Shown here: piece after piece, positions 1 to 64,000 of the stretch
How positions within the stretch are numbered: position 1 is the first letter of the stretch
Layout: the number at the start of each line of letters is the position of its first letter
NCBI GenBank assembly: GCA_052034405.1
Contig: JBPOIO010000001.1
Coordinates: 67 to 64,066 of the forward strand
Direction: 5' to 3'
DNA: 64,000 nt
Origin: Candidatus Magasanikiibacteriota bacterium
GTDB lineage: Bacteria; Patescibacteriota; Patescibacteriia; Magasanikbacterales; UBA922
The notes under the pieces: generated by a model
Told to the model about the DNA's origin: nothing
The model's database searches: none
Seen by the model: only the letters and a program-made list of their open reading frames with translations
Translations under genes and position numbers: made by a program

Positions 1-537
1 GGCGCGGTGGGGGGGGGGGGGGGGGGGGGGGGCCGGATCGGCGTTGGGCGCCGCAGCCGGCCGGTTCCGGATCACCTCGGTCACGGGGCCCGGGGTGTGG
101 GTGGGCGCCGCGGCGGGGGCGGCCGGCGTCTGGACGACGACGGGGGCCACGACCACGGCGGGGGGCGGGGGCTGGATGCCGAGGTCGGCCACCGACGGCA
201 CCGGCTCGGTGATCGTCTCCGCGGCGGGGGCGGGCGGGGCGGCGGAGGTGGGGGCGTTGTCCTCGTCCGTGGCGCGGAGCGCGGCCAAGAGGGCCGCGTT
301 CTCCTCGGCCGACGGGCCACGCTCCGCGGCGGGGGCGTCGGTCTCGGTCACGGGGGCCGGCGTGGGCGCCGTGACGGTCTCGACCTCGGGGGCCGGGGCC
401 GGCGCGGGGGCGGGCGCCGCCTCGTATGCCGGGAGGGCGGAGCCCTCCGGCAACAAGACGAGATCGCCGGCGCAGCCGGCACACACCGTGGTATCATTCG
501 CCTGGGTCCGGAGGGCCGCGGGGCAGCCCATGTTCAT
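1..537 (-). CDS. Partial CDS (N-terminal part, runs off the window edge) from a high-GC organism; Cys-containing N-terminus followed by a Pro/Ala-rich linker
   Basis: Hand translation of the minus frame from the ATG at 537 is open to position 1 (MNMGCPAALRTQANDTTVCAGCAGDLVLLPEG...APAPAPAPEVETV...). It is absent from the ORF track, presumably because no stop lies in the window. In ~75% GC DNA all frames are open, so coding status is uncertain. Confidence 0.25.
   Translation of the reverse strand, partial: MNMGCPAALRTQANDTTVCAGCAGDLVLLPEGSALPAYEAAPAPAPAPAPEVETVTAPTPAPVTETDAPAAERGPSAEENAALLAALRATDEDNAPTSAAPPAPAAETITEPVPSVADLGIQPPPPAVVVAPVVVQTPAAPAAAPTHTPGPVTEVIRNRPAAAPNADPAPPPPPPPHRA
9..32. repeat. 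24-nt poly-G homopolymer run at the contig start, inside a ~75% GC segment
   Basis: Read directly in the sequence as an uninterrupted G run. Typical of a sequencing or assembly artefact, or of a very high-GC foreign fragment. Confidence 0.9.
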
Positions 538-634
538 GCAGGTTTTCACTGGGATTTTCCTCTCATCAAGGGGTTGATTGGGCTCCCGGAATTGGGGCCC
601 TGTCTAGGACAAGGGCACCCAACACGGGGCCCGG

Positions 635-678
635 GGAACGCGAAGAGGCATCATATATATAATACTTCTTCGCGTTCC
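635..678. repeat. Perfect 11-bp inverted repeat (ggaacgcgaag / cttcgcgttcc) with a 22-nt AT-rich loop, located exactly at the high-GC/low-GC boundary
   Basis: Arms at 635-645 and 668-678 are exact reverse complements. GC content drops sharply just downstream. Confidence 0.7.
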
Positions 679-920
679 CCTTCCCTTTTGAGAAGAGTTT
701 TTTTGTTTACCTAACATCAATTGTAAAGGACATCTACCGAGCTGGATTTGTGGTATTTCGCTTGTTACAGCAAAATACTCAGCTACCATGCTCAGCTGAG
801 AGAAAAAATATTCTTCTCTTAGCTGGACCAAGTAACTACAGAGTAACCACTTTCCATTCTTTTTAAAGAACAGCGAACTATATCATATTTCAAGGATCTT
901 GTCAAGACACCTCGGTGGAC

Positions 921-958
921 AAAAAAAGACGCCCCAGCTTGGGACGTCTCTTTTTTTC
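921..958. terminator. Bidirectional rho-independent terminator (A-run, 9-bp stem with one mismatch, T-run) downstream of the giant minus-strand gene
   Basis: aaaaaaagacgcccc-agctt-gggacgtct-ttttttt. The stop of the 963..6440 gene is adjacent. Confidence 0.6.
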
Positions 959-962
959 TTTT

Positions 963-3900
963 TTAGGAAGCGGCGGACATTCTGTCTATTTTGTCAAAAG
1001 CATCTTCCATACGTACATCTTCGATGACTTTATCCAAAAATCTTTTTATAGATCGCTCTTCAAAGTGTTCCAAATCTGCTGGCAGATCACGAGTATTGGT
1101 CCACTCTCCACTATTTATCGCCTGGATATCGTCTTTGCTTATTCCCACTATATGTGGACGAAGTTCACGCTGAATCTTCCAAGCCGTTGTATGTTTGCTT
1201 GCCATTCCCTCTTGAAAGGTTTTGCTGGCTATTGCTTGTTGCTGTCGCATTTCTGAAAGCATGGGACCCAATTTTTCCTGAACCTTTGGATCATTCATGT
1301 TGAGTTTGAAATGTTCTTGGATAAATCGCTCAAGTCCGTTATCTTTATACAAAGCATCGCGATGCTCAAGAATATATCCATAGTTGCGAAGCATTTGAAC
1401 TTGTTCTGGAGCATCTCCAAAACGATGTTCGGCTTCTGAGGTCTGCAAATATTCTGTCGAGTCTTCAAATGTCTTGAAGTGTTTTGGCTGATCGTAAATT
1501 TCTACTTGTGATTTTGCTGGATCCTCTTGAAATGGATCTTCTAGAGTAGCTTTTACAGGAGGTTTTTCAATTGGAGCAGCGCCACCTGTTTTTGAGAGTG
1601 GTTCTACATGACCAGCTTCATTGCGAACAAAGTATTGACCAGATTTTTGAAGAGATCCTGTTTTTTCGATGCTATTCAAATCACTTTCAGACAAATGATA
1701 ATCTTGCATTGCCGCAGCACGATCACTATATGATACTTCACCAGCATGCGCACCAGCTGATGCAGCAAAAGTTTGTGATGCATACTCGGCACGAGTCATA
1801 GGCTCCCAAGAACCTACACCCGTATCTGGATCTACATGCAAACGCATATATTCTGTGCGGAAACGATTTCCCACGTTTGCTCCAGTATCTACTTTGCGCC
1901 ATGCGACATCTCCATCTTGAAGTTCACGATTTGGAAGGTTCCATTTTTCTACCACGTTATGTCCCTTGTTATCCATGAACAGTCCGGTCACTTCTGGTTT
2001 TTTGAAGAGAATCAAATCTTTTTCAATAGTCTCGGGTGTAGTGTTCAGGTTAAAGTCATCCATATGGAGATTGCCCGAACCAAGTGATGCTATTCTTTGT
2101 CGTATACGATCAAGATCTTCATCGCTATTAAATGGTTTTTCTGGAGCTTTTGTTTCGTGGTGAGCATAGGCACGTGGAGCATGATGCGATACAAAACGTT
2201 CATCTACTACTTGAAGGTGTGGCCCTTTGTTGTCAAAGACCACTTCAATTTTTGCTCCTGGCTGCAATGTTTTGGTATAGAGCCAATCACCATTTCCTTT
2301 TGGAATACGAACACCAAATTTTTCTACTTCTTCTACACGCCATCGATGAAGAATGTCTTTGTTTACAAAATTTTCAAGACGATCGCCAGAAAGTCTCATG
2401 GCATTGCCTTTGGCAAGAGAAGAACGAAGCCAATCACTGTGATTTTCACGGATAGATCCCAAAATACGAGGACCAACTTCGCTGTCACCTTGAAAATGAT
2501 TGGCAGCATTGAGAAGTCCGTCACCACGACCAACAGTGAATGAAGGATTTGCTACATTTGAGGTTTCGATTGGAGGCAACTGTGGAGGGCCTTGGTCAAT
2601 ATATCCAAGATTCCCTGAAGCAGATCCCCCACCCGCGGCAATGAGCGATGGATTCTGTGGACCTGGGTCTGTACCATTTGCATTCGCAGAAGTTTCTTTA
2701 TTTGCATTTGCTGGATAAAAATCATCTGGAAAAAGTGCATGACGAAGTCCATCAATACCCATACCAACTCCGGCACCAATACCACCGGCAATAACACCCG
2801 TCTTGATACCCGCAATGGCTTTGTCACCCAAACTTGCAATACGCTGCGCTTCAAAAATAAGTTCTTCGGCCTGACGACGACTGTTTTCATCACCTTTTTC
2901 AAGAAGAAGTCTGGCTTTGGTCAAAAGTTTTCGTTGACCTGCTTCTATTACACGACCTTCATTTTGTGCAGCTTCCATACCTTTCATACCCGCAATGATT
3001 CCAAATCGAGTGGCTGCACGACGTGCGGTCGAATCAATAAATTCTGTTCCCATGTTGAATCCAGTACGTGGCAAAAATGATGCCAAGGTGAAACCAACCG
3101 CACCATTCCAAAGTGCTGCTGCAGCAGTACCTTTCCAAAAGTCTGCTTTGTTTGCAGAGTACAAACTTCGTTTTTCTCCAGAAACACCTTCGGCACCACG
3201 AGTAACACGGTCCCAAGCATTTCGGAAAAATGAACTTTTGTTGCTTTGAAGACGAACAGCTTTGGAATAGGCAGTCGAAGGGTTATTTTCGTCGTGAATC
3301 AAAAGCGCACGTTCAAGACGCATTTCGGTGAGGTATTCTTCCATTTTTTCTGCTTGTGGAAGAAGTACTGCCATATCTTCTTTTGACATGTTTTTGACGT
3401 GGTCAAACATTTTCAAATATTGTGCCTGTTCGTGTTGAATACGTGTATCCAAAGATTTTGCATGAACAAGTCCCTCTGTACCACCTTCTACATTGTGTTC
3501 CAAAATAGCTTCAAGAACAGAAAGCATACGCTCTTCCCCCACATGTCTTTCTTTTGTCAAAAATCCATCTTTGATACGGGCATAGACCTGTTCTTTTATA
3601 TGATCTCGTTTTTCCATTTTTTGCTCAAATTTTGATCGGTCAGAAATTCTTTGAGCAATAGTTGAAAAAATACCTACAGTCGCAGCGGTCGCACGAGCAC
3701 TAATAGAAGTTTGTGCCCACTTATTGAGAGCAAGAATTGCTGTAGATGTTGCAGCACCTGTCAAAATACCAACTTTACTATTGGACCAAGTTTTTTCAAT
3801 CCATTTTTGAATTTTTCCTTTTTTCTTTGAAGCACCATGTCCGCCATGACCTCCATGGCCACCGTGATCACCATGTGCACCATGACCTTCTTCTTTTTCT

Positions 3901-6440
3901 GACATCAATTCACGAAGTTCTTCGTCACACTCAATCATACCTTGCAGATCGCGTGCCACCATCTGGTCAATAACATTGTGCAAAACAAGCCATCCTTCGG
4001 ATCGCCACTGCTCTTCAAAGGCAGCAAAACTTGTAAATCCACGAGCCATTACACGCTCCGTGAGAGCTGCTTTTTGTTCGGGATTCAAGTGTGAAAACAA
4101 ATTTTGCATTTCGGCTTCGACATCTCGCATGAGGCGTTCACCAAGTTCAAATTGTTCAAAAGAAGCGCGTGCAAATCGTTCGTGAATGGCACTCAGACGC
4201 TCTCTACCCAAGACTTCAAATGCATACTCGAGAGTCTGGTATTTTGGTGCTTCGTTTTCAAGCTTTTGAACATGTGCTTTTTTTGTTTCGGCTTCGGCTG
4301 CAGCTTGCTGCGAGGCTATCTCTTCTGCGGCCAATGCTGCCGCTACCTCTGCAGCAACACGAGTAGCTTCAATTTGCTCGGGTGTTGAAGAAGCAAGAGG
4401 TGGAACATCTGCAGTATTTGAATCACTCGAAGTTGCCAATAACTCTGGACCCGGAACAGCATCCAAAGAAGTATCTCCACTATCCATATCTGAAGCAGCA
4501 GGAACAAATTCTTCTACTTCTTCACTTTCTACAAAAGTATTTTCTTCTTTTCCCCAAAGACGTAATTTCAATCTTTTAAATTGAGATGCAAAAATCTTTT
4601 CTTCACGAGATCGAGATACAAAACCCGACAAATCTTGTTTGAGTTGTTGAACGACAACAAATCTTTCTTTCAAGTTTACACGAAGAACTCGAAGTGGTGT
4701 TTTACCACCATTGTGTCCACTTGATGCAAGATTTTGTCCAACTTTCAAGGTCAAATCACCAGCATGAAGAGGTGGACGATTTTCAATAAGTTGTTCTGTC
4801 ACGCTTGCTCCAGCTGGAAGCTCTTTTTCAAAAAATTCAATAGGACGAACTAATGTATCAATACCATCGGTCACCACTGCCATAAGTTTTTTTGTATTTC
4901 CTCTTGGCATAGCAATAATATCGACAAGACGAACTTTTGCACAAATTTTTTCTCTTTCTGCAGGAAGATCTGAAGAGGAATCTTCTGTAGATTCACTAAA
5001 ATCTCTTGATTTTAAGTAAATTGTATCACCAAGAGAAAATGGAAGCGATTCAAAAACATCGACACTCGAATCTCTTGAAAGAGTTTGTATTTGTTCTGCT
5101 ACACGAGCATCTATATCTGGCATTGTATCTGTTATAGCGACGTGGTTAAAATCGTTTCCACGAAGAACTACTTCTTCAACAGGCTCAACATAATGCCATA
5201 CACCACCACGAGATTCAACTTTTCTTCCTACAGCTTGAGGAACTTCTGAACGAATAACACGATCAAGAGCCACAAAAGAAATACTCTTATCTGCAGCAGT
5301 ATGTAACAAAATTTGTCCGCGTTGAATTTCTTTATCATTGACAATAATAGGGTTTCGTTCTGTTATCTCGGTATGTACAACAGCATCATCCGCAGGTTTT
5401 TCTTTACTCAATCTTCGTGAAGAAAATGGTCGAAGTGAATTTCCATCCGTAACAATAACATCTTTTCCGTCAATCAAGTCGACACTGCCAAGAGCAATAA
5501 GACGACGAAATGAAGCATCTCTATTTTCTGTAAATACAGTATCACCAAAAGCAAAGGGATTTTTTTCTCTTCTTTCTGAACGAGGAGCACGTTCTCGTGT
5601 AGGAGCTGAGGCTGGCTCGCTCGCAGACGCCGCAGAAATTTCTACACTTGGAGCAGGTACAGATTCAGGAGAAAGATTACTTGGTGCTTCAGCAAGAAGA
5701 CCCAAAGATTGCAATTTTACTATTGCAAGTTCTTTATTGAATTTTCGATGTCGTCCTTTACCCGAAATGATTCCATCTTTGTACAAAGCTTCAAGAGCGC
5801 GGCCTACTGCAGAAGGATCTGAAAGTCCAAGATCCGAAGCAATAACTCCAGGATTTAACACTCCACTCTTATAAATATTCAATAAAACATTTTGATATGT
5901 TTGTTCGTCAAATGTGAGAGCTGCTTCTGGCGCAGCGATAGCTGATTCAGGAGCTGCTTCCCCTGCTGCCGTGTCTGAGCCAGAGGCAGAAGGTTCAGGC
6001 TCAGCATCTGGAGCGATGCGAGGAATTTCAACAGTAATACCTGCCTCAGCAGCGATTTTTTTAATTGTATCGATACTCGTAGCATCTAAAACTGTACTTG
6101 ATGTAGTGAGTGACTCTAATGTATTTTTGAGTGTACGCAAACGGTCAAGAGAAGCCTGCAAAAGTTGAGAGGTTTCTACATATTGTTCACTTCCTACTAC
6201 GAGCTTTTTTAATTGTTTCAAACCTTTATCAATAGTTGAAAAAGCTTCTCCAACAGCATCAGCAAGATGAGAAATTTCTGGAGGAAATTCTAATGCCAAA
6301 GCGTTAAATCTTTTTTCAAGCGCACTTTTATCACTTCGAAGTTGCGACTGTGTTTTTGGCTCCAAAGAAGGAGTCCCTTCTGCGGCATTTTCTGGAGCTG
6401 TAACTTTTCTAGTTCGAGTAGCCATATACAAATTAATCAA
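963..6440 (-). CDS. Giant (1825 aa) multidomain hypothetical protein: coiled-coil N-terminus, His-Gly repeat (HGAHGDHGGHGGHGGHG), hydrophobic/glycine-zipper segments, large C-terminal region of unknown function
   Basis: Single uninterrupted 5.5-kb ORF. Low-complexity HG repeat at nt ~3830-3890. Membrane-like segments ILTGAATSTAILALNKWAQTSISARATAATVGIFSTIAQ and IKTGVIAGGIGAGVGMGIDG. No recognisable catalytic motif. Alternative start at Met6 (6425) would remove the overlap with the upstream small ORF. Confidence 0.8.
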   Translation of the reverse strand: MINLYMATRTRKVTAPENAAEGTPSLEPKTQSQLRSDKSALEKRFNALALEFPPEISHLADAVGEAFSTIDKGLKQLKKLVVGSEQYVETSQLLQASLDRLRTLKNTLESLTTSSTVLDATSIDTIKKIAAEAGITVEIPRIAPDAEPEPSASGSDTAAGEAAPESAIAAPEAALTFDEQTYQNVLLNIYKSGVLNPGVIASDLGLSDPSAVGRALEALYKDGIISGKGRHRKFNKELAIVKLQSLGLLAEAPSNLSPESVPAPSVEISAASASEPASAPTRERAPRSERREKNPFAFGDTVFTENRDASFRRLIALGSVDLIDGKDVIVTDGNSLRPFSSRRLSKEKPADDAVVHTEITERNPIIVNDKEIQRGQILLHTAADKSISFVALDRVIRSEVPQAVGRKVESRGGVWHYVEPVEEVVLRGNDFNHVAITDTMPDIDARVAEQIQTLSRDSSVDVFESLPFSLGDTIYLKSRDFSESTEDSSSDLPAEREKICAKVRLVDIIAMPRGNTKKLMAVVTDGIDTLVRPIEFFEKELPAGASVTEQLIENRPPLHAGDLTLKVGQNLASSGHNGGKTPLRVLRVNLKERFVVVQQLKQDLSGFVSRSREEKIFASQFKRLKLRLWGKEENTFVESEEVEEFVPAASDMDSGDTSLDAVPGPELLATSSDSNTADVPPLASSTPEQIEATRVAAEVAAALAAEEIASQQAAAEAETKKAHVQKLENEAPKYQTLEYAFEVLGRERLSAIHERFARASFEQFELGERLMRDVEAEMQNLFSHLNPEQKAALTERVMARGFTSFAAFEEQWRSEGWLVLHNVIDQMVARDLQGMIECDEELRELMSEKEEGHGAHGDHGGHGGHGGHGASKKKGKIQKWIEKTWSNSKVGILTGAATSTAILALNKWAQTSISARATAATVGIFSTIAQRISDRSKFEQKMEKRDHIKEQVYARIKDGFLTKERHVGEERMLSVLEAILEHNVEGGTEGLVHAKSLDTRIQHEQAQYLKMFDHVKNMSKEDMAVLLPQAEKMEEYLTEMRLERALLIHDENNPSTAYSKAVRLQSNKSSFFRNAWDRVTRGAEGVSGEKRSLYSANKADFWKGTAAAALWNGAVGFTLASFLPRTGFNMGTEFIDSTARRAATRFGIIAGMKGMEAAQNEGRVIEAGQRKLLTKARLLLEKGDENSRRQAEELIFEAQRIASLGDKAIAGIKTGVIAGGIGAGVGMGIDGLRHALFPDDFYPANANKETSANANGTDPGPQNPSLIAAGGGSASGNLGYIDQGPPQLPPIETSNVANPSFTVGRGDGLLNAANHFQGDSEVGPRILGSIRENHSDWLRSSLAKGNAMRLSGDRLENFVNKDILHRWRVEEVEKFGVRIPKGNGDWLYTKTLQPGAKIEVVFDNKGPHLQVVDERFVSHHAPRAYAHHETKAPEKPFNSDEDLDRIRQRIASLGSGNLHMDDFNLNTTPETIEKDLILFKKPEVTGLFMDNKGHNVVEKWNLPNRELQDGDVAWRKVDTGANVGNRFRTEYMRLHVDPDTGVGSWEPMTRAEYASQTFAASAGAHAGEVSYSDRAAAMQDYHLSESDLNSIEKTGSLQKSGQYFVRNEAGHVEPLSKTGGAAPIEKPPVKATLEDPFQEDPAKSQVEIYDQPKHFKTFEDSTEYLQTSEAEHRFGDAPEQVQMLRNYGYILEHRDALYKDNGLERFIQEHFKLNMNDPKVQEKLGPMLSEMRQQQAIASKTFQEGMASKHTTAWKIQRELRPHIVGISKDDIQAINSGEWTNTRDLPADLEHFEERSIKRFLDKVIEDVRMEDAFDKIDRMSAAS

Positions 6441-6633
6441 TAGTATTTATGATAGAATGAAGAATATTTTTTATTTTTTCTTTTTCATTTTTTTCTTCGA
6501 GATTTATTTGCAATTTTTTCATTTCACCCTGAAGTTTCAAGAGTTGTTCTTGCATTTTTTTGTAGATATCAATAATCATCAAATACTTTTGTTCTTGTTC
6601 GGGGGTCAAATTTGTATTTGGAAGATTTAACAT
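6433..6633 (-). CDS. Small coiled-coil protein (66 aa), hypothetical
   Basis: Heptad-like K/E/L-rich ORF packed tightly between two co-directional genes. Confidence 0.4.
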   Translation of the reverse strand: MLNLPNTNLTPEQEQKYLMIIDIYKKMQEQLLKLQGEMKKLQINLEEKNEKEKIKNILHSIINTID

Positions 6634-6637
6634 ATAC

Positions 6638-6952
6638 TTAGGCTAAAAGAGTGACCATCTCACTTGAAAAAGCCACAACAATTTTTTGAAGTTCAGCTTC
6701 AAAGTTTGGGATCGCAGTATGCCAAAAATTACTCCATGCTTCGGGAGTAGTATTTTCATTGTCAATCATAGAAACAAACTCTTTGAGCTGGGCTTCGGAA
6801 AGTCTTGCAGTAAATTCGTTGGAAATACGACGTTCGAGCTGCACCTGAAATTGTGGAATGTAAGTACGTTTTTGAGCATCTGTAAGAGTCATTCCCGCTT
6901 GATCAAAAAGTGAAAGAATTGTACTTTCAAAAAAATCTTGAGGAACTATCAT
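6638..6952 (-). CDS. Hypothetical protein (104 aa)
   Basis: ORF co-directional with and tightly packed against its neighbours. No recognisable motif. Confidence 0.45.
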   Translation of the reverse strand: MIVPQDFFESTILSLFDQAGMTLTDAQKRTYIPQFQVQLERRISNEFTARLSEAQLKEFVSMIDNENTTPEAWSNFWHTAIPNFEAELQKIVVAFSSEMVTLLA

Positions 6953-7019
6953 AAAAAAGTATTAAAATAATATGGAATGCTTTTAGTATACACTTTTTTT
7001 GTATTTTTGTACAAAAATA

Positions 7020-8750
7020 TTATGAAATTTTTATTGCTTGTGCACCTGGAGACGTAAATAAAGCATTCCAAAATTGACGCGGACGCTCAAAAACATTTGC
7101 AGTCTTGCCAATACAATACAAAGTGTTCCCCTCAACCCTTTGAACAGTCAAATGAAAGTCATAGGGAGTTCCATCTTTTTGAAAACCACGAAAACGATAG
7201 CTATCCCCAGGCTTTGGTTCTGGAGCTTCTAACTTTTCAATGTGTGTTTTTGGATTTTCAACAATAGTATTCCACCAAGAACGTGGCTGTCTTTGTTCCT
7301 GCCCTGGTTTTGTAAAGTCAACAAATACTATTTCAGTTGCGCTGATGTCCACAATATGAAAAGAAAAACAAATGGTTCTCGTTTTACCAGGAGTTCTTAC
7401 CACATAGCTCTCCCCTACTTTAATTTTTTCTTTTGAAAAATCAGGGACTTCGGATTTTTCAGAAGGTAAATCCAAAAGATCTTTGAAACTTTGTCGAGGC
7501 AAAGGAAGATTTTTTATACGATCAAAATCTTGTTTTTGTGCACGTGAAAAACCTCTTTGTGCAATTGCATCCCAAAGTTCTTTATCTAAAATATATTTTG
7601 CTAACAAAGAACCATCTGGATTCAACTCAGAAATTTTTATTTGATTTTTTTCCACTTTCTCTGTTGGAGCTTCAACACGAATAAGCGTATCTCCAACCAT
7701 ATAGGTTATATCTGCGGTAGGATTTCCTTCAAATTCCAGATATACATGTGCTTTTGAAGAAAAATCTAATTCCATAACAGCAATAGTAATATTGTCTCCA
7801 CCCTTGTTATATACAGGCATTGCGATCAGTACCCCGGGAGCATGCTCTATATGATAGGGAAAATCAGCATTATTTCTGTCATAAGCCATCTTAAAAAGCG
7901 CAGCCTGAAATTCAGCAGCGGTTTTACATTGATTTGAGAGCCAGGCAACTTCATACTCACTCACCAAATCCCACAGGCCATCCGAAGCCAAAACAATTCT
8001 ATCTTTATCTTGTCCAAAAAACTCTTGTCCAAGAGGTTGCTCTCCATTTTTTATTCCAAGTCCACCAGTAATAGTTGATTTTGCAAAGTGGCAATAATAT
8101 TCTTTTGAATCCAACAAAGATTGTTCAATACGTCTTGAAGGAATATTTTGCATTTGCGTAGTCCCTTCTCGAAGAATTGCCCCATTTCGAATAGTAGCAA
8201 TTTTTGAATCTCCCGAAGAAGCAAGCAAGACACGACCCGATTTTTCAACCTGAAGAGCAACACCCGTTGCATAAATACTATTACGACTTTCATTGAACGG
8301 CATCCCCTGCGCATATGCCTGAATTTTTTTTTGCTCATTAATATCCTGCAACAAAGTATGTGCAGAATACATAGCATCAAGCGGAGAAAGTCCATTTGTC
8401 AAATTTATTCCAAGATCCAAATTAGCCTTGATACTGGCCTCAAGTCCACCACCACTTCCACCAGCACCATCTATCACTGCCACAAAAATACTTTCATTTT
8501 GGGTATTACCAAATACAAAACTATCTTGATTTTCATCATCATACTTTGAATGCGGACCACCGTAGTCACTGGTTACCACTACAGGACCAAGTTTTGTTTC
8601 TACTTCTTTATGCTTTTCAGCCACTGGAACCAAATCAGGCCTCTGTTGATAACGTGCTTTGTCATAAAAAAAACGACCAATAATTTGTGCTTGCACTTTT
8701 ACTTCAGGAAGAGGTCGAAATTCTGGACCACCTTGAAATATTCCTCCCAT
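7020..8750 (-). CDS. PP2C-family Ser/Thr protein phosphatase with a ~250-aa C-terminal extension of unknown function
   Basis: PP2C motifs VAVIDGAGGSGGG, LASDGLWD and DNITIAVMEL. Confidence 0.75.
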   Translation of the reverse strand: MGGIFQGGPEFRPLPEVKVQAQIIGRFFYDKARYQQRPDLVPVAEKHKEVETKLGPVVVTSDYGGPHSKYDDENQDSFVFGNTQNESIFVAVIDGAGGSGGGLEASIKANLDLGINLTNGLSPLDAMYSAHTLLQDINEQKKIQAYAQGMPFNESRNSIYATGVALQVEKSGRVLLASSGDSKIATIRNGAILREGTTQMQNIPSRRIEQSLLDSKEYYCHFAKSTITGGLGIKNGEQPLGQEFFGQDKDRIVLASDGLWDLVSEYEVAWLSNQCKTAAEFQAALFKMAYDRNNADFPYHIEHAPGVLIAMPVYNKGGDNITIAVMELDFSSKAHVYLEFEGNPTADITYMVGDTLIRVEAPTEKVEKNQIKISELNPDGSLLAKYILDKELWDAIAQRGFSRAQKQDFDRIKNLPLPRQSFKDLLDLPSEKSEVPDFSKEKIKVGESYVVRTPGKTRTICFSFHIVDISATEIVFVDFTKPGQEQRQPRSWWNTIVENPKTHIEKLEAPEPKPGDSYRFRGFQKDGTPYDFHLTVQRVEGNTLYCIGKTANVFERPRQFWNALFTSPGAQAIKIS

Positions 8751-8759
8751 ACAAAAATT

Positions 8760-9377
8760 TTAAAAAAGAGAACGTGTTTTTTTTGCTAAAAAAATAGCAG
8801 AAACAAAAATACCAAGAATAAAACCAAGAGCCGCATTCAAAAGCACATTTGGACGGACTGGAAATCGTGAAACAATAGCTTTATTCACTTGTTTTATCGT
8901 CACGTCTCCCCCAACATATTCATAACCTTTTTGAACAAGAGTATCTACCACAGCACTTGCCAAAATATTTGCCTGTGCAGGATCGTGGTGATAAGCACTT
9001 ATATTGAGTACCCCTGTACCAAATACAACTGATCCATCAACAGTCTTTTGCCAACGTTTTGTCCGAATACGATCGGTCACATTTTGAAATTGACTTTTGT
9101 CAAAGCTCGCTGGTACCACAGTCATCACTTTATCAAAAAAATCTTGTGTTTTCATGACTTGTGTAATGTTTTGTCCTACTTGTTCTGCAGATTTTACAAC
9201 TGTATAAGGATCCACTCCGTAGCGGGATTTGGAAATAATATACACCGCAGCATCTGCTCTATACTCAAGTGGTAACAAAAGAGAAAGAGAACTTACAATA
9301 AGAGCTGACAAAATTCCCCACAAAAAACAGGTCTTCCACTGTCTTGAAAGAGCTGTCATTGGATGTGAATAGGACAT
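8760..9377 (-). CDS. Wzz/CapA-like polysaccharide chain-length-determinant domain membrane protein
   Basis: One N-terminal and one C-terminal TM helix flanking a periplasmic-type domain (YIISKSRY..., LNISAYHHDPAQANILA) typical of the Wzz/YveK family. Confidence 0.5.
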   Translation of the reverse strand: MSYSHPMTALSRQWKTCFLWGILSALIVSSLSLLLPLEYRADAAVYIISKSRYGVDPYTVVKSAEQVGQNITQVMKTQDFFDKVMTVVPASFDKSQFQNVTDRIRTKRWQKTVDGSVVFGTGVLNISAYHHDPAQANILASAVVDTLVQKGYEYVGGDVTIKQVNKAIVSRFPVRPNVLLNAALGFILGIFVSAIFLAKKTRSLF

Positions 9378-9385
9378 AGAGAAAA

Positions 9386-10462
9386 TTAGAAAGAAATAAT
9401 TTGTTTTGGCAATGTTTTTTGAAGAGTTACACCATCACGAATAATTTCAAGAGAAAGCATATCAGGACTTTTGAATAAAAGCGGCGCAAGATTTGTATGA
9501 GTAATATCAACTCCAGAAATTTTTGTAATAACATCCCCAACTTTTATTTCTTTTGTTTTATCACCAGAGAGGTCAGTAACAAAAAAACCAGTTATATTTT
9601 TGAGAAATCCATTTTGAATACCTTGATCAACCATCTGCCCCTTCCAAGGAAGAGCCTGGTAATTCAATGAATGCGTACTCAAGAGAGACTTTAATGAGTT
9701 TTCAATATAAAAACCAGGGATAATGCCATTTTCACTATTAAGACCCAAGAGCTCACCTTTGTCAGTAAAAATCAAAGACGCATCAGAAATTGAGGCATGA
9801 AATGTATAAGCAGATTTCCACATTTCGGCACTTGGATTAAACTCTGGATTTTTTTCTAAGGAAGAAAGAGTCCCCAAGATATATTGACCACTACTTTTTG
9901 CAATTATTGGAGCAGAAAGTTTGAGAGCTTCAACTTCTGGAAAAGATACAAAGTGAAAACCATCGCTATTTATTTTGGCATACAAAAGATGATGATTTTT
10001 ATCAATCACTGGATTTTGTAAAGAAAAAGCAGCTCCACGATTGTCTACTACCTGCAAAGATGCCAATATATTTTTGTCGAGTATGCTTGTATTCAAAGGA
10101 AAGACAACCCAACCATCTGACGTTAAAAATACACCACTTGAAAGCGCACTTTCTGCAGGATACCAAGCATTACCCAAAAGTGTTCGTTTGTCATACAGAG
10201 TAACTTGACGCTCCATAATGTGAACAAGCATTGAAGGGTCAATACTTTTGTCTGTTTTTAGAGTGTTTTCATGTGGAAAATTGTAAAATTGGACTTGTGG
10301 AACAGCACGAGGAACAACCCAAGACAAAGCAACAAATACAGTAGAGAGACTCGCAACAATAGCAATAAAAGCACAGGAAAAAAAATAAAACAAAGATTGC
10401 TTCATCGATGAAGAAGTATTTGTTTTTTCTTTTTTTGGAAGATGTGGTGGCAAAGGTTTCAT
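9386..10462 (-). CDS. Membrane-anchored protein with a C-terminal PDZ domain (degenerate HtrA-like protein?)
   Basis: N-terminal TM helix. C-terminal segment GFFVTDLSGDKTKEIKVGDVITKISGVDITHTN...LEIIRDG is PDZ-like. No clear Ser-protease triad seen. Confidence 0.45.
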   Translation of the reverse strand: MKPLPPHLPKKEKTNTSSSMKQSLFYFFSCAFIAIVASLSTVFVALSWVVPRAVPQVQFYNFPHENTLKTDKSIDPSMLVHIMERQVTLYDKRTLLGNAWYPAESALSSGVFLTSDGWVVFPLNTSILDKNILASLQVVDNRGAAFSLQNPVIDKNHHLLYAKINSDGFHFVSFPEVEALKLSAPIIAKSSGQYILGTLSSLEKNPEFNPSAEMWKSAYTFHASISDASLIFTDKGELLGLNSENGIIPGFYIENSLKSLLSTHSLNYQALPWKGQMVDQGIQNGFLKNITGFFVTDLSGDKTKEIKVGDVITKISGVDITHTNLAPLLFKSPDMLSLEIIRDGVTLQKTLPKQIISF

Positions 10463-10492
10463 ACGTATAACAATTATATCATTTTTTTTAAG

Positions 10493-11272
10493 TTAAATCC
10501 ATCGGATAAAAAATAAAGCCAGAAATAAAAATACCAAAACACTTACAATAAGAAATGGAAGTTGTTTTTTCCAAAGAATTCCAGAACCTTGAAAGTGAAA
10601 ACGTGTAAGCATCTGCAGCATATACCAAATCCAAGTCAAAATTACACCAGATACCAAATATCCAAATGGCAAAAGCCCAATACTCCAAAATATTTCTGAT
10701 ATAAAAAGCGCTGTCACTACTCGCCAAAACAAAAATGTCTTTGCTTCAAATTTTACATACATTTTCCAAATTTCTCCCGCAACAAGTCCACCCATAATAC
10801 CAGCAAGCGGAACTAAAACAAAGGGCAATGAACCTGGCCACTCTGACAAAAATAGCACTCCAATGGCAAACAAAAAAGAAAAGAATGCGTAAATATTGAA
10901 TACCCACATCATCATGGCAAAACGACGAAAAGGTTGACGGCCATAACTGAGTGGAATAGAAGAATTTTCTTTGACACCAAACAAAACACCAAAAAGCAAT
11001 GCAACAAAACCCGCAAAAAAATAACGCAGCAAAGCATCGTCAATAATAGAAAACAAAAGCAATGTTGAAAGTGCCGTAGAAAGTGTCAAAAGAAGCGTAT
11101 GGTCACGACGTTTTTCTCGAAAGGTCAAATACAAAAAGGTCAGTAAAGCAAACCAAAAAAATCCAAGTGTAAGAAATAAAAGTGCCGAAGAAAATTTGAG
11201 AATCAAAAAAAATACAGTCCCAGTAATCAGTGAAGAAAGAATAGCAATAGAATATTGAAAATTTGATTTCAT
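10493..11272 (-). CDS. Polytopic integral membrane protein, hypothetical
   Basis: About 7-8 hydrophobic helices. No motif recognised. Confidence 0.5.
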   Translation of the reverse strand: MKSNFQYSIAILSSLITGTVFFLILKFSSALLFLTLGFFWFALLTFLYLTFREKRRDHTLLLTLSTALSTLLLFSIIDDALLRYFFAGFVALLFGVLFGVKENSSIPLSYGRQPFRRFAMMMWVFNIYAFFSFLFAIGVLFLSEWPGSLPFVLVPLAGIMGGLVAGEIWKMYVKFEAKTFLFWRVVTALFISEIFWSIGLLPFGYLVSGVILTWIWYMLQMLTRFHFQGSGILWKKQLPFLIVSVLVFLFLALFFIRWI

Positions 11273-11281
11273 ATATTTCCT

Positions 11282-12265
11282 TTATTTCTTTTTAAAGACA
11301 TCCTGCAAAATAGTACTTACAGCAGTAGCAACCGGAATAGCGATCAAAGCCCCCAAAATGGAAGCAAATTTTGCACCAATCAAAACCGCAATAATAGAAA
11401 CAATTGGGTTGAGACCCACTGCCTTTTGCATAACCTTTGGTGCAAAAAAATGATTTTGAATTTGCTGAAGTGTAATATAAAAAAGCAAAACAACAAAAAA
11501 TAATCCTGGACCACCTTTGGTAAAAGCAAAAAATAACGCTGGTACGGCAGCAATACTTGGACCAATATAGGGAAAAAATTCCAAAAGTCCAGAGAGAAGA
11601 CCACTTACGGCTGCATATTTTATACCCAAAATTGATAACATGAGAAAAACAATGGAACCAGCGATAACTCCCAAAATAAGCTGTCCACGAAACCAGGCAC
11701 TCAAAGTATCACGAACTTTTTGAACACGCTTCAAAGTAATATCCAAATATTGTTCTGGCACCAAAGAATGAATAATATTTTGGAGCGGATCTTTTTGAAT
11801 CACCAAATAAAAAGTAAAAACCAGCACTAATACAAAAGATAATATGCCACCAAAAAATTGTTGGGCATGCGACAAAACACTCTGAACCTGATTTTCAGGA
11901 AATACAAGCCCCGAAGAAATATTGTGCAAAAAAGGAATATTCGAATTTTGAGAAAGATCCTGAAAATATTCGTAGAGCTGTCTTGAAACCTGTGGAAAGT
12001 CATGCAGCACAACCGGAATCAAAATAGCAAAGGCAAATCCAATCAAACCAAAAACTGCAATATAAACCAAAATAGCTGCGGCAATACGCGAAAGGTGTTT
12101 TTTTTCAAAATACAATGCCAAAGGCTCAATAATAGAAGCAATAATAATAGAGACAAAAAGCGCTAGCAAAATTTCACGAACCAAAAACAAAAGATAAAGC
12201 CCCACCAAAATACCAATCACTTTCAATATTGTCTTTGCACTAATTTGAATACTTCTTTCTTCCAT
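11282..12265 (-). CDS. AI-2E family transporter (PerM/YdiK-like, UPF0118) permease
   Basis: Topology and sequence pattern typical of the AI-2E family: an N-terminal TM pair and multiple TM helices ending ...AIPVATAVSTILQDVFKKK. Confidence 0.6.
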   Translation of the reverse strand: MEERSIQISAKTILKVIGILVGLYLLFLVREILLALFVSIIIASIIEPLALYFEKKHLSRIAAAILVYIAVFGLIGFAFAILIPVVLHDFPQVSRQLYEYFQDLSQNSNIPFLHNISSGLVFPENQVQSVLSHAQQFFGGILSFVLVLVFTFYLVIQKDPLQNIIHSLVPEQYLDITLKRVQKVRDTLSAWFRGQLILGVIAGSIVFLMLSILGIKYAAVSGLLSGLLEFFPYIGPSIAAVPALFFAFTKGGPGLFFVVLLFYITLQQIQNHFFAPKVMQKAVGLNPIVSIIAVLIGAKFASILGALIAIPVATAVSTILQDVFKKK

Positions 12266-12356
12266 ATATAATAAAATAAACAGGTCCAGGGTTGAAAAAG
12301 ACTTGAAACTAGTATACAGTAGAGGAGATTTTCTGTAAAATCACAAAGAACCCACT

Positions 12357-12803
12357 ATGACTCCCCTTGCCAGCAATAAAAAAGCCAATTTTGACTATAC
12401 TATCATCCAAAAATACGAAGCTGGTATTGTTTTGTCTGGTCAAGAAGTCAAATCCATCCGATCGGGCGCTGCTCGTCTTACTGGAGCCTTTGTGACCTTT
12501 CATGAAGATACTGCCATGCTCACCAACGCCTTTATCCCCCCCTACAAGCATGCAAGCCACCTTGAAAACTATATTCCAGATGCCAGCCGAAAACTTCTTC
12601 TCAAAAAACGAGAAATTGACTATTTACGTGGAAAATTACAGCAAAAAGGCTTGACAATTGTGCCCTTGTCCCTGTATACTAAGGGACAATTCATAAAAGT
12701 AGAAATTGGCCTGGCTCAGGGTAAAAAAACCTTTGACAAGCGCCAAACCATAAAAGAACGTGAAGGCAAGCGAGAAATCGCTCGAAAAATCAAAAATCAA
12801 TAG
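12357..12803 (+). CDS. smpB: SsrA-binding protein SmpB
   Basis: FDYTIIQKYEAGIVLSGQEVKSIR...GLTIVPLSLY motifs. Immediately upstream of the tmRNA. Confidence 0.9.
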   Translation: MTPLASNKKANFDYTIIQKYEAGIVLSGQEVKSIRSGAARLTGAFVTFHEDTAMLTNAFIPPYKHASHLENYIPDASRKLLLKKREIDYLRGKLQQKGLTIVPLSLYTKGQFIKVEIGLAQGKKTFDKRQTIKEREGKREIARKIKNQ

Positions 12804-12819
12804 GATCATTACAAATCAT

Positions 12820-13210
12820 GGGGATGACAGGGTTCGATAGACGGACCATAGTTATCGGTATTTGCATGTCGAGCCTCTGACTCGTTAAACCGGAGAAATT
12901 CTACGTGCAAACGTATTTACAGCTGTGAAAGCTAGAATTGCTTCTGCATTCTCTATGCCTTCATTCGCTGCCGCTATCGCTTAAGTGCTTTAGCCATCGA
13001 CCCCACCATACTCAATAGTGGGTCATCGGTGTCAATTATTGAGCGTAGGATAAGGGTTGTCTTGCCCAAAATCCGAAAGTTCATCAAGGCTTCTGGTGCG
13101 ACAAGTTTTTGCTTCATTTCTTACTTGGCGTACGTCAACACAAATGAGCTACACATGAAGATGGTACCCATAACCCGCTCTAGACCCGAGTTCAATTCTC
13201 GGCATCTCCA
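12820..13210 (+). ncRNA. ssrA: tmRNA (SsrA), ~390 nt; tag ORF ending ...SMPSFAAAIA-stop
   Basis: 5' end GGGGATGACAGGGTTCGATAGACGG. 3' tRNA-like end GAGTTCAATTCTCGGCATCTCCA pairs with the 5' end and is followed by a T-run. Internal in-frame tag ending gctgccgctatcgcttaa (AAAIA-stop). Lies directly downstream of smpB. Confidence 0.75.
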
Positions 13211-13228
13211 CAATTTTTTATATTATTT

Positions 13229-13780
13229 ATGCGAATCTCACGTAAAAAACGACCAGACAAGCCACTTATACCGCTCTACAAGCTCAATGACAAAATCACT
13301 TCTCCAGAAGTGCGTGTTATTGACCCCGAAGGCAAAAACGTTGGGGTGCTTCCTACCAGCGAAGCACTTGCCATGGCCCGCGCCCAAGAAATGGATTTGG
13401 TAGAAATTAACCCAAAATCAGTACCTCCTGTGGCACAAATTTTGGAATACAGCCATTTCAAATACCAAAAAGAAAAAGAAATGCGCAAACAAAAGATCAA
13501 TTCACATATAAGTGATATCAAGGGTATCCGTATTTCTATCCGTATTTCAGACCATGACCTTGAAATCCGTACCATTCAAGCCAAAAAATTTCTTGAACGT
13601 GGGGATAAAGTCAAAGTAGAAATGATCCTGCGCGACCGAGAAAATGCCAAAATTGGTCTGGCTTTTGAAGTGATCGCAGCCTTCTATACCAAGCTCAATT
13701 CACTCATCCCTGTACGCTACGAGCAAACCGCTACTCGCCAAGGTAACAAAGTCACAGCCATTGTGATTCGAGCATCCTAA
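13229..13780 (+). CDS. infC: Translation initiation factor IF-3
   Basis: PEVRVIDPEGKNVGVL...MDLVEINPKS..., C-terminal domain KIGLAFEV. infC-rpmI-rplT synteny. True start may be non-ATG or internal. Confidence 0.85.
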   Translation: MRISRKKRPDKPLIPLYKLNDKITSPEVRVIDPEGKNVGVLPTSEALAMARAQEMDLVEINPKSVPPVAQILEYSHFKYQKEKEMRKQKINSHISDIKGIRISIRISDHDLEIRTIQAKKFLERGDKVKVEMILRDRENAKIGLAFEVIAAFYTKLNSLIPVRYEQTATRQGNKVTAIVIRAS

Positions 13781-13859
13781 ATGCCCTTGACACAAGCTCT
13801 GTTTTCCTCTATACTAGCCCTACCCTAAAACGATACTACACTTATATTTCTTCAAATAT

Positions 13860-14078
13860 ATGCCAAAAATGAAAACACACAACGCAACGGCCAACCGTTT
13901 CAAGATGATTCGCAAGAAAAAAGCTGGAGTAAAAACTACCCAGATTATCAAACGGGCTGAAGGTCAAGACCATTTCAACGCACGTCAAACAGGAAAAACA
14001 AAACGCAACAAACGAAGTGACAATACGCAATCAAATGCAATGCGTAAAACTATTATTCGAGCACTTCCTTATAACTAA
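13860..14078 (+). CDS. rpmI: 50S ribosomal protein L35
   Basis: MPKMKTH...R start. Small and basic. Sits between infC and rplT. Confidence 0.85.
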   Translation: MPKMKTHNATANRFKMIRKKKAGVKTTQIIKRAEGQDHFNARQTGKTKRNKRSDNTQSNAMRKTIIRALPYN

Positions 14079-14090
14079 TAAAAACTTTGT

Positions 14091-14435
14091 ATGCCAAGAG
14101 TAAAACGCGGAATGGGCCACGTCAAGCATCGCAAAAACCTAATGAAACGTACCAAAGGTTTTGAAGCTGGACGTAAAAATTTGATCAAACAAGCAAAAGT
14201 TGCAGACCTCAAAGCAGGTGTACACGCATATCGTGATCGCCGTGTGAAAAAGCGCGACATGAGAGCCCTCTTTCAAATTCGTATCAATGCTGCAGTTCGT
14301 CCACTCGGATTTAGCTACAGTAAATTCATGAATGCACTCAAGCTCAAAAATATTGCTCTCAATCGAAAAATGCTCTCTGAGATTGCAAAAGGCTATCCAG
14401 ATGTATTCAAAAAGATTGCTGACGCCACAAAATAA
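14091..14435 (+). CDS. rplT: 50S ribosomal protein L20
   Basis: MPRVKRG...HRKNL..AKG start typical of L20. Confidence 0.9.
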   Translation: MPRVKRGMGHVKHRKNLMKRTKGFEAGRKNLIKQAKVADLKAGVHAYRDRRVKKRDMRALFQIRINAAVRPLGFSYSKFMNALKLKNIALNRKMLSEIAKGYPDVFKKIADATK

Positions 14436-14445
14436 TAGCTCAAAA

Positions 14446-14476
14446 ATCTCCACTCCCTCGAGTGGAGATTTTTTTC
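14446..14476 (+). terminator. Rho-independent terminator after rplT
   Basis: atctccactc-cct-gagtggagat followed by ttttttt. Confidence 0.75.
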
Positions 14477-14487
14477 TCTGAATAATA

Positions 14488-14516
14488 TTGACATTGTGGA
14501 TAAAATATGCTATTCT
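14488..14516 (+). promoter_or_regulatory. sigma70-like promoter (TTGACA-17-TATTCT)
   Basis: TTGACA at 14488-14493, 17-nt spacer, TATTCT at 14511-14516. Confidence 0.45.
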
Positions 14517-14537
14517 ACTCTATCCAGAGAGAAAGAT

Positions 14538-14620
14538 CTTTGAAGTGTTTGGCGATGTGGCGGGGGCACCCCCTCCTTTGCCTCTCATGCCTGCGCCGAA
14601 CACTTCAAGGGTCTTTTTTG
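14538..14620 (+). ncRNA. Candidate small structured RNA or attenuator: 16-bp stem enclosing a GC-rich 39-nt loop that contains its own ggggg-ca-ccccc hairpin, followed by a U-run
   Basis: Left arm ttgaagtgtttggcg pairs with right arm cgccgaacacttcaa (one G-U). T-run at 14612-14619. About 22 nt downstream of the promoter-like element. Confidence 0.35.
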
Positions 14621-14831
14621 GTCTATTGACAGCGTCTAAAAAATCTTGTATCATATTCACATCTTTTAACATACTCAATATGGGAATGAGAAAAAAAGGC
14701 CGCGATAAGGAAAAAGCTCAATGGAAGAAGGACAAAATCACTCGCGACAAGAAAAAATTGAAACGTGTTCGCAAAGCTGCGGCAGCAAAAGTTTTGTAAT
14801 ACAGACCCCTTACTTTTTTGTAAGGGAATTT

Positions 14832-14908
14832 GGATCGGTAGTTCAACTGGTTAGAGCACTGCCCTGTCACGGCAGAAGTTGCGGGTTCGAGTCCCGTCCG
14901 GTCCGCCA
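14832..14908 (+). tRNA. tRNA-Asp (GTC)
   Basis: Acceptor GGATCGG/CCGGTCC. Anticodon loop CTGTCAC. T-loop GGTTCGAGTCC. CCA encoded. Confidence 0.85.
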
Positions 14909-14917
14909 GGAAAAAAT

Positions 14918-14947
14918 GACACCCATAATTGGGTGTTGTTTTTTTCT
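14918..14947 (+). terminator. Rho-independent terminator after tRNA-Asp
   Basis: acaccc-ataatt-gggtgt followed by tgtttttttctg. Confidence 0.65.
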
Positions 14948-14997
14948 GTTTGAAAATCGGACGCGAATCGAGGCCGAGTCCCATCCTTTCACCAACA

Positions 14998-15026
14998 TTG
15001 ACAATTCCCTCTTTTTCCCTTATAAT
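14998..15026 (+). promoter_or_regulatory. Perfect-consensus sigma70 promoter (TTGACA-17-TATAAT) for the ABC-F gene
   Basis: TTGACA at 14998-15003, 17-nt spacer, TATAAT at 15021-15026, ATG at 15055. Confidence 0.7.
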
Positions 15027-15054
15027 ACGCACATTATTTACCCAAACAAACCAT

Positions 15055-16530
15055 ATGTCCGCCGGCAATGTAATCCTTCGTTTTGAAAACGTTTCATTCT
15101 CATACAGCGACGACAAGCCCATTCTCGAAGAGGCAAGTTTTTCTGTACGTGAAGATGCCAAAATCACCATCATGGGACAAAACGGTGCTGGTAAGTCAAC
15201 TCTCTTCAAACTCATCCTCGGAGCTTCAGGAAACGACAAACAAGCAGGTCTCAAGCCTACTGGCGGAAAAGTATTCATCCGAGACAATTCTTCTATTGCC
15301 ATCGGACTCCAGGTCATGCCAAAGGAATTTTTTGATCATACAATCCTTGAATACTTTGAAACGGTATTTGAAGAAAAAAAATATAACCTTGAAAAACTCG
15401 TCAAAGACGTCCTTGAAGTCGTACAACTTTCTATCCCACTTGAACGCAAGGTTCGTGAACTCTCTGGTGGCCAACAAGCCCGCCTCCTTCTCGCCTACGC
15501 CCTCATTCAAAAACCAGATATATTGCTTCTCGACGAGCCTACCAACAACCTTGATGCGGCCGGCATCGAGCACCTCACAGGATTTCTCATGATGTATGAA
15601 AAAACCGTAATTGTTATTTCTCACGATGCAAACTTTTTGAATGCATTTACCGACGGTGTCTTGAACCTCGATTTTTATACCAAAAAAGTAGAACAATACG
15701 TAGGAAACTATTTTAATGTAACAGAACAAATTGCAGCACAGATCGAACGTGAAGAAAAGAAAAATGCACAGCTGCGAAAAAATATCCAAGACCGTAAAGA
15801 CAAAGTTAACTTCTTTGCACACAAAGGAGGAAAAATGCGTAAACTCGCGAGTAAACTCAAAGAAGAAGTAGCAGAAGATGAAGAAAACATGGTGGACGTA
15901 AAACGTGACGACAAAACAATTCGTGATTTTGTTATTCCTGCTCAATACTGGCCAGAAGTAGTGGTGAGTATCAACAAAGTTGGTATTGTCAAAAACCACG
16001 AACGTGTATGGAAAGACCTGGATTTGAAACTCTGGCGCGCAAACCGTCTCATGATTACTGGACCAAATGGAATTGGAAAGTCAACGCTGCTCAAAGAACT
16101 TGCCCTCGCTGACGGTACAGGCGCAGTGATCACTCCAGGCGTCAAAGTTGGCTACTACCGCCAAGATTTTTCTGGACTTGATTTCAACAAAACAGTCTAT
16201 GATGCGCTTGCCGAAATGATGGACGTCCCAGATAACCAAACTATCTACGCCACAGGTGCCGCATTTTTGCTCACAGCCGAACTCATGCGCAATACGATTG
16301 GATCGCTTTCCGAAGGTCAAAAAGGCCTTCTCTGCTACGCTCGCTTTGTCCTCCAACAACCAGGACTCCTGATTCTTGACGAACCTACCAACCATATCAA
16401 CTTCCGCCACCTCCCTGTCATCGCCAAAGCTATCGATGCCTTTGAAGGAGCTATCATCCTCGTCTCTCACATGCCAGAATTTGTCGAACAAGTACGCATG
16501 ACCGACGAACTTGACCTTTCTCGCCTCTAA
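15055..16530 (+). CDS. ABC-F family ATPase (tandem ABC domains, no TMD); EttA/Uup-like translation factor
   Basis: Two Walker A motifs (GQNGAGKST, GPNGIGKST) and two ABC signatures (LSGGQQARL, LSEGQKGLL). Start moved to MSAGNVILRFENVSF because the upstream ORF extension overlaps the terminator and promoter. Confidence 0.85.
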   Translation: MSAGNVILRFENVSFSYSDDKPILEEASFSVREDAKITIMGQNGAGKSTLFKLILGASGNDKQAGLKPTGGKVFIRDNSSIAIGLQVMPKEFFDHTILEYFETVFEEKKYNLEKLVKDVLEVVQLSIPLERKVRELSGGQQARLLLAYALIQKPDILLLDEPTNNLDAAGIEHLTGFLMMYEKTVIVISHDANFLNAFTDGVLNLDFYTKKVEQYVGNYFNVTEQIAAQIEREEKKNAQLRKNIQDRKDKVNFFAHKGGKMRKLASKLKEEVAEDEENMVDVKRDDKTIRDFVIPAQYWPEVVVSINKVGIVKNHERVWKDLDLKLWRANRLMITGPNGIGKSTLLKELALADGTGAVITPGVKVGYYRQDFSGLDFNKTVYDALAEMMDVPDNQTIYATGAAFLLTAELMRNTIGSLSEGQKGLLCYARFVLQQPGLLILDEPTNHINFRHLPVIAKAIDAFEGAIILVSHMPEFVEQVRMTDELDLSRL

Positions 16531-16566
16531 TTGCCAAAAGGGCTTTGTTTGTGCTATCCTTTCTCT

Positions 16567-18042
16567 ATGCAAGAAGAAAACGCACAGACAATTCAAAGCC
16601 TTATAAAGCTTATCCAAAAATACGACCAAAAAGCTGATCTTGACTTGATACGGCTTTGTTATGATTTTGCTGCCCAAGCTCATGCAGGGCAGACTCGAAA
16701 ATCCGGCGAACCCTATATTATTCACCCACTTGCCGCAGCACATATTTTGGCAGAACGTCGTATTGACCCTACGATTATTGCAGCAACCCTACTCCACGAT
16801 GTCCCAGAAGATACTACTGTTACCCTCAAAGATATTGAAAAAAACTTTGGCAGTGAAATTGCCGGCCTCGTCAATGGAATCACCAAACTTGGTAAACTCA
16901 AATACCGCGGTGTTGAACGCTATATTGAAAATCTCCGAAAAATGTTTGTTGCCATGGCCGAAGATGTTCGGGTTATGATTATGAAATTTGCAGACCGCAT
17001 GCATAACCTCCAAACACTCGAAGCACTCCCCCAAGAAAAACGTTACCGTATTGCCCTTGAATCTCTCGAGATCTATGCCCCTATTGCAGGACGCCTTGGT
17101 ATGGATAATATGAAAGGAGAACTCGAAGATCTTTCTTTTAAATATGTCTATCCAAAAGAATATATCCGCATGAGACAACTGCGTGACGAACGTCTCAAAG
17201 GAAAAGAACAATATATTGAACATGTTGCCAAACATGCAAAAGACGAACTGAAAAAAAATAATATTCATGTTATTGAAATCATGGGACGAAACAAACGCCT
17301 CTATAGTTTGTACCAAAAACTTTTGCGCAAAGATAATGACATTACAAAAATTTACGACTTTGTGGCTATTCGTATTTTGGTTCCAACCCTTGGTGACTGC
17401 TATGCCACCCTTGGAATCTTGCATAAAATTTGGAAACCACTCAAAGGCCGCATCAAAGACTATATTTCACAACCAAAACCAAATGGCTACCAATCACTGC
17501 ATACCACACTCTTTTGCGAAGAAGGTGAAGTTGTGGAATTTCAAATTCGTACTCCTGACATGAACCAACAGGCGGACTTTGGTATTGCAGCACACTGGCA
17601 CTACGACGAACAAGGTTCTCGTATGCCCAAAAAAGAAGTGCAATGGGCCAGAGAACTTGCAGAAATTCAAAAAGACGTCCTCAATAAACTTTCAGACCTT
17701 GAAGAAATAAAAGTAGATTTTCTCCAAACCCGTATTTTTGTCTTTACTCCAAAAGGTGACGTTATTGACCTTCCAGAAGGTTCTACCCCCGTGGATTTTG
17801 CCTATCACATTCATACTGACATTGGGAACAAATGCGGAGCTTCTATTGTCAATGACAAAATGGTGAGTCTCAATACTGAACTCAAAAATGGCGATGTGGT
17901 AGAAATTATCACCGAAAAAAATCGAAAAGGCCCAAATGCTGATTGGCTCGACTTTGTAAAAACACATACGGCCCGAACACATATTGGCCTTTACAAAAAA
18001 CACGAAACACTTCCAGGATGGCTCAAATCTGTCCTCAAATAA
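16567..18042 (+). CDS. rel: Short RelA/SpoT-homolog (p)ppGpp synthetase/hydrolase with HD, synthetase and TGS domains, lacking the C-terminal regulatory region
   Basis: HD motif IHPLAAAHILAE...LLHDVPEDT. Synthetase DFVAIRILV...YQSLHTTL. TGS IFVFTPKGDVIDLPEGSTPVDFAYHIHTDIG. About 490 aa against ~720 for canonical Rel. Confidence 0.85.
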   Translation: MQEENAQTIQSLIKLIQKYDQKADLDLIRLCYDFAAQAHAGQTRKSGEPYIIHPLAAAHILAERRIDPTIIAATLLHDVPEDTTVTLKDIEKNFGSEIAGLVNGITKLGKLKYRGVERYIENLRKMFVAMAEDVRVMIMKFADRMHNLQTLEALPQEKRYRIALESLEIYAPIAGRLGMDNMKGELEDLSFKYVYPKEYIRMRQLRDERLKGKEQYIEHVAKHAKDELKKNNIHVIEIMGRNKRLYSLYQKLLRKDNDITKIYDFVAIRILVPTLGDCYATLGILHKIWKPLKGRIKDYISQPKPNGYQSLHTTLFCEEGEVVEFQIRTPDMNQQADFGIAAHWHYDEQGSRMPKKEVQWARELAEIQKDVLNKLSDLEEIKVDFLQTRIFVFTPKGDVIDLPEGSTPVDFAYHIHTDIGNKCGASIVNDKMVSLNTELKNGDVVEIITEKNRKGPNADWLDFVKTHTARTHIGLYKKHETLPGWLKSVLK

Positions 18043-18043
18043 A

Positions 18044-18071
18044 AAATCCGCTTGAATGCGGATTTTTGTTT
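18044..18071. terminator. Bidirectional rho-independent terminator between convergent rel and parB
   Basis: aaaaaatccgc-ttgaat-gcggatttttgtt. Confidence 0.75.
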
Positions 18072-18092
18072 ACAATATTTTTAAAGCGAGTT

Positions 18093-18965
18093 CTAGAGAA
18101 GTATTTCATCCAAAATTCGTTTCAATTCTTCACGCGAGTGATATTCAATATTAATAGTCCCCTTTTCTCCACGAGGAGAAATACGAACTTTTGCACCAAA
18201 TTTTTCTTCGAGAAGTTGTTCTTGGGCAACAATATTTGGATCTCGTTTTTGTACACCTTTACGAGCGGCAGCACCTTTTTGCATGACAATATGTTCGATA
18301 TCTCGAACCGTCATATGTGTCCCCATCATACTTTCAAAAGCAGCAAGCTGTTCGTCAACAGAACGAAGACTCAAAATCGTTCGGGCTTTTGAGGTACTGA
18401 GTGTCCCATCCATAACCGCACTTTGAATTTTGTCTGGAAGATCCAAAAGACGAATCGTATTGGCAATCACTGGACGACTTTTGCCAACTTTTTGTGAAAC
18501 CTGTTCTTGCGTCAAATAAAATTGCTCCATGAGACGTTTATAGGCAAAGGCTTCTTCGATAGGGTTCAAATTTTGTCGTTGAATATTTTCAATCAGGGCA
18601 AGTTCCAATTTTTCTTGACGATTGACGGTTCGAACCAAAGCTGGAATAGTCGCCACACCAGCCCGCTGACTTGCACGAAAACGACGTTCACCCGCAATAA
18701 TTTCATAACCACCGTCTTCTTTTTCTGTAACCGTGATAGGCTGCAAAACTCCATGTTCCTTGATCGATTGCACCAAATCTTCAAGTTCTTCCTCTGCAAA
18801 AAAACGACGAGGCTGTTCCTCATTTGCAACGATTTCGGAAAGTGGTATATGCCACAGACGTTCTGAATCTTTGAATCTTTCTTTTGGAGCAGGAGCTTCA
18901 CTGTGAATAGCGGTTGTGGGTTTTCCAACAGGAATAAGAGAACCCAAGCCTTTGCCAAGAGCCAT
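18093..18965 (-). CDS. parB: Chromosome partitioning protein ParB/Spo0J
   Basis: ParB box IIAGERRFRAS and a C-terminal HTH region. Confidence 0.9.
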   Translation of the reverse strand: MALGKGLGSLIPVGKPTTAIHSEAPAPKERFKDSERLWHIPLSEIVANEEQPRRFFAEEELEDLVQSIKEHGVLQPITVTEKEDGGYEIIAGERRFRASQRAGVATIPALVRTVNRQEKLELALIENIQRQNLNPIEEAFAYKRLMEQFYLTQEQVSQKVGKSRPVIANTIRLLDLPDKIQSAVMDGTLSTSKARTILSLRSVDEQLAAFESMMGTHMTVRDIEHIVMQKGAAARKGVQKRDPNIVAQEQLLEEKFGAKVRISPRGEKGTINIEYHSREELKRILDEILL

Positions 18966-18993
18966 AGTAAAAAGTTAGAAGTTTGAAATAAAT

Positions 18994-19773
18994 TTAGACA
19001 GCAGATTGTGCTTCGTGACGTTCCAAAATTTCACGAGCAAGTCGCTCATAAGCACGAGCCCCTTTGCCATGTGGTTCGTATTGTAAAATGGTTTGACCAA
19101 AACTTGGTGCCTCTGCAAGACGAACCGTACGAGGAATAACCGCACGAAAAATATTATCTGGAAAATATTTGTAAATTTCACCCATAACATCTTCACTGAG
19201 TTTTGTACGTTTATCAAACATCGTAATCACAGCACCCAAAATTTCAAGTTCTGGCTTGAGGTGTTCTTTTACAAGACCAATGGTTTGGAGCAATTGTCCA
19301 AGTCCCTCAAGGGCATAGTATTCGGCCTGAACAGGAATCAATATTTCGTTTGCTGCGGCAAGACTATTAATAGTCAAAAGTCCAAGTGATGGAGGGCAAT
19401 CAATAATAATATAGTCATAGGCATGCTGCACCTCAGCAAGCAGGTCCATCAGCTGAAATTCACGTCTTTCGACGTCTACAAGCTCAATATTGGCTCCTGC
19501 AAGCTCCGCAGTTCCTGGAGCCAAACGAAGGCCTTCATGCCCGGTATTTTGAATAACATCATGGATACGTTTTTGACGGCTCAAAGCCTCGTACATACCA
19601 TGTTCAAGAGCACTACGCTCAAAACCAAGACCACTCGTGGCATTGCCCTGAGGATCCATATCTACAAGAAGTACAAACTTACCTAACTCCGAAAGATAGG
19701 CGGCCAAATTCATGGCAGTAGTGGTTTTGCCCACCCCGCCTTTTTGGTTAACGACTGCAATAATACGTGACAT
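18994..19773 (-). CDS. parA: Chromosome partitioning ATPase ParA/Soj
   Basis: Deviant Walker A NQKGGVGKTTT. Start placed at MSRIIAV (cat at 19771-19773). Confidence 0.9.
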   Translation of the reverse strand: MSRIIAVVNQKGGVGKTTTAMNLAAYLSELGKFVLLVDMDPQGNATSGLGFERSALEHGMYEALSRQKRIHDVIQNTGHEGLRLAPGTAELAGANIELVDVERREFQLMDLLAEVQHAYDYIIIDCPPSLGLLTINSLAAANEILIPVQAEYYALEGLGQLLQTIGLVKEHLKPELEILGAVITMFDKRTKLSEDVMGEIYKYFPDNIFRAVIPRTVRLAEAPSFGQTILQYEPHGKGARAYERLAREILERHEAQSAV

Positions 19774-19804
19774 ATTCTTTATTTTTACTCCATTATACAC
19801 CCAA

Positions 19805-19832
19805 TTGACAAAGTTCACAATATGACGTATAA
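19805..19832 (+). promoter_or_regulatory. Consensus sigma70 promoter (TTGACA-16-TATAAT) driving tRNA-Leu
   Basis: TTGACA at 19805-19810 and TATAAT at 19827-19832. Confidence 0.65.
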
Positions 19833-19848
19833 TTGAGTCTGTAAATAA

Positions 19849-19932
19849 GCCCAGATGGCGGAATTGGTAGACGCACGGGACTCAAAATCCCGCGATCGCA
19901 AGGTCATGGGGGTTCGATTCCCCCTTTGGGCA
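19849..19932 (+). tRNA. tRNA-Leu (CAA), type II
   Basis: GCCCAGATGGCGGAATTGGTAGACGC... Anticodon loop CTCAAAA. Long variable arm. T-loop GGTTCGATTCC. Confidence 0.85.
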
Positions 19933-19938
19933 CCGATG

Positions 19939-19970
19939 AAAAACACTCTTTTTGCAGAGTGTTTTTTAAT
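19939..19970. terminator. Rho-independent terminator after tRNA-Leu (also serves the convergent dac-like gene)
   Basis: aaaaacactct-ttttgc-agagtgtttttt. Confidence 0.75.
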
Positions 19971-19977
19971 CTCAAAA

Positions 19978-21117
19978 TTATTTTGTAAGAGTCGAACTTG
20001 TCGTCGTACTCGGCACTTGTTCACTTGGCCAAGCAAAAGCAGAAAATACATCGTAGCTAATATCTCGAGCCTCTGAAAAACGAAGTTCATGGGCTTTGGC
20101 ACCAAGTATTACAACATCAATCACCTTTTCATCATCTCGTGCCAGTTGCATCGTAAAATTATATCCCGCAGCAGTAATATAACCTGTTTTACCTCCACGA
20201 AAATCTTTTATTTTATTTGGTACCCAGCCGAGCAAAAGCCAATTGGTACTCCAAAAATGCTGCAATTTTTTTTTGCCAACCGGAGCAATATTTATTTCTT
20301 TGAGCACAAGAGCTTCCTGAATTTTTGGATGACGAAGTGATTCGTCGAGTAAAATTGCAATATCTGATGCCGTTGAAATATTTTTTTCGCTCAGTCCCGT
20401 AGGTTCTACAAAACTTGAATCTTTCATACCAAGCTCAAGAGCTTTTTCATTCATACGAGCCACAAAGGCCTCACGTGTCATCCCTGTACTATCTGCAAGT
20501 GCAAGCATAGACTGATTGGAAGAAGCCACGAGTGCGGCCTTCCAAAGATCAGAAATAGTATATACCGCACCAGAAACTACATGAGAATCATCAATATCCT
20601 CATCCCCTTTTATCGTCGTCGTACTATTCCAATCAGGATTTGAATCCAAAACTACCAAAGCACTCATAAGCTTGCTAATACTCGCAAGTGGTCGTTTTTC
20701 ATATTCATTCTTTCGATACAAAACCTCAGCTGTTTTTACATCCTTTACAAAAACAGAAGCTGCTGTAAATTTTTCAGGTTCGGGTAAAATACCAGTCAAA
20801 TGTGGTACGGGAGGCGGAAGAATTACTTTCGGCGGAGGAGGTACTTCAACACCAATTTTAAAAGCATGTTTTTGAATAAGATTCACAATATTTTTTTGCA
20901 TCAAGGACTCAAAAGTAGCCCAAGCTTGATTTTTCTTTTCAAGATAAGACAAAGTAAAAGTAGCACTGAGCAAAAGTAAAAAAATAGCAACTCCATTACG
21001 CCAATAATTTGAAAAAAAATCCTTCTTTATACCAGGAGGAATAGTTTCTTTTTTATCCACAGAAAAAGATTGAAGTGGAGCTGCCACTGTTTTTTGTATT
21101 TCTGGTATTTCATCCAT
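19978..21117 (-). CDS. D-alanyl-D-alanine carboxypeptidase (peptidase S11, PBP5/DacA-like) with N-terminal TM anchor
   Basis: SxxK (ASISK), SxN (SSNQ) and KTG (GKTGYI) motifs in the right order. Confidence 0.8.
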   Translation of the reverse strand: MDEIPEIQKTVAAPLQSFSVDKKETIPPGIKKDFFSNYWRNGVAIFLLLLSATFTLSYLEKKNQAWATFESLMQKNIVNLIQKHAFKIGVEVPPPPKVILPPPVPHLTGILPEPEKFTAASVFVKDVKTAEVLYRKNEYEKRPLASISKLMSALVVLDSNPDWNSTTTIKGDEDIDDSHVVSGAVYTISDLWKAALVASSNQSMLALADSTGMTREAFVARMNEKALELGMKDSSFVEPTGLSEKNISTASDIAILLDESLRHPKIQEALVLKEINIAPVGKKKLQHFWSTNWLLLGWVPNKIKDFRGGKTGYITAAGYNFTMQLARDDEKVIDVVILGAKAHELRFSEARDISYDVFSAFAWPSEQVPSTTTSSTLTK

Positions 21118-21122
21118 AAAAG

Positions 21123-21671
21123 TTATATATCATGTATACTACTTTGAAGTGCATGATCCAAATATTCATGTGCATGCAAGGCTTCATATTCTGGCAAATC
21201 CCTTACGCTTTGTATACCCAGCACACGTAGTGCATCAAGAGAAAGAACATACGAAGGCATAAGATCGTCTACTCCTGAATTTTCTTCGAGAAGCCCTCGC
21301 ATCATAAGATTGCGTAAAATAAGTGCACAGTTCACACCACGAATCTGTTCAATCTCTGGACGAGTGAGTGGTCCACGATAGGCAATAACCGTCAGTGTTT
21401 CAAGTTGTGCACGAGTCAGTTCACTACTCATTTCTTTTTGAACAAATTTTTCTACGACAGCAGCAGCATCGGGATTACTTACCATCTGAAACATATCTTC
21501 TGTTTCCAAAATAAAAATCCCAGATTCAAGTGTATTATATTTTTCAATCAAAAAATTCAAAGAAGATCTTACTTCGTCGAGCGAGGCTCCTGTCGAAATA
21601 ACAAACTGTTTTATCGTCAAAGGTTTTGAAGCGACAAAGAGTATGGCTTCGATTTGAGATTGGAGATTCAT
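21123..21671 (-). CDS. scpB: Segregation and condensation protein B
   Basis: Winged-helix ScpB pattern AILFVASKPLTIKQ...LEENSG. Confidence 0.8.
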   Translation of the reverse strand: MNLQSQIEAILFVASKPLTIKQFVISTGASLDEVRSSLNFLIEKYNTLESGIFILETEDMFQMVSNPDAAAVVEKFVQKEMSSELTRAQLETLTVIAYRGPLTRPEIEQIRGVNCALILRNLMMRGLLEENSGVDDLMPSYVLSLDALRVLGIQSVRDLPEYEALHAHEYLDHALQSSIHDI

Positions 21672-21672
21672 A

Positions 21673-22362
21673 TTATATCTTTTGAATATTTATAGTATCA
21701 AAGTTGTTGCTCTGCTGCAAGGTCACAACATTTTGTTTTACGAGCTCCAAAATAGCCAAAAAAGTTATCAATACTTCTGTTCTATTTCCTTTTTCTTTCA
21801 AGCACTGATCAAAAGTCAATGCATGAAGTTTTTTAAAAAGTGTTTTGAATCGATCTATTGTTTCTCGAAGTGAAACTGCTTTATCAATACTCATTTCTGG
21901 AAGAGATTTTGGTGGACGAATTTTTTTTATCAAAGACCACATAGACTCGTGAAGACGTTCTGTCGTAACATTTTCTGGAACAACAAATTCTGTAGATTTT
22001 CGAGGTGATTCAATACGCGCATACGATACAAGTTCTGATACCCAAAGTTTTTGGATATGACGACTCGCCCGAACAAACATTTTATACAAGCGCAACTGAT
22101 CTGCAAGATTGGGCCCCTCTTCTTCGTCAGGCATAAGCTGTGGCAAAAGAAGTCTCGCTTTGAGCAAAAGCAAACGTGAGGCAACTACCAAAAAATCAGA
22201 AAGTTCTTCTGCTTTTCGCTCTTCAAGGCCATCCAAATATGCCAAATACTGCTCGGTAATATTTGAAAGAGAAAGTTCACTAATTGATAATTTTTCGTCA
22301 TCAATAAGAGTAATAAGAAGAGAAAAAGGTCCACTAAATTGATCAAGCGTTATTTCCGTCAT
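21673..22362 (-). CDS. scpA: Segregation and condensation protein A
   Basis: ScpA (kleisin) family pattern. Adjacent to scpB. Confidence 0.8.
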   Translation of the reverse strand: MTEITLDQFSGPFSLLITLIDDEKLSISELSLSNITEQYLAYLDGLEERKAEELSDFLVVASRLLLLKARLLLPQLMPDEEEGPNLADQLRLYKMFVRASRHIQKLWVSELVSYARIESPRKSTEFVVPENVTTERLHESMWSLIKKIRPPKSLPEMSIDKAVSLRETIDRFKTLFKKLHALTFDQCLKEKGNRTEVLITFLAILELVKQNVVTLQQSNNFDTINIQKI

Positions 22363-22364
22363 AC

Positions 22365-23768
22365 CTATGCAACAAAGCGATGAATCTCAAGTGACTCAGA
22401 ACCTACAATCACGACCTCTTCAGAAGTAATATTGTTTTTCTCCAGTTGCACTTTTACTTCATTCAAAAATTCTTCTTGAGAATTTGTCTGTGACAAAATA
22501 GGAACGACTCCCCAACTCAAATTCAACTGATGCAAAGTTCTTTCGTCTCGTACCAACGCAAAAATAGGCAGTTCTGGACGAAAACTACTCATCATACGAA
22601 CTTCTTCTTCTGTGGCATTCCACAAAACAATAGCACTGGCTCCAATTTTTGCAGCAAGAAGTCGTGCCAATTCTTTCATCGTCTGTTTTGTATTTTTTCC
22701 TTCTGCTTCGTGAATTTCAAGTGGTAAGTTATCAAATTTTGATGATTCTGTTTCAAGCAAAATACGTGCCATAGTTTCAACAGTTTCAACAGGATATTGA
22801 CCAACCGCAGATTCATTGGAAAGCATCACTGCCGCAGTGTGATCAATCACCGCATTGGCAACGTCCGACACCTCAGCGCGAGTTGCACGTGGACTTTTTT
22901 CCATAGAGTCAAGCATTTGTGTTGCCACAATAACTGGTTTATTATATTCAATTCCAATCATGGTCAGAGTTTTTTGTACCATTGGTACCTGTTCACCAGG
23001 AATTTCAAGACCAAGATCCCCTCGTGCTACCATAATCGCATCGACCACTTCCATGATACTTTCAATGTTTTCTACCGCTTCACGACGTTCAATTTTGGCA
23101 ATAATTTTTATAGGTGGATTTTGTGAAATGTTTTTTGCTTTTGCTTCTTCGTCAAGAAGAGCACGCAAATCTATAATGTCCTGTGCATTTCGTACAAAAG
23201 AAAGTGCAATAAAATCTACTCCAAGAGAAAGTCCAAATCGTGCATCATCTTTGTCTTTATCACTCATGGCACGAACCGTAAGAGTAGAATCTGGAACATT
23301 AATTCCCTTATGTGATGTCAAAGTTCCACCTACTTTTATAAGAGTAGTGATTCGTGTTCCTTCAACAGCTACAATTTCTGTTTCCATTTTTCCGTCGTTG
23401 AGAAGAAGTCTCTCCCCTACTTTTAAATACTGATGCAGTTCATGATAATCTACAGGAATAGCTTCGCCTGCGTATTCAGATAATGCAGTATCAAAAACAA
23501 TCTGCGCTCCAGGACTAAGGACTACACCCGCCTCTGGCAGAACGCCAACACGAATTTTTGGCCCTTGTAAATCTTGCAAAATAGCAACTGGTTCTCCTGC
23601 TTGACGAGCAGCTTCACGAACATTGTTAAATAACTGCGTATGATTTTCATGACTTCCATGAGAAAAATTCAAGCGTGCTACATTCATACCAGCAGCAATC
23701 ATTTTTACCAGCACTTCAACACTGTCACAAGCCGGACCAATCGTACAAACAATTTTTGTTCTTTTCAT
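22365..23768 (-). CDS. pyk: Pyruvate kinase
   Basis: KIVCTIGPA...MNVARLNFSHG and the remaining conserved PK core. Confidence 0.9.
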   Translation of the reverse strand: MKRTKIVCTIGPACDSVEVLVKMIAAGMNVARLNFSHGSHENHTQLFNNVREAARQAGEPVAILQDLQGPKIRVGVLPEAGVVLSPGAQIVFDTALSEYAGEAIPVDYHELHQYLKVGERLLLNDGKMETEIVAVEGTRITTLIKVGGTLTSHKGINVPDSTLTVRAMSDKDKDDARFGLSLGVDFIALSFVRNAQDIIDLRALLDEEAKAKNISQNPPIKIIAKIERREAVENIESIMEVVDAIMVARGDLGLEIPGEQVPMVQKTLTMIGIEYNKPVIVATQMLDSMEKSPRATRAEVSDVANAVIDHTAAVMLSNESAVGQYPVETVETMARILLETESSKFDNLPLEIHEAEGKNTKQTMKELARLLAAKIGASAIVLWNATEEEVRMMSSFRPELPIFALVRDERTLHQLNLSWGVVPILSQTNSQEEFLNEVKVQLEKNNITSEEVVIVGSESLEIHRFVA

Positions 23769-23830
23769 AAAATGTTTTAAATAATTATAGACTTAAGTAA
23801 AATTATTTTTTTATTCGCTTCGTAAGTTTG

Positions 23831-23863
23831 TTACTTGTCCGTATTTGCGGATAATACAAGTAA
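23831..23863 (-). promoter_or_regulatory. 33-bp nested palindromic motif ~62 bp upstream of pyk; near-identical copy upstream of clpP
   Basis: Plus strand ttacttgtccgtatttgcggataatacaagtaa. Its reverse complement, ttacttgtattatccgcaaatacggacaagtaa, differs at 3 positions from ttacttgtattacccgcaggtacggacaagtaa at 51904-51936. Confidence 0.5.
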
Positions 23864-23895
23864 AAACTTAGCTCAGCTCCATAAAAATATAATTT

Positions 23896-24348
23896 TTACT
23901 TATTTTTAAGAGACTGAATTTCATTTTCAAAGGTCTTTACATCACTAAATGCTCGGTAGATAGACGCAAATCGAATATAAGCAACCGTATCAAATTTTTT
24001 CAAATGTTTCATTACAATTTCTCCAATATCATCACTTGTGACTTCACGTTTTTTCTTTTTTTGAATATCACGTTCAATCGCATGAATCAGTAAATCAAGT
24101 TTTTCTTGTGTATAAGGACGTTTTGTCAAAGATTGAACAATTCCTTTTGTCATCTTATTTCTCGAATACGCTTCTCGATCACCATTTTTTTTGACAACCA
24201 TAATATCGAGGAGTTCAATTTCCTCGATAGTAGAAAAACGATAACGACATTTTTCACACTCACGACGACGACGCACTGCCATTTGATCAGAGTTGAGGCG
24301 TGTATCGACTACTTTCGTTTCCTTAGATGGACACACCGGACAGTGCAT
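23896..24348 (-). CDS. nrdR: Transcriptional repressor NrdR
   Basis: Zn-ribbon MHCPVC...CEKC followed by an ATP-cone. Confidence 0.9.
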   Translation of the reverse strand: MHCPVCPSKETKVVDTRLNSDQMAVRRRRECEKCRYRFSTIEEIELLDIMVVKKNGDREAYSRNKMTKGIVQSLTKRPYTQEKLDLLIHAIERDIQKKKKREVTSDDIGEIVMKHLKKFDTVAYIRFASIYRAFSDVKTFENEIQSLKNK

Positions 24349-24374
24349 AGAAAAAACTTATTCGAAGAGGTGGA

Positions 24375-25679
24375 TTACATACCCATTTTACGACGTATAA
24401 AAGCTGGAATTTCGAGATCCTCACCATCATCAGTAGTATTTTTTGGAGGAAGTGGAGCCTGAACAGGTGGATTCACTTGAGCTGGCGCTCGAAAAGTATT
24501 TTCTTTTGGAAGAGACTTTGTACTAAAAACACTACTACGAGGTTCTTCAAGCTCTACTTCAACTTCCACTTCTACTTCTCGTACAGGCTCTCGAACAATT
24601 TCTCGTGGAGCTTGTTCACGATACATTTCAGAAGGTTTCTTTTTTACAAAAGTTGGAGCTGTTAATGTTGGTTTTGCTTTAAACATGCTCTGAACTTCTT
24701 CTTCACTCACACGAGTACGTCGTTCTATTTCTTCAAAACCAGTCGCAATTACGGTAATACGAAGTTCCTCACCAAGACTTTCATCAATAACCGTTCCAAA
24801 AATAACTTTCGCATTTTCATCAGCTGAACTCGTAATAATTTTGGCAGCCTCTGAGACTTCTTGCATTCCAAGACTTGCCCCACCTGTAATAGTAAAGAGA
24901 ATTCCTCTTGCCCCATCAATAGAAAGTTCAAGAAGTGGACTAGAAATTGCTGCGTTTGCTGCTTCAACCGCACGATTTTCACCTTTTCCAACACCGATTC
25001 CCATAAGGGCAGAACCAGTATCTTTCATGATCGTTTTAACGTCAGCAAAATCCACATTGATAAGCCCTGGAACCGTAATAAGTTCGGAAATTCCTTGAAC
25101 ACCCTGACGAAGAACATCATCTACAATTTTGAAGGCATCAAGAAGGGATGTTTTTTTATCAACAATTTGTAACACCTTATCATTTGGAATAGTAATAATA
25201 GTGTCTACTTGATCGGCCAATGCTTTGTAAGCATTGTCACCAATTTTTTTACGCTGTGCTCCTTCAAAAGAAAATGGTTTTGTTACAACAGCTACGGTCA
25301 AAGCACCCATATCATGAGCAATTTGAGCAATGACTGGACTTGCTCCAGAGCCAGTTCCACCACCAAGGCCACAGGTAATAAATACCATGTCAGCATCTTT
25401 CAAAAATTCACGAATTTCATTTTGAGATTCTTCGGCAGCACGTTTACCAATTTCTGGATCCATACCAGCACCAAGTCCTCGTGTAATGGTTTTTCCAATA
25501 TGCAATTTTCCCGAAGCACTATTGTGGTGCAAAGCTTGAACATCCGTGTTCATGACAATAAATTCCACACCTCGAATACCAGATCGAACCATACGATCAA
25601 CAGCAGATCCCCCTGATCCGCCAACACCAACAACTTTAATTTTTGCAAATGTTTCTACTTCAGGTTTTACTTGAGGCAT
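24375..25679 (-). CDS. ftsZ: Cell division protein FtsZ
   Basis: GGGTGSG tubulin signature. C-terminal [11 protein letters not shown] peptide. EV-repeat linker. Start at MPQVKP (cat at 25677-25679). Confidence 0.92.
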
Positions 25680-25854
25680 AGCATATATGTATAGTCTGAA
25701 CAAGAAAATTGTTCGGTATTTTAGCAATAGAATCTGTCTCTATAGTGTAGCGACTTTGACGTATACTGTCAAGAAAATCACAAAAATTTGTGTATAAGTT
25801 CGCTTATGAGAACAAAAAAACCTGCAAAAACAGGTTCTTTCTCTCGAAAAAAAA

Positions 25855-27120
25855 TCAAGGCACAAGAAATCGAAAAACTTTGCGTAAACTTTCAACTACT
25901 TTTTGAGATCCCCCTGCAAGTACCGAAGCATGCTTTGTCTCAGGATTTTCAAGCATCAAACTTCCCCATTTTACAAGACCAATAGAAGGTGCAAAAGCAA
26001 CATCATTGGCTTTTTCTGTAACAGTGCGAATATCAAGAGGAAATCCCAAACTTGCGTTCATACGAAGTTTTTGTTTGGTAAGATCCACAAGCCCTGCAAT
26101 TTTTGCCCCACCTCCACTAAAAATAACTCCCGCGGGCAAAAGACCACTTCGATCAATGGATACAAGTTCTTTATCAATACGCTCCAAAATTTCAGATACA
26201 CGAGCATTGATAATTTCGGTAATATAAAATAAAGAAACTTCTTCGTGAGCAACCCCACCAAAGTCAAAAAGATCTACAACGTCATGTTTATTCACGGCTT
26301 TGGTATTGCAAGAACCAACTTCAATTTTTATTTTTTCAGCAACATCAATAGATGTTTGAAGCCCAAGCGCAAGATCATTGGTAATATGATCAGCACCAAT
26401 TGGTAATACGGCAGTATGAATCACATTTCCACCCTCATATACCAATAATGTCGTGGTCGAACCACCAAAATCCACAATAAGAACACCAAGTTCTTTTTGG
26501 CGTGGGGTAAGTACAGCATCGGCAGTAGCCAAAACAGATAATACAACATCATCAATCGTTACACTGGTACGATATACGGCCTTGGTTACATTTTTGAGAT
26601 GACTCGTGAGTCCATACACTGCCTGAGCTTCTACTTCAAGACGGATTCCAGTCATACCAACTGGATCTTTGATACCAAGCTGTCCATCCACCGAAAAATG
26701 TCGTGGAACAAGATGAAGCATCTCATAGTTAAGTGGTGCTGCAATGGTTTTTGCTGCTTCAATAGCTCGAACGACATCTTCCTCCGAAATTTCACCATCT
26801 GGTTTTGCCACAGCAACCACTCCTCGAGTCTTTTGAGATAAAATATGCATTCCAGAAATACCAATCCAAACATTTGTTATAGGACTTCCAGTCAAACGTT
26901 CAATTTGTTCAAGCGCATTTGAAACCGAAGAAACAGCCTCTTCAATACTCACAATCACACCCTTTTGTACACCTTCCGAAGGAACTTCGGCCGTAGCAAT
27001 GATTTGTAGCTCTTTTTTGCCATCGGCACGCATTCCCATTTGTCCAACAGCAACACGAACAGCACTTGATCCAATATCAAGGCCAGTAATAAGATTTGAT
27101 TGAGATTTTGATCGTGCCAT
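25855..27120 (-). CDS. ftsA: Cell division protein FtsA
   Basis: Actin-like ATPase DIGSSAVRVAVG...GGGA. Start at MARSKS (27120). Confidence 0.88.
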   Translation of the reverse strand: MARSKSQSNLITGLDIGSSAVRVAVGQMGMRADGKKELQIIATAEVPSEGVQKGVIVSIEEAVSSVSNALEQIERLTGSPITNVWIGISGMHILSQKTRGVVAVAKPDGEISEEDVVRAIEAAKTIAAPLNYEMLHLVPRHFSVDGQLGIKDPVGMTGIRLEVEAQAVYGLTSHLKNVTKAVYRTSVTIDDVVLSVLATADAVLTPRQKELGVLIVDFGGSTTTLLVYEGGNVIHTAVLPIGADHITNDLALGLQTSIDVAEKIKIEVGSCNTKAVNKHDVVDLFDFGGVAHEEVSLFYITEIINARVSEILERIDKELVSIDRSGLLPAGVIFSGGGAKIAGLVDLTKQKLRMNASLGFPLDIRTVTEKANDVAFAPSIGLVKWGSLMLENPETKHASVLAGGSQKVVESLRKVFRFLVP

Positions 27121-27136
27121 AGATAAATGCAGTATA

Positions 27137-27520
27137 TCAAAAAAAGAGAAAATTTTCAACTTGAAGATTCTTTATATAAGGCCAAAAAATACAAATTCCT
27201 ATAATAATACTCAGAAGTGAGGCCAAAAGAACGGCTCCTGCCATAATATCTTTGACCATTTTTACCTGCTCTGACAATCGAGGTTTTACCACATCAGCGA
27301 CATGTTCAATCGCAGTATTGATACATTCCAAAATAAGAATCAAAATAATCACGCTTGCCAGAAAAAGAAAACTCGTACCAGATATATGCAAAAAAATCCC
27401 CAAAAGAACTGCCAAAAAACCACAAAATAACTGAATACGAAAATTTTGTTCAGACTTGAAAACAAGTGCAATCCCACGAAGGGCGTATCCAAAACTTTTT
27501 TGAAGTTGTTTTATATTCAT
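27137..27520 (-). CDS. dgkA: Diacylglycerol/undecaprenol kinase DgkA family
   Basis: Three TM helices plus the ECINTAIEHVAD motif. Confidence 0.75.
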   Translation of the reverse strand: MNIKQLQKSFGYALRGIALVFKSEQNFRIQLFCGFLAVLLGIFLHISGTSFLFLASVIILILILECINTAIEHVADVVKPRLSEQVKMVKDIMAGAVLLASLLSIIIGICIFWPYIKNLQVENFLFF

Positions 27521-27942
27521 ACAATTTCAGCCAAAAACTTTTCTTGCAATCGAAACATTTTTTTTGCATCTTTTTCATTCATATGATCATATCCCAAAAG
27601 ATGCAAGATTCCATGAGTCATCATACGATAAAATTCAATCTTCCAAGGAATTTGATACTCTTTTGCCTGTCTTTTTACCTGTGGCAAACAAATAAAAACA
27701 TCTCCCCAATCATCGCTTGGCATAGCCATATCCCCTTCTTGTGAAGCAAAACTCAAAACATCGGTCGGCTTCTTTTTCCCCCGATATTGAAAATTAAGAT
27801 CCGTCATTTTTTTATCTCCAATAATATGAAGACTCACACTCGCTTTCTTTTTTTTCAAACCCTGCAGAATGTGACATACATTTTTTTCAAGTGTTTTTTT
27901 TGAAATTGGTATTTTGAGTTTACAATAAACAGTACATTCCAT
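27517..27942 (-). CDS. ybeY: rRNA maturation endoribonuclease YbeY
   Basis: HGILHLLGYDH Zn-binding motif. 4-nt overlap with dgkA (ybeY-dgkA synteny). Confidence 0.8.
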   Translation of the reverse strand: MECTVYCKLKIPISKKTLEKNVCHILQGLKKKKASVSLHIIGDKKMTDLNFQYRGKKKPTDVLSFASQEGDMAMPSDDWGDVFICLPQVKRQAKEYQIPWKIEFYRMMTHGILHLLGYDHMNEKDAKKMFRLQEKFLAEIV

Positions 27943-27961
27943 AATAGCAGAAAGACAAAAA

Positions 27962-29176
27962 CTAAAGGGTTGAAGAGACAGTACTACTGTTCGTCGATAA
28001 AACATTACTCAAAGTACTTGTTAGGGTATTTGTACTTACTCCTGGTAAAATAATTTGGGCTGGAATTTCTATATTGGTTTTACCACTTCGAAAACTTTGC
28101 AACAATACATTCATAATATGAGGAAAGGCATTTTTTTCTTGTTCACCGTAAAAATAAACAACAGAATAAATGAATTTTGGAGTCTCAAAAAATCCTACTT
28201 GATTATCGCCACGTCTATATCCTGTTACTTGAAAACGATTTTGAAAAGATGAAAAAGCTGTAAAATTTTCTCCTGGCAAGTTACTGGCAAACCAACTTGC
28301 AAAAGACATTCCTTCGTCTTTTGGAAATACTCGAATTTCCATATAGTCTCCACTGTCGGCACTGAGCAAAACATCTTGCAAATCATTGGCTACAGGATCT
28401 ACTCTCCATGAAGATGGATAATAAAAACGATATTGATACGTAGGATTGATATACTCTTTCACCAACCCAGAATCAATAATTTTCTGAGGGGCAATCCCCT
28501 TTGGATTATACAAATTTGCTACTTCTTGACCATCATAATAACCATCTCGATCCGTATCATATACCTCTGGATCACTCAAAAAAATTTCTTCTTCTAAGTT
28601 TGTCAGAGTATCCGCATCTGAATCTTTGGAAGGTGCATAGGAAAGATGAGGAAGGATCAAAGATCCACCACCTCGAACAATTGGAGTTGAACTTGGAGTA
28701 CTACTCACAATTTCAATTGGAGCAGTGCTTGTCACAACAGGAAGTGTCACAATAGGCGAAGCTTGAAATGGCACAACACTTGTAAGCGTAGAAGGAGAAT
28801 TCGTATTTGTATCTTTCGGAGCCAAAACCATAAAATAAACCAGCGCCCCAATTCCCAAAAGGACCAACAAAGCAAGAAGGATAAAAATCATTTTTTTGGA
28901 CCCCGCAGCAGGTTTTTGCAAAGGCTTTTGCAGTGCTGCCTTTGGCGCTTGTACTCCTGGCTTTGGAGTAAGAGATGCACTTGGAGTAACAGCCGCAGCT
29001 TGTGGTGGTTTTGCTGCAAGAACTGGCTTTTTGACAAGAATAGATGCTGCTGTTTTTTCACTTTGATCTGGATAAATAACCGGATCAGAACCAGCATAAA
29101 AAGCACCCGGCATAGTTTCTATGCGAGCAGTAATAACAGGTGGCGGCGTTGTGTTATTTTCTTTTTTTCCAAACAT
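27962..29176 (-). CDS. Membrane-anchored surface protein with Pro-rich N-terminus, single TM, and C-terminal domain carrying a thrombospondin-type-3-like Ca-binding motif (paralog 1 of 3)
   Basis: TM helix MIFILLALLVLLGIGALVYFMVLA. Motif YDTDRDGYYDGQEVANLYNPKGI. Confidence 0.6.
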   Translation of the reverse strand: MFGKKENNTTPPPVITARIETMPGAFYAGSDPVIYPDQSEKTAASILVKKPVLAAKPPQAAAVTPSASLTPKPGVQAPKAALQKPLQKPAAGSKKMIFILLALLVLLGIGALVYFMVLAPKDTNTNSPSTLTSVVPFQASPIVTLPVVTSTAPIEIVSSTPSSTPIVRGGGSLILPHLSYAPSKDSDADTLTNLEEEIFLSDPEVYDTDRDGYYDGQEVANLYNPKGIAPQKIIDSGLVKEYINPTYQYRFYYPSSWRVDPVANDLQDVLLSADSGDYMEIRVFPKDEGMSFASWFASNLPGENFTAFSSFQNRFQVTGYRRGDNQVGFFETPKFIYSVVYFYGEQEKNAFPHIMNVLLQSFRSGKTNIEIPAQIILPGVSTNTLTSTLSNVLSTNSSTVSSTL

Positions 29177-29178
29177 AC

Positions 29179-30093
29179 TTAGAGTTGAATTTGTCCAGGA
29201 ACTTGAAGTGTTGAAGTACTTGTAGATGTTGCTGACAAAACAGAACTTGTGGAAATTGGAGCTACACCAAAAGAAGACGCTGTACTCGTTGAGGAAGTGA
29301 CAATGGTAATCAAAACAGGTACTGTACTTGAAGAAATACTACTCATTTCAGTAAGACGACCCGAACCATTTGGATTATAACCAGATTTTATTTCAGCCCC
29401 ATCTTTATAAGTATCCCCATCTGTATCTGAATTTTTTGGATTTGTATGCCAAATTAAAATTTCTTCGCCATCAGATAAATCATCACTATCCGAATCCCAG
29501 TTATTTGGATCTATTCCCAGTTCTTTTTCTCGATCGTCTTTGAGACCGTCACCATCACTATCGGCTACTTCACCCACAATAATTTCACGATCCACAGCAT
29601 CCGAAGACGTAGGTACAGTATCAAGAGAAGTAGTACTACTCACCGATACAAGATCAGCAGAGTTATTAAGAGCCGGAGCTGTATCAAGTGGAATAATAGC
29701 TGTATCTGCTGGTTTTTTTGTAAACAAAGTATATACAAACCAAGCAGAACCGAGCAAAACACAGGCAATCACCAAAGTCATAATAGTGACCATAATACCA
29801 TGACTCAACTTTGGTTCTTTCAATGTATTTTCAGATCCCATAATAACCGGAGGAGTCTCAATATTATTCATGGGAGGAACATTTATAGGAGCCTTTGGAG
29901 TCAAAATTCCAGCAGTGAGAGCAGAAGATGAAGACGAAACAGGAGGAATAGCCGCCATACTAGCAGGAGCAGGAGCCAAAGGTTCTGCATTCTCTGTTCC
30001 CTCAAAAATATCCGGTGGTTCCCCAAGTGGAAGATTGGAAGGTACAGAAGCTTGTGGAATTGATGGATGATCGTCAAACATACGAAGATACAC
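29179..30093 (-). CDS. Membrane-anchored protein with S/T-rich linker and tandem DxDxDG (TSP3-like) Ca-binding repeats ending GYNPNGSGRL (paralog 2 of 3)
   Basis: DSDGDGLKDDREKELGIDPNNWDSDSDDLSDGEEILIWHTNPKNSDTDGDTYKDGAEIKSGYNPNGSGRL. Confidence 0.6.
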   Translation of the reverse strand: MYLRMFDDHPSIPQASVPSNLPLGEPPDIFEGTENAEPLAPAPASMAAIPPVSSSSSALTAGILTPKAPINVPPMNNIETPPVIMGSENTLKEPKLSHGIMVTIMTLVIACVLLGSAWFVYTLFTKKPADTAIIPLDTAPALNNSADLVSVSSTTSLDTVPTSSDAVDREIIVGEVADSDGDGLKDDREKELGIDPNNWDSDSDDLSDGEEILIWHTNPKNSDTDGDTYKDGAEIKSGYNPNGSGRLTEMSSISSSTVPVLITIVTSSTSTASSFGVAPISTSSVLSATSTSTSTLQVPGQIQL

Positions 30094-30107
30094 TAAAATT
30101 GAAAGAC

Positions 30108-30572
30108 TTATGGTGTTGTTAATTTGCCAGAACCATTTGGATTATAGCCCTTAAAAACTTCATAGCCATCACTATAGCCATCTGCATCACTATCTGCTTT
30201 TTTTGGATCTGTTTTCCAGACATCAAGTTCGTCAGCATCCGAAAGCCCATCACCGTCACTATCAAAATCACGATTACTGAGTCCCAATTCTTTTTCTTTT
30301 TGGTCATCAACCCCATCACGGTCTTTATCATTTGGAAAAGGATCTACAACAACAGTACTACTTACCGTATCAAGAGAGCTTGTACTTGAAACATTTTCTG
30401 TATTTTGAGATGTATTATTTGATCCTGTTTTTGTATTTTTCTTTTGTACAAAAAACACGACAAGTCCAATAAGCAGTAAGACAAAAAACACGACAAGACC
30501 AATAAGCAGCAACTTTTTTCTAGATGAGCCTTCTGGTGAAATAGGAATTTGAGAATAATTTGCTTCTATCAT
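30108..30572 (-). CDS. Membrane-anchored protein with tandem DxDxDG (TSP3-like) repeats ending GYNPNGSGKL (paralog 3 of 3)
   Basis: DKDRDGVDDQKEKELGLSNRDFDSDGDGLSDADELDVWKTDPKKADSDADGYSDGYEVFKGYNPNGSGKL. The TM region carries an in-frame 33-bp tandem duplication. Confidence 0.6.
   Translation of the reverse strand: MIEANYSQIPISPEGSSRKKLLLIGLVVFFVLLLIGLVVFFVQKKNTKTGSNNTSQNTENVSSTSSLDTVSSTVVVDPFPNDKDRDGVDDQKEKELGLSNRDFDSDGDGLSDADELDVWKTDPKKADSDADGYSDGYEVFKGYNPNGSGKLTTP
30451..30516. repeat. 33-bp x2 in-frame tandem duplication inside the TM segment of the 154-aa gene (LLIGLVVFFVL/LLIGLVVFFVQ)
   Basis: aaaaaacacgacaag[t/a]ccaataagcag[t/c]aa appears twice in tandem. Confidence 0.8.
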
Positions 30573-30589
30573 AATATAATTATATCACA

Positions 30590-33500
30590 CTATCGTTCAC
30601 GATTACATGGTTCACCAGGAACACGGCACAAAACGTCAGCAAATGATGTATCAACAGCACCATTTGGAAATTCAGTATTAAAGCCTGCTTCGTGAATTTG
30701 TCTCACTTCATATACACGATTTGCATTTTTTACCAAATTAAATACATGCCAATATTTTGCTATACCAGCATTCGCACTCGCAGTCGCACTACGAAGTGTA
30801 TATACATGTGTTGGCAAGTATAATGAAGATTCAGGGATTTGATCAGCTCTGTATTCATATATTTCTACCGTAACATCCAAATTATCAAAGGCAGAAATTG
30901 GTACGGTACTACTTCCACTAATAACTTCTACAAAGACTGCGTATGGAGAATTGTAATAACCATGATCCAATAAGCCCATACTATCCCCTGTTATAATTGT
31001 AGAAGCTTGTGCAGAAACACTCTGTAATGTTCCAGAATCATGCACAAATACAGATCCCTGAGTAATAAGATCTTGAGGGTTTCCATAAAAATCTTCACAA
31101 GCATCAGGTTGCCAATAATTAAAGATATTCAATCGTGCAAGATCCGCAATTTCAGCATTATTTAAACCATTATATACAGAAGTCATTCGAGAACAAAGAA
31201 AATTACGTCCACGATTTGCTCTATTACTCGAAAGAGCTTTCAATACATCAACACTCGCTGCAAAACGTTGTTCGGTTGTAGCATTAGCCCGCGCAGCATT
31301 TCCCAAAAAGTCGCGGTTATAAATCACAGGCGCAAAACTTACATCTGGTCCATCGGCGAAATGTTTCCATTTTACTACGACACGAAAAGTTCCCTGTGGT
31401 ACAGCTGGAGAAAGAACGAATTCATTGGCAATAGTTGTAAGTTCTGCATTTACAGGATATGGAAAAAATGATCCATACCGTTCATATTGCTCTTTAGCCC
31501 CAGCAACAGATAATTTTGTACTGATACTTGCATCGCTGCGATTTCCATTGAATTTGTCTGCTGTTACATCATCAAGATTAAAATAGGTTGCATATTGATC
31601 ACTACAGAGCAAATTTGTCTCAAGTCCACGAGCAATCGTTACTTTATTGGCACTCCAAGGACCAGCCTGCCGAGCAGAAGTTTTGTATCCATAATCACGA
31701 GCAAATGGAAAATTATGAATATTTGAAAGTAACCAAAATGATTGATTATAATCGGTTGTATTTACCCCCATTTCATAATTATGCCAACGAGTAGCAGCCG
31801 GCGCACTTGGATCTTCTTGAATAAAAACATTTTCGTTCTTCCAAGCCTCACTTCCACCGAGCGCTAATACTCCAGAAGCTGATGTTTTACTATTCACACG
31901 AAGCAAATAACGAGAAACAGAATTTGCCCAAGACGTATTTACATTATTTGCTCCGGGATTATTGATATCTTGTGGAGTCAAAACATTCAAGACAGCAATC
32001 TTTGGAGTAGCTTTTCCTCTATTATCTGAAGTTGTACAACTCACACAATTTGTCACCAAATTTTGACAATTATTTTCACATGTATAGGTTCCCCTATCAG
32101 CACAAATTGCAGGACGGTCGTCATTATTATAGAAAATTCTTAATGCTGTAGTATTTGCATTTGCAGGAGCATTATTTCCACCAGGAATAATTACTTGATT
32201 GGTAACAGGATCAATATCACAAACCTCTGGCTGTGCGACATTATTTATCTTTGAAAGACGAGAATCAATATCAATTTTACCATTTCCACAACTATCCAAA
32301 GGATCTTGAGTAAGTACTTTCTTACAATCACCAGAACAATAAGTGCAAGTTCGGCCATATTCCGACTCACAAGCTTGACCATTACTTGCCCCAGTATCAC
32401 AAACTTCCCCAGCATCTACAACAGCATTTCCGCAAGAACCAGCAACAGCTACCTCAGCGACAACATTGGGACGTAAACCATCACAGTGAATACGAACATC
32501 TTTATTAAGAGATGAATTCAAAATTTGTGCACATTGATCACCTGCGAGTGCTACCCAACCAAGATCCCCTACTACACCAATATTTCTTTTGGCTACAGAT
32601 TGACACTCAAGTCCAAATCCACGACAAATAGCATCCCCCGTAGTATTTATACATTCACTTGTAGTTTGATCATTATACGTAATTTTGACCAAAGTATCAT
32701 CTGTTCCAGGAGCGTTTCGATCAAAATGTGAAGTTGGATCTGTATGATCAATTGAAATTTGAGCTTGAGGAATTTGCTGAGCACAAGCAATATTCTCTAC
32801 TTGACAGAATTTACTGCAACCATCAAGACGATTGGTATTCCCATCATCACAAGTTTCATCAGAAATTTGAAGAATAGAATCTCCACAATAACCTCCACGA
32901 GCTTGACAATCCAAAGAACAAGATAATTGTTGTGTAATATAATAAGTTGGGTCATTAACAGAAACACAAGTATCACCAACATTTGGACAAGAAAAATTTG
33001 GACCAATACATATTGTACCGGATTTTTTACAATAACCAAAATTTACAAACGCAGGGTCAGCTTTATCACAATTTTCCAAAGAAGCTTCATTCGGATCTTT
33101 TACCCCATTATGGTTTTGGTCGTTAAAATTTATAATGGCATCACCACAAAATCCAGCATTGATATGAGCCGCATCATTTTGTGGTCCTGGAGGAGTACAA
33201 GCCAAAGAACAATGACCGTAACTACCATTGAGATTTCCGTCGTCACAAGTTTCACCCGCATCAATATGTCCATTTCCACAATTTGCATTGGCTCGACAAA
33301 CAGGAGCATCATACTGACAAGCGGCATTACAAGTATGATACGCTGTTTCACCCTGTCCACAAACAAGACCTGCTGCCCCACCCGCAACAGATGAAGTTCC
33401 TGGAGGATCACAAGCTTCACCAATATCTCGAATACCATTTCCACAGTTTCCAGCTACAGGTCGCAAAACTTCGAGACCTTGTTCACCACAAGAAGAGAGT

Positions 33501-36500
33501 GAAGTACTATAATGTGTTGTAGAAACCATTCCTTGGATAATACCTCGCTGATTAGCATTATTCATGTCAAAATATTCAAGAGGCAAATAGAGAGAATAAT
33601 GATTTGCATCAACTCCTTTATATTCAAGGACACTTGACTGAGCAGGGCAACTAAATGTTGCATCAGTACTATTCCAACAAGTCTGACTATCATCTGGTAA
33701 AATACATTTTGCAGGAGCAGCACCACAATCAGTATCTGTAGAACAAGCAACTTGACGACCGTTTTGTAAAGCTTCACAGTGTCCACAAGCACTCCATTGA
33801 TTCAATTCTGGCTCTGCTACATTACCAACAGCAGTAAGCAAACGTCCCCATGATGGCCAATGAGTATTGGTATAACCTGGGATATACGTACCTGCTGGCA
33901 AAAGTGGATAGGTACCATTTGCACTACGATAATCTTCGATTTTGTTTTCCAAATTCTGGATAGTATTGAGACGACTCCAATCTCTTTGAAATTTGCTTTT
34001 TGCATTTGCACAAATTCCATTTGTTGTTGACGTTGGAGTACCCAAGATCGTACGACACTCAAAATCATTTGTACAAGAGACAGAACTTACAGGAAGACTG
34101 TTAATATTTGCTGGAACATACTGACCAGCATCTCCATTTCCAGAAAGACAACTTTGTCGTTCAGAAATATTGATATTGAATATAAAGTGAGCCATGAATT
34201 TTTCCAAAACCTGTCTTGTATTTGCCTGAGCATCAGAATTTATACCAATCAAATAAATATAATTATGTACTGTTTTATCCTCAAGTTCATTGAGTACATT
34301 AATATAAGTATTATTTCCATCACTTATAGCATCATAACCATCTACAATAATGTCACGATATTTTTCAATTCCAGAAAAACCTTGCTCAATAAACCACTCT
34401 CGAGCTGAAGAACGATTTCCATTGGCAAAAACCTGAATACCAATAACATCATCGTTTTTATCATTGAAGAACAAGAATTTTTTGAGGGTTCCCTCTGGAA
34501 GATTGCTGTTGACAGCAGGTGCAACCCCAAGACACTGCTGTTGTCTAATTTGATTGAACGCGAGAATACCACGACATTCACCAACATTGTGACAAACTTT
34601 TCCATCAACACTACAATGGCCAACACTAGCCGCCAAATTTCCTTGAACCATAGGTCGCAAAAGTGGAAGGTCATCTGTTTTATCTCCAGAATTACCACTA
34701 TCCGCACAATAACCTGTACTAAAATTAAGGCTTACGAGTTTTCCACCCAAATTGATTTTTGGAATAGAAGCTCCATCAAAGATTTTTTTACTAAGATTGA
34801 AATGATCGTTATTGAAATTTCCAGCACCCAAACTTACACCATCTTCATATGGATAAGTAATTTGTGTTGGCCATGGATTTTCACAGAACATAGCAGTAAG
34901 ATTGCTTAGTCCAGCAAAAACACGACCAGTTTCTACATTTGTAGTATCAGCAGTAATAGCTATTTGTGCAGAAGCGACAATTGTACCTTCAAGATCTTTT
35001 GATGAAATTCTAATTCTATCAGTATTTACAATAGCAGGAAAAGTAAACAGACTATTATTACGAGGTTCCCAAGACCACTGCCAAGCATAACTTGGAGTAC
35101 TCACAATAAGAGCCCCCGTAGTACTTTTTACAGAAGCCACGAAGTCATGATTTGTATTGGGACGAGTAAATAAGTAACTTGAAGGATCAATATCAACGTC
35201 CTGAACTCGACAGATTTGACTTCCTGTTTCAAAAACAAAGATATCATCTGTGTGGAAACGATTGTTGTTATTCAAAAATACATTTCCTTGAATACCCACA
35301 CCATTTATATCTCGAATACCGCTATTTCCTCCACGAAGTACCACTGCATAAATAGTATTTGCTTCAAGAAGATCATTGACAGTAATATTCATACGAGTAG
35401 TCGTCGGAGCTCCTACATGTTCTAGTGGAATCACATCGATTTTTGGTACAATTTTCCCAGTACACCACACAGTACCTTTATTCGAAATCATATTCACCAA
35501 GTGAACTCCTACCTCAGCATGAACAACAGAGTTGAATACATCCACAAAAAATTGTTTTACATCACTCCAAATTCGAGCAAAAAGACCTGGTACTTGCTCA
35601 CCTCCAGAAAGAGCCAACAATGATCCAATTTCAGAAGTAACTTCTGTTTCATTAGCACTCGCACAGACATAACCTGCAGGATGTAAACTTGCAACAAGCA
35701 CAGAATTTGAAATTGTTTTTTCATCAATTTCACGATTAAATTCTGCAGCAATAAGAGAATTACGACAAACTTTATTGGCCTCCACAACTTCTCCAATACC
35801 AGTACCATTCAAAGGAAGTTCGCTTGTTCGAGTAGGACGAGCTTGACAACAAGAATTTGTACCTACACCCTGATTAGCATCAGGACAGTTATTGCTACGA
35901 GCAACACCATTTTCTACAATCGGAGTAGGATATTCCACATAACCACACTGAAGTGAATAGTCACCTTTTCCAATAATATTTCTCGCACGAAGAGATTCTG
36001 TTGTGGTTGCATTTTTTCGAACTTGAGTTGCTTGGACTTGAACCTTTGCTTCTTGCATCAAAGTAAGAGGATTTACCAAACCTTGACCAATAGCTGTAAC
36101 CACCTGAATAGGATCTTGATCAAATCCAGGATCAGCTACCAGATTAGCAGGTTCACAACGTGGATTTTCACCAAGTTCAGGAAGACCATTTCCACAAAGA
36201 GATGGAGTATCATAAAGTCCGGAAGAACCATGTTTTGTACAGTCACTATTACAACCAGCTGTTCCTGATTCACAACTGAAGTCACTTGAAATATTTGCTT
36301 TTATATCACAGATATTTTGTAAAACACAGCGATTTGTACAAGTAGTAGAAGCAGATGCTACCTCAATAAGGTCAATATTACCATTTGGAAGAACAACTTT
36401 TATGTGACGAGGCTCTGTTGTTTTTTCACATTCTTCACCTGGATCCAAATTTCCATCTCCACAAATAGTTGCAGAATTAAGACATTCAGAGGATTGTTTT

Positions 36501-39500
36501 TGATCACGAGTCAAATTGCTATGATTAGCAGGACAATTTGCTGCTTCACAAAGTGGTGCTTCACAATAAGCACGTGCCATTTTGGTACCAAGATGCAAAC
36601 AATTTTCTGAACAACCAAGAGCCGACCAAGAAGGATGTGCCCCAGCTTCTGCAAGTGAAATACCCAAATCACAATCTTCTCCCAAAAGGGCCAGTCCCCC
36701 ATCAGCAAGTCCAACTTTTCCATTTCCACATTGAAGTGAACCTACAGCATCTGAAAATTTTTGACTACTTCCCTTCCAAGTACAAGTATTTGTACAATAA
36801 TCTTTTTCTCCAGGAATACCAGGATCACATTCTTCACCAAAATTTGGTTCAAGAACTGCATTTCCACACAAACCAAGAACTGATTGATCTGTTGATGTTG
36901 TAAAATGTATATTTCCAGGACGCAAACAATTCAAAGTACAACTTACACCTGGAATTTCTCCAAGAGTTGCAACATCACAATCTTCCCCAGGATCAACTTG
37001 GGAATTCCCACAAAGATATGCTATTTGACCAAAAGGAATATCACTTCCAGCAGGAAGACAATTTCCACTACAATAAGCATAAGGACTTCCTTTGGTAGAA
37101 AAACCAGTTGTTGTTGCTACTTGCTGAGCTTCATTAACAGGAAGATCATCGGCACCTAATACAGTCCAATTCCAACCATAAGCCCAAGGATTCAAGCGCT
37201 GCCCAAGAGGACTACATTGATCTGGAGCACTCAGTGGTGATGCACCATACGCAGTTTTTTGACCAACAAGACTTGCTACAAAAGGACTTGGAACGACATC
37301 TACTTTATCCAAAATACAAATACCATCTTTTTCTTTTGTACGGAATTTCCAAACTTTTGGAGCAACTGCTTTTCCATCAATAGCTTGACCTCCAAGAGTA
37401 CCACCAAAAGCAATAACTTGATCGGTTAATGTAACTTGATACAAAGTATTCACATCCAAAGTTCCATCGACTGTAATTTCATATTGAAAAGGATCAAAGG
37501 CAGCAGCATTCACATCATGAAACGCCAAAGGTGCTTCTGGATTTTGACAATTTTCACCTATATCAAGTGGACCTGCACATTTTTGTACTTTCAAAGCACC
37601 ATGATAGGTATTGGTTTTCATTGGGAGATTGAATCTCACACCAATATTTACATTAGTACAAGACTGGTTACACTGTGGCCACCATTGTACTGCTTTTGGA
37701 TCACCAGGTTGTATAAACAAATTACTACTTCCTGTTACAACTTTATGAACACCATCAACTACAGTATCAGCAGAAGCAGTAATTACAACAGGGTCATTAG
37801 CAGTATTTTTGAGAGCAGTAACCGTAGCACGAATACTATCTGCATACAAAGAACTTGTTGTTGGAACATCTTTTTTGTCAGAACGAACAGCATATGCCAT
37901 ATCAGATAAGAGATCTTCTTCATTACCCTGTCTTGGTTTCCATTCAAAACCTTTTCCATTTACATCAACAACACTACAAGCTTGGCTTCCTCTTCCCCAA
38001 ACAAAGTAGTAAAAAGGATGTGCTGGAGCATCAAAATTGTCTGACAAAGGAAATGCTGGATTCTGAACCATTCCCAAAAGATGCGTTGTGTATTCTGGTG
38101 GGGTAATAGCCGCACCAAAAAGTGAACATGCTGCATTACTTGTTTTGAAATCAAAATTATAAGCAGCAGTAATTCCATTTACTGGAGCTGGCAAAGTTCT
38201 CTGCAAAGATAAAGGCGATGTATTTATTTTATTATTTCCAAATTCAACAAGACCTGGTTCATTGGCATGAAGTGTATTTCCCAAAATAACACGATGCCAA
38301 GTACCTGCTCTATGAGATGCTCCAGGAGCAAGTCTCAATTCCAAAATATCTGTTTGATTTCCTCCCAAAAATCCTACACTATATTGTCCTGTTACATCAT
38401 CAGCAGGAAGATATTTACAATCAGGTTTATCACCTTGTCCACAGGTATACACACGTACCGCAGAGTTCAAATTTACTTCAGACATGTGCATATTAAATTG
38501 CACCGTGATAATACTGTCAGTACAAGCATCCCCTACTCCCCAATTTTGCCAAGGTGAAGGTGAAGGACGAACAAAATTATCGATATTCAAATCTTGCCAG
38601 TCTGCAATATTACAAGCTTCAAGAACACGAGGAACATGTGGAATAAGCCCTGTGGTAAAACGCCAAACATAACCAGCCGAACGAGTTTCGCCCACACAAG
38701 CAAAAGCCTGAGGTTTCCACAAACCTTTTTCAGGACCATTTGTACAACATTGATAACCTACTCCAGGGGCATCTCCACCCAAAGTACAATCTGCAACATT
38801 ATATTGAACACTATTACTAAACTCATTTCCAGCACGAGCAAGAATTGGACCCGTAATCATAGAAACACCGGTGTTGTCAACAGGAAGCACGGTTTCAATG
38901 GTTGTTCCATCATTGGAGACACGACGGATGACATTATTGCCAAGCGGATCTTTATTATTTGAAGAAGTAAGCCAACGAGAATTTATACTCCAAAAATATA
39001 ACTCTGGATTTTGTGTCAAATTAATACCGGTAAGAATCAAAGGTGAAGCATTATTTGGAAGAGGTGCTACTCCAATATTTGGATTGATACGACAAAGCCC
39101 AGGAAGTGGATTTCCAGGAAGAAAAGTAATATTACTTGTTCCATCAGAATGATGATTAGAATCGTTTTTTACAACAACATAATACTTTCCAAGTTGGATT
39201 CCAGATGGAATTTTTCCAATAATTTGATTATCACTCCAAGTATCTCCACAGGCTTCTGGCAAAGTTGCCAAATCAAGACGTGCACAAGCAGCTTCAACAG
39301 CAGCATCTGATGTTCTTGCACAATTGAGTGCCGCATCTGCACTTGCTGCTATATATACCACTCCATGTCCACCAAAACGAGCACCGCTAATGGTAAGCAA
39401 ACTTCCAAGAGTAGAGGTCTGCGAAGGAGAAAGTGCATCAATATGTGGGACAAGATCAGCATCTCTATCAACAACAATAAATTCAACACCATTGGTAAAA

Positions 39501-41521
39501 GAATCGCCAATTTTTGCACGAACGCCCACACGTCCTGGAGACATGTTTTGAGGAACAGAACTCAAAATAGTTGCTTCATTCCATTGACGGATCGGAGCAT
39601 TGACTCCACCAAAAAGAAGCGCACTATTATTGCCACCATTTCCAAGTCCACGACCAAAGGCAGTCACTGGAGCACTTGATGATGCAATATTGGTATTTGT
39701 TGGACCAAGAACAGCACAAAGTCCAGGATGATCGTTATTACTCATTTTGAAAATACCAGCATTTGGACCAGCTTTTGGACCATGATCATCGTTACTCAAA
39801 TCTTCGTAAGCTGGTTTATCCCCTGCTGCACGAGTTTTGATACGAATTGTAGTACTTGTACCAACAGGAAGGTTTGGAATTTCTACAATCACCATGTTGT
39901 CATGCCATACATCAAGTCCATTACAAGAAGCAAATGGAGCAGGAACCCACTGATCAATACTACCATCAGCATTATTATCAATACCAAAATCTACAGAACC
40001 AGAATCTTCACCAAAAAAATTACCCAAAATAGTTGCCCAACTTCCGGGAGCACCATCCCAAGAACTTGGACTTGCACCACCGACATCAACATCCCGAATA
40101 ATAGGTCGATTCACACAAGAACCATTTTGACAATCACCACTTACACACTGCCAATTGGCATTACAAGCTCCATCACCAAGACATTTTCCACCAATATCAA
40201 TAGCTGTTTCGCCAGCATCCTGACGACCATTGTGACAAAGATCTCCATCAAGTACAAAACTTGAAGTTGCGACGGTAATATTGTGATCAATATCTGCAAC
40301 AGTGAAAGTCAAATTATACAAAGCAGGAACCGAAGCATCGGAAGCAAAAACAAGATCTTGATTCAAAGAAAAAGCTTCGTTTGAACCGCTACGAGGGCCA
40401 GAATAATATGACCAATTTACTTTTTCTCCAGCAGGATCTCTTGGTTCACTTTGAACATTCAAAGCAAGATAAGAAATACCTCCAAAAGAAATATTTTGAC
40501 CATCTTCTTTACGGCGATCTTCAAATGTTGCATTGAGATGATATTTTGCATTTCGAGGAACAATCTGCCCTTCTCTTGTATTTTTTCCATTAAAGGTAAT
40601 AGAATCAGTAATTGGAGAAAGAAGATCCAAGAAATCTCGGTTTACATTAAAAAGTGATGTTGTATCAAAAATTCCACAAGCCAATTTTGTTTGGAGTTTG
40701 AGTCCCCCGGCAACAAGATCAGGATTCACTTCAACTTTATATTCTCCAGGAGAAAGACAACTACGAGTGTCACCATCAGCATTACAAAGATTTGTGTCCT
40801 CACCAAAAAAGGCTTCTACGACCTGTCTACCAGGAAGTATTTTTATTGATTTTACAGGAATAGTATTGCTTCCTTTTGAAAGTTTGAAAATTTTATTTTT
40901 ATCTTGATTTTCATCAAGTGGACGACTAAACACAGCACGAACGATGGTATTACTCATACCTGTACCACTATTTGTTGGTGTTCGAGGAGTCAAACTTTTG
41001 ACCACAAAGGCATCGTCACCACACTCACGAGGACCCCCCGCTACTGCCTGACAGTCGGCAAAGTTGGCACAAGCAGGAACTCCTCCACGAACTCCCCCAC
41101 CATCATTAACAAGTCCCCCACTTCCCGTTGCCATGGCTAAACGTGAAATAATAAACTGTGTAATAGCAAAAGAAGACATGATAATAGCAAGTCCAATAGT
41201 AGCGTTAATCAATGTTTTTTTTGCACTCGCAATTTTTTCTTCGTTTCCACCACTCGTCATCCAGGTAAAACCAGCATACAAAATCAAAGCAACAGCAATA
41301 ATTCCCAAAAGACTAAGCGCAATACGAATAATCTTGGCAGCAATAACACGAATATCTTCACCACCAAGCGGAAGAAGACTTCCTACCTTTTGAAGTCCAA
41401 AAGGTGCATTTCCAGCCTGTGCAGAAACGTGATTAAAAGCAAGGAAAATACCACCCAAAAAGAAAACAGAAAAAAGAAAAAGAAAATATTTGCGTTTAAA
41501 TAAAGTGCCAACAAAATGCAT
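30590..41521 (-). CDS. Giant (3643 aa) surface protein: signal peptide plus T4SS-pilin-like (VirB2/TrbC-type) two-helix N-terminal domain fused to an extracellular region with many Myxococcus-type Cys-rich repeats
   Basis: Uninterrupted 10.9-kb ORF. N-terminal IRVIAAKIIRIALSLLGIIAVALILYAGFTWMTSGGNEEKIASAKKTLINATIGLAIIMSSFAITQFII has the helix-loop-helix pilin pattern. Repeats include CGNAVLEPNFGEECD, CGDGNLDPGEECE, CGNGHIDAGETCDDGN, CGDSILQISDETCDDGN and CGNAVVDAGEVCD. Confidence 0.85.
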   Translation of the reverse strand: MHFVGTLFKRKYFLFLFSVFFLGGIFLAFNHVSAQAGNAPFGLQKVGSLLPLGGEDIRVIAAKIIRIALSLLGIIAVALILYAGFTWMTSGGNEEKIASAKKTLINATIGLAIIMSSFAITQFIISRLAMATGSGGLVNDGGGVRGGVPACANFADCQAVAGGPRECGDDAFVVKSLTPRTPTNSGTGMSNTIVRAVFSRPLDENQDKNKIFKLSKGSNTIPVKSIKILPGRQVVEAFFGEDTNLCNADGDTRSCLSPGEYKVEVNPDLVAGGLKLQTKLACGIFDTTSLFNVNRDFLDLLSPITDSITFNGKNTREGQIVPRNAKYHLNATFEDRRKEDGQNISFGGISYLALNVQSEPRDPAGEKVNWSYYSGPRSGSNEAFSLNQDLVFASDASVPALYNLTFTVADIDHNITVATSSFVLDGDLCHNGRQDAGETAIDIGGKCLGDGACNANWQCVSGDCQNGSCVNRPIIRDVDVGGASPSSWDGAPGSWATILGNFFGEDSGSVDFGIDNNADGSIDQWVPAPFASCNGLDVWHDNMVIVEIPNLPVGTSTTIRIKTRAAGDKPAYEDLSNDDHGPKAGPNAGIFKMSNNDHPGLCAVLGPTNTNIASSSAPVTAFGRGLGNGGNNSALLFGGVNAPIRQWNEATILSSVPQNMSPGRVGVRAKIGDSFTNGVEFIVVDRDADLVPHIDALSPSQTSTLGSLLTISGARFGGHGVVYIAASADAALNCARTSDAAVEAACARLDLATLPEACGDTWSDNQIIGKIPSGIQLGKYYVVVKNDSNHHSDGTSNITFLPGNPLPGLCRINPNIGVAPLPNNASPLILTGINLTQNPELYFWSINSRWLTSSNNKDPLGNNVIRRVSNDGTTIETVLPVDNTGVSMITGPILARAGNEFSNSVQYNVADCTLGGDAPGVGYQCCTNGPEKGLWKPQAFACVGETRSAGYVWRFTTGLIPHVPRVLEACNIADWQDLNIDNFVRPSPSPWQNWGVGDACTDSIITVQFNMHMSEVNLNSAVRVYTCGQGDKPDCKYLPADDVTGQYSVGFLGGNQTDILELRLAPGASHRAGTWHRVILGNTLHANEPGLVEFGNNKINTSPLSLQRTLPAPVNGITAAYNFDFKTSNAACSLFGAAITPPEYTTHLLGMVQNPAFPLSDNFDAPAHPFYYFVWGRGSQACSVVDVNGKGFEWKPRQGNEEDLLSDMAYAVRSDKKDVPTTSSLYADSIRATVTALKNTANDPVVITASADTVVDGVHKVVTGSSNLFIQPGDPKAVQWWPQCNQSCTNVNIGVRFNLPMKTNTYHGALKVQKCAGPLDIGENCQNPEAPLAFHDVNAAAFDPFQYEITVDGTLDVNTLYQVTLTDQVIAFGGTLGGQAIDGKAVAPKVWKFRTKEKDGICILDKVDVVPSPFVASLVGQKTAYGASPLSAPDQCSPLGQRLNPWAYGWNWTVLGADDLPVNEAQQVATTTGFSTKGSPYAYCSGNCLPAGSDIPFGQIAYLCGNSQVDPGEDCDVATLGEIPGVSCTLNCLRPGNIHFTTSTDQSVLGLCGNAVLEPNFGEECDPGIPGEKDYCTNTCTWKGSSQKFSDAVGSLQCGNGKVGLADGGLALLGEDCDLGISLAEAGAHPSWSALGCSENCLHLGTKMARAYCEAPLCEAANCPANHSNLTRDQKQSSECLNSATICGDGNLDPGEECEKTTEPRHIKVVLPNGNIDLIEVASASTTCTNRCVLQNICDIKANISSDFSCESGTAGCNSDCTKHGSSGLYDTPSLCGNGLPELGENPRCEPANLVADPGFDQDPIQVVTAIGQGLVNPLTLMQEAKVQVQATQVRKNATTTESLRARNIIGKGDYSLQCGYVEYPTPIVENGVARSNNCPDANQGVGTNSCCQARPTRTSELPLNGTGIGEVVEANKVCRNSLIAAEFNREIDEKTISNSVLVASLHPAGYVCASANETEVTSEIGSLLALSGGEQVPGLFARIWSDVKQFFVDVFNSVVHAEVGVHLVNMISNKGTVWCTGKIVPKIDVIPLEHVGAPTTTRMNITVNDLLEANTIYAVVLRGGNSGIRDINGVGIQGNVFLNNNNRFHTDDIFVFETGSQICRVQDVDIDPSSYLFTRPNTNHDFVASVKSTTGALIVSTPSYAWQWSWEPRNNSLFTFPAIVNTDRIRISSKDLEGTIVASAQIAITADTTNVETGRVFAGLSNLTAMFCENPWPTQITYPYEDGVSLGAGNFNNDHFNLSKKIFDGASIPKINLGGKLVSLNFSTGYCADSGNSGDKTDDLPLLRPMVQGNLAASVGHCSVDGKVCHNVGECRGILAFNQIRQQQCLGVAPAVNSNLPEGTLKKFLFFNDKNDDVIGIQVFANGNRSSAREWFIEQGFSGIEKYRDIIVDGYDAISDGNNTYINVLNELEDKTVHNYIYLIGINSDAQANTRQVLEKFMAHFIFNINISERQSCLSGNGDAGQYVPANINSLPVSSVSCTNDFECRTILGTPTSTTNGICANAKSKFQRDWSRLNTIQNLENKIEDYRSANGTYPLLPAGTYIPGYTNTHWPSWGRLLTAVGNVAEPELNQWSACGHCEALQNGRQVACSTDTDCGAAPAKCILPDDSQTCWNSTDATFSCPAQSSVLEYKGVDANHYSLYLPLEYFDMNNANQRGIIQGMVSTTHYSTSLSSCGEQGLEVLRPVAGNCGNGIRDIGEACDPPGTSSVAGGAAGLVCGQGETAYHTCNAACQYDAPVCRANANCGNGHIDAGETCDDGNLNGSYGHCSLACTPPGPQNDAAHINAGFCGDAIINFNDQNHNGVKDPNEASLENCDKADPAFVNFGYCKKSGTICIGPNFSCPNVGDTCVSVNDPTYYITQQLSCSLDCQARGGYCGDSILQISDETCDDGNTNRLDGCSKFCQVENIACAQQIPQAQISIDHTDPTSHFDRNAPGTDDTLVKITYNDQTTSECINTTGDAICRGFGLECQSVAKRNIGVVGDLGWVALAGDQCAQILNSSLNKDVRIHCDGLRPNVVAEVAVAGSCGNAVVDAGEVCDTGASNGQACESEYGRTCTYCSGDCKKVLTQDPLDSCGNGKIDIDSRLSKINNVAQPEVCDIDPVTNQVIIPGGNNAPANANTTALRIFYNNDDRPAICADRGTYTCENNCQNLVTNCVSCTTSDNRGKATPKIAVLNVLTPQDINNPGANNVNTSWANSVSRYLLRVNSKTSASGVLALGGSEAWKNENVFIQEDPSAPAATRWHNYEMGVNTTDYNQSFWLLSNIHNFPFARDYGYKTSARQAGPWSANKVTIARGLETNLLCSDQYATYFNLDDVTADKFNGNRSDASISTKLSVAGAKEQYERYGSFFPYPVNAELTTIANEFVLSPAVPQGTFRVVVKWKHFADGPDVSFAPVIYNRDFLGNAARANATTEQRFAASVDVLKALSSNRANRGRNFLCSRMTSVYNGLNNAEIADLARLNIFNYWQPDACEDFYGNPQDLITQGSVFVHDSGTLQSVSAQASTIITGDSMGLLDHGYYNSPYAVFVEVISGSSTVPISAFDNLDVTVEIYEYRADQIPESSLYLPTHVYTLRSATASANAGIAKYWHVFNLVKNANRVYEVRQIHEAGFNTEFPNGAVDTSFADVLCRVPGEPCNRER

Positions 41522-41545
41522 ACAAAAAAATTATATACCTCAACT

Positions 41546-43657
41546 CTAGCCACCCGCTTGTACAGGCTGCAAAGGACTAATATCATTACTCTTTAGAGTA
41601 TTGATACAGGTTGATGTACTTGCAGATGTTCGAGGAAGTGCTGGATTTGTATATTGGACACAACCTGTATCTTGGTTGGCAGTGAAATTTTCTGGAAAAT
41701 TCACACATCCAACGTTGGCAACAACATTACCATCACTATCTTCACTATAAGTACAAACAGGAGAATCCGCGCCTTGTGGACGAACAGCTGTCCAAGGACC
41801 ACGACCAGGGTAAAAACAATTTTGTGTAATACTTTTTATACTACTTGGAATAATTGGGAAATAGTAAAAATTAGTTCCCTCTGGGCCAAATTTACGATGA
41901 TCAATTGTTACTATACTTTTATTATCAACAAGAGAAGTATCTGGTCGAAACCAAATATCACCAAGATTCGCAAATGCGGCATTTTGACCTACCAAAGTTG
42001 CTGGAAGTGGATATTCTTCCAAACTTATTTCTTCTAAACTTAAATTGGAAACACGTTTACTAAAATATAATTGAAGTGGTGCCGCCTGAGAAACACTCTC
42101 TGCATCAAGATTTGGTGTAACCTTTTCAAGAGAAGGAGCTGTTCTATCAATAGTATTTGAAATATTAAATCCCCAATAGTAATTGTCTGGATTTTTTTCT
42201 GCATCATGAATAATTTTTGGTTCATTTTGGACAAAACCAGCGCGATGTGGCTCGGCCAATTTTCCATCAGCAACATTGAGAGGACCATTGTCAAGTGCAT
42301 TTCCAGCCATATCCATAAGACCTGAAAAAGGTACGGCTTCAAAAGAGTTTCCTGCCAAAGTCAAAGCAGTACGAACAAGAACTCCATAGGAGTTGGCACA
42401 ATCAGCATTGCCAGCACAGTCAACAGGGAGACAATACATGGTCTGACCACAGCTATTTTGACCACAAGGAATATCAGAGGTAAACTCAAGTGTTTTGTAG
42501 CCATTGGAGATACGCCAATTTCCTGTAATAGTAGCAGAAGCAAAAATAATATTTGAAAAAGGTGAATTTTGACCACTCATTCCTTGGGCAACCAAAGGAT
42601 CAACAGGTTCACTGAAGTTGATTTGAACAAGACTATTTCGAGCCTCTGTAGCATTGGCATCTGGATAAACTGAAGTTACCGAAGGTGGTATTTTATCTTC
42701 AATCGTATCTGTCTGAAAAATCCAAGTATAGTGACCATGTCTATCACTTGAAAAAGCAGAAGTTTTTCCATCTTTTTTCAAGATAGAACGTGTCAAATCA
42801 ACAATATATTTTATTTTTACTTGATCACTACCGAGTGAAACAAGAGGACGAAATATAAATGTTAAAGCTTCACGATTTGGACCTTCAAAAGTAGTGAGCG
42901 CTGCCGCTTCTACAGAAGGAGTCGAAGTACTTCCTTTGATGTTGATTTTTACACTCGAAGTATTGAGCTGATCACAAAATTGTCCACTCCAATCAAATTG
43001 AGCATCATTCACATTGATACAATCTCCGAATATTTGATTATTATTGGTATCTTTAATAAGAGATGCAGGGTCGATTGCTTCACGAAATGTTACCACAATG
43101 CGAGTATTTCGAGGTACATCTTCTTGGTCACGAAGTGGATAATGGTCTTTTACAATACGACCAAGAGCACCGGACGCAGTATAAGAGTCAAAATTGAGTG
43201 CAGCACGCCCACCAGAACCATTGTCACCAAGCCCACTGCCTGTAGCATCGGAGAGAGCATTCAAAATAAACTGAGTAATGGCAAGAGAAGACATGATAAT
43301 AGCAAGACCAATAGTTGCATTGATCAATGTTTTTTTGGCAGTTCCAATCTTTTCTTCGTTTCCTCCACTCGTCATCCAAGTAAAACCTGCGTACAAAATC
43401 AAAACAACAGCAATAAGACCGAGGAGACCAAGACCAATACGAATAATCTTGGCAGCGATAATACGAATATCTTCACCACCTAAAGGAAGAAGACTTCCTA
43501 CTTTTTTTACACCAAAAGTGTCGGCTTGCGCAGAGGCAATCGACGCAAAACAAAAAATAAAAAAAGTGACTAAAAACAAACATGCGATCGTTTTAATCAC
43601 TTTTTTATTATTTCTTTTGTACAAGCGAATCCAAGGAAGCATGGGACCTGGACTCAA
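41546..43657 (-). CDS. 703-aa surface protein: same T4SS-pilin-like N-terminal domain as the upstream giant gene, fused to a different extracellular region with an SbsA/Big-like Ig domain
   Basis: N-terminal ~120 aa about 85% identical to the 3643-aa protein (GFTWMTSGGNEEKIGTAKKTLINATIGLAIIMSSLAITQF). Ig-like signature KIPPSVTSVYPDANATEARNSLVQINFSEPVDP. Confidence 0.8.
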   Translation of the reverse strand: MSPGPMLPWIRLYKRNNKKVIKTIACLFLVTFFIFCFASIASAQADTFGVKKVGSLLPLGGEDIRIIAAKIIRIGLGLLGLIAVVLILYAGFTWMTSGGNEEKIGTAKKTLINATIGLAIIMSSLAITQFILNALSDATGSGLGDNGSGGRAALNFDSYTASGALGRIVKDHYPLRDQEDVPRNTRIVVTFREAIDPASLIKDTNNNQIFGDCINVNDAQFDWSGQFCDQLNTSSVKINIKGSTSTPSVEAAALTTFEGPNREALTFIFRPLVSLGSDQVKIKYIVDLTRSILKKDGKTSAFSSDRHGHYTWIFQTDTIEDKIPPSVTSVYPDANATEARNSLVQINFSEPVDPLVAQGMSGQNSPFSNIIFASATITGNWRISNGYKTLEFTSDIPCGQNSCGQTMYCLPVDCAGNADCANSYGVLVRTALTLAGNSFEAVPFSGLMDMAGNALDNGPLNVADGKLAEPHRAGFVQNEPKIIHDAEKNPDNYYWGFNISNTIDRTAPSLEKVTPNLDAESVSQAAPLQLYFSKRVSNLSLEEISLEEYPLPATLVGQNAAFANLGDIWFRPDTSLVDNKSIVTIDHRKFGPEGTNFYYFPIIPSSIKSITQNCFYPGRGPWTAVRPQGADSPVCTYSEDSDGNVVANVGCVNFPENFTANQDTGCVQYTNPALPRTSASTSTCINTLKSNDISPLQPVQAGG
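43230..43525. repeat. ~300-bp dispersed repeat: 5' coding regions of the two pilin-domain genes (second copy 41130-41425), ~85% nt identity
   Basis: Long runs of identity, e.g. ttcttcgtttcc.ccactcgtcatcca.gtaaaacc and aatacgaataatcttggcagc, seen in both copies. Confidence 0.75.
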
Positions 43658-43666
43658 AAATTAATG

Positions 43667-44107
43667 TCAACTGGGTTTTTGTGTTGATTCGATCATCGCG
43701 CGAACACGATTACCATCAGCACGCCCAGAAAGCTCTTTCATTACCATGCCCATAAGTTGCCCGACAGTGACAACAGGGTTTTGGGAACGAATTTTTTCAA
43801 TCACGTTCTGGATATCTTCATCACCGAGCTCCGGTGGAAGAAACCTTTTTACAATTTCAATTTCTGATTTTGTTTTTTCTATCAAATCTTGTCTTGCAGC
43901 AGATTCAAAATCTTTAAGGGCATCTTGAAGCTGTTTGTTTTGACTTCGAATGATAGCAAGAACTTCTTCGTCATTGAGTTCACGTCCTTTGTCGATTTCA
44001 GTATTCCGGATAGTAGCAAAAATAAGTCGAATCACAGCAAGTGTTTCTGTGTCTTTTGACTTCATTGCTTCTTTTTGAGTATCGACAATAACAGAACGCA
44101 AAGACAT
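43667..44107 (-). CDS. yqeY: GatB/YqeY domain protein
   Basis: Family pattern of conserved hydrophobic positions throughout (...AIRLIFATIRNTEID..., ...GQLMGMVMKEL...). Confidence 0.75.
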   Translation of the reverse strand: MSLRSVIVDTQKEAMKSKDTETLAVIRLIFATIRNTEIDKGRELNDEEVLAIIRSQNKQLQDALKDFESAARQDLIEKTKSEIEIVKRFLPPELGDEDIQNVIEKIRSQNPVVTVGQLMGMVMKELSGRADGNRVRAMIESTQKPS

Positions 44108-44113
44108 ATTATT

Positions 44114-44362
44114 TTATTTTTTCTTGTTTGGATAAGTATCTTCTTCAACAGGGAGACGTCCGATTTTTTGCAAATACGCAGTTTTTGCGAGACTGTGCAA
44201 ACGTTTCACACGGCTATTTTTTCGGAAGTTTTTACTCTTTACTTCTTCGAAATATTGGATCTTTTTTGCTTGAATAATTTTTCCCGAAGACTGCCATTGT
44301 TTTTTAGCGCGTCGGAACAAACTTTCAAAAGATTCATTTTTTCTTTTTCGTACTTCTGACAC
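44114..44362 (-). CDS. rpsU: 30S ribosomal protein S21
   Basis: MSEVRKRKNESFESLFRRAKK... is S21-like (VRENE.FE.ALRRFKR). Confidence 0.7.
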   Translation of the reverse strand: MSEVRKRKNESFESLFRRAKKQWQSSGKIIQAKKIQYFEEVKSKNFRKNSRVKRLHSLAKTAYLQKIGRLPVEEDTYPNKKK

Positions 44363-44460
44363 AAATGTTCACCTCCTCAAGGTGTATTAAAATTAAATAT
44401 TTAGCTTGTTCTTAGTATACATGAAAATTTCGCAAGAGTCAAATACAAATCGTCCCCAAC

Positions 44461-45915
44461 TTATCCACGGATAATATCAATTCTATTGAGTTTTTTGAGC
44501 TCATGAGCGAGTTTTTTTTGATCGACAATTTCTTGAATCCCCGACTCCATATCACGAATAATTGCTGTACCATCTTGTACTTCTTTTTGTCCAATAATAA
44601 TCGTGTGAGTGGCTCCAATTTTGTTGGCAATTTCCATCTGAGCTTTGAGTGAAGTTTTGGCAAGATTGAAATGTACGGTTGTACCATCACGGCGAATTTC
44701 TTCTACCAAAAATAATGTTCTTCGACGTGCCTGTTCACCGAGCTGTGCAAAAAAGACTGGTAATTTTTTGATGTCTTTTCTTTCAATCATGTCTTTTTTT
44801 TCTTGACGTTCAAGTTCTATCATGACGCGTTCAATACCAATGGCAAAACCACAAGCTGGAGTAGGCACTCCACCGAGTTGCTCTACCAGTAAATTGTAGC
44901 GACCACCAGCACCAAGTGCACTTTGACTTGCTTCACTACTTTCTGGAATATAAAATTCAAAAACTGTATCAGTATAATAATCAAGTCCACGAACAAGACG
45001 AGAGTTGAGTACATATGGTATTCCCATTTCATCAAGATACTCAAGTGTTTTCATGAAAAAACTTTTTGACTCATCACTGAGCCAATCCAAAATTTGTGGT
45101 GCATCTTCAAGGACCGCTTGATCTTCAGGCTCTTTACTATCAAGTACACGAAGTGGGTTTTTGAGCAAACGTTTTTTGGATTCTTCTGAAAGTTGACCAC
45201 GACGTGAACGCAAATATCCAGTTAGCTCAACCAAATATCTTTGGCGATCTTCAACATTTCCAATACTATTCATTTGTACTTCTACATTGATTCCAAGATC
45301 ACGATAAAAATTGTATCCAACAGCAATAAGTTCAGCGTCAACTACAGGATCATGAACACCAAAAGATTCAAAACCAAATTGGTGAAATTGACGATAGCGT
45401 CCAGCCTGTGGTCGTTCGTGTCGAAACATGGAACCATTGTACCAAAGTTTCACTGGTTGCACTTGATTGTGCATACCGTGATTGATATAGGCTCTTGAGA
45501 TACTTGCTGTACCTTCTGGACGAAGCGCTACTTTGGTATCGTCGCGATCATCAAAAATATACATTTCTTTATCAACAATATCAGTCCCCTTTCCAACAGA
45601 ACGAATAAACAAATTTGAATTTTCTACAATTGGAGTTTCAATATACCCGTATCCATAGGCACGAGCAATATCTTCACCAACATGTTGAATAGAAAGCCAT
45701 TTGTCTTCGTCTTTTGGCAAAATATCTCGCATACCACGAACCAAAGCATATACAGGAGCGGCTGCTTTCTTTTTTTCATCACTTGTATGTTCATCTTTCT
45801 TTTTGACAGGCGCTACTACTTTTTTTACAGGCTTCAAAACAACTTTCTTTTTTGGAGGCACAACTTTCTTTTTTGCTGGAACTGCTTTTTTCTTTGATGG
45901 CATAAGTATGTACAA
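44461..45915 (-). CDS. hisS: Histidine--tRNA ligase with a Lys/Pro/Val-rich N-terminal extension (~45 aa)
   Basis: Class II motifs RGMRDILP, LRPEGTAS and GGRYNLL. N-terminal KKKAVPAKKKVVPPKKKVVLKPVKKVVAPVKKK. Confidence 0.88.
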   Translation of the reverse strand: MYILMPSKKKAVPAKKKVVPPKKKVVLKPVKKVVAPVKKKDEHTSDEKKKAAAPVYALVRGMRDILPKDEDKWLSIQHVGEDIARAYGYGYIETPIVENSNLFIRSVGKGTDIVDKEMYIFDDRDDTKVALRPEGTASISRAYINHGMHNQVQPVKLWYNGSMFRHERPQAGRYRQFHQFGFESFGVHDPVVDAELIAVGYNFYRDLGINVEVQMNSIGNVEDRQRYLVELTGYLRSRRGQLSEESKKRLLKNPLRVLDSKEPEDQAVLEDAPQILDWLSDESKSFFMKTLEYLDEMGIPYVLNSRLVRGLDYYTDTVFEFYIPESSEASQSALGAGGRYNLLVEQLGGVPTPACGFAIGIERVMIELERQEKKDMIERKDIKKLPVFFAQLGEQARRRTLFLVEEIRRDGTTVHFNLAKTSLKAQMEIANKIGATHTIIIGQKEVQDGTAIIRDMESGIQEIVDQKKLAHELKKLNRIDIIRG

Positions 45916-45925
45916 TTAATTACAT

Positions 45926-46546
45926 TTAGAAGTTATAGGTTGGAGAATGAAAGAGTGTAATACGATTGAATGGATAACCACGAATCCAAGTACGGCCAAC
46001 AATTGAACTTTTTGGAATAGGACCAAATTTTCGAGAGTCATAACTTTCGCCACGATTGTCCCCCATCACAAAATATTCATCGGGTCCAAGCTGAACCGTA
46101 GTAGAACCAGATGTAGTCTGATTGAGATAATTTTCTTCGACAACTTTTCCTTGAGGAAACTCATCATTGAAAATAATAACTTTGTTGTTTTCAATTTTTA
46201 TTTTTTCTCCAGGAAGACCAATAACACGTTTGAGATAATATTCTTGTTTTATGACCGGCGCCCGTAGCACAACAACCTCACCTCTCTCGGGCGCCCGCAA
46301 ATGGTAACTGAGCTCGTCAATAAGTAAATATTCACTTTCAAAGTAATTTGGCTGCATGGATTGACCTTCAACCACAAAAGGTTTGAAAAGAAAGGTTCTT
46401 ACAGCAATAATAGTAATAGCAGCCAAAACGACAACTTTTATGACCTCCAAAAAAAAGATTCCAACCGACGCAAAAAAACCACGACCTATGGGAGTCATTT
46501 CTTCTAAATTTTCTGAACTCTTTTTTTGTTCAAGGTCTTCATTCAT
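45926..46546 (-). CDS. lepB: Signal peptidase I (S26)
   Basis: GQSMQP (Ser box), KRVIGLPGE (Lys box) and GDNRGESYDSR. Confidence 0.88.
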   Translation of the reverse strand: MNEDLEQKKSSENLEEMTPIGRGFFASVGIFFLEVIKVVVLAAITIIAVRTFLFKPFVVEGQSMQPNYFESEYLLIDELSYHLRAPERGEVVVLRAPVIKQEYYLKRVIGLPGEKIKIENNKVIIFNDEFPQGKVVEENYLNQTTSGSTTVQLGPDEYFVMGDNRGESYDSRKFGPIPKSSIVGRTWIRGYPFNRITLFHSPTYNF

Positions 46547-46596
46547 AGGAAAGATATAGTCTTTTTAGTATAGCGAAGACTTTGAGAAAAATCAAG

Positions 46597-46670
46597 TGGA
46601 CCCAGGAGGATTTGAACCTCCGACCCCTTGCATGTCATGCAAGTGCTCTAACCAACTGAGCTATAAGTCC
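46597..46670 (-). tRNA. tRNA-Val (GAC)
   Basis: Minus-strand read GGACTTATAGCTCAGTTGGTTAGAGCACTTGCATGACATGCAAGGGGTCGGAGGTTCAAATCCTCCTGGGTCCA. Anticodon loop ATGACAT. Confidence 0.8.
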
Positions 46671-46706
46671 GTATAAAAAACCCGCTCTTTTAGAACGGAT
46701 TTTTTG

Positions 46707-46780
46707 TGGGCGTGCCTGGAGTCGAACCAGGGACCTCAACATTATCAGTGTTGCGCTCTAACCATCTGAGCTACACGCCC
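46707..46780 (-). tRNA. tRNA-Ile (GAT)
   Basis: Minus-strand read GGGCGTGTAGCTCAGATGGTTAGAGCGCAACACTGATAATGTTGAGGTCCCTGGTTCGACTCCAGGCACGCCCA. Confidence 0.85.
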
Positions 46781-46871
46781 ATATTTGTGCCCATAAATAT
46801 ACACCAAAAAAAAATATTCGTCAAGTGAAAAAAAACTCCCCCCAAAGGGAGAAGTTTTAATTTTGTTTTGT

Positions 46872-47222
46872 TTAGATGTTGAGGTTGTCGATTGCACTCG
46901 TATCGATATCTTCATGTGCAACGTCTTGATGAGCATCTTCTTGCATCATCATTGGAGCTCGTTGTGGACGTCCACCCTCTGGTTCGTTGATTTTGAGGTT
47001 TACTCGAGCATTATTTTTTGCTCCAACGATTTTGAGAAGTGTACGTACAGCGCGAGCAGTTTGGCCTTGACGTCCGATAACATATCCCATGTCTGTTGGA
47101 TTGATATCCAAGGTAATGAGCACGCCTCGTTCGTCTACAGTACGTGTGGTTTTGACGTCTTCCGGATGGTTGACAATCGCTTGCACAATGTACTCAACAA
47201 ACTGTTGATCTGTCATATTCAT
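46872..47222 (-). CDS. KH-domain RNA-binding protein (KhpA/YlqC-like, UPF0109) with acidic C-terminal tail
   Basis: KH core GYVIGRQGQTARAVRTLLK. Next to rpsP, as is typical. Confidence 0.75.
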   Translation of the reverse strand: MNMTDQQFVEYIVQAIVNHPEDVKTTRTVDERGVLITLDINPTDMGYVIGRQGQTARAVRTLLKIVGAKNNARVNLKINEPEGGRPQRAPMMMQEDAHQDVAHEDIDTSAIDNLNI

Positions 47223-47320
47223 ACATTAATCTGTTTAAACTGAACTGTCGACATGTGGAAAATCCACCAGTTCTTTCACAAAAAGAAGTATAGCAAATAT
47301 TTTATCCAAAAGTCAACATA

Positions 47321-47356
47321 AAAAGAAAAACTGTCCACAGTGGGACAGTTTTTTGA
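47321..47356. terminator. Rho-independent terminator downstream of rpsP (bidirectional geometry)
   Basis: aaaaaactgtcc-acagtg-ggacagtttttt. Confidence 0.7.
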
Positions 47357-47364
47357 AATATATT

Positions 47365-47685
47365 TTATGCGGCAGGTGCAGCTTTTTTTGCTTCAATTTT
47401 TTTTGCTCGTTTTTGAGAAATAAAAACTGATTTTGCTTTTTTTGCTTTTGTGATTCCTTCTTTTACCAAAAGGTTGTTCACAGTTGCACTTGGTTGAGCA
47501 CCAACAGAAAGCCAATATTCAATACGTTCGCGGTTGAGTTCAATTTGTTTTGGTTGAGTCGTTGGATTGTATGAACCCAAGATTTCCAAACTTTTTGCCT
47601 GTGTATCTTTGTGCTTGTCAGAAACAATAAGACGGTAGATAGGCTGTTTTTTCTTTCCAAGACGTTGGAGACGAATACAGATCAT
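47365..47685 (-). CDS. rpsP: 30S ribosomal protein S16
   Basis: MICIRLQRLGKKKQPIYRLIVSD... is S16. Confidence 0.9.
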   Translation of the reverse strand: MICIRLQRLGKKKQPIYRLIVSDKHKDTQAKSLEILGSYNPTTQPKQIELNRERIEYWLSVGAQPSATVNNLLVKEGITKAKKAKSVFISQKRAKKIEAKKAAPAA

Positions 47686-47762
47686 AGTATATAAATAGAG
47701 ATAATACGAAGATTAGGTGACGATTAGAGCTGGGCGCATTATAGCGAAAATCTGGAAACTTG

Positions 47763-50700
47763 TCAAGAGCTCTTTGCTTCTGATAATTTTACACTCAAAA
47801 GCTGAGATACCCCATTTCCTCCCATAGTCACCCCATAAATAGCATCTGCAGCATGCATAGTCACTCGATTATGGGTAATAATGATAAACTGTGAAGCTTC
47901 CGAGAGTTCTTTGAGGATCTGGACGACTCGAAGGGTATTGGCTTCGTCAAGTGCCGCTTCAACCTCGTCAAGAATAACAAATGGTGATGGGTTCGTACGC
48001 AAAATAGCACAAATAAGCGCAATAGAAGTAAGGGTTCGCTCTCCACCGGAGAGGGCCTGAATATTGTTGATTTTCTTTCCTGGAGGGCACGCCAAAATAT
48101 CAATCCCCTTCAAGATCTTTTTCACTTTTTTTGATCCTGTATCTACATCGTTTTCTTTTTCTTCAGATTCTGAACCTTCTATTTCATCTTCATACACTTC
48201 TATCAAATCAGCACTTCCCCCATCAAACAAAATAGCAAAGTAACGGGCAAATTCTTTTTTCATTTCTTTGAATGCCTTATTGCGTTTTTTCTTCATGATA
48301 TCATCAAGCTCTTGCACCAAAGTTTCAAGATCATTCAAAGTTTTTTTCAAATCCTTGAGCTGACCATCAAGATTATCAAAACGAGATTTTGTTTCTTCAT
48401 ATTCTGCCACAACACTTTCATCAATACCACCAATAAGTGAAAGTGTATATTTGAGTTTTTGAATACGCACACCTACTTGTTCTTGTTCTGCAGCTTCAAA
48501 TACCTTATGCCCACGAGAAGCAATAGAGTCAAGTGATACATGCAATTCTTCAAATACTTCTCTTGCAATATCTTCTTCACGAGTTTCGAGTTTGGCCAGT
48601 TCAATTTGACGAGTATTTTTTTGTGCAATAGCAGCGTTCACAGATGCCTGTAACTCTTGCATTGAATCTTGCAGGGCAAAAACACGTTGTTTTTTGACTT
48701 CTTCTTCTGCATGAAAATTATTGACTTTACTTTCGGCAACAGCTATTTCTTGGTCCAATTCTTGCATGGTATCAAGTATCATTTGCTTTTGGATTTCAAT
48801 ATCTTTCAATACTTCGCTATATTGTTCGGGACTAAGTGTTTCAAGATTGAGTTCGTGCTCGAGTGCGGCAATTTCTGAATCTACACTTTTCTTTTGATTT
48901 TCTTGCAAATCCATTTTGCTTTTCAAAAACAAGAGTTCTCCAGATCGAGCCTGGAGTTCTTCACGACACTCTTCAAAACGAATTTCAAAATGTTCAAATT
49001 CTGCTCTTTTGTTTTTGAGTTCAGCTTCTGAAAGGGCCACATCAAAATCAGTAAAGGCAGAAGCGCCTGATGCAAAACTCAATCTATCATCTCGCCCGCG
49101 ACGGTATCCACCTTTTACCACACCACTTGTTTCAAATAGATCTCCCTGAAGTGTCACCATACGAATACGACCAATACCAACAGCACGGGCCGCATCCATA
49201 TCTTCTACTACCAAAGTGGAACCAAAAATTAAAGAAAAAACATCGTTATATTTTGCATTGTATTTGATCAAATCCATGGCGAGTCCTCGTACACCCTGTT
49301 CTTTCAAAAGTGTTTTCACCATTTCTGGCATTTGACGTGGACGCAGTGTGGTCAATGGCAAAAATGTCGCTACACCAAATTGGTTGGAACGTAAATAATC
49401 AATACATTTTTTGGCAACATTTTCGTCACTAATCACAATCGATGACAAATAATTTCCAGCAGCAACATCGAGTGCTACGACATATTCTTTTTCTACTTTT
49501 CCAAGTGTTGCAACGACACCAAAAATATCTCCGAGTTGGTTTCGAGCCTCAAGAATCGCCTGTACGGCACGAAGCCCCGTCAACTGAAATACAGACTGCT
49601 CGGCTTTGGCATAGGTTGTTTCGGTTTCAAGACGTGTAATATCTCCACGCAGTGCCACTTTGGAAATATTGATGCGTTGCAATTCGTTTTGCAAAGTATT
49701 GACGGCACTTTGTTTCGTCGCCGTTTCTTTTTCAATATTTTCAATTTCTTTTTCAATAAGAGACTGATCGTTTTTCAATGTTTCTACTTTTTCTTTCATC
49801 CAACCAACCTGAGTCGCACCGGCTTTTCTGTATTCACTTTGTGATTTTCCTTCTAATATTGTAAGTTCACGCTCAAGTGCATTTTTTTGTTTTACAACAT
49901 CTTGATATTCATTTTGCAAAGCCGTAAAAATTTCTTGACGAGAAGATTCACGAGATAAATGTGCCAGTTCTTCTTGGATCGAAAGCAAGTTTTTTTCACT
50001 GAGTCGCAAATTATCGTCAATAGCAAAAATTTCATTTCGAAGTACTTGGATTTGACCGCGAAACTGTGTTGCGAGTGTTGCATAATGGCGTTCTTGAAGT
50101 TCACGAAGTTCAATTTCAACTTCTTGACGTTCGGTCAATTTTTGGACCTGACGAGACAAAATTTTTAAACGTGGTTCAATTTCGTGAAAAAGCAATTCTG
50201 CTTGAGAAATATGACTTCGAGTACGATCAAGGCGAAGCATGGCCTGGTGACGTTTGATTTGAAATTCTTTGATACCACTGGCTTCATCAAAAAATTCCTT
50301 GCGCTCTTCCATGCTTTGCAAAATCATCTTATCAATCATCCCCTGTCCAATAATTCCATGTGCACCACTTCCTGTTTGGGCTTTGGCAAGCAAAATATTG
50401 ACGTCAATCAAACGAGCTTCGTGACCATTGATAATATATTCACTTTCTCCCGAACGATAAAGCCTGCGACCAATAACAAGTTCTTCGTAATCAATCGGAG
50501 CTTTTTTGTCAGTATTATCAAAAGTAATAAAAACACTGGCCATACTGAGTTGGCCCTTGTGCTCGGATCCGGCAAAGATAATATCTTCACTTTTTTTACC
50601 ACGAAGGAGCTTGAGACTCTGTTCTCCCATAACCCAGCGAAGGGCATCGGCCACATTACTTTTACCAGAGCCATTTGGACCAACAATTACCGTAATACTC

Positions 50701-50789
50701 TCTTTTCCTCCAGATCCTGGCAAAAAATCCAAAACAGTCTTGTCGGCAAAAGACTTAAAACCCTGAATTTCAATACGTTTCAAAAACAT
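47763..50789 (-). CDS. smc: Chromosome segregation protein SMC
   Basis: N-terminal Walker A GPNGSGKSN, long coiled coils and hinge, and C-terminal LSGGERTLTSIAL...ILDEVEAALD. Confidence 0.92.
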   Translation of the reverse strand: MFLKRIEIQGFKSFADKTVLDFLPGSGGKESITVIVGPNGSGKSNVADALRWVMGEQSLKLLRGKKSEDIIFAGSEHKGQLSMASVFITFDNTDKKAPIDYEELVIGRRLYRSGESEYIINGHEARLIDVNILLAKAQTGSGAHGIIGQGMIDKMILQSMEERKEFFDEASGIKEFQIKRHQAMLRLDRTRSHISQAELLFHEIEPRLKILSRQVQKLTERQEVEIELRELQERHYATLATQFRGQIQVLRNEIFAIDDNLRLSEKNLLSIQEELAHLSRESSRQEIFTALQNEYQDVVKQKNALERELTILEGKSQSEYRKAGATQVGWMKEKVETLKNDQSLIEKEIENIEKETATKQSAVNTLQNELQRINISKVALRGDITRLETETTYAKAEQSVFQLTGLRAVQAILEARNQLGDIFGVVATLGKVEKEYVVALDVAAGNYLSSIVISDENVAKKCIDYLRSNQFGVATFLPLTTLRPRQMPEMVKTLLKEQGVRGLAMDLIKYNAKYNDVFSLIFGSTLVVEDMDAARAVGIGRIRMVTLQGDLFETSGVVKGGYRRGRDDRLSFASGASAFTDFDVALSEAELKNKRAEFEHFEIRFEECREELQARSGELLFLKSKMDLQENQKKSVDSEIAALEHELNLETLSPEQYSEVLKDIEIQKQMILDTMQELDQEIAVAESKVNNFHAEEEVKKQRVFALQDSMQELQASVNAAIAQKNTRQIELAKLETREEDIAREVFEELHVSLDSIASRGHKVFEAAEQEQVGVRIQKLKYTLSLIGGIDESVVAEYEETKSRFDNLDGQLKDLKKTLNDLETLVQELDDIMKKKRNKAFKEMKKEFARYFAILFDGGSADLIEVYEDEIEGSESEEKENDVDTGSKKVKKILKGIDILACPPGKKINNIQALSGGERTLTSIALICAILRTNPSPFVILDEVEAALDEANTLRVVQILKELSEASQFIIITHNRVTMHAADAIYGVTMGGNGVSQLLSVKLSEAKSS

Positions 50790-50868
50790 AGCCAGAAAGG
50801 CATTATTATGGGTACGATTATACCACTATTGACAATCCAAGGCAACTGCTATAGAATAAGCTGTTTCT

Positions 50869-51837
50869 ATGAATAATCACAGCGCAAAACAAATTTACGA
50901 AGCCGTACAAAAGGCCCGTTCCATTTTACTTATCCCCCACCAAAATCCAGACGGGGATGCTTTGGGTGCTTCTACTGCTTTTGCCGTATGGCTTGGTAAT
51001 ATTGAAAAAGATTTTACTATTTTTTGTAAAACTCCTCATACTCCAAAATTTTCTTATCTCCCGCTTGAAAAATTTACAACAGATCCAGCGACTTGGGAGA
51101 AAAAATTTGACCTCGTTATTGTCTTTGATTCTGGAGATCTTCGCTATGCTGGAGTATCCGAAGAAATTGCTCGGGTTCGTGAAGAGATCACTCTTGTAGA
51201 TATTGACCACCATGCTACCAATGAATTTTTTGGCGATTTGAATTTTGTTGATATAAAGGCTTCTTCTACCTCTGAAATGGTGCAAAGATTTTTTTCTATC
51301 AACCATATTACCTTGCAAAAAGAAATCGCTACGGGCCTTCTCACTGGTTTTATTACTGATACTGACAACTTTACCAATGGAGCAACATCTTCTCTTGCGA
51401 TGACAGCTGTAAGCCAGCTCCTGCGCAGTGGTGGACGTATGAGCCCTATTCAAAATCGTGTTTATAAAAATATCTCTATTCCAGCATTGAAAGTCTGGGG
51501 AAAAATGTTGAATCGTCTGAATAAAAATGAAGCCTTGGATATTGTCTCTACCTATATCACCCAAGAAGATATTGCCGAGGCAGGGATCCAAGAAAGCGAT
51601 ATTGATGGACTTGCCAACTTTATGAATATGATTGATGAAGGCAAAGCAAAAATGATCTTAAAAGAACTTGAAAAAGGCAAATGGAAAGGAAGCTTTCGTA
51701 CCACACGCGACGATGTGGATGTTTCTGCGTGGGCAGCGAAGATGAATGGTGGCGGTCATAAAAAAGCTGCGGGATTTAAAGTTGATGGGACGATTGACGA
51801 GGCTTTTGAAAAAATATTTACTATCATCAATACCTAA
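50869..51837 (+). CDS. nrnA: DHH/DHHA1 phosphoesterase (NrnA-like nanoRNase / pAp phosphatase)
   Basis: DHH motifs HQNPDGDALGA and DIDHH. DHHA1 GGGHKKAAG. Confidence 0.8.
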   Translation: MNNHSAKQIYEAVQKARSILLIPHQNPDGDALGASTAFAVWLGNIEKDFTIFCKTPHTPKFSYLPLEKFTTDPATWEKKFDLVIVFDSGDLRYAGVSEEIARVREEITLVDIDHHATNEFFGDLNFVDIKASSTSEMVQRFFSINHITLQKEIATGLLTGFITDTDNFTNGATSSLAMTAVSQLLRSGGRMSPIQNRVYKNISIPALKVWGKMLNRLNKNEALDIVSTYITQEDIAEAGIQESDIDGLANFMNMIDEGKAKMILKELEKGKWKGSFRTTRDDVDVSAWAAKMNGGGHKKAAGFKVDGTIDEAFEKIFTIINT

Positions 51838-51903
51838 AAAATAAACTTTTTGTTTCGAGTATAGAAAAAGTTCTTTTTGGAGGCTGTCGCAGCGTTTCAT
51901 TTT

Positions 51904-51936
51904 TTACTTGTATTACCCGCAGGTACGGACAAGTAA
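51904..51936 (+). promoter_or_regulatory. 33-bp nested palindromic motif ~95 bp upstream of clpP (second copy of the pyk-upstream motif)
   Basis: ttacttgtattacccgcaggtacggacaagtaa. Outer 8-bp arms ttacttgt/acaagtaa, inner ccg...cgg. Confidence 0.5.
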
Positions 51937-52031
51937 AAAATTATAAGCGAGACGACGAAAAAAGAACTTTCTCCATGACTAGCAAAAATACATCTCTTCT
52001 GATATACTAAAAAACACTTAACCTCTATTTT

Positions 52032-52631
52032 ATGAATACTCCAACAATGGAATCCTCACAATATTTAATTCCAACAGTAATCGAAAAAACACACTTTGGT
52101 GAACGCGCATACGATATTTACTCACGCCTTCTCAAAGACCGTATTATTTTTCTCGGAAGCGCGATTGACGACGGAGTGGCCAATGCTATTATTGCTCAGC
52201 TGCTCTTTCTTGAAAATCAAGATCCAGAAAAAGACATCAAAATATATATCAATTCCCCTGGTGGATCGGTTACTGCAGGTATGGCAATTTACGATACCAT
52301 GCAATATATTAAACCACATGTTTCTACTATTTGTGTTGGTATGGCAGCAAGTATGGCTTCGGTACTTCTCGCTGCAGGAGAAAAAGGCAAACGCTTTGCA
52401 TTGCCCAATAGTGAAGTGATGATCCACCAAGTCATGGGTGGAACCGAAGGACAAGCCAGTGATATCAAAATTCATGCAGAGAGAATACTCAAAATGAAAG
52501 ATCGTCTCAACAAAATTTTGGCAAAACATACTGGACAAAAACTTGCGGTTATAGAAAAAGACTCTGACCGTGATAACTTTATGAATGCCGAAGAAGCCCT
52601 AAAATATGGACTTGTTGATAAAGTAATCTAA
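52032..52631 (+). CDS. clpP: ATP-dependent Clp protease proteolytic subunit
   Basis: [14 protein letters not shown] and the catalytic Ser/His/Asp context ([11 protein letters not shown]..., MIHQ). Confidence 0.92.
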
Positions 52632-52668
52632 AACAAAAAAAATCCCCCACCCAAAAGGGTGAGGGAAG
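52631..52668 (-). terminator. Strong minus-strand rho-independent terminator in the clpP/vanW intergenic region, not attached to an annotated gene
   Basis: Minus-strand read ccctcaccc-tttt-gggtggggg followed by attttttttgttt. The upstream minus-strand vanW has its own hairpin at ~52950-52980, ~280 bp away. Confidence 0.55.
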
Positions 52669-52694
52669 CTAAATTGCAAAAGGGAGTAAATCCC

Positions 52695-52930
52695 CTGCCT
52701 GTATCCAAGAAGATGTGCCCTAGGCAAAATTGAGCCGGAGCCGAATTACCCTACAGCACATCCCCATGCTTGTCGTGGATACAGAGAGATAAGTACTTAG
52801 AAACAAACATCTCCTCTAACTACTGACTATCTCTATATCCTCTTTCGAGGTACAAATACACAAATTTATCGTACAGAAACAAAATATAAACAGTGACTTC
52901 TTGTATAAATGCTATTTGCTGTTCTCTTTA
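52695..52930 (-). ncRNA. Candidate structured non-coding RNA (class unknown) in a 384-bp intergenic region
   Basis: Nested inverted repeats ctgtatcca...tggatacag (9 bp) enclosing gatgtgc...gcacatc (7 bp). No ORF. Dedicated terminator at 52631-52668. Strand and ends are inferred. Confidence 0.3.
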
Positions 52931-53015
52931 CGAGACTCAATATAATATCACAAAAGCCCTCTTTTGTCAAGGGGCTTCTGTGGAAAAATACATTTTTTGG
53001 CTTATTATAGCTATT

Positions 53016-54956
53016 TTACGGTGTTGAACTCGCCATTACTGGAGAAAGTGGCAAGGTAGAACTTGCTCCAGACCCGCCAGAGATACTTTCTACGCCCACA
53101 AGACAAATCTCTGGGAGTGATCGATAATAACTATCAAAAACCTGTTCTTCTTTTGTACCATCAGCCAAAACACGGGTATAGGTAAAAGATGCCACGGCAC
53201 CAGGATATGCATGTTGGCATTTTTTTTGTCCAGGAGGCAAAGTTGTGGTTTCGGTAAATCTTGTTGGTCCAACAGGAAGACGTTTACTCACCAATGGTTT
53301 TGTATAAGAACCATTTCGACCATCGTCTGTTCCCCAAAGCGTAAATTTCAACTCCCCTGTTTTTTCATTCATCGAAGTCTGAATCAAAACATAATTTGGA
53401 CTATCATTCAAAAAACGAAAATCTGGTGAAGGTTCATAAATAGTAGCATCTGTTCCTGGTTGTCCATTGCGTGGATCATTGTAATAGGTTATTGCGAGTG
53501 AGTGATTGCGACGTTCGGTAATTTTCAAGCCACTATTCATTGCCATACGAAAGAGTGTCGTACCAATTTGACAAAGACCACCACCAATCTCTGGTTTTAT
53601 TTCATCACCCTTAATAACAAGTTCTGGGAAATATCCCCCTTCAAGAGTATATGGCTGTGTATATTTTATTGCAGAAAATTCTTCTCCAGGTTTGATCAAA
53701 ATTCCATTCAGTTTTCGAACCGCATTTCGAATGTTTTTGACACGGTTACTTGGGCTTCCAGAAAAATTTGAAACACCAGAACCCAAAATTTCTTTAATAC
53801 CCAAATTATTTACTTCACCAGTTGCAACATCAGGCTGTTCTTCTACAAGAATAATGTTTATAGGAGTATTACTTGAAGAAATGAGTCTTTCTTTGAAAGA
53901 AAGTTGCAAAGCCTGATAGGTTGATGTTACATCAAGAACAAGACCAACACGAGCAGCCTGAAACTCTATAACTTTTCCATCTTCGTCTACTCGAAATTTT
54001 GCATTTTCTGCATTTTCACCAATAGCGGATCCAATTTTATTTTCTAAATATTTTGTAGTCGAAGCAAAGTCAAGCGTAAAAGTATTCACTCCATTATCTC
54101 CACGAGACAAAGTCAACCAAGATGCAAAAGTCGAAACAGGAATTTTCCATTCTTTTTCAAGACCAGCACTGGGATCCACCTGATCCAAAATAAGTGGGCC
54201 AAAAGAAAGTGTTTTTGTAATGTCAGGTAAAAGTGGTTCCCAAGCTGCCTCGGTTATAACGGGTGACGTAGGGCGAGATGTAAGGCTTACACTTGGACTT
54301 TGAAGTAGTGACCAACTTTTTTCAATAGCATCAATGCTTTCATTTATATTGTAAACATAACCGTTGGTAGAAGATGTCAAAGATACTTTGAGAGGATCAA
54401 AAGAAGCAAAAACAAGGGTACTTTCTTTTGGTGGAGCTTCAAAATCTTTTATTTTTTCATGAATTGCTCCAGCCAAACGTACACGATCAACAGAAATATT
54501 TTCGAGGTTTATACTCTCGGAAACCATACGAGAACGCAAGTAATGAATAGCATTGACCAACATATTACTTGTTTTGCCCATAGCAAAAATACGGTCAGCT
54601 TCGGCGTTGGTATCGATACGAATAAAATCAATAACATCCGCATCAGTGACAAGCTCTGGACTCAAAATAAACTCGTGTTTTGTCTCTTGAAAACGAAGAT
54701 CCAAATGAATACCATCAGTAACAAGTTTATTTGACATGGTATTCAAAAAATTTTTGAGTTCATCACGGGACATATTTGCAACAGAAATATCCCCAATCAT
54801 AAGTCCTGGAAGGGTTTTACTCTGTGCAGCATTACTCACAAAAATAAGTGTTGCAAGACCAATACATAAAAAAACAACTCCACCAACGAGGAGAATCAAA
54901 AGTTTTGATTTTTGTTTTTTTTCTGTGTTCTGTAAAACTTCGGGTATCTCTGACAT
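53016..54956 (-). CDS. VanW-family protein with N-terminal TM anchor
   Basis: VanW domain segment PGEEFSAIKYTQPYTLEGGYF...GGGLCQIGTTLFRMAMNSGL. Start set at Met5 to remove the overlap with hsp20. Confidence 0.75.
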   Translation of the reverse strand: MSEIPEVLQNTEKKQKSKLLILLVGGVVFLCIGLATLIFVSNAAQSKTLPGLMIGDISVANMSRDELKNFLNTMSNKLVTDGIHLDLRFQETKHEFILSPELVTDADVIDFIRIDTNAEADRIFAMGKTSNMLVNAIHYLRSRMVSESINLENISVDRVRLAGAIHEKIKDFEAPPKESTLVFASFDPLKVSLTSSTNGYVYNINESIDAIEKSWSLLQSPSVSLTSRPTSPVITEAAWEPLLPDITKTLSFGPLILDQVDPSAGLEKEWKIPVSTFASWLTLSRGDNGVNTFTLDFASTTKYLENKIGSAIGENAENAKFRVDEDGKVIEFQAARVGLVLDVTSTYQALQLSFKERLISSSNTPINIILVEEQPDVATGEVNNLGIKEILGSGVSNFSGSPSNRVKNIRNAVRKLNGILIKPGEEFSAIKYTQPYTLEGGYFPELVIKGDEIKPEIGGGLCQIGTTLFRMAMNSGLKITERRNHSLAITYYNDPRNGQPGTDATIYEPSPDFRFLNDSPNYVLIQTSMNEKTGELKFTLWGTDDGRNGSYTKPLVSKRLPVGPTRFTETTTLPPGQKKCQHAYPGAVASFTYTRVLADGTKEEQVFDSYYRSLPEICLVGVESISGGSGASSTLPLSPVMASSTP

Positions 54957-54957
54957 A

Positions 54958-55386
54958 TTATTCTTCAACTATAGTGATAGGTATTCGAGTATTATTTAAA
55001 TTTCTTTTTGGAAGCCGTATTAATAAAACACCATTTTGCAAAGTTGCCGTAGTCAACTCGCTTTTGACATCATGAGGCAACACAATGGTCCTTGAAAATT
55101 TTCCCCAAAAACATTCGTTATGAAAAAATTCTTGTACCTGACCACTTTGTAAAAAAGCATCACCTGGGGATTTTCGAGAACCACGAATAGTCAACAAATC
55201 ATTGTGAATAGCAATATCAAGATCATCTTGGACAGCCCCAGCAATGGTAGAAATTACCATAATTTCGCTTTTGGTGTCAAAAATATCCACAGCCAATTGA
55301 CCTTCTTCTTGGATATCAATATCTTTTGAATCAAAAGATATTCCGTAGACCGAACCCAGTGCTGAATTGTAGGAATCTTGTGACAT
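54958..55386 (-). CDS. Hsp20/alpha-crystallin small heat shock protein
   Basis: Alpha-crystallin domain (DIFDTKSEIMVISTIAGA...GVLLIRLPK). Start at MSQDSY. Confidence 0.8.
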   Translation of the reverse strand: MSQDSYNSALGSVYGISFDSKDIDIQEEGQLAVDIFDTKSEIMVISTIAGAVQDDLDIAIHNDLLTIRGSRKSPGDAFLQSGQVQEFFHNECFWGKFSRTIVLPHDVKSELTTATLQNGVLLIRLPKRNLNNTRIPITIVEE

Positions 55387-55447
55387 AGTAGACCTATTAT
55401 AGCAAACTCTCTGGTAGAACGCAAAAACCACCAAAATATTACAGCTG

Positions 55448-55476
55448 TTGACGAAATTTTATTTTTTGAGTATACT
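55448..55476 (+). promoter_or_regulatory. sigma70-like promoter (TTGACG-17-TATACT) for the three-tRNA operon
   Basis: TTGACG at 55448-55453 and TATACT at 55471-55476. Confidence 0.5.
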
Positions 55477-55513
55477 TATATCACTTTTTCTGGGGACCCC
55501 CCAAAAAAGCAAT

Positions 55514-55600
55514 GGAGAGTTGGCTGAGTGGTCGATAGCAGCAGTTTACTAAACTGCAGTCTGCGCAAGTGGACCGGGGGTTCGAATCCCTCACTCTCCG
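55514..55600 (+). tRNA. Type-II (Ser-like D-arm and long variable arm) tRNA with unusual anticodon loop TTACTAA (apparent anticodon ACT)
   Basis: GGAGAGT-T-GGCTGAGTGGTCGATAGC-A-GCAGT-TTACTAA-ACTGC-AGTCTGCGCAAGTGGACC-GGGGGTTCGAATCCCTC-ACTCTCC-G. D-arm nearly identical to the adjacent tRNA-Ser genes. Confidence 0.6.
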
Positions 55601-55619
55601 CGGTACAACTCAAAAATAT

Positions 55620-55709
55620 GGAAGGGTGGCTGAGCGGTTTAAGGCGGCAGTCTTGAAAACTGTTGAGGATGAAAGTCCTCCGCGAGTTCGAATCTCGCCC
55701 CTTCCGCCA
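55620..55709 (+). tRNA. tRNA-Ser (TGA)
   Basis: Anticodon loop CTTGAAA, long variable arm, CCA encoded. Confidence 0.85.
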
Positions 55710-55718
55710 TATTTTAAA

Positions 55719-55806
55719 GGGAGAGGTGTCAGAGCGGTCTATCGTACAGCTTTGCTAAAGCTGCGTGCCCTAACCGGCACCGGGAGTTCGAATCTCCCCC
55801 TCTCCG
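55719..55806 (+). tRNA. tRNA-Ser (GCT)
   Basis: Anticodon loop TTGCTAA and long variable arm. Confidence 0.85.
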
Positions 55807-55810
55807 CAGC

Positions 55811-55840
55811 AAAAAATACCCCTAGGGGTATTTTTTTATC
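55811..55840. terminator. Bidirectional rho-independent terminator between the tRNA operon and convergent comFC
   Basis: aaaaaatacccc-ta-ggggtattttttt, a perfect hairpin. Confidence 0.8.
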
Positions 55841-56465
55841 CTCTTGCAAGAGTAAAGGCCTTGATCAACCCGGCCCCAGCCTCTTTGAGAATACGAGCCG
55901 ATTCGTCGAGTGTTGAACCTGTTGTAAACACATCATCCACAAGCAGAATATTTTTGCCTTTTATGTCAAAGTTCTCTTTTAAAACAAAGGCATCTTTGAT
56001 ATTTTTGATACGTTCATCTTTTTGGAGCTTGGCTTGTTGTTTGGTAGATTTTTTTCGAATCAAAATATTTTCAAAAGGCACATCAAGTTCCGCTGCCAAA
56101 ATTTTTGCAATTTCTTCTGCCTGATTGAATCCCCTCTCGGCAAATCTTCGTTTGTGCAAAGGTACTGGGACAATAAGCTCTAATTGCTCGAAATACTGTT
56201 TGTTCAAATTCAAAAATTGTTGCAGCAAAATTTGAAATATTTTTAATACATCTTCAACAAAATCATATTTGTAAGCATAAAGAAGTTTTTGAAGTAAACT
56301 ATTTTCTTCAAAAAAACCAAGAGCACTATGATCATCCAAAAATTTTGTATTTTCAAGAGGAACAAAAACGCCAAGGACAGAAATGGTCGCTTGGCATTTA
56401 AAACATAAAATTGTACCCTCTTCCCTACAACCCAGACAGAAATGTGGGAACAGATAATCCCACAT
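55836..56465 (-). CDS. comFC: ComF family protein (ComFC/phosphoribosyltransferase-domain competence protein)
   Basis: N-terminal Cys-rich CLGCR..C..C. PRTase motif ILLVDDVFTTGST. Start at MWDYLF avoids the overlap with the upstream gene. Confidence 0.8.
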   Translation of the reverse strand: MWDYLFPHFCLGCREEGTILCFKCQATISVLGVFVPLENTKFLDDHSALGFFEENSLLQKLLYAYKYDFVEDVLKIFQILLQQFLNLNKQYFEQLELIVPVPLHKRRFAERGFNQAEEIAKILAAELDVPFENILIRKKSTKQQAKLQKDERIKNIKDAFVLKENFDIKGKNILLVDDVFTTGSTLDESARILKEAGAGLIKAFTLARG

Positions 56466-56467
56466 AT

Positions 56468-57040
56468 TTACTGTGCATCCCAAAAGAGACCATCAACCTT
56501 CCAAGTGCCATCAACTTTTTTGAGTTCTACACGACCATTTTTGTAAAGTGTCTGAGAAGAAGTTGCTGTACTACTCTCTACTTGGGCTCCAACTTTTACG
56601 GTCGCAGCCTGCAGGGTAAAAGCAATGAGATCCATAGAAATAACTTTGGTAGTAAATCCTTGGTAATCAGCAGCATGTGCTTGTGCTTTGCTTGCGATAT
56701 AACTTGCCATATTTTCTGTTGCAAGTTCTGTTGCATCAACAATATTTCTATTTCCATTTTGATTGGATTTTGTTTCAAATCGTTCTACAAAAGTTCGAGA
56801 GAGTTGTTTGACATACAAACGTTCTCGTTCTTCGCTGTTTTTTGGTGGAGGTGGCGGTATATTTTTGGGTGGAGTGACCACAACGTCTTGCACTGGAGTT
56901 TTTACGGTAGTCGTTGGCGTTGTGTTTTCTACCTTAGGAGCAGAGGGTTTACGCAAAAAAAGAAAGAGCAAAATAAATGCCAAAAGAAACAATACAACAA
57001 CACTCAAAAATATAAATATTTTTTTTCTTGCTTCCATCAT
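56468..57040 (-). CDS. Membrane-anchored protein (N-terminal TM, Pro-rich linker, C-terminal globular domain); possible VirB8-like T4SS component
   Basis: TM helix IFIFLSVVVLFLLAFILLFLFL. Position immediately downstream of VirB4. The VirB8-like role is inferred from bitopic topology and position only. Confidence 0.45.
   Translation of the reverse strand: MMEARKKIFIFLSVVVLFLLAFILLFLFLRKPSAPKVENTTPTTTVKTPVQDVVVTPPKNIPPPPPKNSEERERLYVKQLSRTFVERFETKSNQNGNRNIVDATELATENMASYIASKAQAHAADYQGFTTKVISMDLIAFTLQAATVKVGAQVESSTATSSQTLYKNGRVELKKVDGTWKVDGLFWDAQ

Positions 57041-64000: not shown

Follow-up and report, generated by a model that had tools for sequence, protein, structure and literature searches.

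The window, that is, the whole 64-kb stretch of Magasanikbacteria DNA that was analyzed, contains two closely related 33-mers, one in the nrdR-pyk spacer (TTACTTGTATTATCCGCAAATACGGACAAGTAA) and the other in the spacer between a DHH/DHHA1 phosphoesterase gene and clpP (TTACTTGTATTACCCGCAGGTACGGACAAGTAA), which differ at three positions (Table 1). Both had been reported in the first-pass annotation, whose coordinates, mismatch count and gene identities were all confirmed, the last of these in agreement with Pfam. The same holds for the distances to the downstream genes, 62 nt to the pyk ATG (position 23768) and 95 nt to the clpP ATG (position 52032), and for the identical orientation of each 33-mer relative to its own downstream gene. 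A pattern search of the window with the 33-mer returned these two matches, compared to 0.00 expected from 100 shuffles, and no third copy was detected in the 64 kb, even when a covariance model was run with filters off.

Table 1. Positions of the hairpin elements, their modules and the adjoining genes in the window.
Feature	Position	Strand	Basis or details
pyk	22365..23768	-	downstream of the type A copy; Pfam PK and PK_C
TATAAT, putative -10-like box between type A element and pyk ATG	23784..23789	-	inferred
Complete type A element, 96 nt	23800..23895	-	own fold; 14 type A copies aligned and folded to a consensus
Apical module, pyk side, 33 nt	23831..23863	-	8-bp stem TTACTTGT/ACAAGTAA; internal loop AT/CGG; CGCA loop
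Inner helix, lying within the pyk-side apical module	23831..23863	-	TATC/AATA, with one C.A mismatch
nrdR	23896..24348	-	upstream of the type A copy; Pfam Zn_ribbon_NrdR and ATP-cone
DHH/DHHA1 phosphoesterase gene	50869..51837	+	upstream of the type B copy; Pfam
Type A outer-arm remnant (AAAATAAACTTTTTG) of a third, antisense copy	51838..51852	+	alignment of the DHH-clpP spacer; L038 and L018 sequences
Complete type B element, ~110 nt including copy-specific outer helix	51864..51973	+	fold, alignment, consensus fold and pair counts (15 copies)
Apical module, clpP side, 33 nt	51904..51936	+	inner helix TACC/GGTA; CGCA loop
TATACT, putative -10-like box between type B element and clpP ATG	52003..52008	+	inferred
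clpP	52032..52631	+	downstream of the type B copy; Pfam CLP_protease

The 33-mer is the conserved tip of a dispersed intergenic repeat of about 100 nt (96-110 nt) that forms an imperfect hairpin, with similarity and pairing continuing far outside the 33-bp limit of the motif. Copies fall mainly into two subtypes, type A (the pyk copy) and type B (the clpP copy), which have the apical module in common, and the family also comprises rarer variants and nested or composite ones (L019, L020 and L036). The type A element of the window begins at the first base past the nrdR stop codon and stops 31 nt short of the pyk ATG; it carries the conserved blocks TATGGAGCTGAGCTAAG on its 5' side and CTTACGAAGCGAATAAAAA on its 3' side within a copy-specific outer helix, and its single-sequence fold reached -26.8 kcal/mol (z = -6.2). 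The corresponding blocks of the type B element are TTCTTTTTGGAGGCTGTCGCAGCG and ATAAGCGAGACGACGAAAAAAGAA, and its single-sequence fold reached -35.5 kcal/mol (z = -4.7). The conserved blocks GGAGCTGAG and CGAAGCGAAT inside the outer arms are not inverted copies of one another.

The whole hairpin is backed by covariation, as seen in pair counts and consensus folds taken on sets of 15, 14 and 31 copies. The type B consensus fold (15 copies) comprises 35 pairs, 9 of them with compensatory changes, and that of type A (14 copies) 28 pairs, 8 of them with such changes. Paired cells amounted to 96.9-97.5%, compared to 39-52% with the partners slid, and covariation scores of 0.235 and 0.214 contrasted with 0.057 and 0.072 in shuffles, none of 500 of which reached the observed values. 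Across 31 copies, the inner helix pairs T-N-N-C with G-N-N-A (UNNC/GNNA) and closes a CGCA tetraloop. AT and YGG stay unpaired as an internal loop; the ccg/cgg inner arms described in the first-pass annotation were therefore wrong. The two variable base pairs of this helix covary, one of them showing GC, CG, UA and AU. The outer helices vary in sequence from copy to copy and always retain pairing, with compensatory changes found also between orthologous copies (e.g., L029 versus L034, and the window versus L005). The 11-bp arms TTTTTACTTGT/ACAAGTAAAAA are almost invariant, which is partly imposed by the search patterns, since these fixed much of the apical stem and the invariance of the core thus reflects in part how copies were gathered; in L038, the "invariant" stem carries the compensatory variant ACTGGT/ACCAGT. 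Internal loops are conserved and not symmetric from one arm to the other, and the unpaired conserved sequences GGAG, YGGA and CGCA are all found on a single defined strand.

Public genomes and metagenomes yielded more than 30 distinct copies, each of them from a relative of the Magasanikbacteria (CPR) genome under study. The genome scan returned five copies in two MAGs. The metagenome scan returned 25 loci, 12 of its copies falling on contigs of a single genome (the MAG Ga0155219 = GCA_001784205.1), for which the tally is at least 12, spread over 10 contigs. Another MAG harbors four copies, and covariance model R1 located additional ones in L037-L040. The window itself holds two copies and one remnant in 64 kb, and all of these copies are intergenic. 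Within one clade of the ultra-small Candidatus Magasanikbacteria, the family is scattered over short intergenic spacers at a density of roughly one copy per 20-30 kb. Rfam 15 returned only tmRNA and tRNAs for the whole window at the gathering threshold, with no family matching the elements, only sub-threshold chance matches at both element sites with E up to 10, and only tRNAs in eight related loci. No similar sequence was found in phage, plasmid and viral collections.

Conservation of the elements lies well above that of neutral sites: orthologous copies were identical at 85/96, 89/98, 99/109 and 97/109 positions (88-91%), whereas in the orthologous genes on either side only 45-64% of 4-fold degenerate sites were identical. 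This conservation could stem in part from homogenisation among copies or from selection for mobility, and not from host function. Individual sites are nevertheless subject to gain, loss and inversion. Each of the six genomes examined had a type B copy ahead of clpP, while the nrdR-pyk copy is missing in two relatives (L001 and L003), in which nrdR and pyk are only 3 bp apart. Inversion in place, with the element sequence intact, occurred at the clpP locus in L037 and at the atpF-atpH locus (L019 versus L013). A third copy, an antisense type A element in the DHH-clpP spacer, is intact in two relatives and deleted in the window; the window and L025 lost this copy after DHH in separate events. 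Comparison of filled and empty sites (nrdR-pyk and the DHH 3' end) revealed no direct target-site duplication, the flanks being inverted complements, and no conserved terminal inverted repeats were found, the outermost arms varying by copy. In L025, a type A arm remnant now provides the final codons of the DHH gene, an overlap that arose by deletion.

The elements were compared with several known classes. The lack of both conserved terminal inverted repeats and target-site duplications speaks against a MITE, and an integron attC site does not fit either, given that the R''/R' core sites (RYYYAAC ... GTTRRRY) are absent at the ends and the neighbors are core housekeeping genes. With regard to REP-type units, neither element size nor head motif resembles a 20-40 nt palindrome with a GTAG-type head. 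By inspection, both elements lack the CIRCE/HrcA operator (TTAGCACTC-N9-GAGTGCTAA) as well as the tandem heptad (A/G)GTCAAA of the CtsR box, in agreement with the earlier annotation.

Elements usually start 0-30 nt past the upstream stop codon and fill the spacers of gene arrays such as nrdR-pyk, DHH-clpP, atpB-atpE, atpF-atpH and metG-cvpA; spacers filled in this way, e.g., atpB-atpE, measure 100-170 nt. The neighboring genes are functionally unrelated and encode S12 (rpsL), CvpA, AtpE, AtpH, transketolase (tkt), GroES/EL (a copy lies ahead of groES-groEL in L021), DprA, a PLP decarboxylase, an NTP transferase and ZnuA (znuA). Both orientations are represented, and some copies are located in 3' regions ahead of canonical terminators. 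In L020 and L036, the element is preceded by a stop codon and followed by such a terminator, which places it inside a transcript. Relative to neighboring genes, about 17 independent loci are sense and five antisense, so most copies, though not all, are co-oriented with them. RNA of the element-sense strand was predicted to be the more stable one in 23 of 31 copies (Wilcoxon p = 0.0097), with G.U pairs outnumbering A.C mismatches in the predicted helices (about 15 versus 7). In antisense copies, it is still the element-sense strand, rather than the mRNA-sense strand, that folds better, unlike what a purely cis action on the mRNA would predict.

No promoter-like site was found at a consistent place inside the elements, with -10-like boxes lying downstream of them; as -35 and -10 hexamers have no fixed place within it, the element is not a sigma-70 promoter cassette. 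The box ahead of clpP is retained throughout the six compared genomes, as either TATACT or TATAAT, while that ahead of pyk is also present in L026 and reads TAATTA in L005. Since both clpP and pyk have such a -10-like box between the element and the ATG, the element may occupy the 3' region of the upstream gene and not the 5' UTR of clpP or pyk. If TATACT acted as the clpP promoter, the element would lie upstream of the clpP transcription start.

The best explanation for these observations is, in our judgement and with moderate confidence, a stem-loop intergenic repeat of the ERIC/BOX/REP/Correia type that acts as a co-transcribed RNA hairpin. The element would be transcribed within the neighboring mRNA, usually in sense, starting approximately 0-30 nt from the upstream stop codon, and would fold as a single long hairpin. 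Its conserved loops (GGAG, GCAGCG/AAGCGA, AU/YGG and CGCA), together with the long helix, would then serve as a determinant of processing, stability or insulation between cistrons, with a double-strand-specific RNase or another RNA-binding protein as the presumed partner. A more specific proposal, which we put forward only tentatively and regard as rather unlikely, is that the host maintains the element as a cis-RNA module, as opposed to selfish DNA, in which the constant apical hairpin, with its AU/YGG internal loop and CGCA loop, and the unpaired GGAG dock a dedicated RNA-binding protein or RNase. If true, the module would adjust how much is made from one cistron relative to another in the case of abundant proteins (ATP synthase c/delta, GroES/EL, ClpP, S12, Pyk and Tkt), and a post-transcriptional "regulon" would be defined by a shared structured RNA.

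A part of the evidence would suit a selfish mobile hairpin, MITE-like or REP/RAYT-like, which spreads as DNA through an ssDNA hairpin read by a transposase and has no host function, its conservation reflecting selection for mobility together with homogenisation among copies. We consider this possible but improbable. The family is indeed multi-copy and dispersed, with nested or composite members, presence or absence at orthologous sites (nrdR-pyk empty in two relatives, the post-DHH type A copy lost twice), copies inverted in place and a strand preference that is intrinsic to the element and independent of the mRNA strand, while the orientation bias could follow replication direction. However, target-site duplications are lacking, and the ends are not conserved terminal repeats but copy-specific outer arms that keep pairing via compensatory changes at orthologous loci. 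Moreover, the conserved internal loops are asymmetric between arms, the same sites stay occupied between species with nearly saturated 4-fold sites, no transposase was seen adjoining any copy, and nothing alike was found in the phage, plasmid and viral collections.

Much less probable is that the elements are independently transcribed, trans-acting small RNAs, or decoys that sponge an RNA-binding protein via unpaired GGA motifs. Such a role would be consistent with the conservation of unpaired GGAG, YGGA and CGCA on one strand, with the preference for the element-sense strand whatever the orientation of neighboring genes, and with the tolerance of inversion, but the flanks are copy-specific, with no conserved promoter or terminator, the elements fill the 100-170 nt spacers within operons (e.g., atpB-atpE), and no Rfam family matched.

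The first-pass annotation had offered two structural options for the 33-mer, a dimeric transcription-factor site or an RNA hairpin, and had proposed a lineage-specific regulon tying clpP to pyk. While the hairpin option is borne out by the long fold and its covariation, the alternative, a double-stranded operator of a dimeric regulator whose regulon includes clpP and pyk, now appears very doubtful. The near-invariance of the 11-bp arms would suit such a site, even though it is partly search-imposed and broken by the compensatory stem variant of L038; the same is true of the type B copy before clpP in six out of six genomes, of the groES-groEL copy in L021 and of the tolerated in-place inversion, which fits a symmetric DNA site. 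Nevertheless, compensatory changes extend over the 17-bp spacer and at least 60 nt of flanking helices, where they make sense only for a folded single strand. In addition, the neighbors have no common functional theme, and several copies lie past stop codons ahead of terminators or between atp cistrons. The regulon proposal had named in advance two findings that would speak against it, a widespread repeat and absence from orthologous promoters, and both were made: the distinct copies number more than 30 in relatives, at least 12 of them in one MAG, next to unrelated genes, and at the orthologous loci the nrdR-pyk site is empty in two relatives and the clpP copy inverted in one. Covariation and distribution together argue strongly against the operator.

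Finally, an unconventional transcription terminator or attenuator at gene ends, as might be suggested by a long stable hairpin usually 0-30 nt past a stop codon, is very improbable, given that no U-tract follows the stem, a terminator scan found zero sites at either locus, the same genomes use canonical GC-stem and T-run terminators (e.g., window 14440-14475), which directly adjoin elements in L020/L036 and L029/L034, and the element lies between atp cistrons, which are expected to be co-transcribed.

Genomes of CPR/Patescibacteria are about 1 Mb in size, tightly packed and poor in known regulators, with very few transcription factors in Magasanikbacteria, and their non-coding elements are, to our knowledge, almost uncharacterized. 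A ~100-nt repeat taking up entire intergenic spacers would be among the earliest structured non-coding families to be described in these bacteria. The present one preserves its hairpin by compensatory substitution, evolves at a rate far below that of neutral sites, and provides a handle either on how operon expression is organized in CPR bacteria or on mobile DNA that survives in streamlined genomes. The alignments and the covariance model supplied here can be used for annotating the family, and the clpP-pyk regulon is removed as a false lead.

With many dispersed intergenic copies and a common predicted structure, the family belongs to the stem-loop intergenic repeats, and its likeness to individual systems varies. 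Similarly to CIRCE, an inverted repeat before chaperone and protease genes, the element precedes clpP and groES; however, it also precedes many non-stress genes and has a covariation-backed structure of ~100 nt. Rickettsia palindromic elements (RPE) are likewise palindromic repeats of ~100-150 bp in a reduced genome and can enter coding sequence (cf. L025), but they are typically in-frame insertions within genes, whereas the Magasanikbacteria elements are intergenic and the coding overlap in L025 came about via deletion. REP/BIME share the position of intergenic palindromes just past stop codons inside operons, with hundreds of copies in the case of REP, and REP elements have roles in mRNA stabilisation and, if near stop codons, in translation. 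REP units, in contrast, are 20-40 nt long, have a GTAG-type head and are RAYT-associated, while the element described here is ~100 nt long and has no such head, and no RAYT gene turned up in the part of the genome that was covered. BOX elements modulate adjacent genes, and Correia hairpins are RNase III substrates. BOX of Streptococcus pneumoniae and Correia/NEMIS of Neisseria, both listed in PMC2267715, resemble the present family as modular, hairpin-forming, multi-copy intergenic repeats; they are co-transcribed with their neighbors, as the position of the Magasanikbacteria element suggests for it too. BOX is built from boxA, boxB and boxC modules, and Correia has conserved terminal inverted repeats and TA target duplications, neither of which is present in the Magasanikbacteria element. 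ERIC/IRU elements are also imperfect palindromes of ~100-130 bp that form a single long stem-loop and occur intergenically in either orientation, with shorter and longer (deletion or insertion) variants and conservation across species, and in Yersinia they are RNA hairpins that act on the expression of neighboring genes (PMC2267715). This likeness concerns the kind of working and not membership, no homology to the 127-bp ERIC consensus being claimed between hosts of different phyla. In contrast to ERIC, the Magasanikbacteria family resides in a CPR host whose genome is very small, and it is modular, a constant apical module being set on at least two conserved basal modules and a copy-specific outer helix.

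Both copies of the 33-bp palindrome that the first-pass annotation had described upstream of pyk and clpP, differing at 3 positions, were found exactly where it had placed them, and its spacings of 62 nt (pyk) and 95 nt (clpP) to the start codons, as well as the shared orientation of each copy with its downstream gene, were correct. The degenerate 33-mer pattern was present twice in the window, compared to 0.00 expected occurrences (100 dinucleotide-preserving shuffles). No third copy was detected in the window by relaxed pattern searches, nor were more diverged ones found there with R1, a covariance model of the element, whose sole marginal match (14440-14475) was an ordinary terminator. Alignment of the two upstream regions showed that their similarity extends past the 33-mer on both sides, and each extended sequence was predicted to fold into one long hairpin, of 96 nt on the pyk side (-26.8 kcal/mol, z = -6.2) and of ~110 nt on the clpP side (-35.5 kcal/mol, z = -4.7), with outer stems that are unlike in sequence and paired in both copies. 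An exact-protein look-up of the window ClpP returned no record. Pyk and ClpP homologs put the genome within the Patescibacteria, near MAGs labelled Candidatus Magasanikbacteria.

Positions of the two 33-mers and of their flanking genes in the window
Feature	Position	Strand	Sequence	Gene assignment
33-mer, pyk side	23831-23863	minus	TTACTTGTATTATCCGCAAATACGGACAAGTAA	
33-mer, clpP side	51904-51936	plus	TTACTTGTATTACCCGCAGGTACGGACAAGTAA	
pyk	22365-23768	minus		Pfam
nrdR	23896-24348	minus		Pfam
DHH/DHHA1 protein gene	50869-51837	plus		Pfam
clpP	52032-52631	plus		Pfam

The degenerate pattern, run against a single genome for each GTDB species, yielded 5 copies in two MAGs, 4 in one, and a relaxed 29-nt pattern matched 25 loci in JGI metagenome contigs. 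Among the latter matches was the IMG genome Ga0155219, with 12 copies on ten contigs, which corresponds to NCBI GCA_001784205.1, given that two of our comparison loci (L040 and L018) are identical. Removal of duplicates left 32 distinct copies: 14 of type A (the pyk kind; ..TTTTTAT-GGAGCYGAGMTAAnn-TTTTT[core]AAAAA-nnTTAYGARGCGAAT-AAAAA..), 15 of type B (the clpP kind; ..TTCTTTTT-GGAGnnnGTCGCAGCGTTTAAn-TTTTT[core]AAAAA-nTTATAAGCGAGACnnCG-AAAAAAGAA..) and three of other or composite form, with the apical module being common to all groups. Both patterns used on the large collections fixed much of the apical stem, so that these scans underestimate how diverse and how widespread taxonomically the family is. 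Viral contigs contained 0 matches to the relaxed motif, and phage and plasmid records gave no blastn match to the type B element. The two MAGs with copies in the GTDB species scan (L007-L011; CAZQRI01..., CAZKAD01...) are titled 'uncultured Gammaproteobacteria'. Both genes and spacers of these MAGs have orthologs in the Magasanikbacteria clade, and the label is probably wrong, since the spacers are homologous to those of element-carrying metagenome contigs (e.g., atpB-atpE in L010 and L019).

Nested or composite copies were observed in L019, L020 and L036. In the atpB-atpE spacer of L019 (360-510), the outer arms of a type B element surround a third kind of basal module (GCAAGAGACTGAAACAGATCA ... 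TTTTCTGTGAAGCTCTG), and at L036:5060-5230 and L020:1850-1976 type-A-like 3' arms enclose or follow elements of type B. A four-codon mini-ORF without a Shine-Dalgarno sequence (ATG GAG CYG NNN TAA, encoding MELS*, MEPQ* or MELR*) was present in 12 of the 14 type A copies, for instance at window 23868-23882 on the minus strand; type B lacks this ORF, whose TAA belongs to a helix, and so it was dropped as probably incidental.

Consensus structures predicted with RNAalifold comprised 35 pairs for type B (15 copies), 9 of them with compensatory double changes, and 28 pairs for type A (14 copies), 8 of them with compensatory changes. Standard pairs occupied 96.9% of cells in 31 apical modules and 97.5% in type B, and pairing fell to 39-52% when partners were slid by 1-3 columns. 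Covariation scores were 0.235 for the apical modules and 0.214 for type B, compared to 0.057 and 0.072 in shuffles, with none of the 500 shuffles reaching the observed values. Within the 33-mer, the stem (UUACUUGU/ACAAGUAA) is prolonged outward as UUUUU/AAAAA and further, and encloses an internal loop (5' AU, 3' YGG), an inner helix of four pairs, U-N-N-C/G-N-N-A, whose central two pairs were seen as GC, CG, UA and AU, and a CGCA tetraloop. This covarying UNNC/GNNA helix around CGCA was preferred over the CCG/CGG inner arms initially proposed, which do not form the helix; another inner fold, GTATT/AATAC, was discarded because it is lost in L005. Outside the apical module, the hairpin has conserved asymmetric internal loops (an unpaired GGAG near the 5' base, GCAGCG opposite AAGCGA in type B, and GAGM opposite YGA in type A), two or three short helices that covary, and an outer helix particular to each copy. 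Even the seemingly invariant stem covaries, being ACTGGT/ACCAGT in the type A copy of L038, a variant which shows that the patterns used for searching miss part of the true diversity. In both the apical and the outer helix, compensatory changes also set orthologous copies apart.

In 23 of 31 copies, RNA of the element-sense strand was predicted to be the more stable of the two strands (Wilcoxon p = 0.0097), and the predicted helices of the sense strand contained about two G.U pairs for every A.C mismatch. For both reasons the antisense strand, on which the loop would read as a C(UGCG)G tetraloop with two of the mismatches turned into G.U pairs, is not favored as the functional RNA. The sense-strand preference also holds in copies lying antisense to their neighboring genes, so it belongs to the family as such rather than reflecting adaptation to the mRNA strand at each locus.

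With regard to genomic context, the elements take up nearly all of short intergenic spacers, usually starting ~0-30 nt from a stop codon and ending ~10-60 nt before the next start codon. Occupied junctions include nrdR-pyk, DHH-clpP, atpB-atpE and atpF-atpH (Pfam); genes downstream of copies include rpsL, transketolase, groES-groEL, dprA, a PLP decarboxylase, an NTP transferase, znuA and cvpA (Pfam), and inspected translations placed metG, pheT, secY and pth upstream of other copies, with no functional theme among these neighbors. According to ORF-based gene calls, ~17 independent loci are sense and ~5 antisense to the neighboring genes. The element contains no U-tract, scans of the two window sites gave no consistent promoter-like or terminator-like call, and a check of the 3' flanks of all copies revealed no -10 box at a fixed distance. 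The element lies between the stop codon and a canonical terminator in L020 and L036, whereas in L029 and L034 a terminator-like hairpin precedes it and the start codon follows, with no riboswitch found upstream of the latter two copies. The window genome itself uses ordinary terminators, as indicated by the canonical bidirectional intrinsic terminator at 14440-14475, a perfect 14-bp GC-containing hairpin between an A-run and a T-run (AAAAATCTCCACTC-GAGG-GAGTGGAGATTTTT).

Several further features were recorded. Just upstream of the element and the PLP-decarboxylase gene in L034, a GC-rich, structured-looking stretch without an Rfam match (8590-8960, minus strand) is followed by a promoter-like site (TTGACA-17-TACAGT), a 20-codon ORF and a terminator-like hairpin, and may represent either an RNA that lacks annotation or an attenuator with a leader peptide. 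The ~60 nt separating the element from the clpP start codon are conserved in six genomes (positions in the window, L018, L025, L037 and L038 included) and contain a TATACT/TATAAT box (window 52003-52008), lying 23 nt ahead of the ATG, that is probably the real clpP promoter or leader. Downstream of clpP (57-63 kb), synteny with L037 and L038 points to proteins resembling those of conjugation or type IV secretion (TraC-like, PrgI, TraG P-loop), together with a giant protein with a T4SS-pilin domain. Two giant ORFs encode 3643 aa (30590-41521) and 1825 aa (963-6440), both on the minus strand. The first of three tandem tRNA-Ser genes (55514-55601) has the anticodon loop TTACTAA and hence the anticodon ACT (A34), which is unusual for a serine tRNA; it adjoins tRNA-Ser(TGA) and tRNA-Ser(GCT). 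The start of the window (1-500, up to ~700) has a GC content of 78-84% over the first 500 bases compared to ~40% elsewhere, with GC-rich inverted repeats at 264-337 and 633-680, and resembles a chimeric end of the contig, or else foreign DNA attached to Magasanikbacteria sequence.

At orthologous sites, the type A copy between nrdR and pyk was present in the window, L005 (GCA_964884485.1) and L026 (GCA_001784205.1). In L001 and L003 the gap between these genes is 3 bp without an element, and both genomes carry family members at other places. The type B copy between the DHH gene and clpP was found in all six genomes compared. In L037 this copy (9840-9945, corresponding to window 51864-51973) is inverted in place, and the copy in the atpF-atpH spacer is sense in L013 (869-965) and antisense in L019 (1449-1547); at both loci the flanking sequence is unaltered and the element itself has stayed intact, and the inversions probably arose by recombination between the arms. 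An extra antisense type A copy directly follows the DHH stop codon in L018/L039/L040 (L018:1188-1290) and L038 (9700-9800). It has been deleted in the window, leaving the distal outer arm (51838-51852), and was removed by a different deletion in L025 (1350-1420), where the 5'-arm remnant encodes the last DHH codons (..ISAP*). A similar origin of the DHH C-terminus in the window was discarded, since comparison with L038 showed it to be true only for L025. Despite this turnover, the copies are conserved above the neutral level: orthologous copies were identical at 85/96, 89/98, 99/109 and 97/109 positions, as opposed to 45-64% identity at 4-fold degenerate sites of flanking orthologous genes.

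Taken together, the element very probably represents a stem-loop-containing intergenic repeat family. The comparisons establish the repeat family with its covarying structure, its conservation above neutrality and the turnover of its copies. We infer its transcription, an action at the RNA level and a protein partner; by analogy with the ERIC elements of Yersinia, it would be co-transcribed with neighboring genes as an RNA hairpin that determines processing, stability or insulation between cistrons, to which we give about even chances. The main rival is a selfish element recognized as single-stranded DNA, which would accommodate the inversions, copy losses, nesting and intrinsic strand preference; however, terminal repeats and target duplications are absent, and copies have been long retained at fixed sites with compensatory evolution. 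The clpP-pyk regulon proposed by the first-pass annotation, acting through a double-stranded operator, is excluded by covariation over ~100 nt, the asymmetry of the conserved loops, the copy number and dispersal of the family, the unrelated neighboring genes and the missing nrdR-pyk copy in two relatives, and the two observations that the annotation had itself set against a regulon, a dispersed repeat and absence from an orthologous promoter, were both made.

No Rfam 15 family matched the whole window at the gathering threshold, either site at E up to 10, or eight related loci, and literature searches on CPR repeats, MITEs and structured RNAs brought up no CPR element of this sort. The element is a new representative of a known repeat kind, that of the stem-loop-containing intergenic families ERIC, BOX, NEMIS/Correia, REP/BIME and RPE (catalogued in PMC2267715). 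Less usual are the single constant apical module carried on different conserved basal modules and the copy-specific outer helix that is kept paired. The host genomes leave very little room between genes. The arm remnant within the DHH coding sequence of L025 resembles Rickettsia palindromic elements turned coding, and ERIC is likewise one long stem-loop, which in Yersinia forms RNA hairpins acting on neighboring genes (PMC2267715).

Follow-up and report, generated by a model that had tools for sequence, protein, structure and literature searches.

A conserved trio of predicted single-pass membrane proteins with calcium-type TSP3 repeats between pilin-domain giants and division genes in Candidatus Magasanikbacteria

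The window, i.e. the whole 64,000-nucleotide stretch analysed here, comes from an uncultured, ultra-small member of Candidatus Magasanikbacteria. Positions 27962-30572 are occupied by three minus-strand ORFs, each predicted to encode a single-pass protein with one membrane helix: P1 (30108..30572, 154 aa, with a match to Pfam TSP3_bac), P2 (29179..30093; a start at the GTG at 30093 would give 304 aa, but the ATG at 30081 is the likelier start and yields 300 aa, the length of the corresponding NCBI protein, P0121) and P3 (27962..29176, 404 aa, without any Pfam family). Directly upstream of P1 lies a gene for a very large protein (giant 1; 30590..41521, minus strand, 3,643 aa), preceded by a second one (giant 2; 41546..43657, minus strand, 703 aa). 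On the other side P3 is followed by ybeY (27517 to about 27942, although its ORF as listed starts at 28005 and runs into P3), dgkA (27137-27520) and ftsA (25855-27159), all on the minus strand, with ftsZ (24375-25727) downstream of ftsA; these four were assigned by Pfam. The sequence-only reading described the three ORFs as co-directional and closely spaced, and so they are: the junctions measure 17 bp (giant 1/P1), 14 bp (P1/P2, or 26 bp if counted to the conserved ATG at 30081) and 2 bp (P2/P3). The proposal that the trio and the giants constitute one surface-structure operon may be right; a promoter and terminator scan of 25.5-44.5 kb yielded numbers at chance level (52 vs 54 and 17 vs 12.4 in shuffled sequences), with no prediction inside the intergenic gaps, and is uninformative on operon structure. 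The same reading saw no catalytic motif, and indeed none of the enzyme families in Pfam and NCBIfam matched P1, P2 or P3.

The Pfam family PF18884 (TSP3_bac; curated gathering cut-off 25 bits) matches P1 with 39.9 bits and P2 with 33.0 bits, in two stretches each, the best stretch of P1 (residues 104-126) spanning the full 22-residue model, and all P2 orthologues carry a PF18884 match. Thus, the thrombospondin type 3-like repeats attributed to all three proteins are confirmed at the profile level for P1 and P2. For P3 of the window the PF18884 model reported nothing at E <= 1; weak matches were found in 8/54 members of its family (best E 6e-4), and one P3 orthologue (P0065) bears the NCBI product name "thrombospondin type 3 repeat-containing protein". 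The identity between P1 and P2 is 38% (E 2e-24). A segment of P3 of about 44 residues, which spans the second of its loops and the tail YNPxG, aligns with each of the other two proteins (E values of 9e-9 and 8e-11); P3 has the same repeat module as judged by this homology only. The eukaryotic TSP_3 family (PF02412, E <= 1) and the OmpA domain (PF00691), to which the earlier reading had pointed, matched none of the three proteins, the latter being carried only by non-orthologous matches of P2. Eukaryotic type 3 repeats contain cysteines that form disulfides, and such residues are absent from the repeat regions of P1-P3.

The repeat unit consists of a 12-residue DxDxDGxxDxxE loop followed by a helix, in an EF-hand-like arrangement, with three units in P1, three in P2 and two in P3; these numbers are kept in 46/55, 60/61 and 64/67 of the respective orthologues. 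The EF-hand and dockerin Pfam models matched none of P1-P3, although the AF2 models show an acidic loop and then a helix. A phmmer search of PDB with the P1 loop module retrieved staphylococcal Bap (7c7u, 7c7r) through its EF-hand-like region and, weakly, lanmodulin and centrin, and the EF-hand-like calcium region of Bap was also the only match of the AF2 loop-helix units among solved structures (36-43 residues, rmsd 0.5-0.9 Å, 37-42% identity). Loop-helix units built around an acidic loop of 12 residues are common to the trio, Bap and dockerin-type pairs; the Bap match is however limited to one or two units, and Bap is a secreted biofilm protein. By analogy of sequence, the loops of P1-P3 would bind calcium. 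A membrane segment was found in every P1, P2 and P3 orthologue, and the N-termini are predicted to be cytoplasmic and the repeats to lie outside the cell; in P1 and P2 the charges beside this segment do not decide the orientation. All three proteins also have a disordered stalk rich in Ser, Thr and Pro.

P1 has a short N-terminal head, a membrane segment (residues 21-42), a Ser/Thr/Asn-rich stalk and a predicted extracellular calcium-loop module (30123..30329, minus strand, residues 82-150) with loops at residues 82-93, 104-115 and 127-138 and the tail GYNPNGSGKL. The plan originally ascribed to the whole "paralogous trio", namely an N-terminal anchor, a stalk and C-terminal repeats, applies only in part: the membrane segment is close to the N-terminus in P1 alone. 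The calcium-loop module is common to all three, but P2 and P3 possess heads of their own, about 95 residues long, predicted to be cytoplasmic and carrying conserved motifs, so that their membrane segment comes at about residues 95-120, and behind its two loops P3 adds a globular domain (about 140 residues). A terminal GYNPNGSG(K/R)L, reported for two of the proteins, is found near the end of P1, while P2 runs on for another 57 Ser/Thr-rich residues and P3 has LYNPKGIAP instead; the motif is simply the close of the last repeat. No C-terminal sorting motif conserved among the P1-P3 orthologues was found.

P2 (numbered in its 300-aa form) comprises a head that would be cytoplasmic, the membrane segment (95-120), a stalk, three loops (174-185, 196-207 and 219-230), GYNPNGSGRL and the tail. 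Its AF2 model shows a helix at 92-121 and three loop-helix units with pLDDT of about 90. The head starts with two motifs, MFDD... and NLPxGEPxDIF (30004..30081, minus strand), which contain invariant columns in 33 orthologues, M1, F2, D3 and D4 among them, and are seen in a consensus of 62 sequences, and continues with a further motif, SALxAGxLxPK (29893-29925, minus strand, residues 53-63). The motif cores MF[DE] and (E)PEDI[FL] are kept in divergent lineages.

P3 starts with a head with the motif IxTMPxxFYxGxDPVIY, a Pro/Ala/Lys-rich linker, the membrane segment (96-119) and a Ser/Thr/Pro stalk; next, loops 185-196 and 207-218 are followed by LYNPKG, the globular domain (28061..28486, minus strand, residues about 231-372) and a Ser/Thr tail. 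We identified 182 full-length homologues, and an alignment of P3 proteins contains 33 invariant columns; as in P2, the motif of the head is kept across divergent lineages. The AF2 model exceeds pLDDT 90 across about residues 180-370 and presents the globular domain as an alpha-beta sandwich of the PsbP/Mog1-like type. Foldseek searches of PDB with this domain returned 2lnj, 2xb3, 1v2b, 7pi0_P, 5zx9, 3hlz and 1eq6 (E 1e-4 to 9e-3, probability 0.94-1.0), the leading matches (E 1e-4 to 9e-4; probability 1.0; TM-score by target 0.33-0.57) being to CyanoP (2lnj, 2xb3), BT_1490 (3hlz), Mycobacterium tuberculosis Apa (5zx9) and PsbP. At the sequence level a profile of the domain matched none of the PDB sequences, and the Pfam PsbP family (PF01789) gave no match to P3 of the window and a weak one (E 1.1e-3) to 1/54 relatives. 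On the evidence of the predicted structure, the domain carries the PsbP/Mog1 fold, seen also in DUF1795, but is not a member of the PsbP family by sequence; it differs from PsbP, CyanoP, Mog1 and DUF1795 proteins in being joined to a membrane anchor and TSP3 loops and in belonging to a non-photosynthetic bacterium. Members of this fold are mostly protein-binding modules. The profile of the P3 domain matched 1,262 representative clusters among 1.84 billion representatives, and the best 150 of these 1,262 matches were all orthologue-like.

Giant 1 possesses a signal peptide and a T4SS_pilin-like N-terminal domain, followed by Big_5, TIG and Cys-rich acidic repeats (Pfam), the last of the TIGR02232 type (36.7 bits vs a cut-off of 20.8); giant 2 combines a T4SS_pilin-like N-terminal domain with Big_5 (Pfam). 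The T4SS pilin family PF18895 matches giant 1 with 31.3 and giant 2 with 31.9 bits (gathering threshold 26.6), and the two pilin domains are 74% identical. The N-terminal 140 aa of giant 1 match free-standing pilins of 120-190 aa, with identities of the giants' pilin domain to such pilins of up to 70%. Arrays of small pilin genes are present in the same genomes as the giants; in those arrays examined in this kind of genome, a TSP3 neighbour was absent. VirB2-like pilin genes and pilin arrays in Patescibacteria are described in PMC12102498, with the same PF18895 domain that starts the giants; a search of its text returned no mention of giants.

The order giant-P1-P2-P3-ybeY-dgkA-ftsA is kept in species-level genomes with enough flank. 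Counted over species-level loci with sufficient flank, a giant precedes the trio in 51/51, P1 lies upstream of P2 in 53/55, and P2 keeps its place in 60/60, with median gaps of 11-23 bp from the giant to P3; the co-occurrence with pilin-fused giants suggested in the sequence-only reading is thus conserved, and it extends to divergent lineages. In divergent Patescibacteria the cluster takes a reduced form, with a pilin-domain gene (136-3,200 aa), 1-2 TSP3 genes, usually a P3-like gene (in 28/30 loci of this kind) and ybeY; one Buchananbacteria genome (n=1) shows this form. All six upstream pilin-homologous genes with a visible N-terminus begin with the pilin domain, although their products range from 136 to 2,938 aa. 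On two short contigs with another arrangement, the gene of a TSP3 membrane protein is flanked by genes that resemble parts of giant 1. The median identity of the P3 domain (42%) is similar to that of YbeY (45%), with 31.5% for giant 1, and this housekeeping-like conservation fits a fixed structural partner and not fast-evolving host recognition. A recent tandem duplication as the origin of the trio is ruled out, since each member has its own orthologues and family-specific motifs in >50 species. To judge from their sequences, P1, P2 and P3 are an ancient, non-interchangeable set within a conserved envelope module that Magasanikbacteria share with related Patescibacteria.

We tentatively favour, at somewhat below an even chance, the interpretation that the trio represents calcium-dependent, membrane-spanning accessory or anchor proteins of the pilin-domain surface proteins. 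The loops of P1-P3 would take up calcium and become rigid, and together the three proteins would make up a platform, dependent on calcium, that lies within the wall zone at a distance of a few nanometres from the membrane. It may hold, position or help to assemble the surface proteins whose genes lie directly upstream and whose sole constant feature would be the VirB2-like pilin membrane domain, while the cytoplasmic motifs of P2 and P3 would connect it to a cytoplasmic partner. The junctions downstream, with ybeY, dgkA and ftsA, are however equally tight and conserved, so synteny alone does not assign the trio to the giants over the division cluster. The favoured interpretation is also weakened by TSP3 proteins that occur without giants elsewhere in Patescibacteria and by the lack of a TSP3 neighbour in the pilin arrays examined. 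Since lepB-hisS upstream is syntenic too, the linkage between trio and giants could also reflect inherited gene order.

This last consideration underlies a credible though unlikely account, in which P1-P3 are independent calcium-binding spacers of the wall or surface layer without any partner among their neighbours, the gene order being synteny inherited in slowly rearranging small genomes. It agrees with the synteny that extends over the whole lepB-hisS to ftsZ region and is seen even in a distant lineage, with the existence of TSP3 proteins without giants elsewhere in Patescibacteria, and with the common occurrence of bacterial TSP3 repeats as periplasmic linkers in OmpA-family proteins, to which most of the non-orthologous matches of P2 belong. 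However, lineages differ in how many TSP3 genes they have and in how large the pilin-fused gene is, while the adjacency of the two stays, an adjacency of TSP3 and giant-like genes is seen again in the different arrangement mentioned above, and the conserved cytoplasmic motifs together with a protein-binding fold argue for specific partners.

It is rather improbable that the trio consists of bitopic divisome-associated proteins, whose N-terminal peptides would dock FtsA, FtsZ or another division protein, with the ectodomains acting in the wall zone and an architecture that would be analogous to that of FtsN or FtsQ. In favour of this view, all loci have the order P3-ybeY-dgkA-ftsA-ftsZ, whose gaps are the tightest in the block (medians 6 bp for P3/ybeY, -4 bp for ybeY/dgkA and 29 bp for dgkA/ftsA), P1-P3 are conserved at the level of housekeeping proteins, the cytoplasmic motifs of P2 and P3 are deeply conserved, and FtsN is likewise built of a head peptide, a membrane helix, a long disordered linker and a globular domain. 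Nonetheless, the pilin-domain gene is just as constant upstream; POTRA, FtsQ/DivIB and SPOR domains were not found in P1-P3 by Pfam and NCBIfam, the ectodomain of P3 being PsbP-like; and ybeY-dgkA is an old gene pair not known to have a division role, so that its adjacency to ftsA may be incidental. The head motif of P3 bears a resemblance to the C-terminal peptide of FtsZ of this genome (EIPAFIRRK) that is too loose to use.

A combination of both neighbourhoods is improbable: the calcium-loop ectodomains would grip the pilin module, from a 136-residue pilin to 3,600-residue giants, and the cytoplasmic peptides (MFDD...EPEDIF of P2 and VMPxxF/Y of P3) would dock FtsA/FtsZ. We know of no such device coupling surface structures to division; if it existed, an ultra-small episymbiont could align the placement or the inheritance of its attachment organelle with the site of division. 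Finally, it is very improbable that the trio, and P3 especially, act as adhesins that bind a host or substrate via the PsbP-like domain, in the way Apa binds fibronectin, since, against the likeness to Apa (5zx9), the predicted surface location and the episymbiotic lifestyle expected for this group (PMC11665869), stalks of 35-65 residues would leave the domains far beneath the 3,600-residue giants, and the P3 domain, with its many invariant columns, is conserved at housekeeping level across lineages that presumably have different hosts.

Among known proteins, the bacterial TSP3 proteins (PF18884; for example the linker of OmpA-family proteins, Dai et al. 2017) have the same 22-23-residue repeat with the DxDxDGxxDxxE loop and a GTDP-type tail, a repeat predicted to bind calcium and to be located beyond the cytoplasmic membrane. 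Unlike these proteins, P1-P3 have no beta-barrel, no peptidoglycan-binding domain and no cysteines in their repeat regions; one N-terminal membrane helix serves as their anchor, in a bacterium expected to be one-membraned, and P2 and P3 add conserved cytoplasmic heads, P3 also the PsbP-like domain. In Myxococcus xanthus, the gene of TraA, a large receptor on the surface with a stalk of Cys-rich repeats, adjoins that of its TSP3-repeat partner TraB, with which it forms a complex (PMC3325183; PMC12045341). Giant 1 recalls TraA in bearing the Cys-rich acidic repeat of the myxobacterial type (TIGR02232); however, TraB forms a barrel in the outer membrane and has an OmpA domain, and TraA carries PA14 and MYXO-CTERM, none of which was found here, and the likeness is one of organisation, not of protein homology.

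Much of bacterial diversity is made up of Patescibacteria, and for most of them a life attached to other cells is assumed; to our knowledge, very little is known about how they build and anchor surface structures. The analysis adds a conserved membrane-spanning set located between pilin-fused giants and division genes in Magasanikbacteria, Buchananbacteria and related lineages. If the trio anchors or positions the giants, its members would rank as the first known accessory factors of such surface proteins; if it is not tied to them, it would still be a lineage-wide envelope component worth naming. The module offers handles in the form of calcium-loop modules, a protein-binding domain and two invariant cytoplasmic peptides.

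Two minor features of the window concern repeats. A fourth TSP3-like motif, in the ORF at 52032-52631, is a chance occurrence, the gene encoding ClpP. The membrane segment of P1 (30447..30512, minus strand) is encoded by two 33-bp direct copies (30512-30480 and 30479-30447), each specifying LLLIGLVVFFV; they are identical at 30/33 positions, with only synonymous changes at the other three. The repeat was missed by Tandem Repeats Finder but is visible on reading the sequence directly. The sequence-only reading regarded it as an in-frame tandem duplication inside the membrane segment, and it is present there; an insertion that lengthened the helix is however ruled out, since P1 of a sister species (L079) is likewise 154 aa long and differs in the first half of the segment (LILIITAGIVL), so that the copy in the window has replaced the first half of the helix in place.

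The three single-pass membrane proteins P1 (30108-30572, 154 aa), P2 (29179-30093) and P3 (27962-29176, 404 aa) are encoded on the minus strand downstream of two large surface proteins on the same strand, giant 2 (41546-43657, 703 aa; T4SS_pilin N-terminus and Big_5) and giant 1 (30590-41521, 3,643 aa; T4SS_pilin N-terminus, Big_5, TIG and Cys-rich acidic repeats). The ORF call gives P2 304 aa from a GTG codon, and the conserved ATG at 30081 gives the 300-aa form of the NCBI protein entry, in which M1-F2-D3-D4 is invariant among orthologues. The gaps are 17 bp (giant 1-P1), 14 or 26 bp (P1-P2) and 2 bp (P2-P3). Downstream lie ybeY, dgkA, ftsA and ftsZ; upstream, beyond the giants, follow yqeY, hisS (44461-45915) and signal peptidase I (45926-46546). 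The closest named relatives of P3 come from Candidatus Magasanikbacteria. The ybeY ORF as listed (162 aa, start at 28005) shares 44 bp with the end of P3, and its orthologues have 141-151 aa; translation probably begins at the ATG at 27942 instead, 19 bp beyond P3, the same spacing as in the sister species L079.

The pilin domains of giant 1 (41102-41521, minus) and giant 2 (43200-43657, minus) are 74% identical over 122 residues, which indicates one anchor module common to both; each is preceded by a signal-peptide-like segment ending in SAQA, and outside this domain the lengths of the two proteins are unrelated. In the close relative L082 (2111-4146) the counterpart of giant 2, with yqeY on one side and a 3,643-aa giant on the other, consists of two gene calls, one for a pilin of 143 aa with 70% identity to the N-terminus of giant 1 and one for a Big_5 protein of 516 aa. 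The gene may truly be split, or the break may stem from a frameshift or an assembly error.

The sequence-only reading had proposed thrombospondin type 3 (TSP3) calcium-binding repeats, and Pfam confirmed the TSP3 repeat type in P1 and P2 (TSP3_bac, 39.9 and 33.0 bits; curated cut-off 25), while the P3 protein of the window remained below the model threshold. In the AF2 model of P2 they form three loop-helix units (pLDDT ~90), for which the only match among solved structures was the EF-hand-like calcium region of staphylococcal Bap; sequence matches to lanmodulin and centrin were weak. The Ser/Thr/Pro- or Asn-rich stalks were also borne out (S+T+P 44%, 34% and 47% in P1, P2 and P3) and are disordered in the AF2 models. 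The N-terminal membrane anchor holds for P1 only, since ~95 residues precede the segment in P2 and P3. Likewise, the motif GYNPNGSG(K/R)L, thought to end two of the proteins, lies three residues from the terminus of P1, but P2 continues for 57 Ser/Thr-rich residues. Residues 127-149 of P1 (DSDADGYSDGYEVFKGYNPNGSG) can be aligned on the unit before them, 104-126 (DSDGDGLSDADELDVWKTDPKKA), a stretch that spans the whole Pfam model, so that GYNP occupies the position of KTDP; as aligned, the motif closes the last repeat. P1 and P2 share 38% identity from the membrane segment through the stalk to the repeats (E 2e-24), and P3 has in common with them only ~44 residues, a stretch that takes in loop 2 of P3 and its YNPxG tail (E 9e-9 and 8e-11); the three are paralogous to this extent, but they constitute old, separate families, each with its own orthologues.

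The 33-bp tandem repeat in the P1 membrane segment is real (30512-30480 and 30479-30447; 30 of 33 positions identical, with synonymous differences). Each copy encodes LLLIGLVVFFV and the two make up the entire helix. An insertion that lengthened the helix is ruled out, because P1 of L079 also has 154 residues and the helix length is unchanged in more distant orthologues. In L079, whose P3 is 83% identical to that of the window, the second half of the helix is nearly the same and the first half reads LILIITAGIVL; the first half in the window was overwritten by a copy of the second.

P3 does not end with the repeats, as had been supposed, but continues into a globular C-terminal domain (pLDDT > 90 over residues ~180-370 in an AF2 model from a 54-sequence alignment). 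Foldseek searches of the PDB matched it to cyanobacterial and plant PsbP, BT_1490, M. tuberculosis Apa, Mog1p, Tsi3 and SciW (first seven matches: E 1e-4 to 9e-4, probability 1.0), and as modelled the domain is a PsbP/Mog1 sandwich, a fold that usually serves as a protein-binding module. Pfam and PDB sequence searches did not place it in the PsbP/Mog1 families. Its profile retrieved 1,262 clusters from 1.84 billion representatives (183 below 1e-30), and the best 150 all exhibit the P3 architecture. At the other end, the predicted cytoplasmic heads carry motifs absent from all other ORFs of the fetched loci: MFGKK...IxT(I/M)PxxFYGGxDPVIY in P3 (P23, F26, Y27 and P32 invariant) and MFDDQ..., NLPxGEPxDIF and SALxAGxLxPK in P2.

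A scan with the P3 alignment, one genome per species, yielded 75 loci, 64 of them with a full P3 orthologue, which we take as Magasanikbacteria on the basis of their genes and named relatives. ORFs called in these loci were searched with the window proteins and counted only where the flank sufficed. P2 is directly upstream of P3 in 60/60 loci and P1 upstream of P2 in 53/55 (missing from L028 and L058). The anticipated co-occurrence with pilin-fused giants was found throughout, with a giant 1 homologue upstream in 51/51 loci; ybeY, dgkA and ftsA follow downstream in all except L041, which lacks ybeY. Every family member has the hydrophobic segment, and the loop number is nearly constant (three in 46/55 P1 and 60/61 P2, two in 64/67 P3). 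The trio evolves at a housekeeping-like rate, slower than giant 1: the median identity with the window copies is 47.5% for P1, 35.6% for P2, 35% for P3 (42% for its C-terminal domain), 45% for YbeY, 45.5% for DgkA, 56.5% for FtsA and 31.5% for giant 1.

A metagenome scan with the P2 alignment added more distant lineages. It gave 80 loci, and in all 30 that contain ybeY a TSP3 gene lies directly upstream; many of these are remote (P3 E-values 1e-13 to 1e-30), and NCBI places the FtsA of one, L099, in Candidatus Buchananbacteria. Their reduced block comprises a large gene, one or two TSP3 genes, a P3-like gene, ybeY, dgkA (where present) and ftsA, and all of these lineages keep the cores of the head motifs, MF[DE]...(E)PEDI[FL] (P2 type) and [IV][HY][VT]MPxx[FY] (P3 type). 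The co-occurrence extends to them as well: 6/6 upstream pilin-homologous genes with a visible N-terminus begin with the pilin domain (L108, 2,938 aa; L120, 1,511 aa; L125, 853 and 1,926 aa; L135, 1,874 aa; L154, a free-standing pilin of 136 aa). L154, a GC-rich and clearly different lineage, has the order lepB, hisS, HIT, pilin, an ORF read by eye as ribosomal protein S21, one P2-like TSP3 protein, ybeY, dgkA, ftsA. In L110 (3-3788) and L119 (2-3630), both short contigs, a TSP3 membrane protein of 273-278 aa is flanked on both sides by ORFs resembling internal segments of giant 1 (residues ~1500-2900). Thus, over a long evolutionary distance a pilin-domain gene and, at the opposite end, ybeY-dgkA-ftsA are the partners that stay constant, while the pilin-fused extension ranges from nothing to > 3,000 residues and the TSP3 genes number from one to three. 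Some divergent lineages encode an extra large protein (1,227-1,258 aa) between the giant and the TSP3 genes (L103, 6039-9722; L126, 3065-6841), with a clear VWA domain in L126 and only weak VWA and eukaryotic-type TSP_3 matches in L103.

These features fit membrane-spanning accessory proteins. Each ectodomain, predicted to be stiffened by calcium, would be held a few nm above the membrane, P3 would contribute a protein-binding domain, and a conserved partner inside the cell is implied by the motifs of the predicted cytoplasmic heads. We propose that the trio serves the pilin-domain surface proteins as a calcium-dependent platform, a role that we hold to be slightly short of probable. We favour it because the adjacency to a pilin-domain gene outlasts large changes in both partners and recurs in a second arrangement, and because the conservation of the trio is that of a structural component. 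A function in division or envelope growth is the chief alternative; in its favour, the P3-ybeY-dgkA-ftsA junctions (median 6, -4 and 29 bp) are at least as tight as those of giant 1-P1-P2-P3 (15, 23 and 11 bp). The gene order may also be inherited synteny devoid of functional meaning, as in L154 the synteny includes even lepB-hisS.

In the window as in L154 (6019-8014), signal peptidase I and hisS precede the pilin-domain gene, so the synteny reaches beyond the genes studied. Any general rule is weakened by free-standing pilin arrays without a TSP3 neighbour in the same kind of genome, and by TSP3 proteins elsewhere in Patescibacteria without giants nearby. A Magasanikbacteria-type contig (L080, 5427-15711; also L081) carries an array of 13 T4SS_pilin genes (127-494 aa), interrupted by an SBP_bac_1 gene, with no TSP3 gene near it. 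In other Patescibacteria (L071, 8823-10693; L074, 7499-10672; L068; L070) secreted TSP3-repeat proteins are encoded adjacent to, or no more than a few kb from, a gene whose product has the motif (F/L)DVGQGD(A/S), by eye a putative ComEC-type metallo-beta-lactamase domain.

Among known systems, TraA/TraB of Myxococcus provides a useful analogy, though an analogy only: a surface receptor with Cys-rich repeats and a TSP3-containing partner form a 1:1 complex and share an operon (PMC3325183; PMC12045341). Giant 1 has the same kind of Cys-rich repeat, whereas the TraB barrel and OmpA domain are absent from the window proteins. A survey of Patescibacteria type IV secretion genes covers VirB2-like pilins and pilin arrays, and giants are absent from its text as searched for pilin, VirB2, giant and Magasanikbacteria (PMC12102498); in a giant-gene preprint, bacterial TSP3 repeats come up solely as parts of Omnitrophota giants. 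Searches on Patescibacteria TSP3/pilin, PF18884 and Magasanikbacteria giant surface proteins found no description of the module, and as far as they show the conserved trio and its genomic position are undescribed. P1 and P2 add new members to a known repeat family, and P3 represents an unnamed family joining TSP3-type repeats with a PsbP-like fold.

Elsewhere in the window, a 1,825-aa ORF (963-6440, minus) has no Pfam match at E <= 0.01, and the G+C content around it climbs to 0.43-0.53, compared with ~0.38 elsewhere. Three tRNA-Ser genes stand side by side at 55514-55807, all confirmed as tRNAs by Rfam; ARAGORN assigns to the first the anticodon ACT, which is unusual for bacteria.

Follow-up and report, generated by a model that had tools for sequence, protein, structure and literature searches.

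A gene pair of ultrasmall Patescibacteria predicted to join a T4SS-pilin hairpin to large adhesin-like ectodomains

We identify two adjacent genes, one small and one giant, in an ultrasmall bacterium of the Magasanikbacteria type (Patescibacteria), whose products combine an N-terminal hairpin of the T4SS-pilin family PF18895 with large C-terminal regions that are predicted to be extracellular and adhesin-like. The pair lies in a stretch of 64,000 nucleotides (the window; contig JBPOIO010000001.1); it is undescribed in the literature that was searched, and its products carry automatic annotations. As judged from the genomes compared, the pair is conserved and widespread, with orthologues in dozens of related species, and is not a one-off. 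We tentatively interpret the two proteins, with somewhat less than even confidence, as modular VirB2-type pilins that would be built into a T4SS filament or platform and display adhesins, and the pair may show how these bacteria display them. A sequence-only reading of the same stretch, which had proposed pilin modules fused to giant adhesins, proves largely right.

The gene pair and its products

Both genes are intact and under purifying selection (pN/pS of the giant gene is 0.11 against a 97%-identical JGI contig, L001):

41546..43657, minus strand, small gene, putative modular pilin; the reading frame from TTG 43657 codes for 703 aa
30590..41521, minus strand, giant gene, putative modular pilin, 3,643 aa

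Comparison with orthologues points to ATG 43642 as the likely start of the small gene, giving 698 aa. Both proteins consist of a Sec signal peptide with an AQA-type cleavage site, the hairpin, a flexible Gly/Ser linker and a large, disulfide-rich, mainly Ig-like ectodomain (560 aa in the small and ~3,500 aa in the giant protein). In the hydropathy profiles each protein has a hydrophobic signal peptide and two hydrophobic helices, these three segments lying in the first ~135 residues, and no further hydrophobic segment beyond them; the AF2 models likewise place a helix-loop-helix before a disordered linker and Ig-like domains, in agreement with the signal peptide and helix-loop-helix described from the letters alone. 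The hairpin motif quoted in that description is present in both translations, and between the two N-terminal modules identity is 79% over 105 aa and rises to ~88% over the helical core, yet 31% of the codons for identical residues differ synonymously.

Family membership of the hairpin

In both proteins the hairpin is a ~75-residue two-helix hydrophobic unit with a short charged loop (TSGGNEEK..AKK in the small protein):

43244..43474, minus strand, VirB2-like pilin hairpin of the small protein (aa 57-133 of the 698-aa form; PF18895 36.7 bits; AF2 helices 59-91 and 96-134)
41129..41359, minus strand, VirB2-like pilin hairpin of the giant protein (aa 55-131; PF18895 37.2 bits; AF2 helices 57-89 and 94-131, pLDDT above 90)

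These PF18895 scores, obtained with the isolated N-termini, and those of the full-length proteins (31.3 and 31.9 bits) all exceed the cut-off of 26.6, and the hairpin is a member of this family, as had been claimed for both proteins. Among the other profiles named in the sequence-only reading, TIGR02232 is matched by the giant protein and TrbC/VirB2 PF04956 scores below its cut-off (17.6 bits, cut-off 27.9). The profile of the Mbov_0395 pilin-like conjugal transfer protein (NF045849) gives E=5e-6 and, for the giant protein, 1e-5, at ~25 bits under a cut-off of 40. Using hhalign, the giant hairpin aligns collinearly with seven authentic VirB2/TrbC sequences over 57 columns (probability 60%, E=8.5e-5), and the profile alignment to Agrobacterium-type VirB2 takes in the G-x-x-W-M motif, with the caveat that composition inflates profile scores between hydrophobic helices. 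Since a helical hairpin matches anything in fold searches, structural comparison with VirB2 or TraA is non-discriminating.

Within the small-protein family the hairpin, cytoplasmic loop included, is the best-conserved part (60% mean pairwise identity vs 44% for the ectodomain), and the family signature YAGFxWMTSGGNEEK is kept. Similarity is higher between the two modules of a same-genome pair (0.57) than between orthologous modules of different genomes (0.45-0.49). A stand-alone version was found as well: in one genome the module of the giant protein is 56% identical to a 176-aa stand-alone pilin and 58% to its partner module, and short pilins 50-56% identical to the fused modules occur in the same genomes. 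That such modules are normally stand-alone proteins of ~100 aa needs qualification, because the short pilins do exist but the family in this lineage ranges from ~100 to >4,000 aa. Its members include proteins with N- or C-terminal extensions and tandem fusions (poly-pilins) of 2-17 modules; extensions at either end and such tandem fusions fit a side-by-side packing of hairpins with both termini outside.

Linker and ectodomains

The regions downstream of the hairpin comprise the following features:

43178..43243, minus strand, Gly/Ser-rich flexible linker of the small protein (aa 134-155)
39482..39703, minus strand, IPT/TIG Ig-like domain of the giant protein (aa 607-680; PF01833 32.4 bits, cut-off 20.9)
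37400..37699, minus strand, Big_5 (SbsA-type) Ig-like domain of the giant protein (aa 1275-1374; PF13205 42.5 bits, cut-off 23.6)
36122-37012, minus strand, first Cys-rich cluster of the giant protein (aa 1504-1800; regular expression and Cys density)
32222..33445, minus strand, second Cys-rich repeat region of the giant protein, with CGNG..E.CD repeats (aa 2693-3100; TIGR02232, regular expression and Cys density)

In the small protein (AF2 pLDDT 85, pTM 0.75) the signal peptide, hairpin and linker are followed by three Big_5-type Ig-like domains and a Cys-rich C-terminal region, and Foldseek recovers cadherin, titin, Ldt-Ig and CopC Ig folds. Its linker has pLDDT below 50 at aa 137-147 and a pairwise identity among orthologues of just 27%. 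In the giant protein a Gly-rich linker leads into an acidic, Cys-rich ectodomain with Big_5, TIG and TIGR02232/DUF4215 repeats; the SbsA-like Ig domain of the earlier reading is thus present, and in both proteins. The Cys-rich repeats are also borne out (TIGR02232 36.7 bits, cut-off 20.8), their proposed number of about ten being approximate: the strict CGN..E.CD pattern occurs in 6 copies, and the 134 cysteines cluster at aa 1500-1800 and 2500-3200. Domain searches found no toxin or enzyme domain in either protein. These Ig-like domains and repeats support the prediction that the C-terminal regions are extracellular and adhesin-like.

Conservation of the fusion

The small protein has at least 396 homologues, the 120 listed being mostly full length. 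Collinear orthologues of the giant protein measure 3,633 aa (P0316) and 3,272-4,158 aa, and its homologues of 880-2,607 aa all carry PF18895. The tandem pair was found in 53 of 79 sampled species genomes, and the same synteny is seen in loci L002-L006, L088 and L089. The full-length homologues, the collinear giants, the recurrence of the tandem pair and the low pN/pS indicate that the fusion is genuine. That it might reflect a frameshift, a misassembly or a spurious long reading frame, as the small gene of L001 could suggest, where a 1-nt deletion in a G run yields a 143-aa pilin and a 516-aa protein, has a negligible probability and is refuted: five single-base homopolymer deletions within 1.2 kb of L001 also break yqeY and the pilin signal peptide, so the errors or decay sit in L001 and not in the window, the L001 giant gene is intact (3,643 aa), and hundreds of full-length orthologues come from independent assemblies.

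Gene neighborhood

In the conserved operon to which the pair belongs, the small and then the giant fusion are followed by one to three TSP3-repeat membrane proteins and by ybeY-dgkA-ftsA-ftsZ. A candidate assembly machinery is encoded elsewhere in the window:

30108..30572, minus strand, single-pass membrane protein, 154 aa, TSP3 Ca-binding repeats (PF18884 39.9 bits), first of three co-oriented genes after the giant gene
29179..30093, minus strand, single-pass membrane protein, 304 aa, Pro-rich N-terminus and TSP3 repeats (PF18884 33 bits)
27962..29176, minus strand, single-pass membrane protein, 404 aa, TSP3-like motif and C-terminal globular domain, last of the cluster and overlapping ybeY
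57121..60112, minus strand, candidate assembly machinery (Pfam PrgI and TraG P-loop)
59678-60112, minus strand, PrgI/VirB3-like gene
58995-59672, minus strand, TrsD-like VirB4 N-domain (TrsD E=1.4e-6)
57121-58989, minus strand, CD1110-family VirB4 ATPase (NCBIfam NF045971 347.8 bits, cut-off 325)

A TSP3 membrane-protein gene likewise follows the giant gene in L005, L006, L088 and L089, and the 304-aa and 404-aa proteins both have tblastn matches in L005 and L006. The VirB4 locus reported 13 kb away is indeed there, with VirB3/TrsD, at a distance of 13.5 kb from the small gene; the interval holds tRNA genes and nine protein genes (yqeY to ComF-like) whose family matches are unrelated. Its proximity does not hold as a conserved linkage, as VirB4 was found within 6-10 kb of the pair in none of 86 related loci.

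Possible roles of the hairpin

Our preferred interpretation builds on two precedents, the PF18895 pilins that Patescibacteria encode in arrays, essential in Southlakia (PMC10633639), and the VirB2-like proteins of monoderm T4SSs, for which pili with outward-facing termini and a lumenal loop have been proposed (bioRxiv 10.64898/2025.12.18.695078). Going by VirB2 topology, the hairpin would be inserted with its N- and C-termini outside and its loop inside, which would put the ectodomains on the cell surface. If it is the same assembly unit as the short pilins of the genome, beyond a mere anchor, the T4SS-like machine (PrgI/VirB3, TrsD, VirB4) could incorporate the fusions, and a filament or pilin platform that consists mostly of short pilins might then contain a few such subunits, within it or at its tip or base. 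As both termini point outward in known conjugative pili, the ectodomains would decorate the outside, serving as adhesins for host-cell contact by a logic shared with the modular minor pilins of type IV pili and the two-domain tip adhesins of chaperone-usher pili. A real assembly module is favored over a passive anchor because the hairpin is the best-conserved part and 56% identical to a short stand-alone pilin; the sequences thus favor a hairpin constrained like a pilin and not like an anchor, with incorporation into a pilus putative, and pilus display with host attachment plausible. Counting against this, we know of no pilus of this type seen in Patescibacteria, and polymerization of a pilin subunit that carries 3,500 extra residues is obviously problematic on steric grounds, so that at most sparse or terminal incorporation is conceivable. 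Moreover, the strong conservation could instead reflect oligomerization in the membrane, virB4 does not adjoin the pair in any of the 86 related loci, and the PF04956 and NF045849 scores are sub-threshold.

A serious rival, which we regard as possible if somewhat doubtful, is that the hairpin was recruited as a stable membrane anchor of two helices, with a possible second function as an oligomerization module within the membrane. As surface fibrils or adhesins, the proteins would then remain in the cytoplasmic membrane, perhaps in an arrangement with the TSP3 membrane proteins, and would never become part of a T4SS-built filament. The location of the pair among housekeeping and cell-division genes, never adjoining virB4, is in line with this, as are the size of the giant protein, which speaks against polymerization, the conserved partner membrane proteins, which suggest an envelope-embedded complex, and the lack of any other anchoring signal in either protein. 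Yet simple anchors usually drift, whereas here the hairpin and cytoplasmic loop are the most conserved part, retain the signature and are still 50-56% identical to a specific short pilin. The Pam pili, other surface filaments of CPR bacteria, do provide a precedent for tethering via transmembrane-helix subunits without a dedicated machine (bioRxiv 10.64898/2026.03.03.709456).

It is unlikely that the hairpin is an export or handling tag, in which case, after membrane insertion, cleavage in the linker or extraction by the VirB4 machine would free the ectodomain, to be shed as a matrix or S-layer-like protein or deposited on the host. The disordered, poorly conserved linker after helix 2 and the resemblance of large acidic Cys-rich proteins to secreted matrix proteins would suit such a release, and dislocation of pilins from the membrane is attributed to VirB4 (FEMS review PMC12857230); however, a conserved protease site was not identified, and toxin or enzyme domains are lacking in both proteins.

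Comparison with known systems

The closest parallels to the modular pilins proposed here are the T4SS pilin arrays of the same phylum, which share PF18895, a signal peptide and the two-helix hairpin, occur with a monoderm-type T4SS (PrgI/VirB3, TrsD, VirB4) in the genome, and, in the same genomes, include short pilins whose identity to the fused modules is at least 50%. The described pilins, however, are small and come from arrays of 2-11 genes that often lie near virB4, whereas the window pair has 560-aa and 3,500-aa ectodomains, a fixed two-gene arrangement and another conserved operon, unlinked to virB4. The literature on these arrays comprises the essential pilin array of Southlakia epibionticum and a survey of PF18895/PF04956 matches in 3,035 genomes (PMC10633639, PMC12102498). 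The survey states that no adhesins were detected, and term searches in its text found no mention of pilin fusions.

VirB2/TrbC/TraA of diderms and PrgF_B2 of the Gram-positive pCF10 (bioRxiv 10.64898/2025.12.18.695078) have a similar two-transmembrane-helix hairpin with a short charged loop, a signal peptide and both termini outside, as presumed for the window pair. Relative to VirB2/TrbC/TraA, the window hairpins score sub-threshold with PF04956, have a loop 8 residues longer and carry a giant C-terminal extension; cyclization and a pilus would be hypothetical for them. To our knowledge, and in the literature searched, no characterized VirB2-type pilin has a giant C-terminal extension. The Mbov_0395 family (NF045849; Mollicutes and Bacillota ICEs) is similar at significant E-values, though sub-threshold, and tblastn places a Bacillota (Pontibacillus) member 4 kb upstream of a CD1110-family VirB4, the type found in the window; its proteins differ in being ~80-150 aa long, stand-alone and encoded inside the transfer cluster.

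FimH and PapG, the two-domain tip adhesins of chaperone-usher pili, follow the same design principle. The type IV pilins PilB and PilC of Streptococcus sanguinis likewise join an assembly module covalently to a bulky adhesin module, and are minor subunits that give the filament its binding functions (PMC8179133, PMC9934059). In both cases the pilin fold and machinery are unrelated to the T4SS-type hairpin of the window, and the adhesin modules are far smaller than 3,500 aa.

The Gram-positive T4SS adhesins of the PrgB/aggregation substance type and extended VirB6 proteins also tie large surface or hydrophilic domains to T4SS function (PMC12857230). PrgB differs in its sortase wall anchoring and absence of pilin fusion, and extended VirB6 proteins in being polytopic channel subunits. 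PrgB-type adhesins also use Ig-like domains. Finally, Pam pili resemble the pair as CPR-specific surface filaments with Ig-like domains, Sec export and a membrane tether through a subunit bearing a transmembrane helix (bioRxiv 10.64898/2026.03.03.709456), but polymerize by donor-strand exchange with chaperones, lack a hairpin of the VirB2 type and are known chiefly from Saccharimonadia and Microgenomatia rather than from Magasanikbacteria and relatives. To the known VirB2-like pilins of Patescibacteria, the present genes would thus add a widespread fusion pair with large ectodomains.

Two tandem genes coding for pilin-module fusion proteins

The pair consists of two ORFs of the same orientation, separated by a gap of 24 nt:

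41546-43657, minus strand: small pilin-fusion ORF, 703 aa from a TTG start
30590-41521, minus strand: giant pilin-fusion ORF, 3,643 aa

Orthologues of the small protein begin at the methionine encoded at 43642, which gives a product of 698 aa. The N-termini of the two proteins are 79% identical over 105 aa (~88% in the helical core), and hydropathy analysis revealed just three hydrophobic segments per protein, all within the first ~135 residues. In both, an extension begins past a Gly-rich linker located after helix 2, and beyond the N-terminus both are acidic and Cys-rich (134 cysteines and a net charge of -128 in the giant). Their sizes of 698 and 3,643 aa lie outside the ~70-120 aa of a mature stand-alone VirB2-type pilin. 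No further pilin modules were found in the 64-kb window besides those of the pair, and exact-sequence look-ups for three window proteins returned no database record.

The N-terminal module is a member of the T4SS pilin family

Profile searches with the T4SS_pilin family PF18895 (gathering cut-off 26.6 bits) recovered both proteins above the cut-off: the isolated N-termini scored 37.2 and 36.7 bits, the full-length proteins 31.3 and 31.9 bits. Precomputed PF18895 matches likewise cover every listed giant homologue and nearly all listed small-protein homologues. By these profile scores both N-termini are shown to belong to PF18895, as the sequence-only reading had proposed. Both display the VirB2-type layout of a signal peptide followed by two hydrophobic helices that are joined by a short charged loop, TSGGNEEK..AKK, of net positive charge. 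In the AF2 model of the giant's module the helices span residues 57-89 and 94-131 with a 4-residue turn (pLDDT >90), and we infer that the N- and C-termini lie on the outer side of the membrane.

The kinship to TrbC/VirB2 that had also been suggested, and one to Mbov_0395-type proteins, scored below the family cut-offs. PF04956 (TrbC/VirB2; cut-off 27.9 bits) matched the small protein alone with 17.6 bits (E=0.004), and precomputed PF04956 matches occur in ~10% of homologues. NF045849 (Mbov_0395 pilin-like conjugal transfer protein; curated NCBIfam cut-off 40 bits) matched both proteins with 24.8 and 26.1 bits (E=1e-5 and 5e-6), below its equivalog cut-off, scores that mark the pair as relatives but not equivalogs of the NF045849 proteins. 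A tblastn search of 72,556 plasmids recovered a Pontibacillus gene of the NF045849 family (E=1e-4), which lies 4 kb upstream of a virB4 gene whose product, like the window's VirB4, is of the CD1110 family. When the module alignment was compared by hhalign with seven authentic VirB2/TrbC sequences from Ti-type and related plasmids, it gave a probability of 60% (E=8.5e-5) over 57 collinear columns that run from helix 1 through the G-x-x-W-M motif to the beginning of helix 2. We hold homology of the module to classical VirB2 to be likely, not proven; hydrophobic composition may inflate such scores. Fold searches with the single-chain hairpin were non-specific.

The ectodomains contain Ig-like and Cys-rich regions

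The proposed SbsA-like Ig domain and Myxococcus-type repeats were both recovered above their cut-offs. Big_5 (PF13205, SbsA-type Ig-like; cut-off 23.6 bits) matched three stretches of the small protein with 53.4 bits and the giant with 42.5 bits, and TIGR02232 (Myxococcus-type cysteine-rich acidic repeat; cut-off 20.8 bits) matched two stretches of the giant with 36.7 bits. A strict Cys-repeat pattern has six matches in the giant, and DUF4215 scored 21.9 bits, below its cut-off of 27; the giant ectodomain contains TIG, Big_5 and TIGR02232/DUF4215 Cys-rich repeats. In the AF2 model of the small protein (69-sequence alignment; pLDDT 85, pTM 0.75) the hairpin is followed by a linker, disordered at aa 137-147, and then by successive beta-sandwich domains whose cysteines are conserved. 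The model resembles protocadherin, titin, Ldt-Ig and CopC folds, and its beta-rich ectodomain matches Ig-like chains. No enzyme, toxin or defence domains were detected in the giant with family profiles, nor did PADLOC report a defence-system match. A sortase/LPXTG (PrgB-type) anchor was not found at either C-terminus (...VPGEPCNRER and ...PLQPVQAGG), both of which lack a hydrophobic segment.

The fusions are genuine and widespread

At least 396 homologues of the small protein are on record. Most of the 120 listed are full length (646-804 aa) and nearly all combine PF18895 with PF13205; Candidatus Magasanikbacteria is their main source, and public databases label them 'pilin', 'hypothetical protein' or 'SbsA Ig-like domain-containing protein' (e.g. 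UniProt A0A2H0TR26, A0A0G1YGF5). Searches with the first 1,500 aa of the giant recovered collinear homologues of 880-2,607 aa, each with PF18895. An exhaustive profile search recovered 15 or more distinct clusters (50% identity) whose 3,272-4,158-aa proteins have the module at residues ~7-135; a 3,633-aa collinear orthologue of the giant is among them. On L001, a JGI contig 97.4% identical to the window, the giant gene is intact (3,643 aa), with a pN/pS against the window of 0.11 over 2,790 codons. With full-length homologues, giant-sized clusters, an intact second copy and purifying pN/pS in hand, the possibility that the fusions are frameshift or assembly artefacts can practically be dismissed.

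The small gene is split on L001 by one of five clustered single-base homopolymer deletions (1.2 kb), which also disrupt yqeY and the small pilin's own signal peptide. Since these deletions break several frames in L001, the defect lies there rather than in the window and reflects either sequencing error confined to this stretch or decay in that strain. The five indels, all 1-nt homopolymer deletions, fall at window positions 43208, 43502, 43836, 44151 and 44434, and none separates the two sequences across >9 kb of the giant gene. Phase variation at the G run behind the split of the L001 small gene was also weighed, and set aside on account of the four further homopolymer deletions nearby that break unrelated frames. 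Within the giant gene (33150-41521), pS between window and L001 varies twenty-fold (0.01-0.20 in 300-codon blocks) while pN/pS stays low, which suggests a recombination mosaic.

The pair is part of a conserved operon distinct from the T4SS locus

Gene order is constant wherever the flanks are visible, namely in the window and in the related loci L002-L006, L088 and L089:

Conserved gene order around the pair
1. Upstream: signal peptidase I, HisRS, a small gene and YqeY; varies between loci
2. Pilin-Big_5 gene, ~650-900 aa
3. Pilin-giant gene, 1,880-4,088 aa
4. In some loci only: one or two additional large secreted proteins
5. Between one and three single-pass membrane proteins, with TSP3 Ca-binding repeats in one to three of them
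6. ybeY, dgkA, ftsA, ftsZ

In a scan of one genome per species, the small-then-giant tandem pair occurs in 53 of 79 loci. The record titles of the loci name Magasanikbacteria, Uhrbacteria, Falkowbacteria and the 'Parcubacteria group'. The observation of two surface proteins with pilin-like N-termini fused to adhesin-like regions is confirmed and its interpretation was largely right, and its extent grows: the pair is part of a conserved five-gene operon, 27962-43657. The three membrane-protein genes of this operon (27962-30572, minus strand) code for products with Pro-rich, presumably cytoplasmic N-termini; two of them carry GYNPNGSG(K/R)L after the TSP3 repeats and the third a weaker YNPKG. 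The four other loci with a visible downstream flank all keep such membrane proteins 3' of the giant gene.

The VirB4 locus noted earlier at 13 kb is present at a distance of 13.5 kb, with nine protein genes of unrelated family matches and tRNA genes in between:

59678-60112: PrgI/VirB3-like protein
58995-59672: TrsD-like N-terminal protein, 225 aa
57121-58989: CD1110-family VirB4 ATPase, 622 aa

The pair is thus not encoded in or beside a T4SS cluster in the manner of VirB2-type pilins, and no VirB4, TrsD or PrgI homologues were found within 6-10 kb of it in any of 86 related loci. At the T4SS locus itself (57121-60112) the VirB4 function is split between the TrsD-like protein and a separate ATPase, with PrgI/VirB3 preceding. 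Three ORFs upstream of PrgI (60119-63960) have no family matches, and no VirB6-like gene or short pilin was found within the window.

A signal peptidase I gene (45926-46546) lies a few genes upstream of the pair and is kept in 52 of the 86 related loci. We rejected the idea that this S26 peptidase is a TraF-like pilin-maturation protease: with 144 bits for TIGR02227, and 47 bits for TraF against a cut-off of 100, it classifies as an ordinary LepB-type signal peptidase I.

Elsewhere in the window, a 1,825-aa ORF (963-6440) without a Pfam match has predicted membrane segments and a His-Gly repeat; G+C content is 53% in the first 2 kb (1-2000) versus ~38% elsewhere; and three tRNA-Ser genes cluster at 55514-55807, one with the unusual anticodon ACT (ARAGORN).

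The wider family of pilin modules

A profile of the module recovered 76,639 cluster representatives at E<=1e-3, ranging from short stand-alone pilins through extended array pilins and tandem-module polypeptides to the ~700-aa and giant fusions. The earlier statement that such pilins are normally stand-alone proteins of ~100 aa stands insofar as short members exist, but the lineage also has extended, tandem and giant forms. An impression that fusions are rare, which arose from a search with the 140-aa module that returned short pilins only, was discarded: the word-based candidate step had skewed the sample, and many fusions come up both in the exhaustive profile search and in the genome scan.

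Arrays comprise 5-13 consecutive pilin genes, some members of which are extended at the N- or C-terminus by up to ~500 aa. They are seen at the related loci L007 (5427-15711) and L008 and in 13 of 79 GTDB loci (e.g. L074, L082, L068); the L007/L008 array is not beside virB4 and has a solute-binding-protein gene embedded in it. Putative poly-pilins (P0223, P0219, P0228) contain 2-17 tandem PF18895-like hairpins per polypeptide, where merged gene calls are possible; one has 17 modules in 1,775 aa, and many occur among the top 150 profile matches. Many MAG records with the gene cluster (L009-L087) are titled 'uncultured Gammaproteobacteria bacterium' and one 'Candidatus Udaeobacter', which appear to be placeholder or wrong labels.

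Assembly module or membrane anchor

The hairpin is the best-conserved part of the small-protein family, with a mean pairwise identity of 60% (58% in its loop) as against 44% for the ectodomain and 27% for the linker. One genome encodes a 176-aa stand-alone pilin that shares 56% identity with the giant's module, as close a match as the partner module (58%); the other array pilins reach only 30-40%. These patterns, and those of the module pairs below, argue that the hairpin is constrained like a pilin. Identity between the two modules of a same-genome pair (0.57) exceeds that between orthologous modules of different genomes (0.45-0.49), and across genomes small-to-giant identity equals small-to-small identity, an equality that indicates concerted evolution or co-evolution. 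The window's two modules are ~88% identical in protein, yet 26 of 83 identical-residue codons (31%) differ synonymously; we accordingly rejected very recent gene conversion as the sole cause of their likeness, selection being needed too.

In solved conjugative pili both termini lie outside and a charged loop lines the lumen (bioRxiv 10.64898/2025.12.18.695078), so topology would allow extensions at either terminus to be displayed on a filament. Against incorporation stand three points: a pilus of this type has not been observed to date, the pair lacks linkage to virB4, and a 3,500-aa appendage permits at best sparse or terminal incorporation. Setting the pilin-like constraint, loop included, against these points, we therefore tentatively favour the pair being modular minor pilins, without calling this probable, and regard a hairpin acting purely as the membrane anchor of surface proteins as a serious contender. 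Release or cleavage of the ectodomain seems improbable. Should the pair be minor pilins, a broader and rather doubtful extrapolation is that Magasanikbacteria and related Patescibacteria build a VirB2-like filament in a monoderm envelope with minor pilin-adhesin fusions of up to ~4,000 residues, the five-gene operon specifying a host-attachment organelle of uncultured episymbionts. On that reading, modular pilins of the conjugative type would be seen here for the first time. With the hairpin as an anchor only, the finding would represent a widespread, previously undiscussed mode of surface-protein anchoring in a major uncultured lineage.

Relation to known systems

What Patescibacterial pilins build and how hosts are gripped form the setting of this finding. 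T4SS pilins are abundant in Patescibacteria and essential in the one genetically tractable species; in Southlakia it is a pilin series inside the T4SS cluster that is essential (PMC10633639), and a 2025 review calls these systems potentially pilus-forming. A survey of 3,035 Patescibacteria genomes sought T4SS with PF18895 and PF04956, and reported arrays of 2-11 pilins and no adhesins (PMC12102498); pilin fusions did not turn up in a term search of the paper. In a structure-universe preprint PF18895 figures only as a family abundant in freshwater clusters, and the words 'fusion', 'fused' and 'additional domain' are absent from the text of a preprint on the Gram-positive PrgF pilus (bioRxiv 10.64898/2025.12.18.695078). 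In the literature searched, with subscription journals outside its scope, we found no description of VirB2-type pilins with large fused ectodomains. The pair is widespread and already in databases, but not analysed in that literature. It offers concrete candidate adhesins covalently tied to the pilin system where the main survey reported none, and proteomics, antibodies and cryo-ET could readily target ectodomains of this length and uniqueness.

Unlike the sortase-anchored PrgB-type adhesins, the pair does not end in the combination of LPXTG motif, hydrophobic segment and charged tail. Pam pili are a separate system that operates by donor-strand exchange (bioRxiv 10.64898/2026.03.03.709456). 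If the pair does enter a filament, the principle of joining pilin and adhesin, seen in type IV, chaperone-usher and sortase pili, would extend to conjugative pilins, and the closest conceptual analogue is provided by the modular type IV pilins (PMC8179133).
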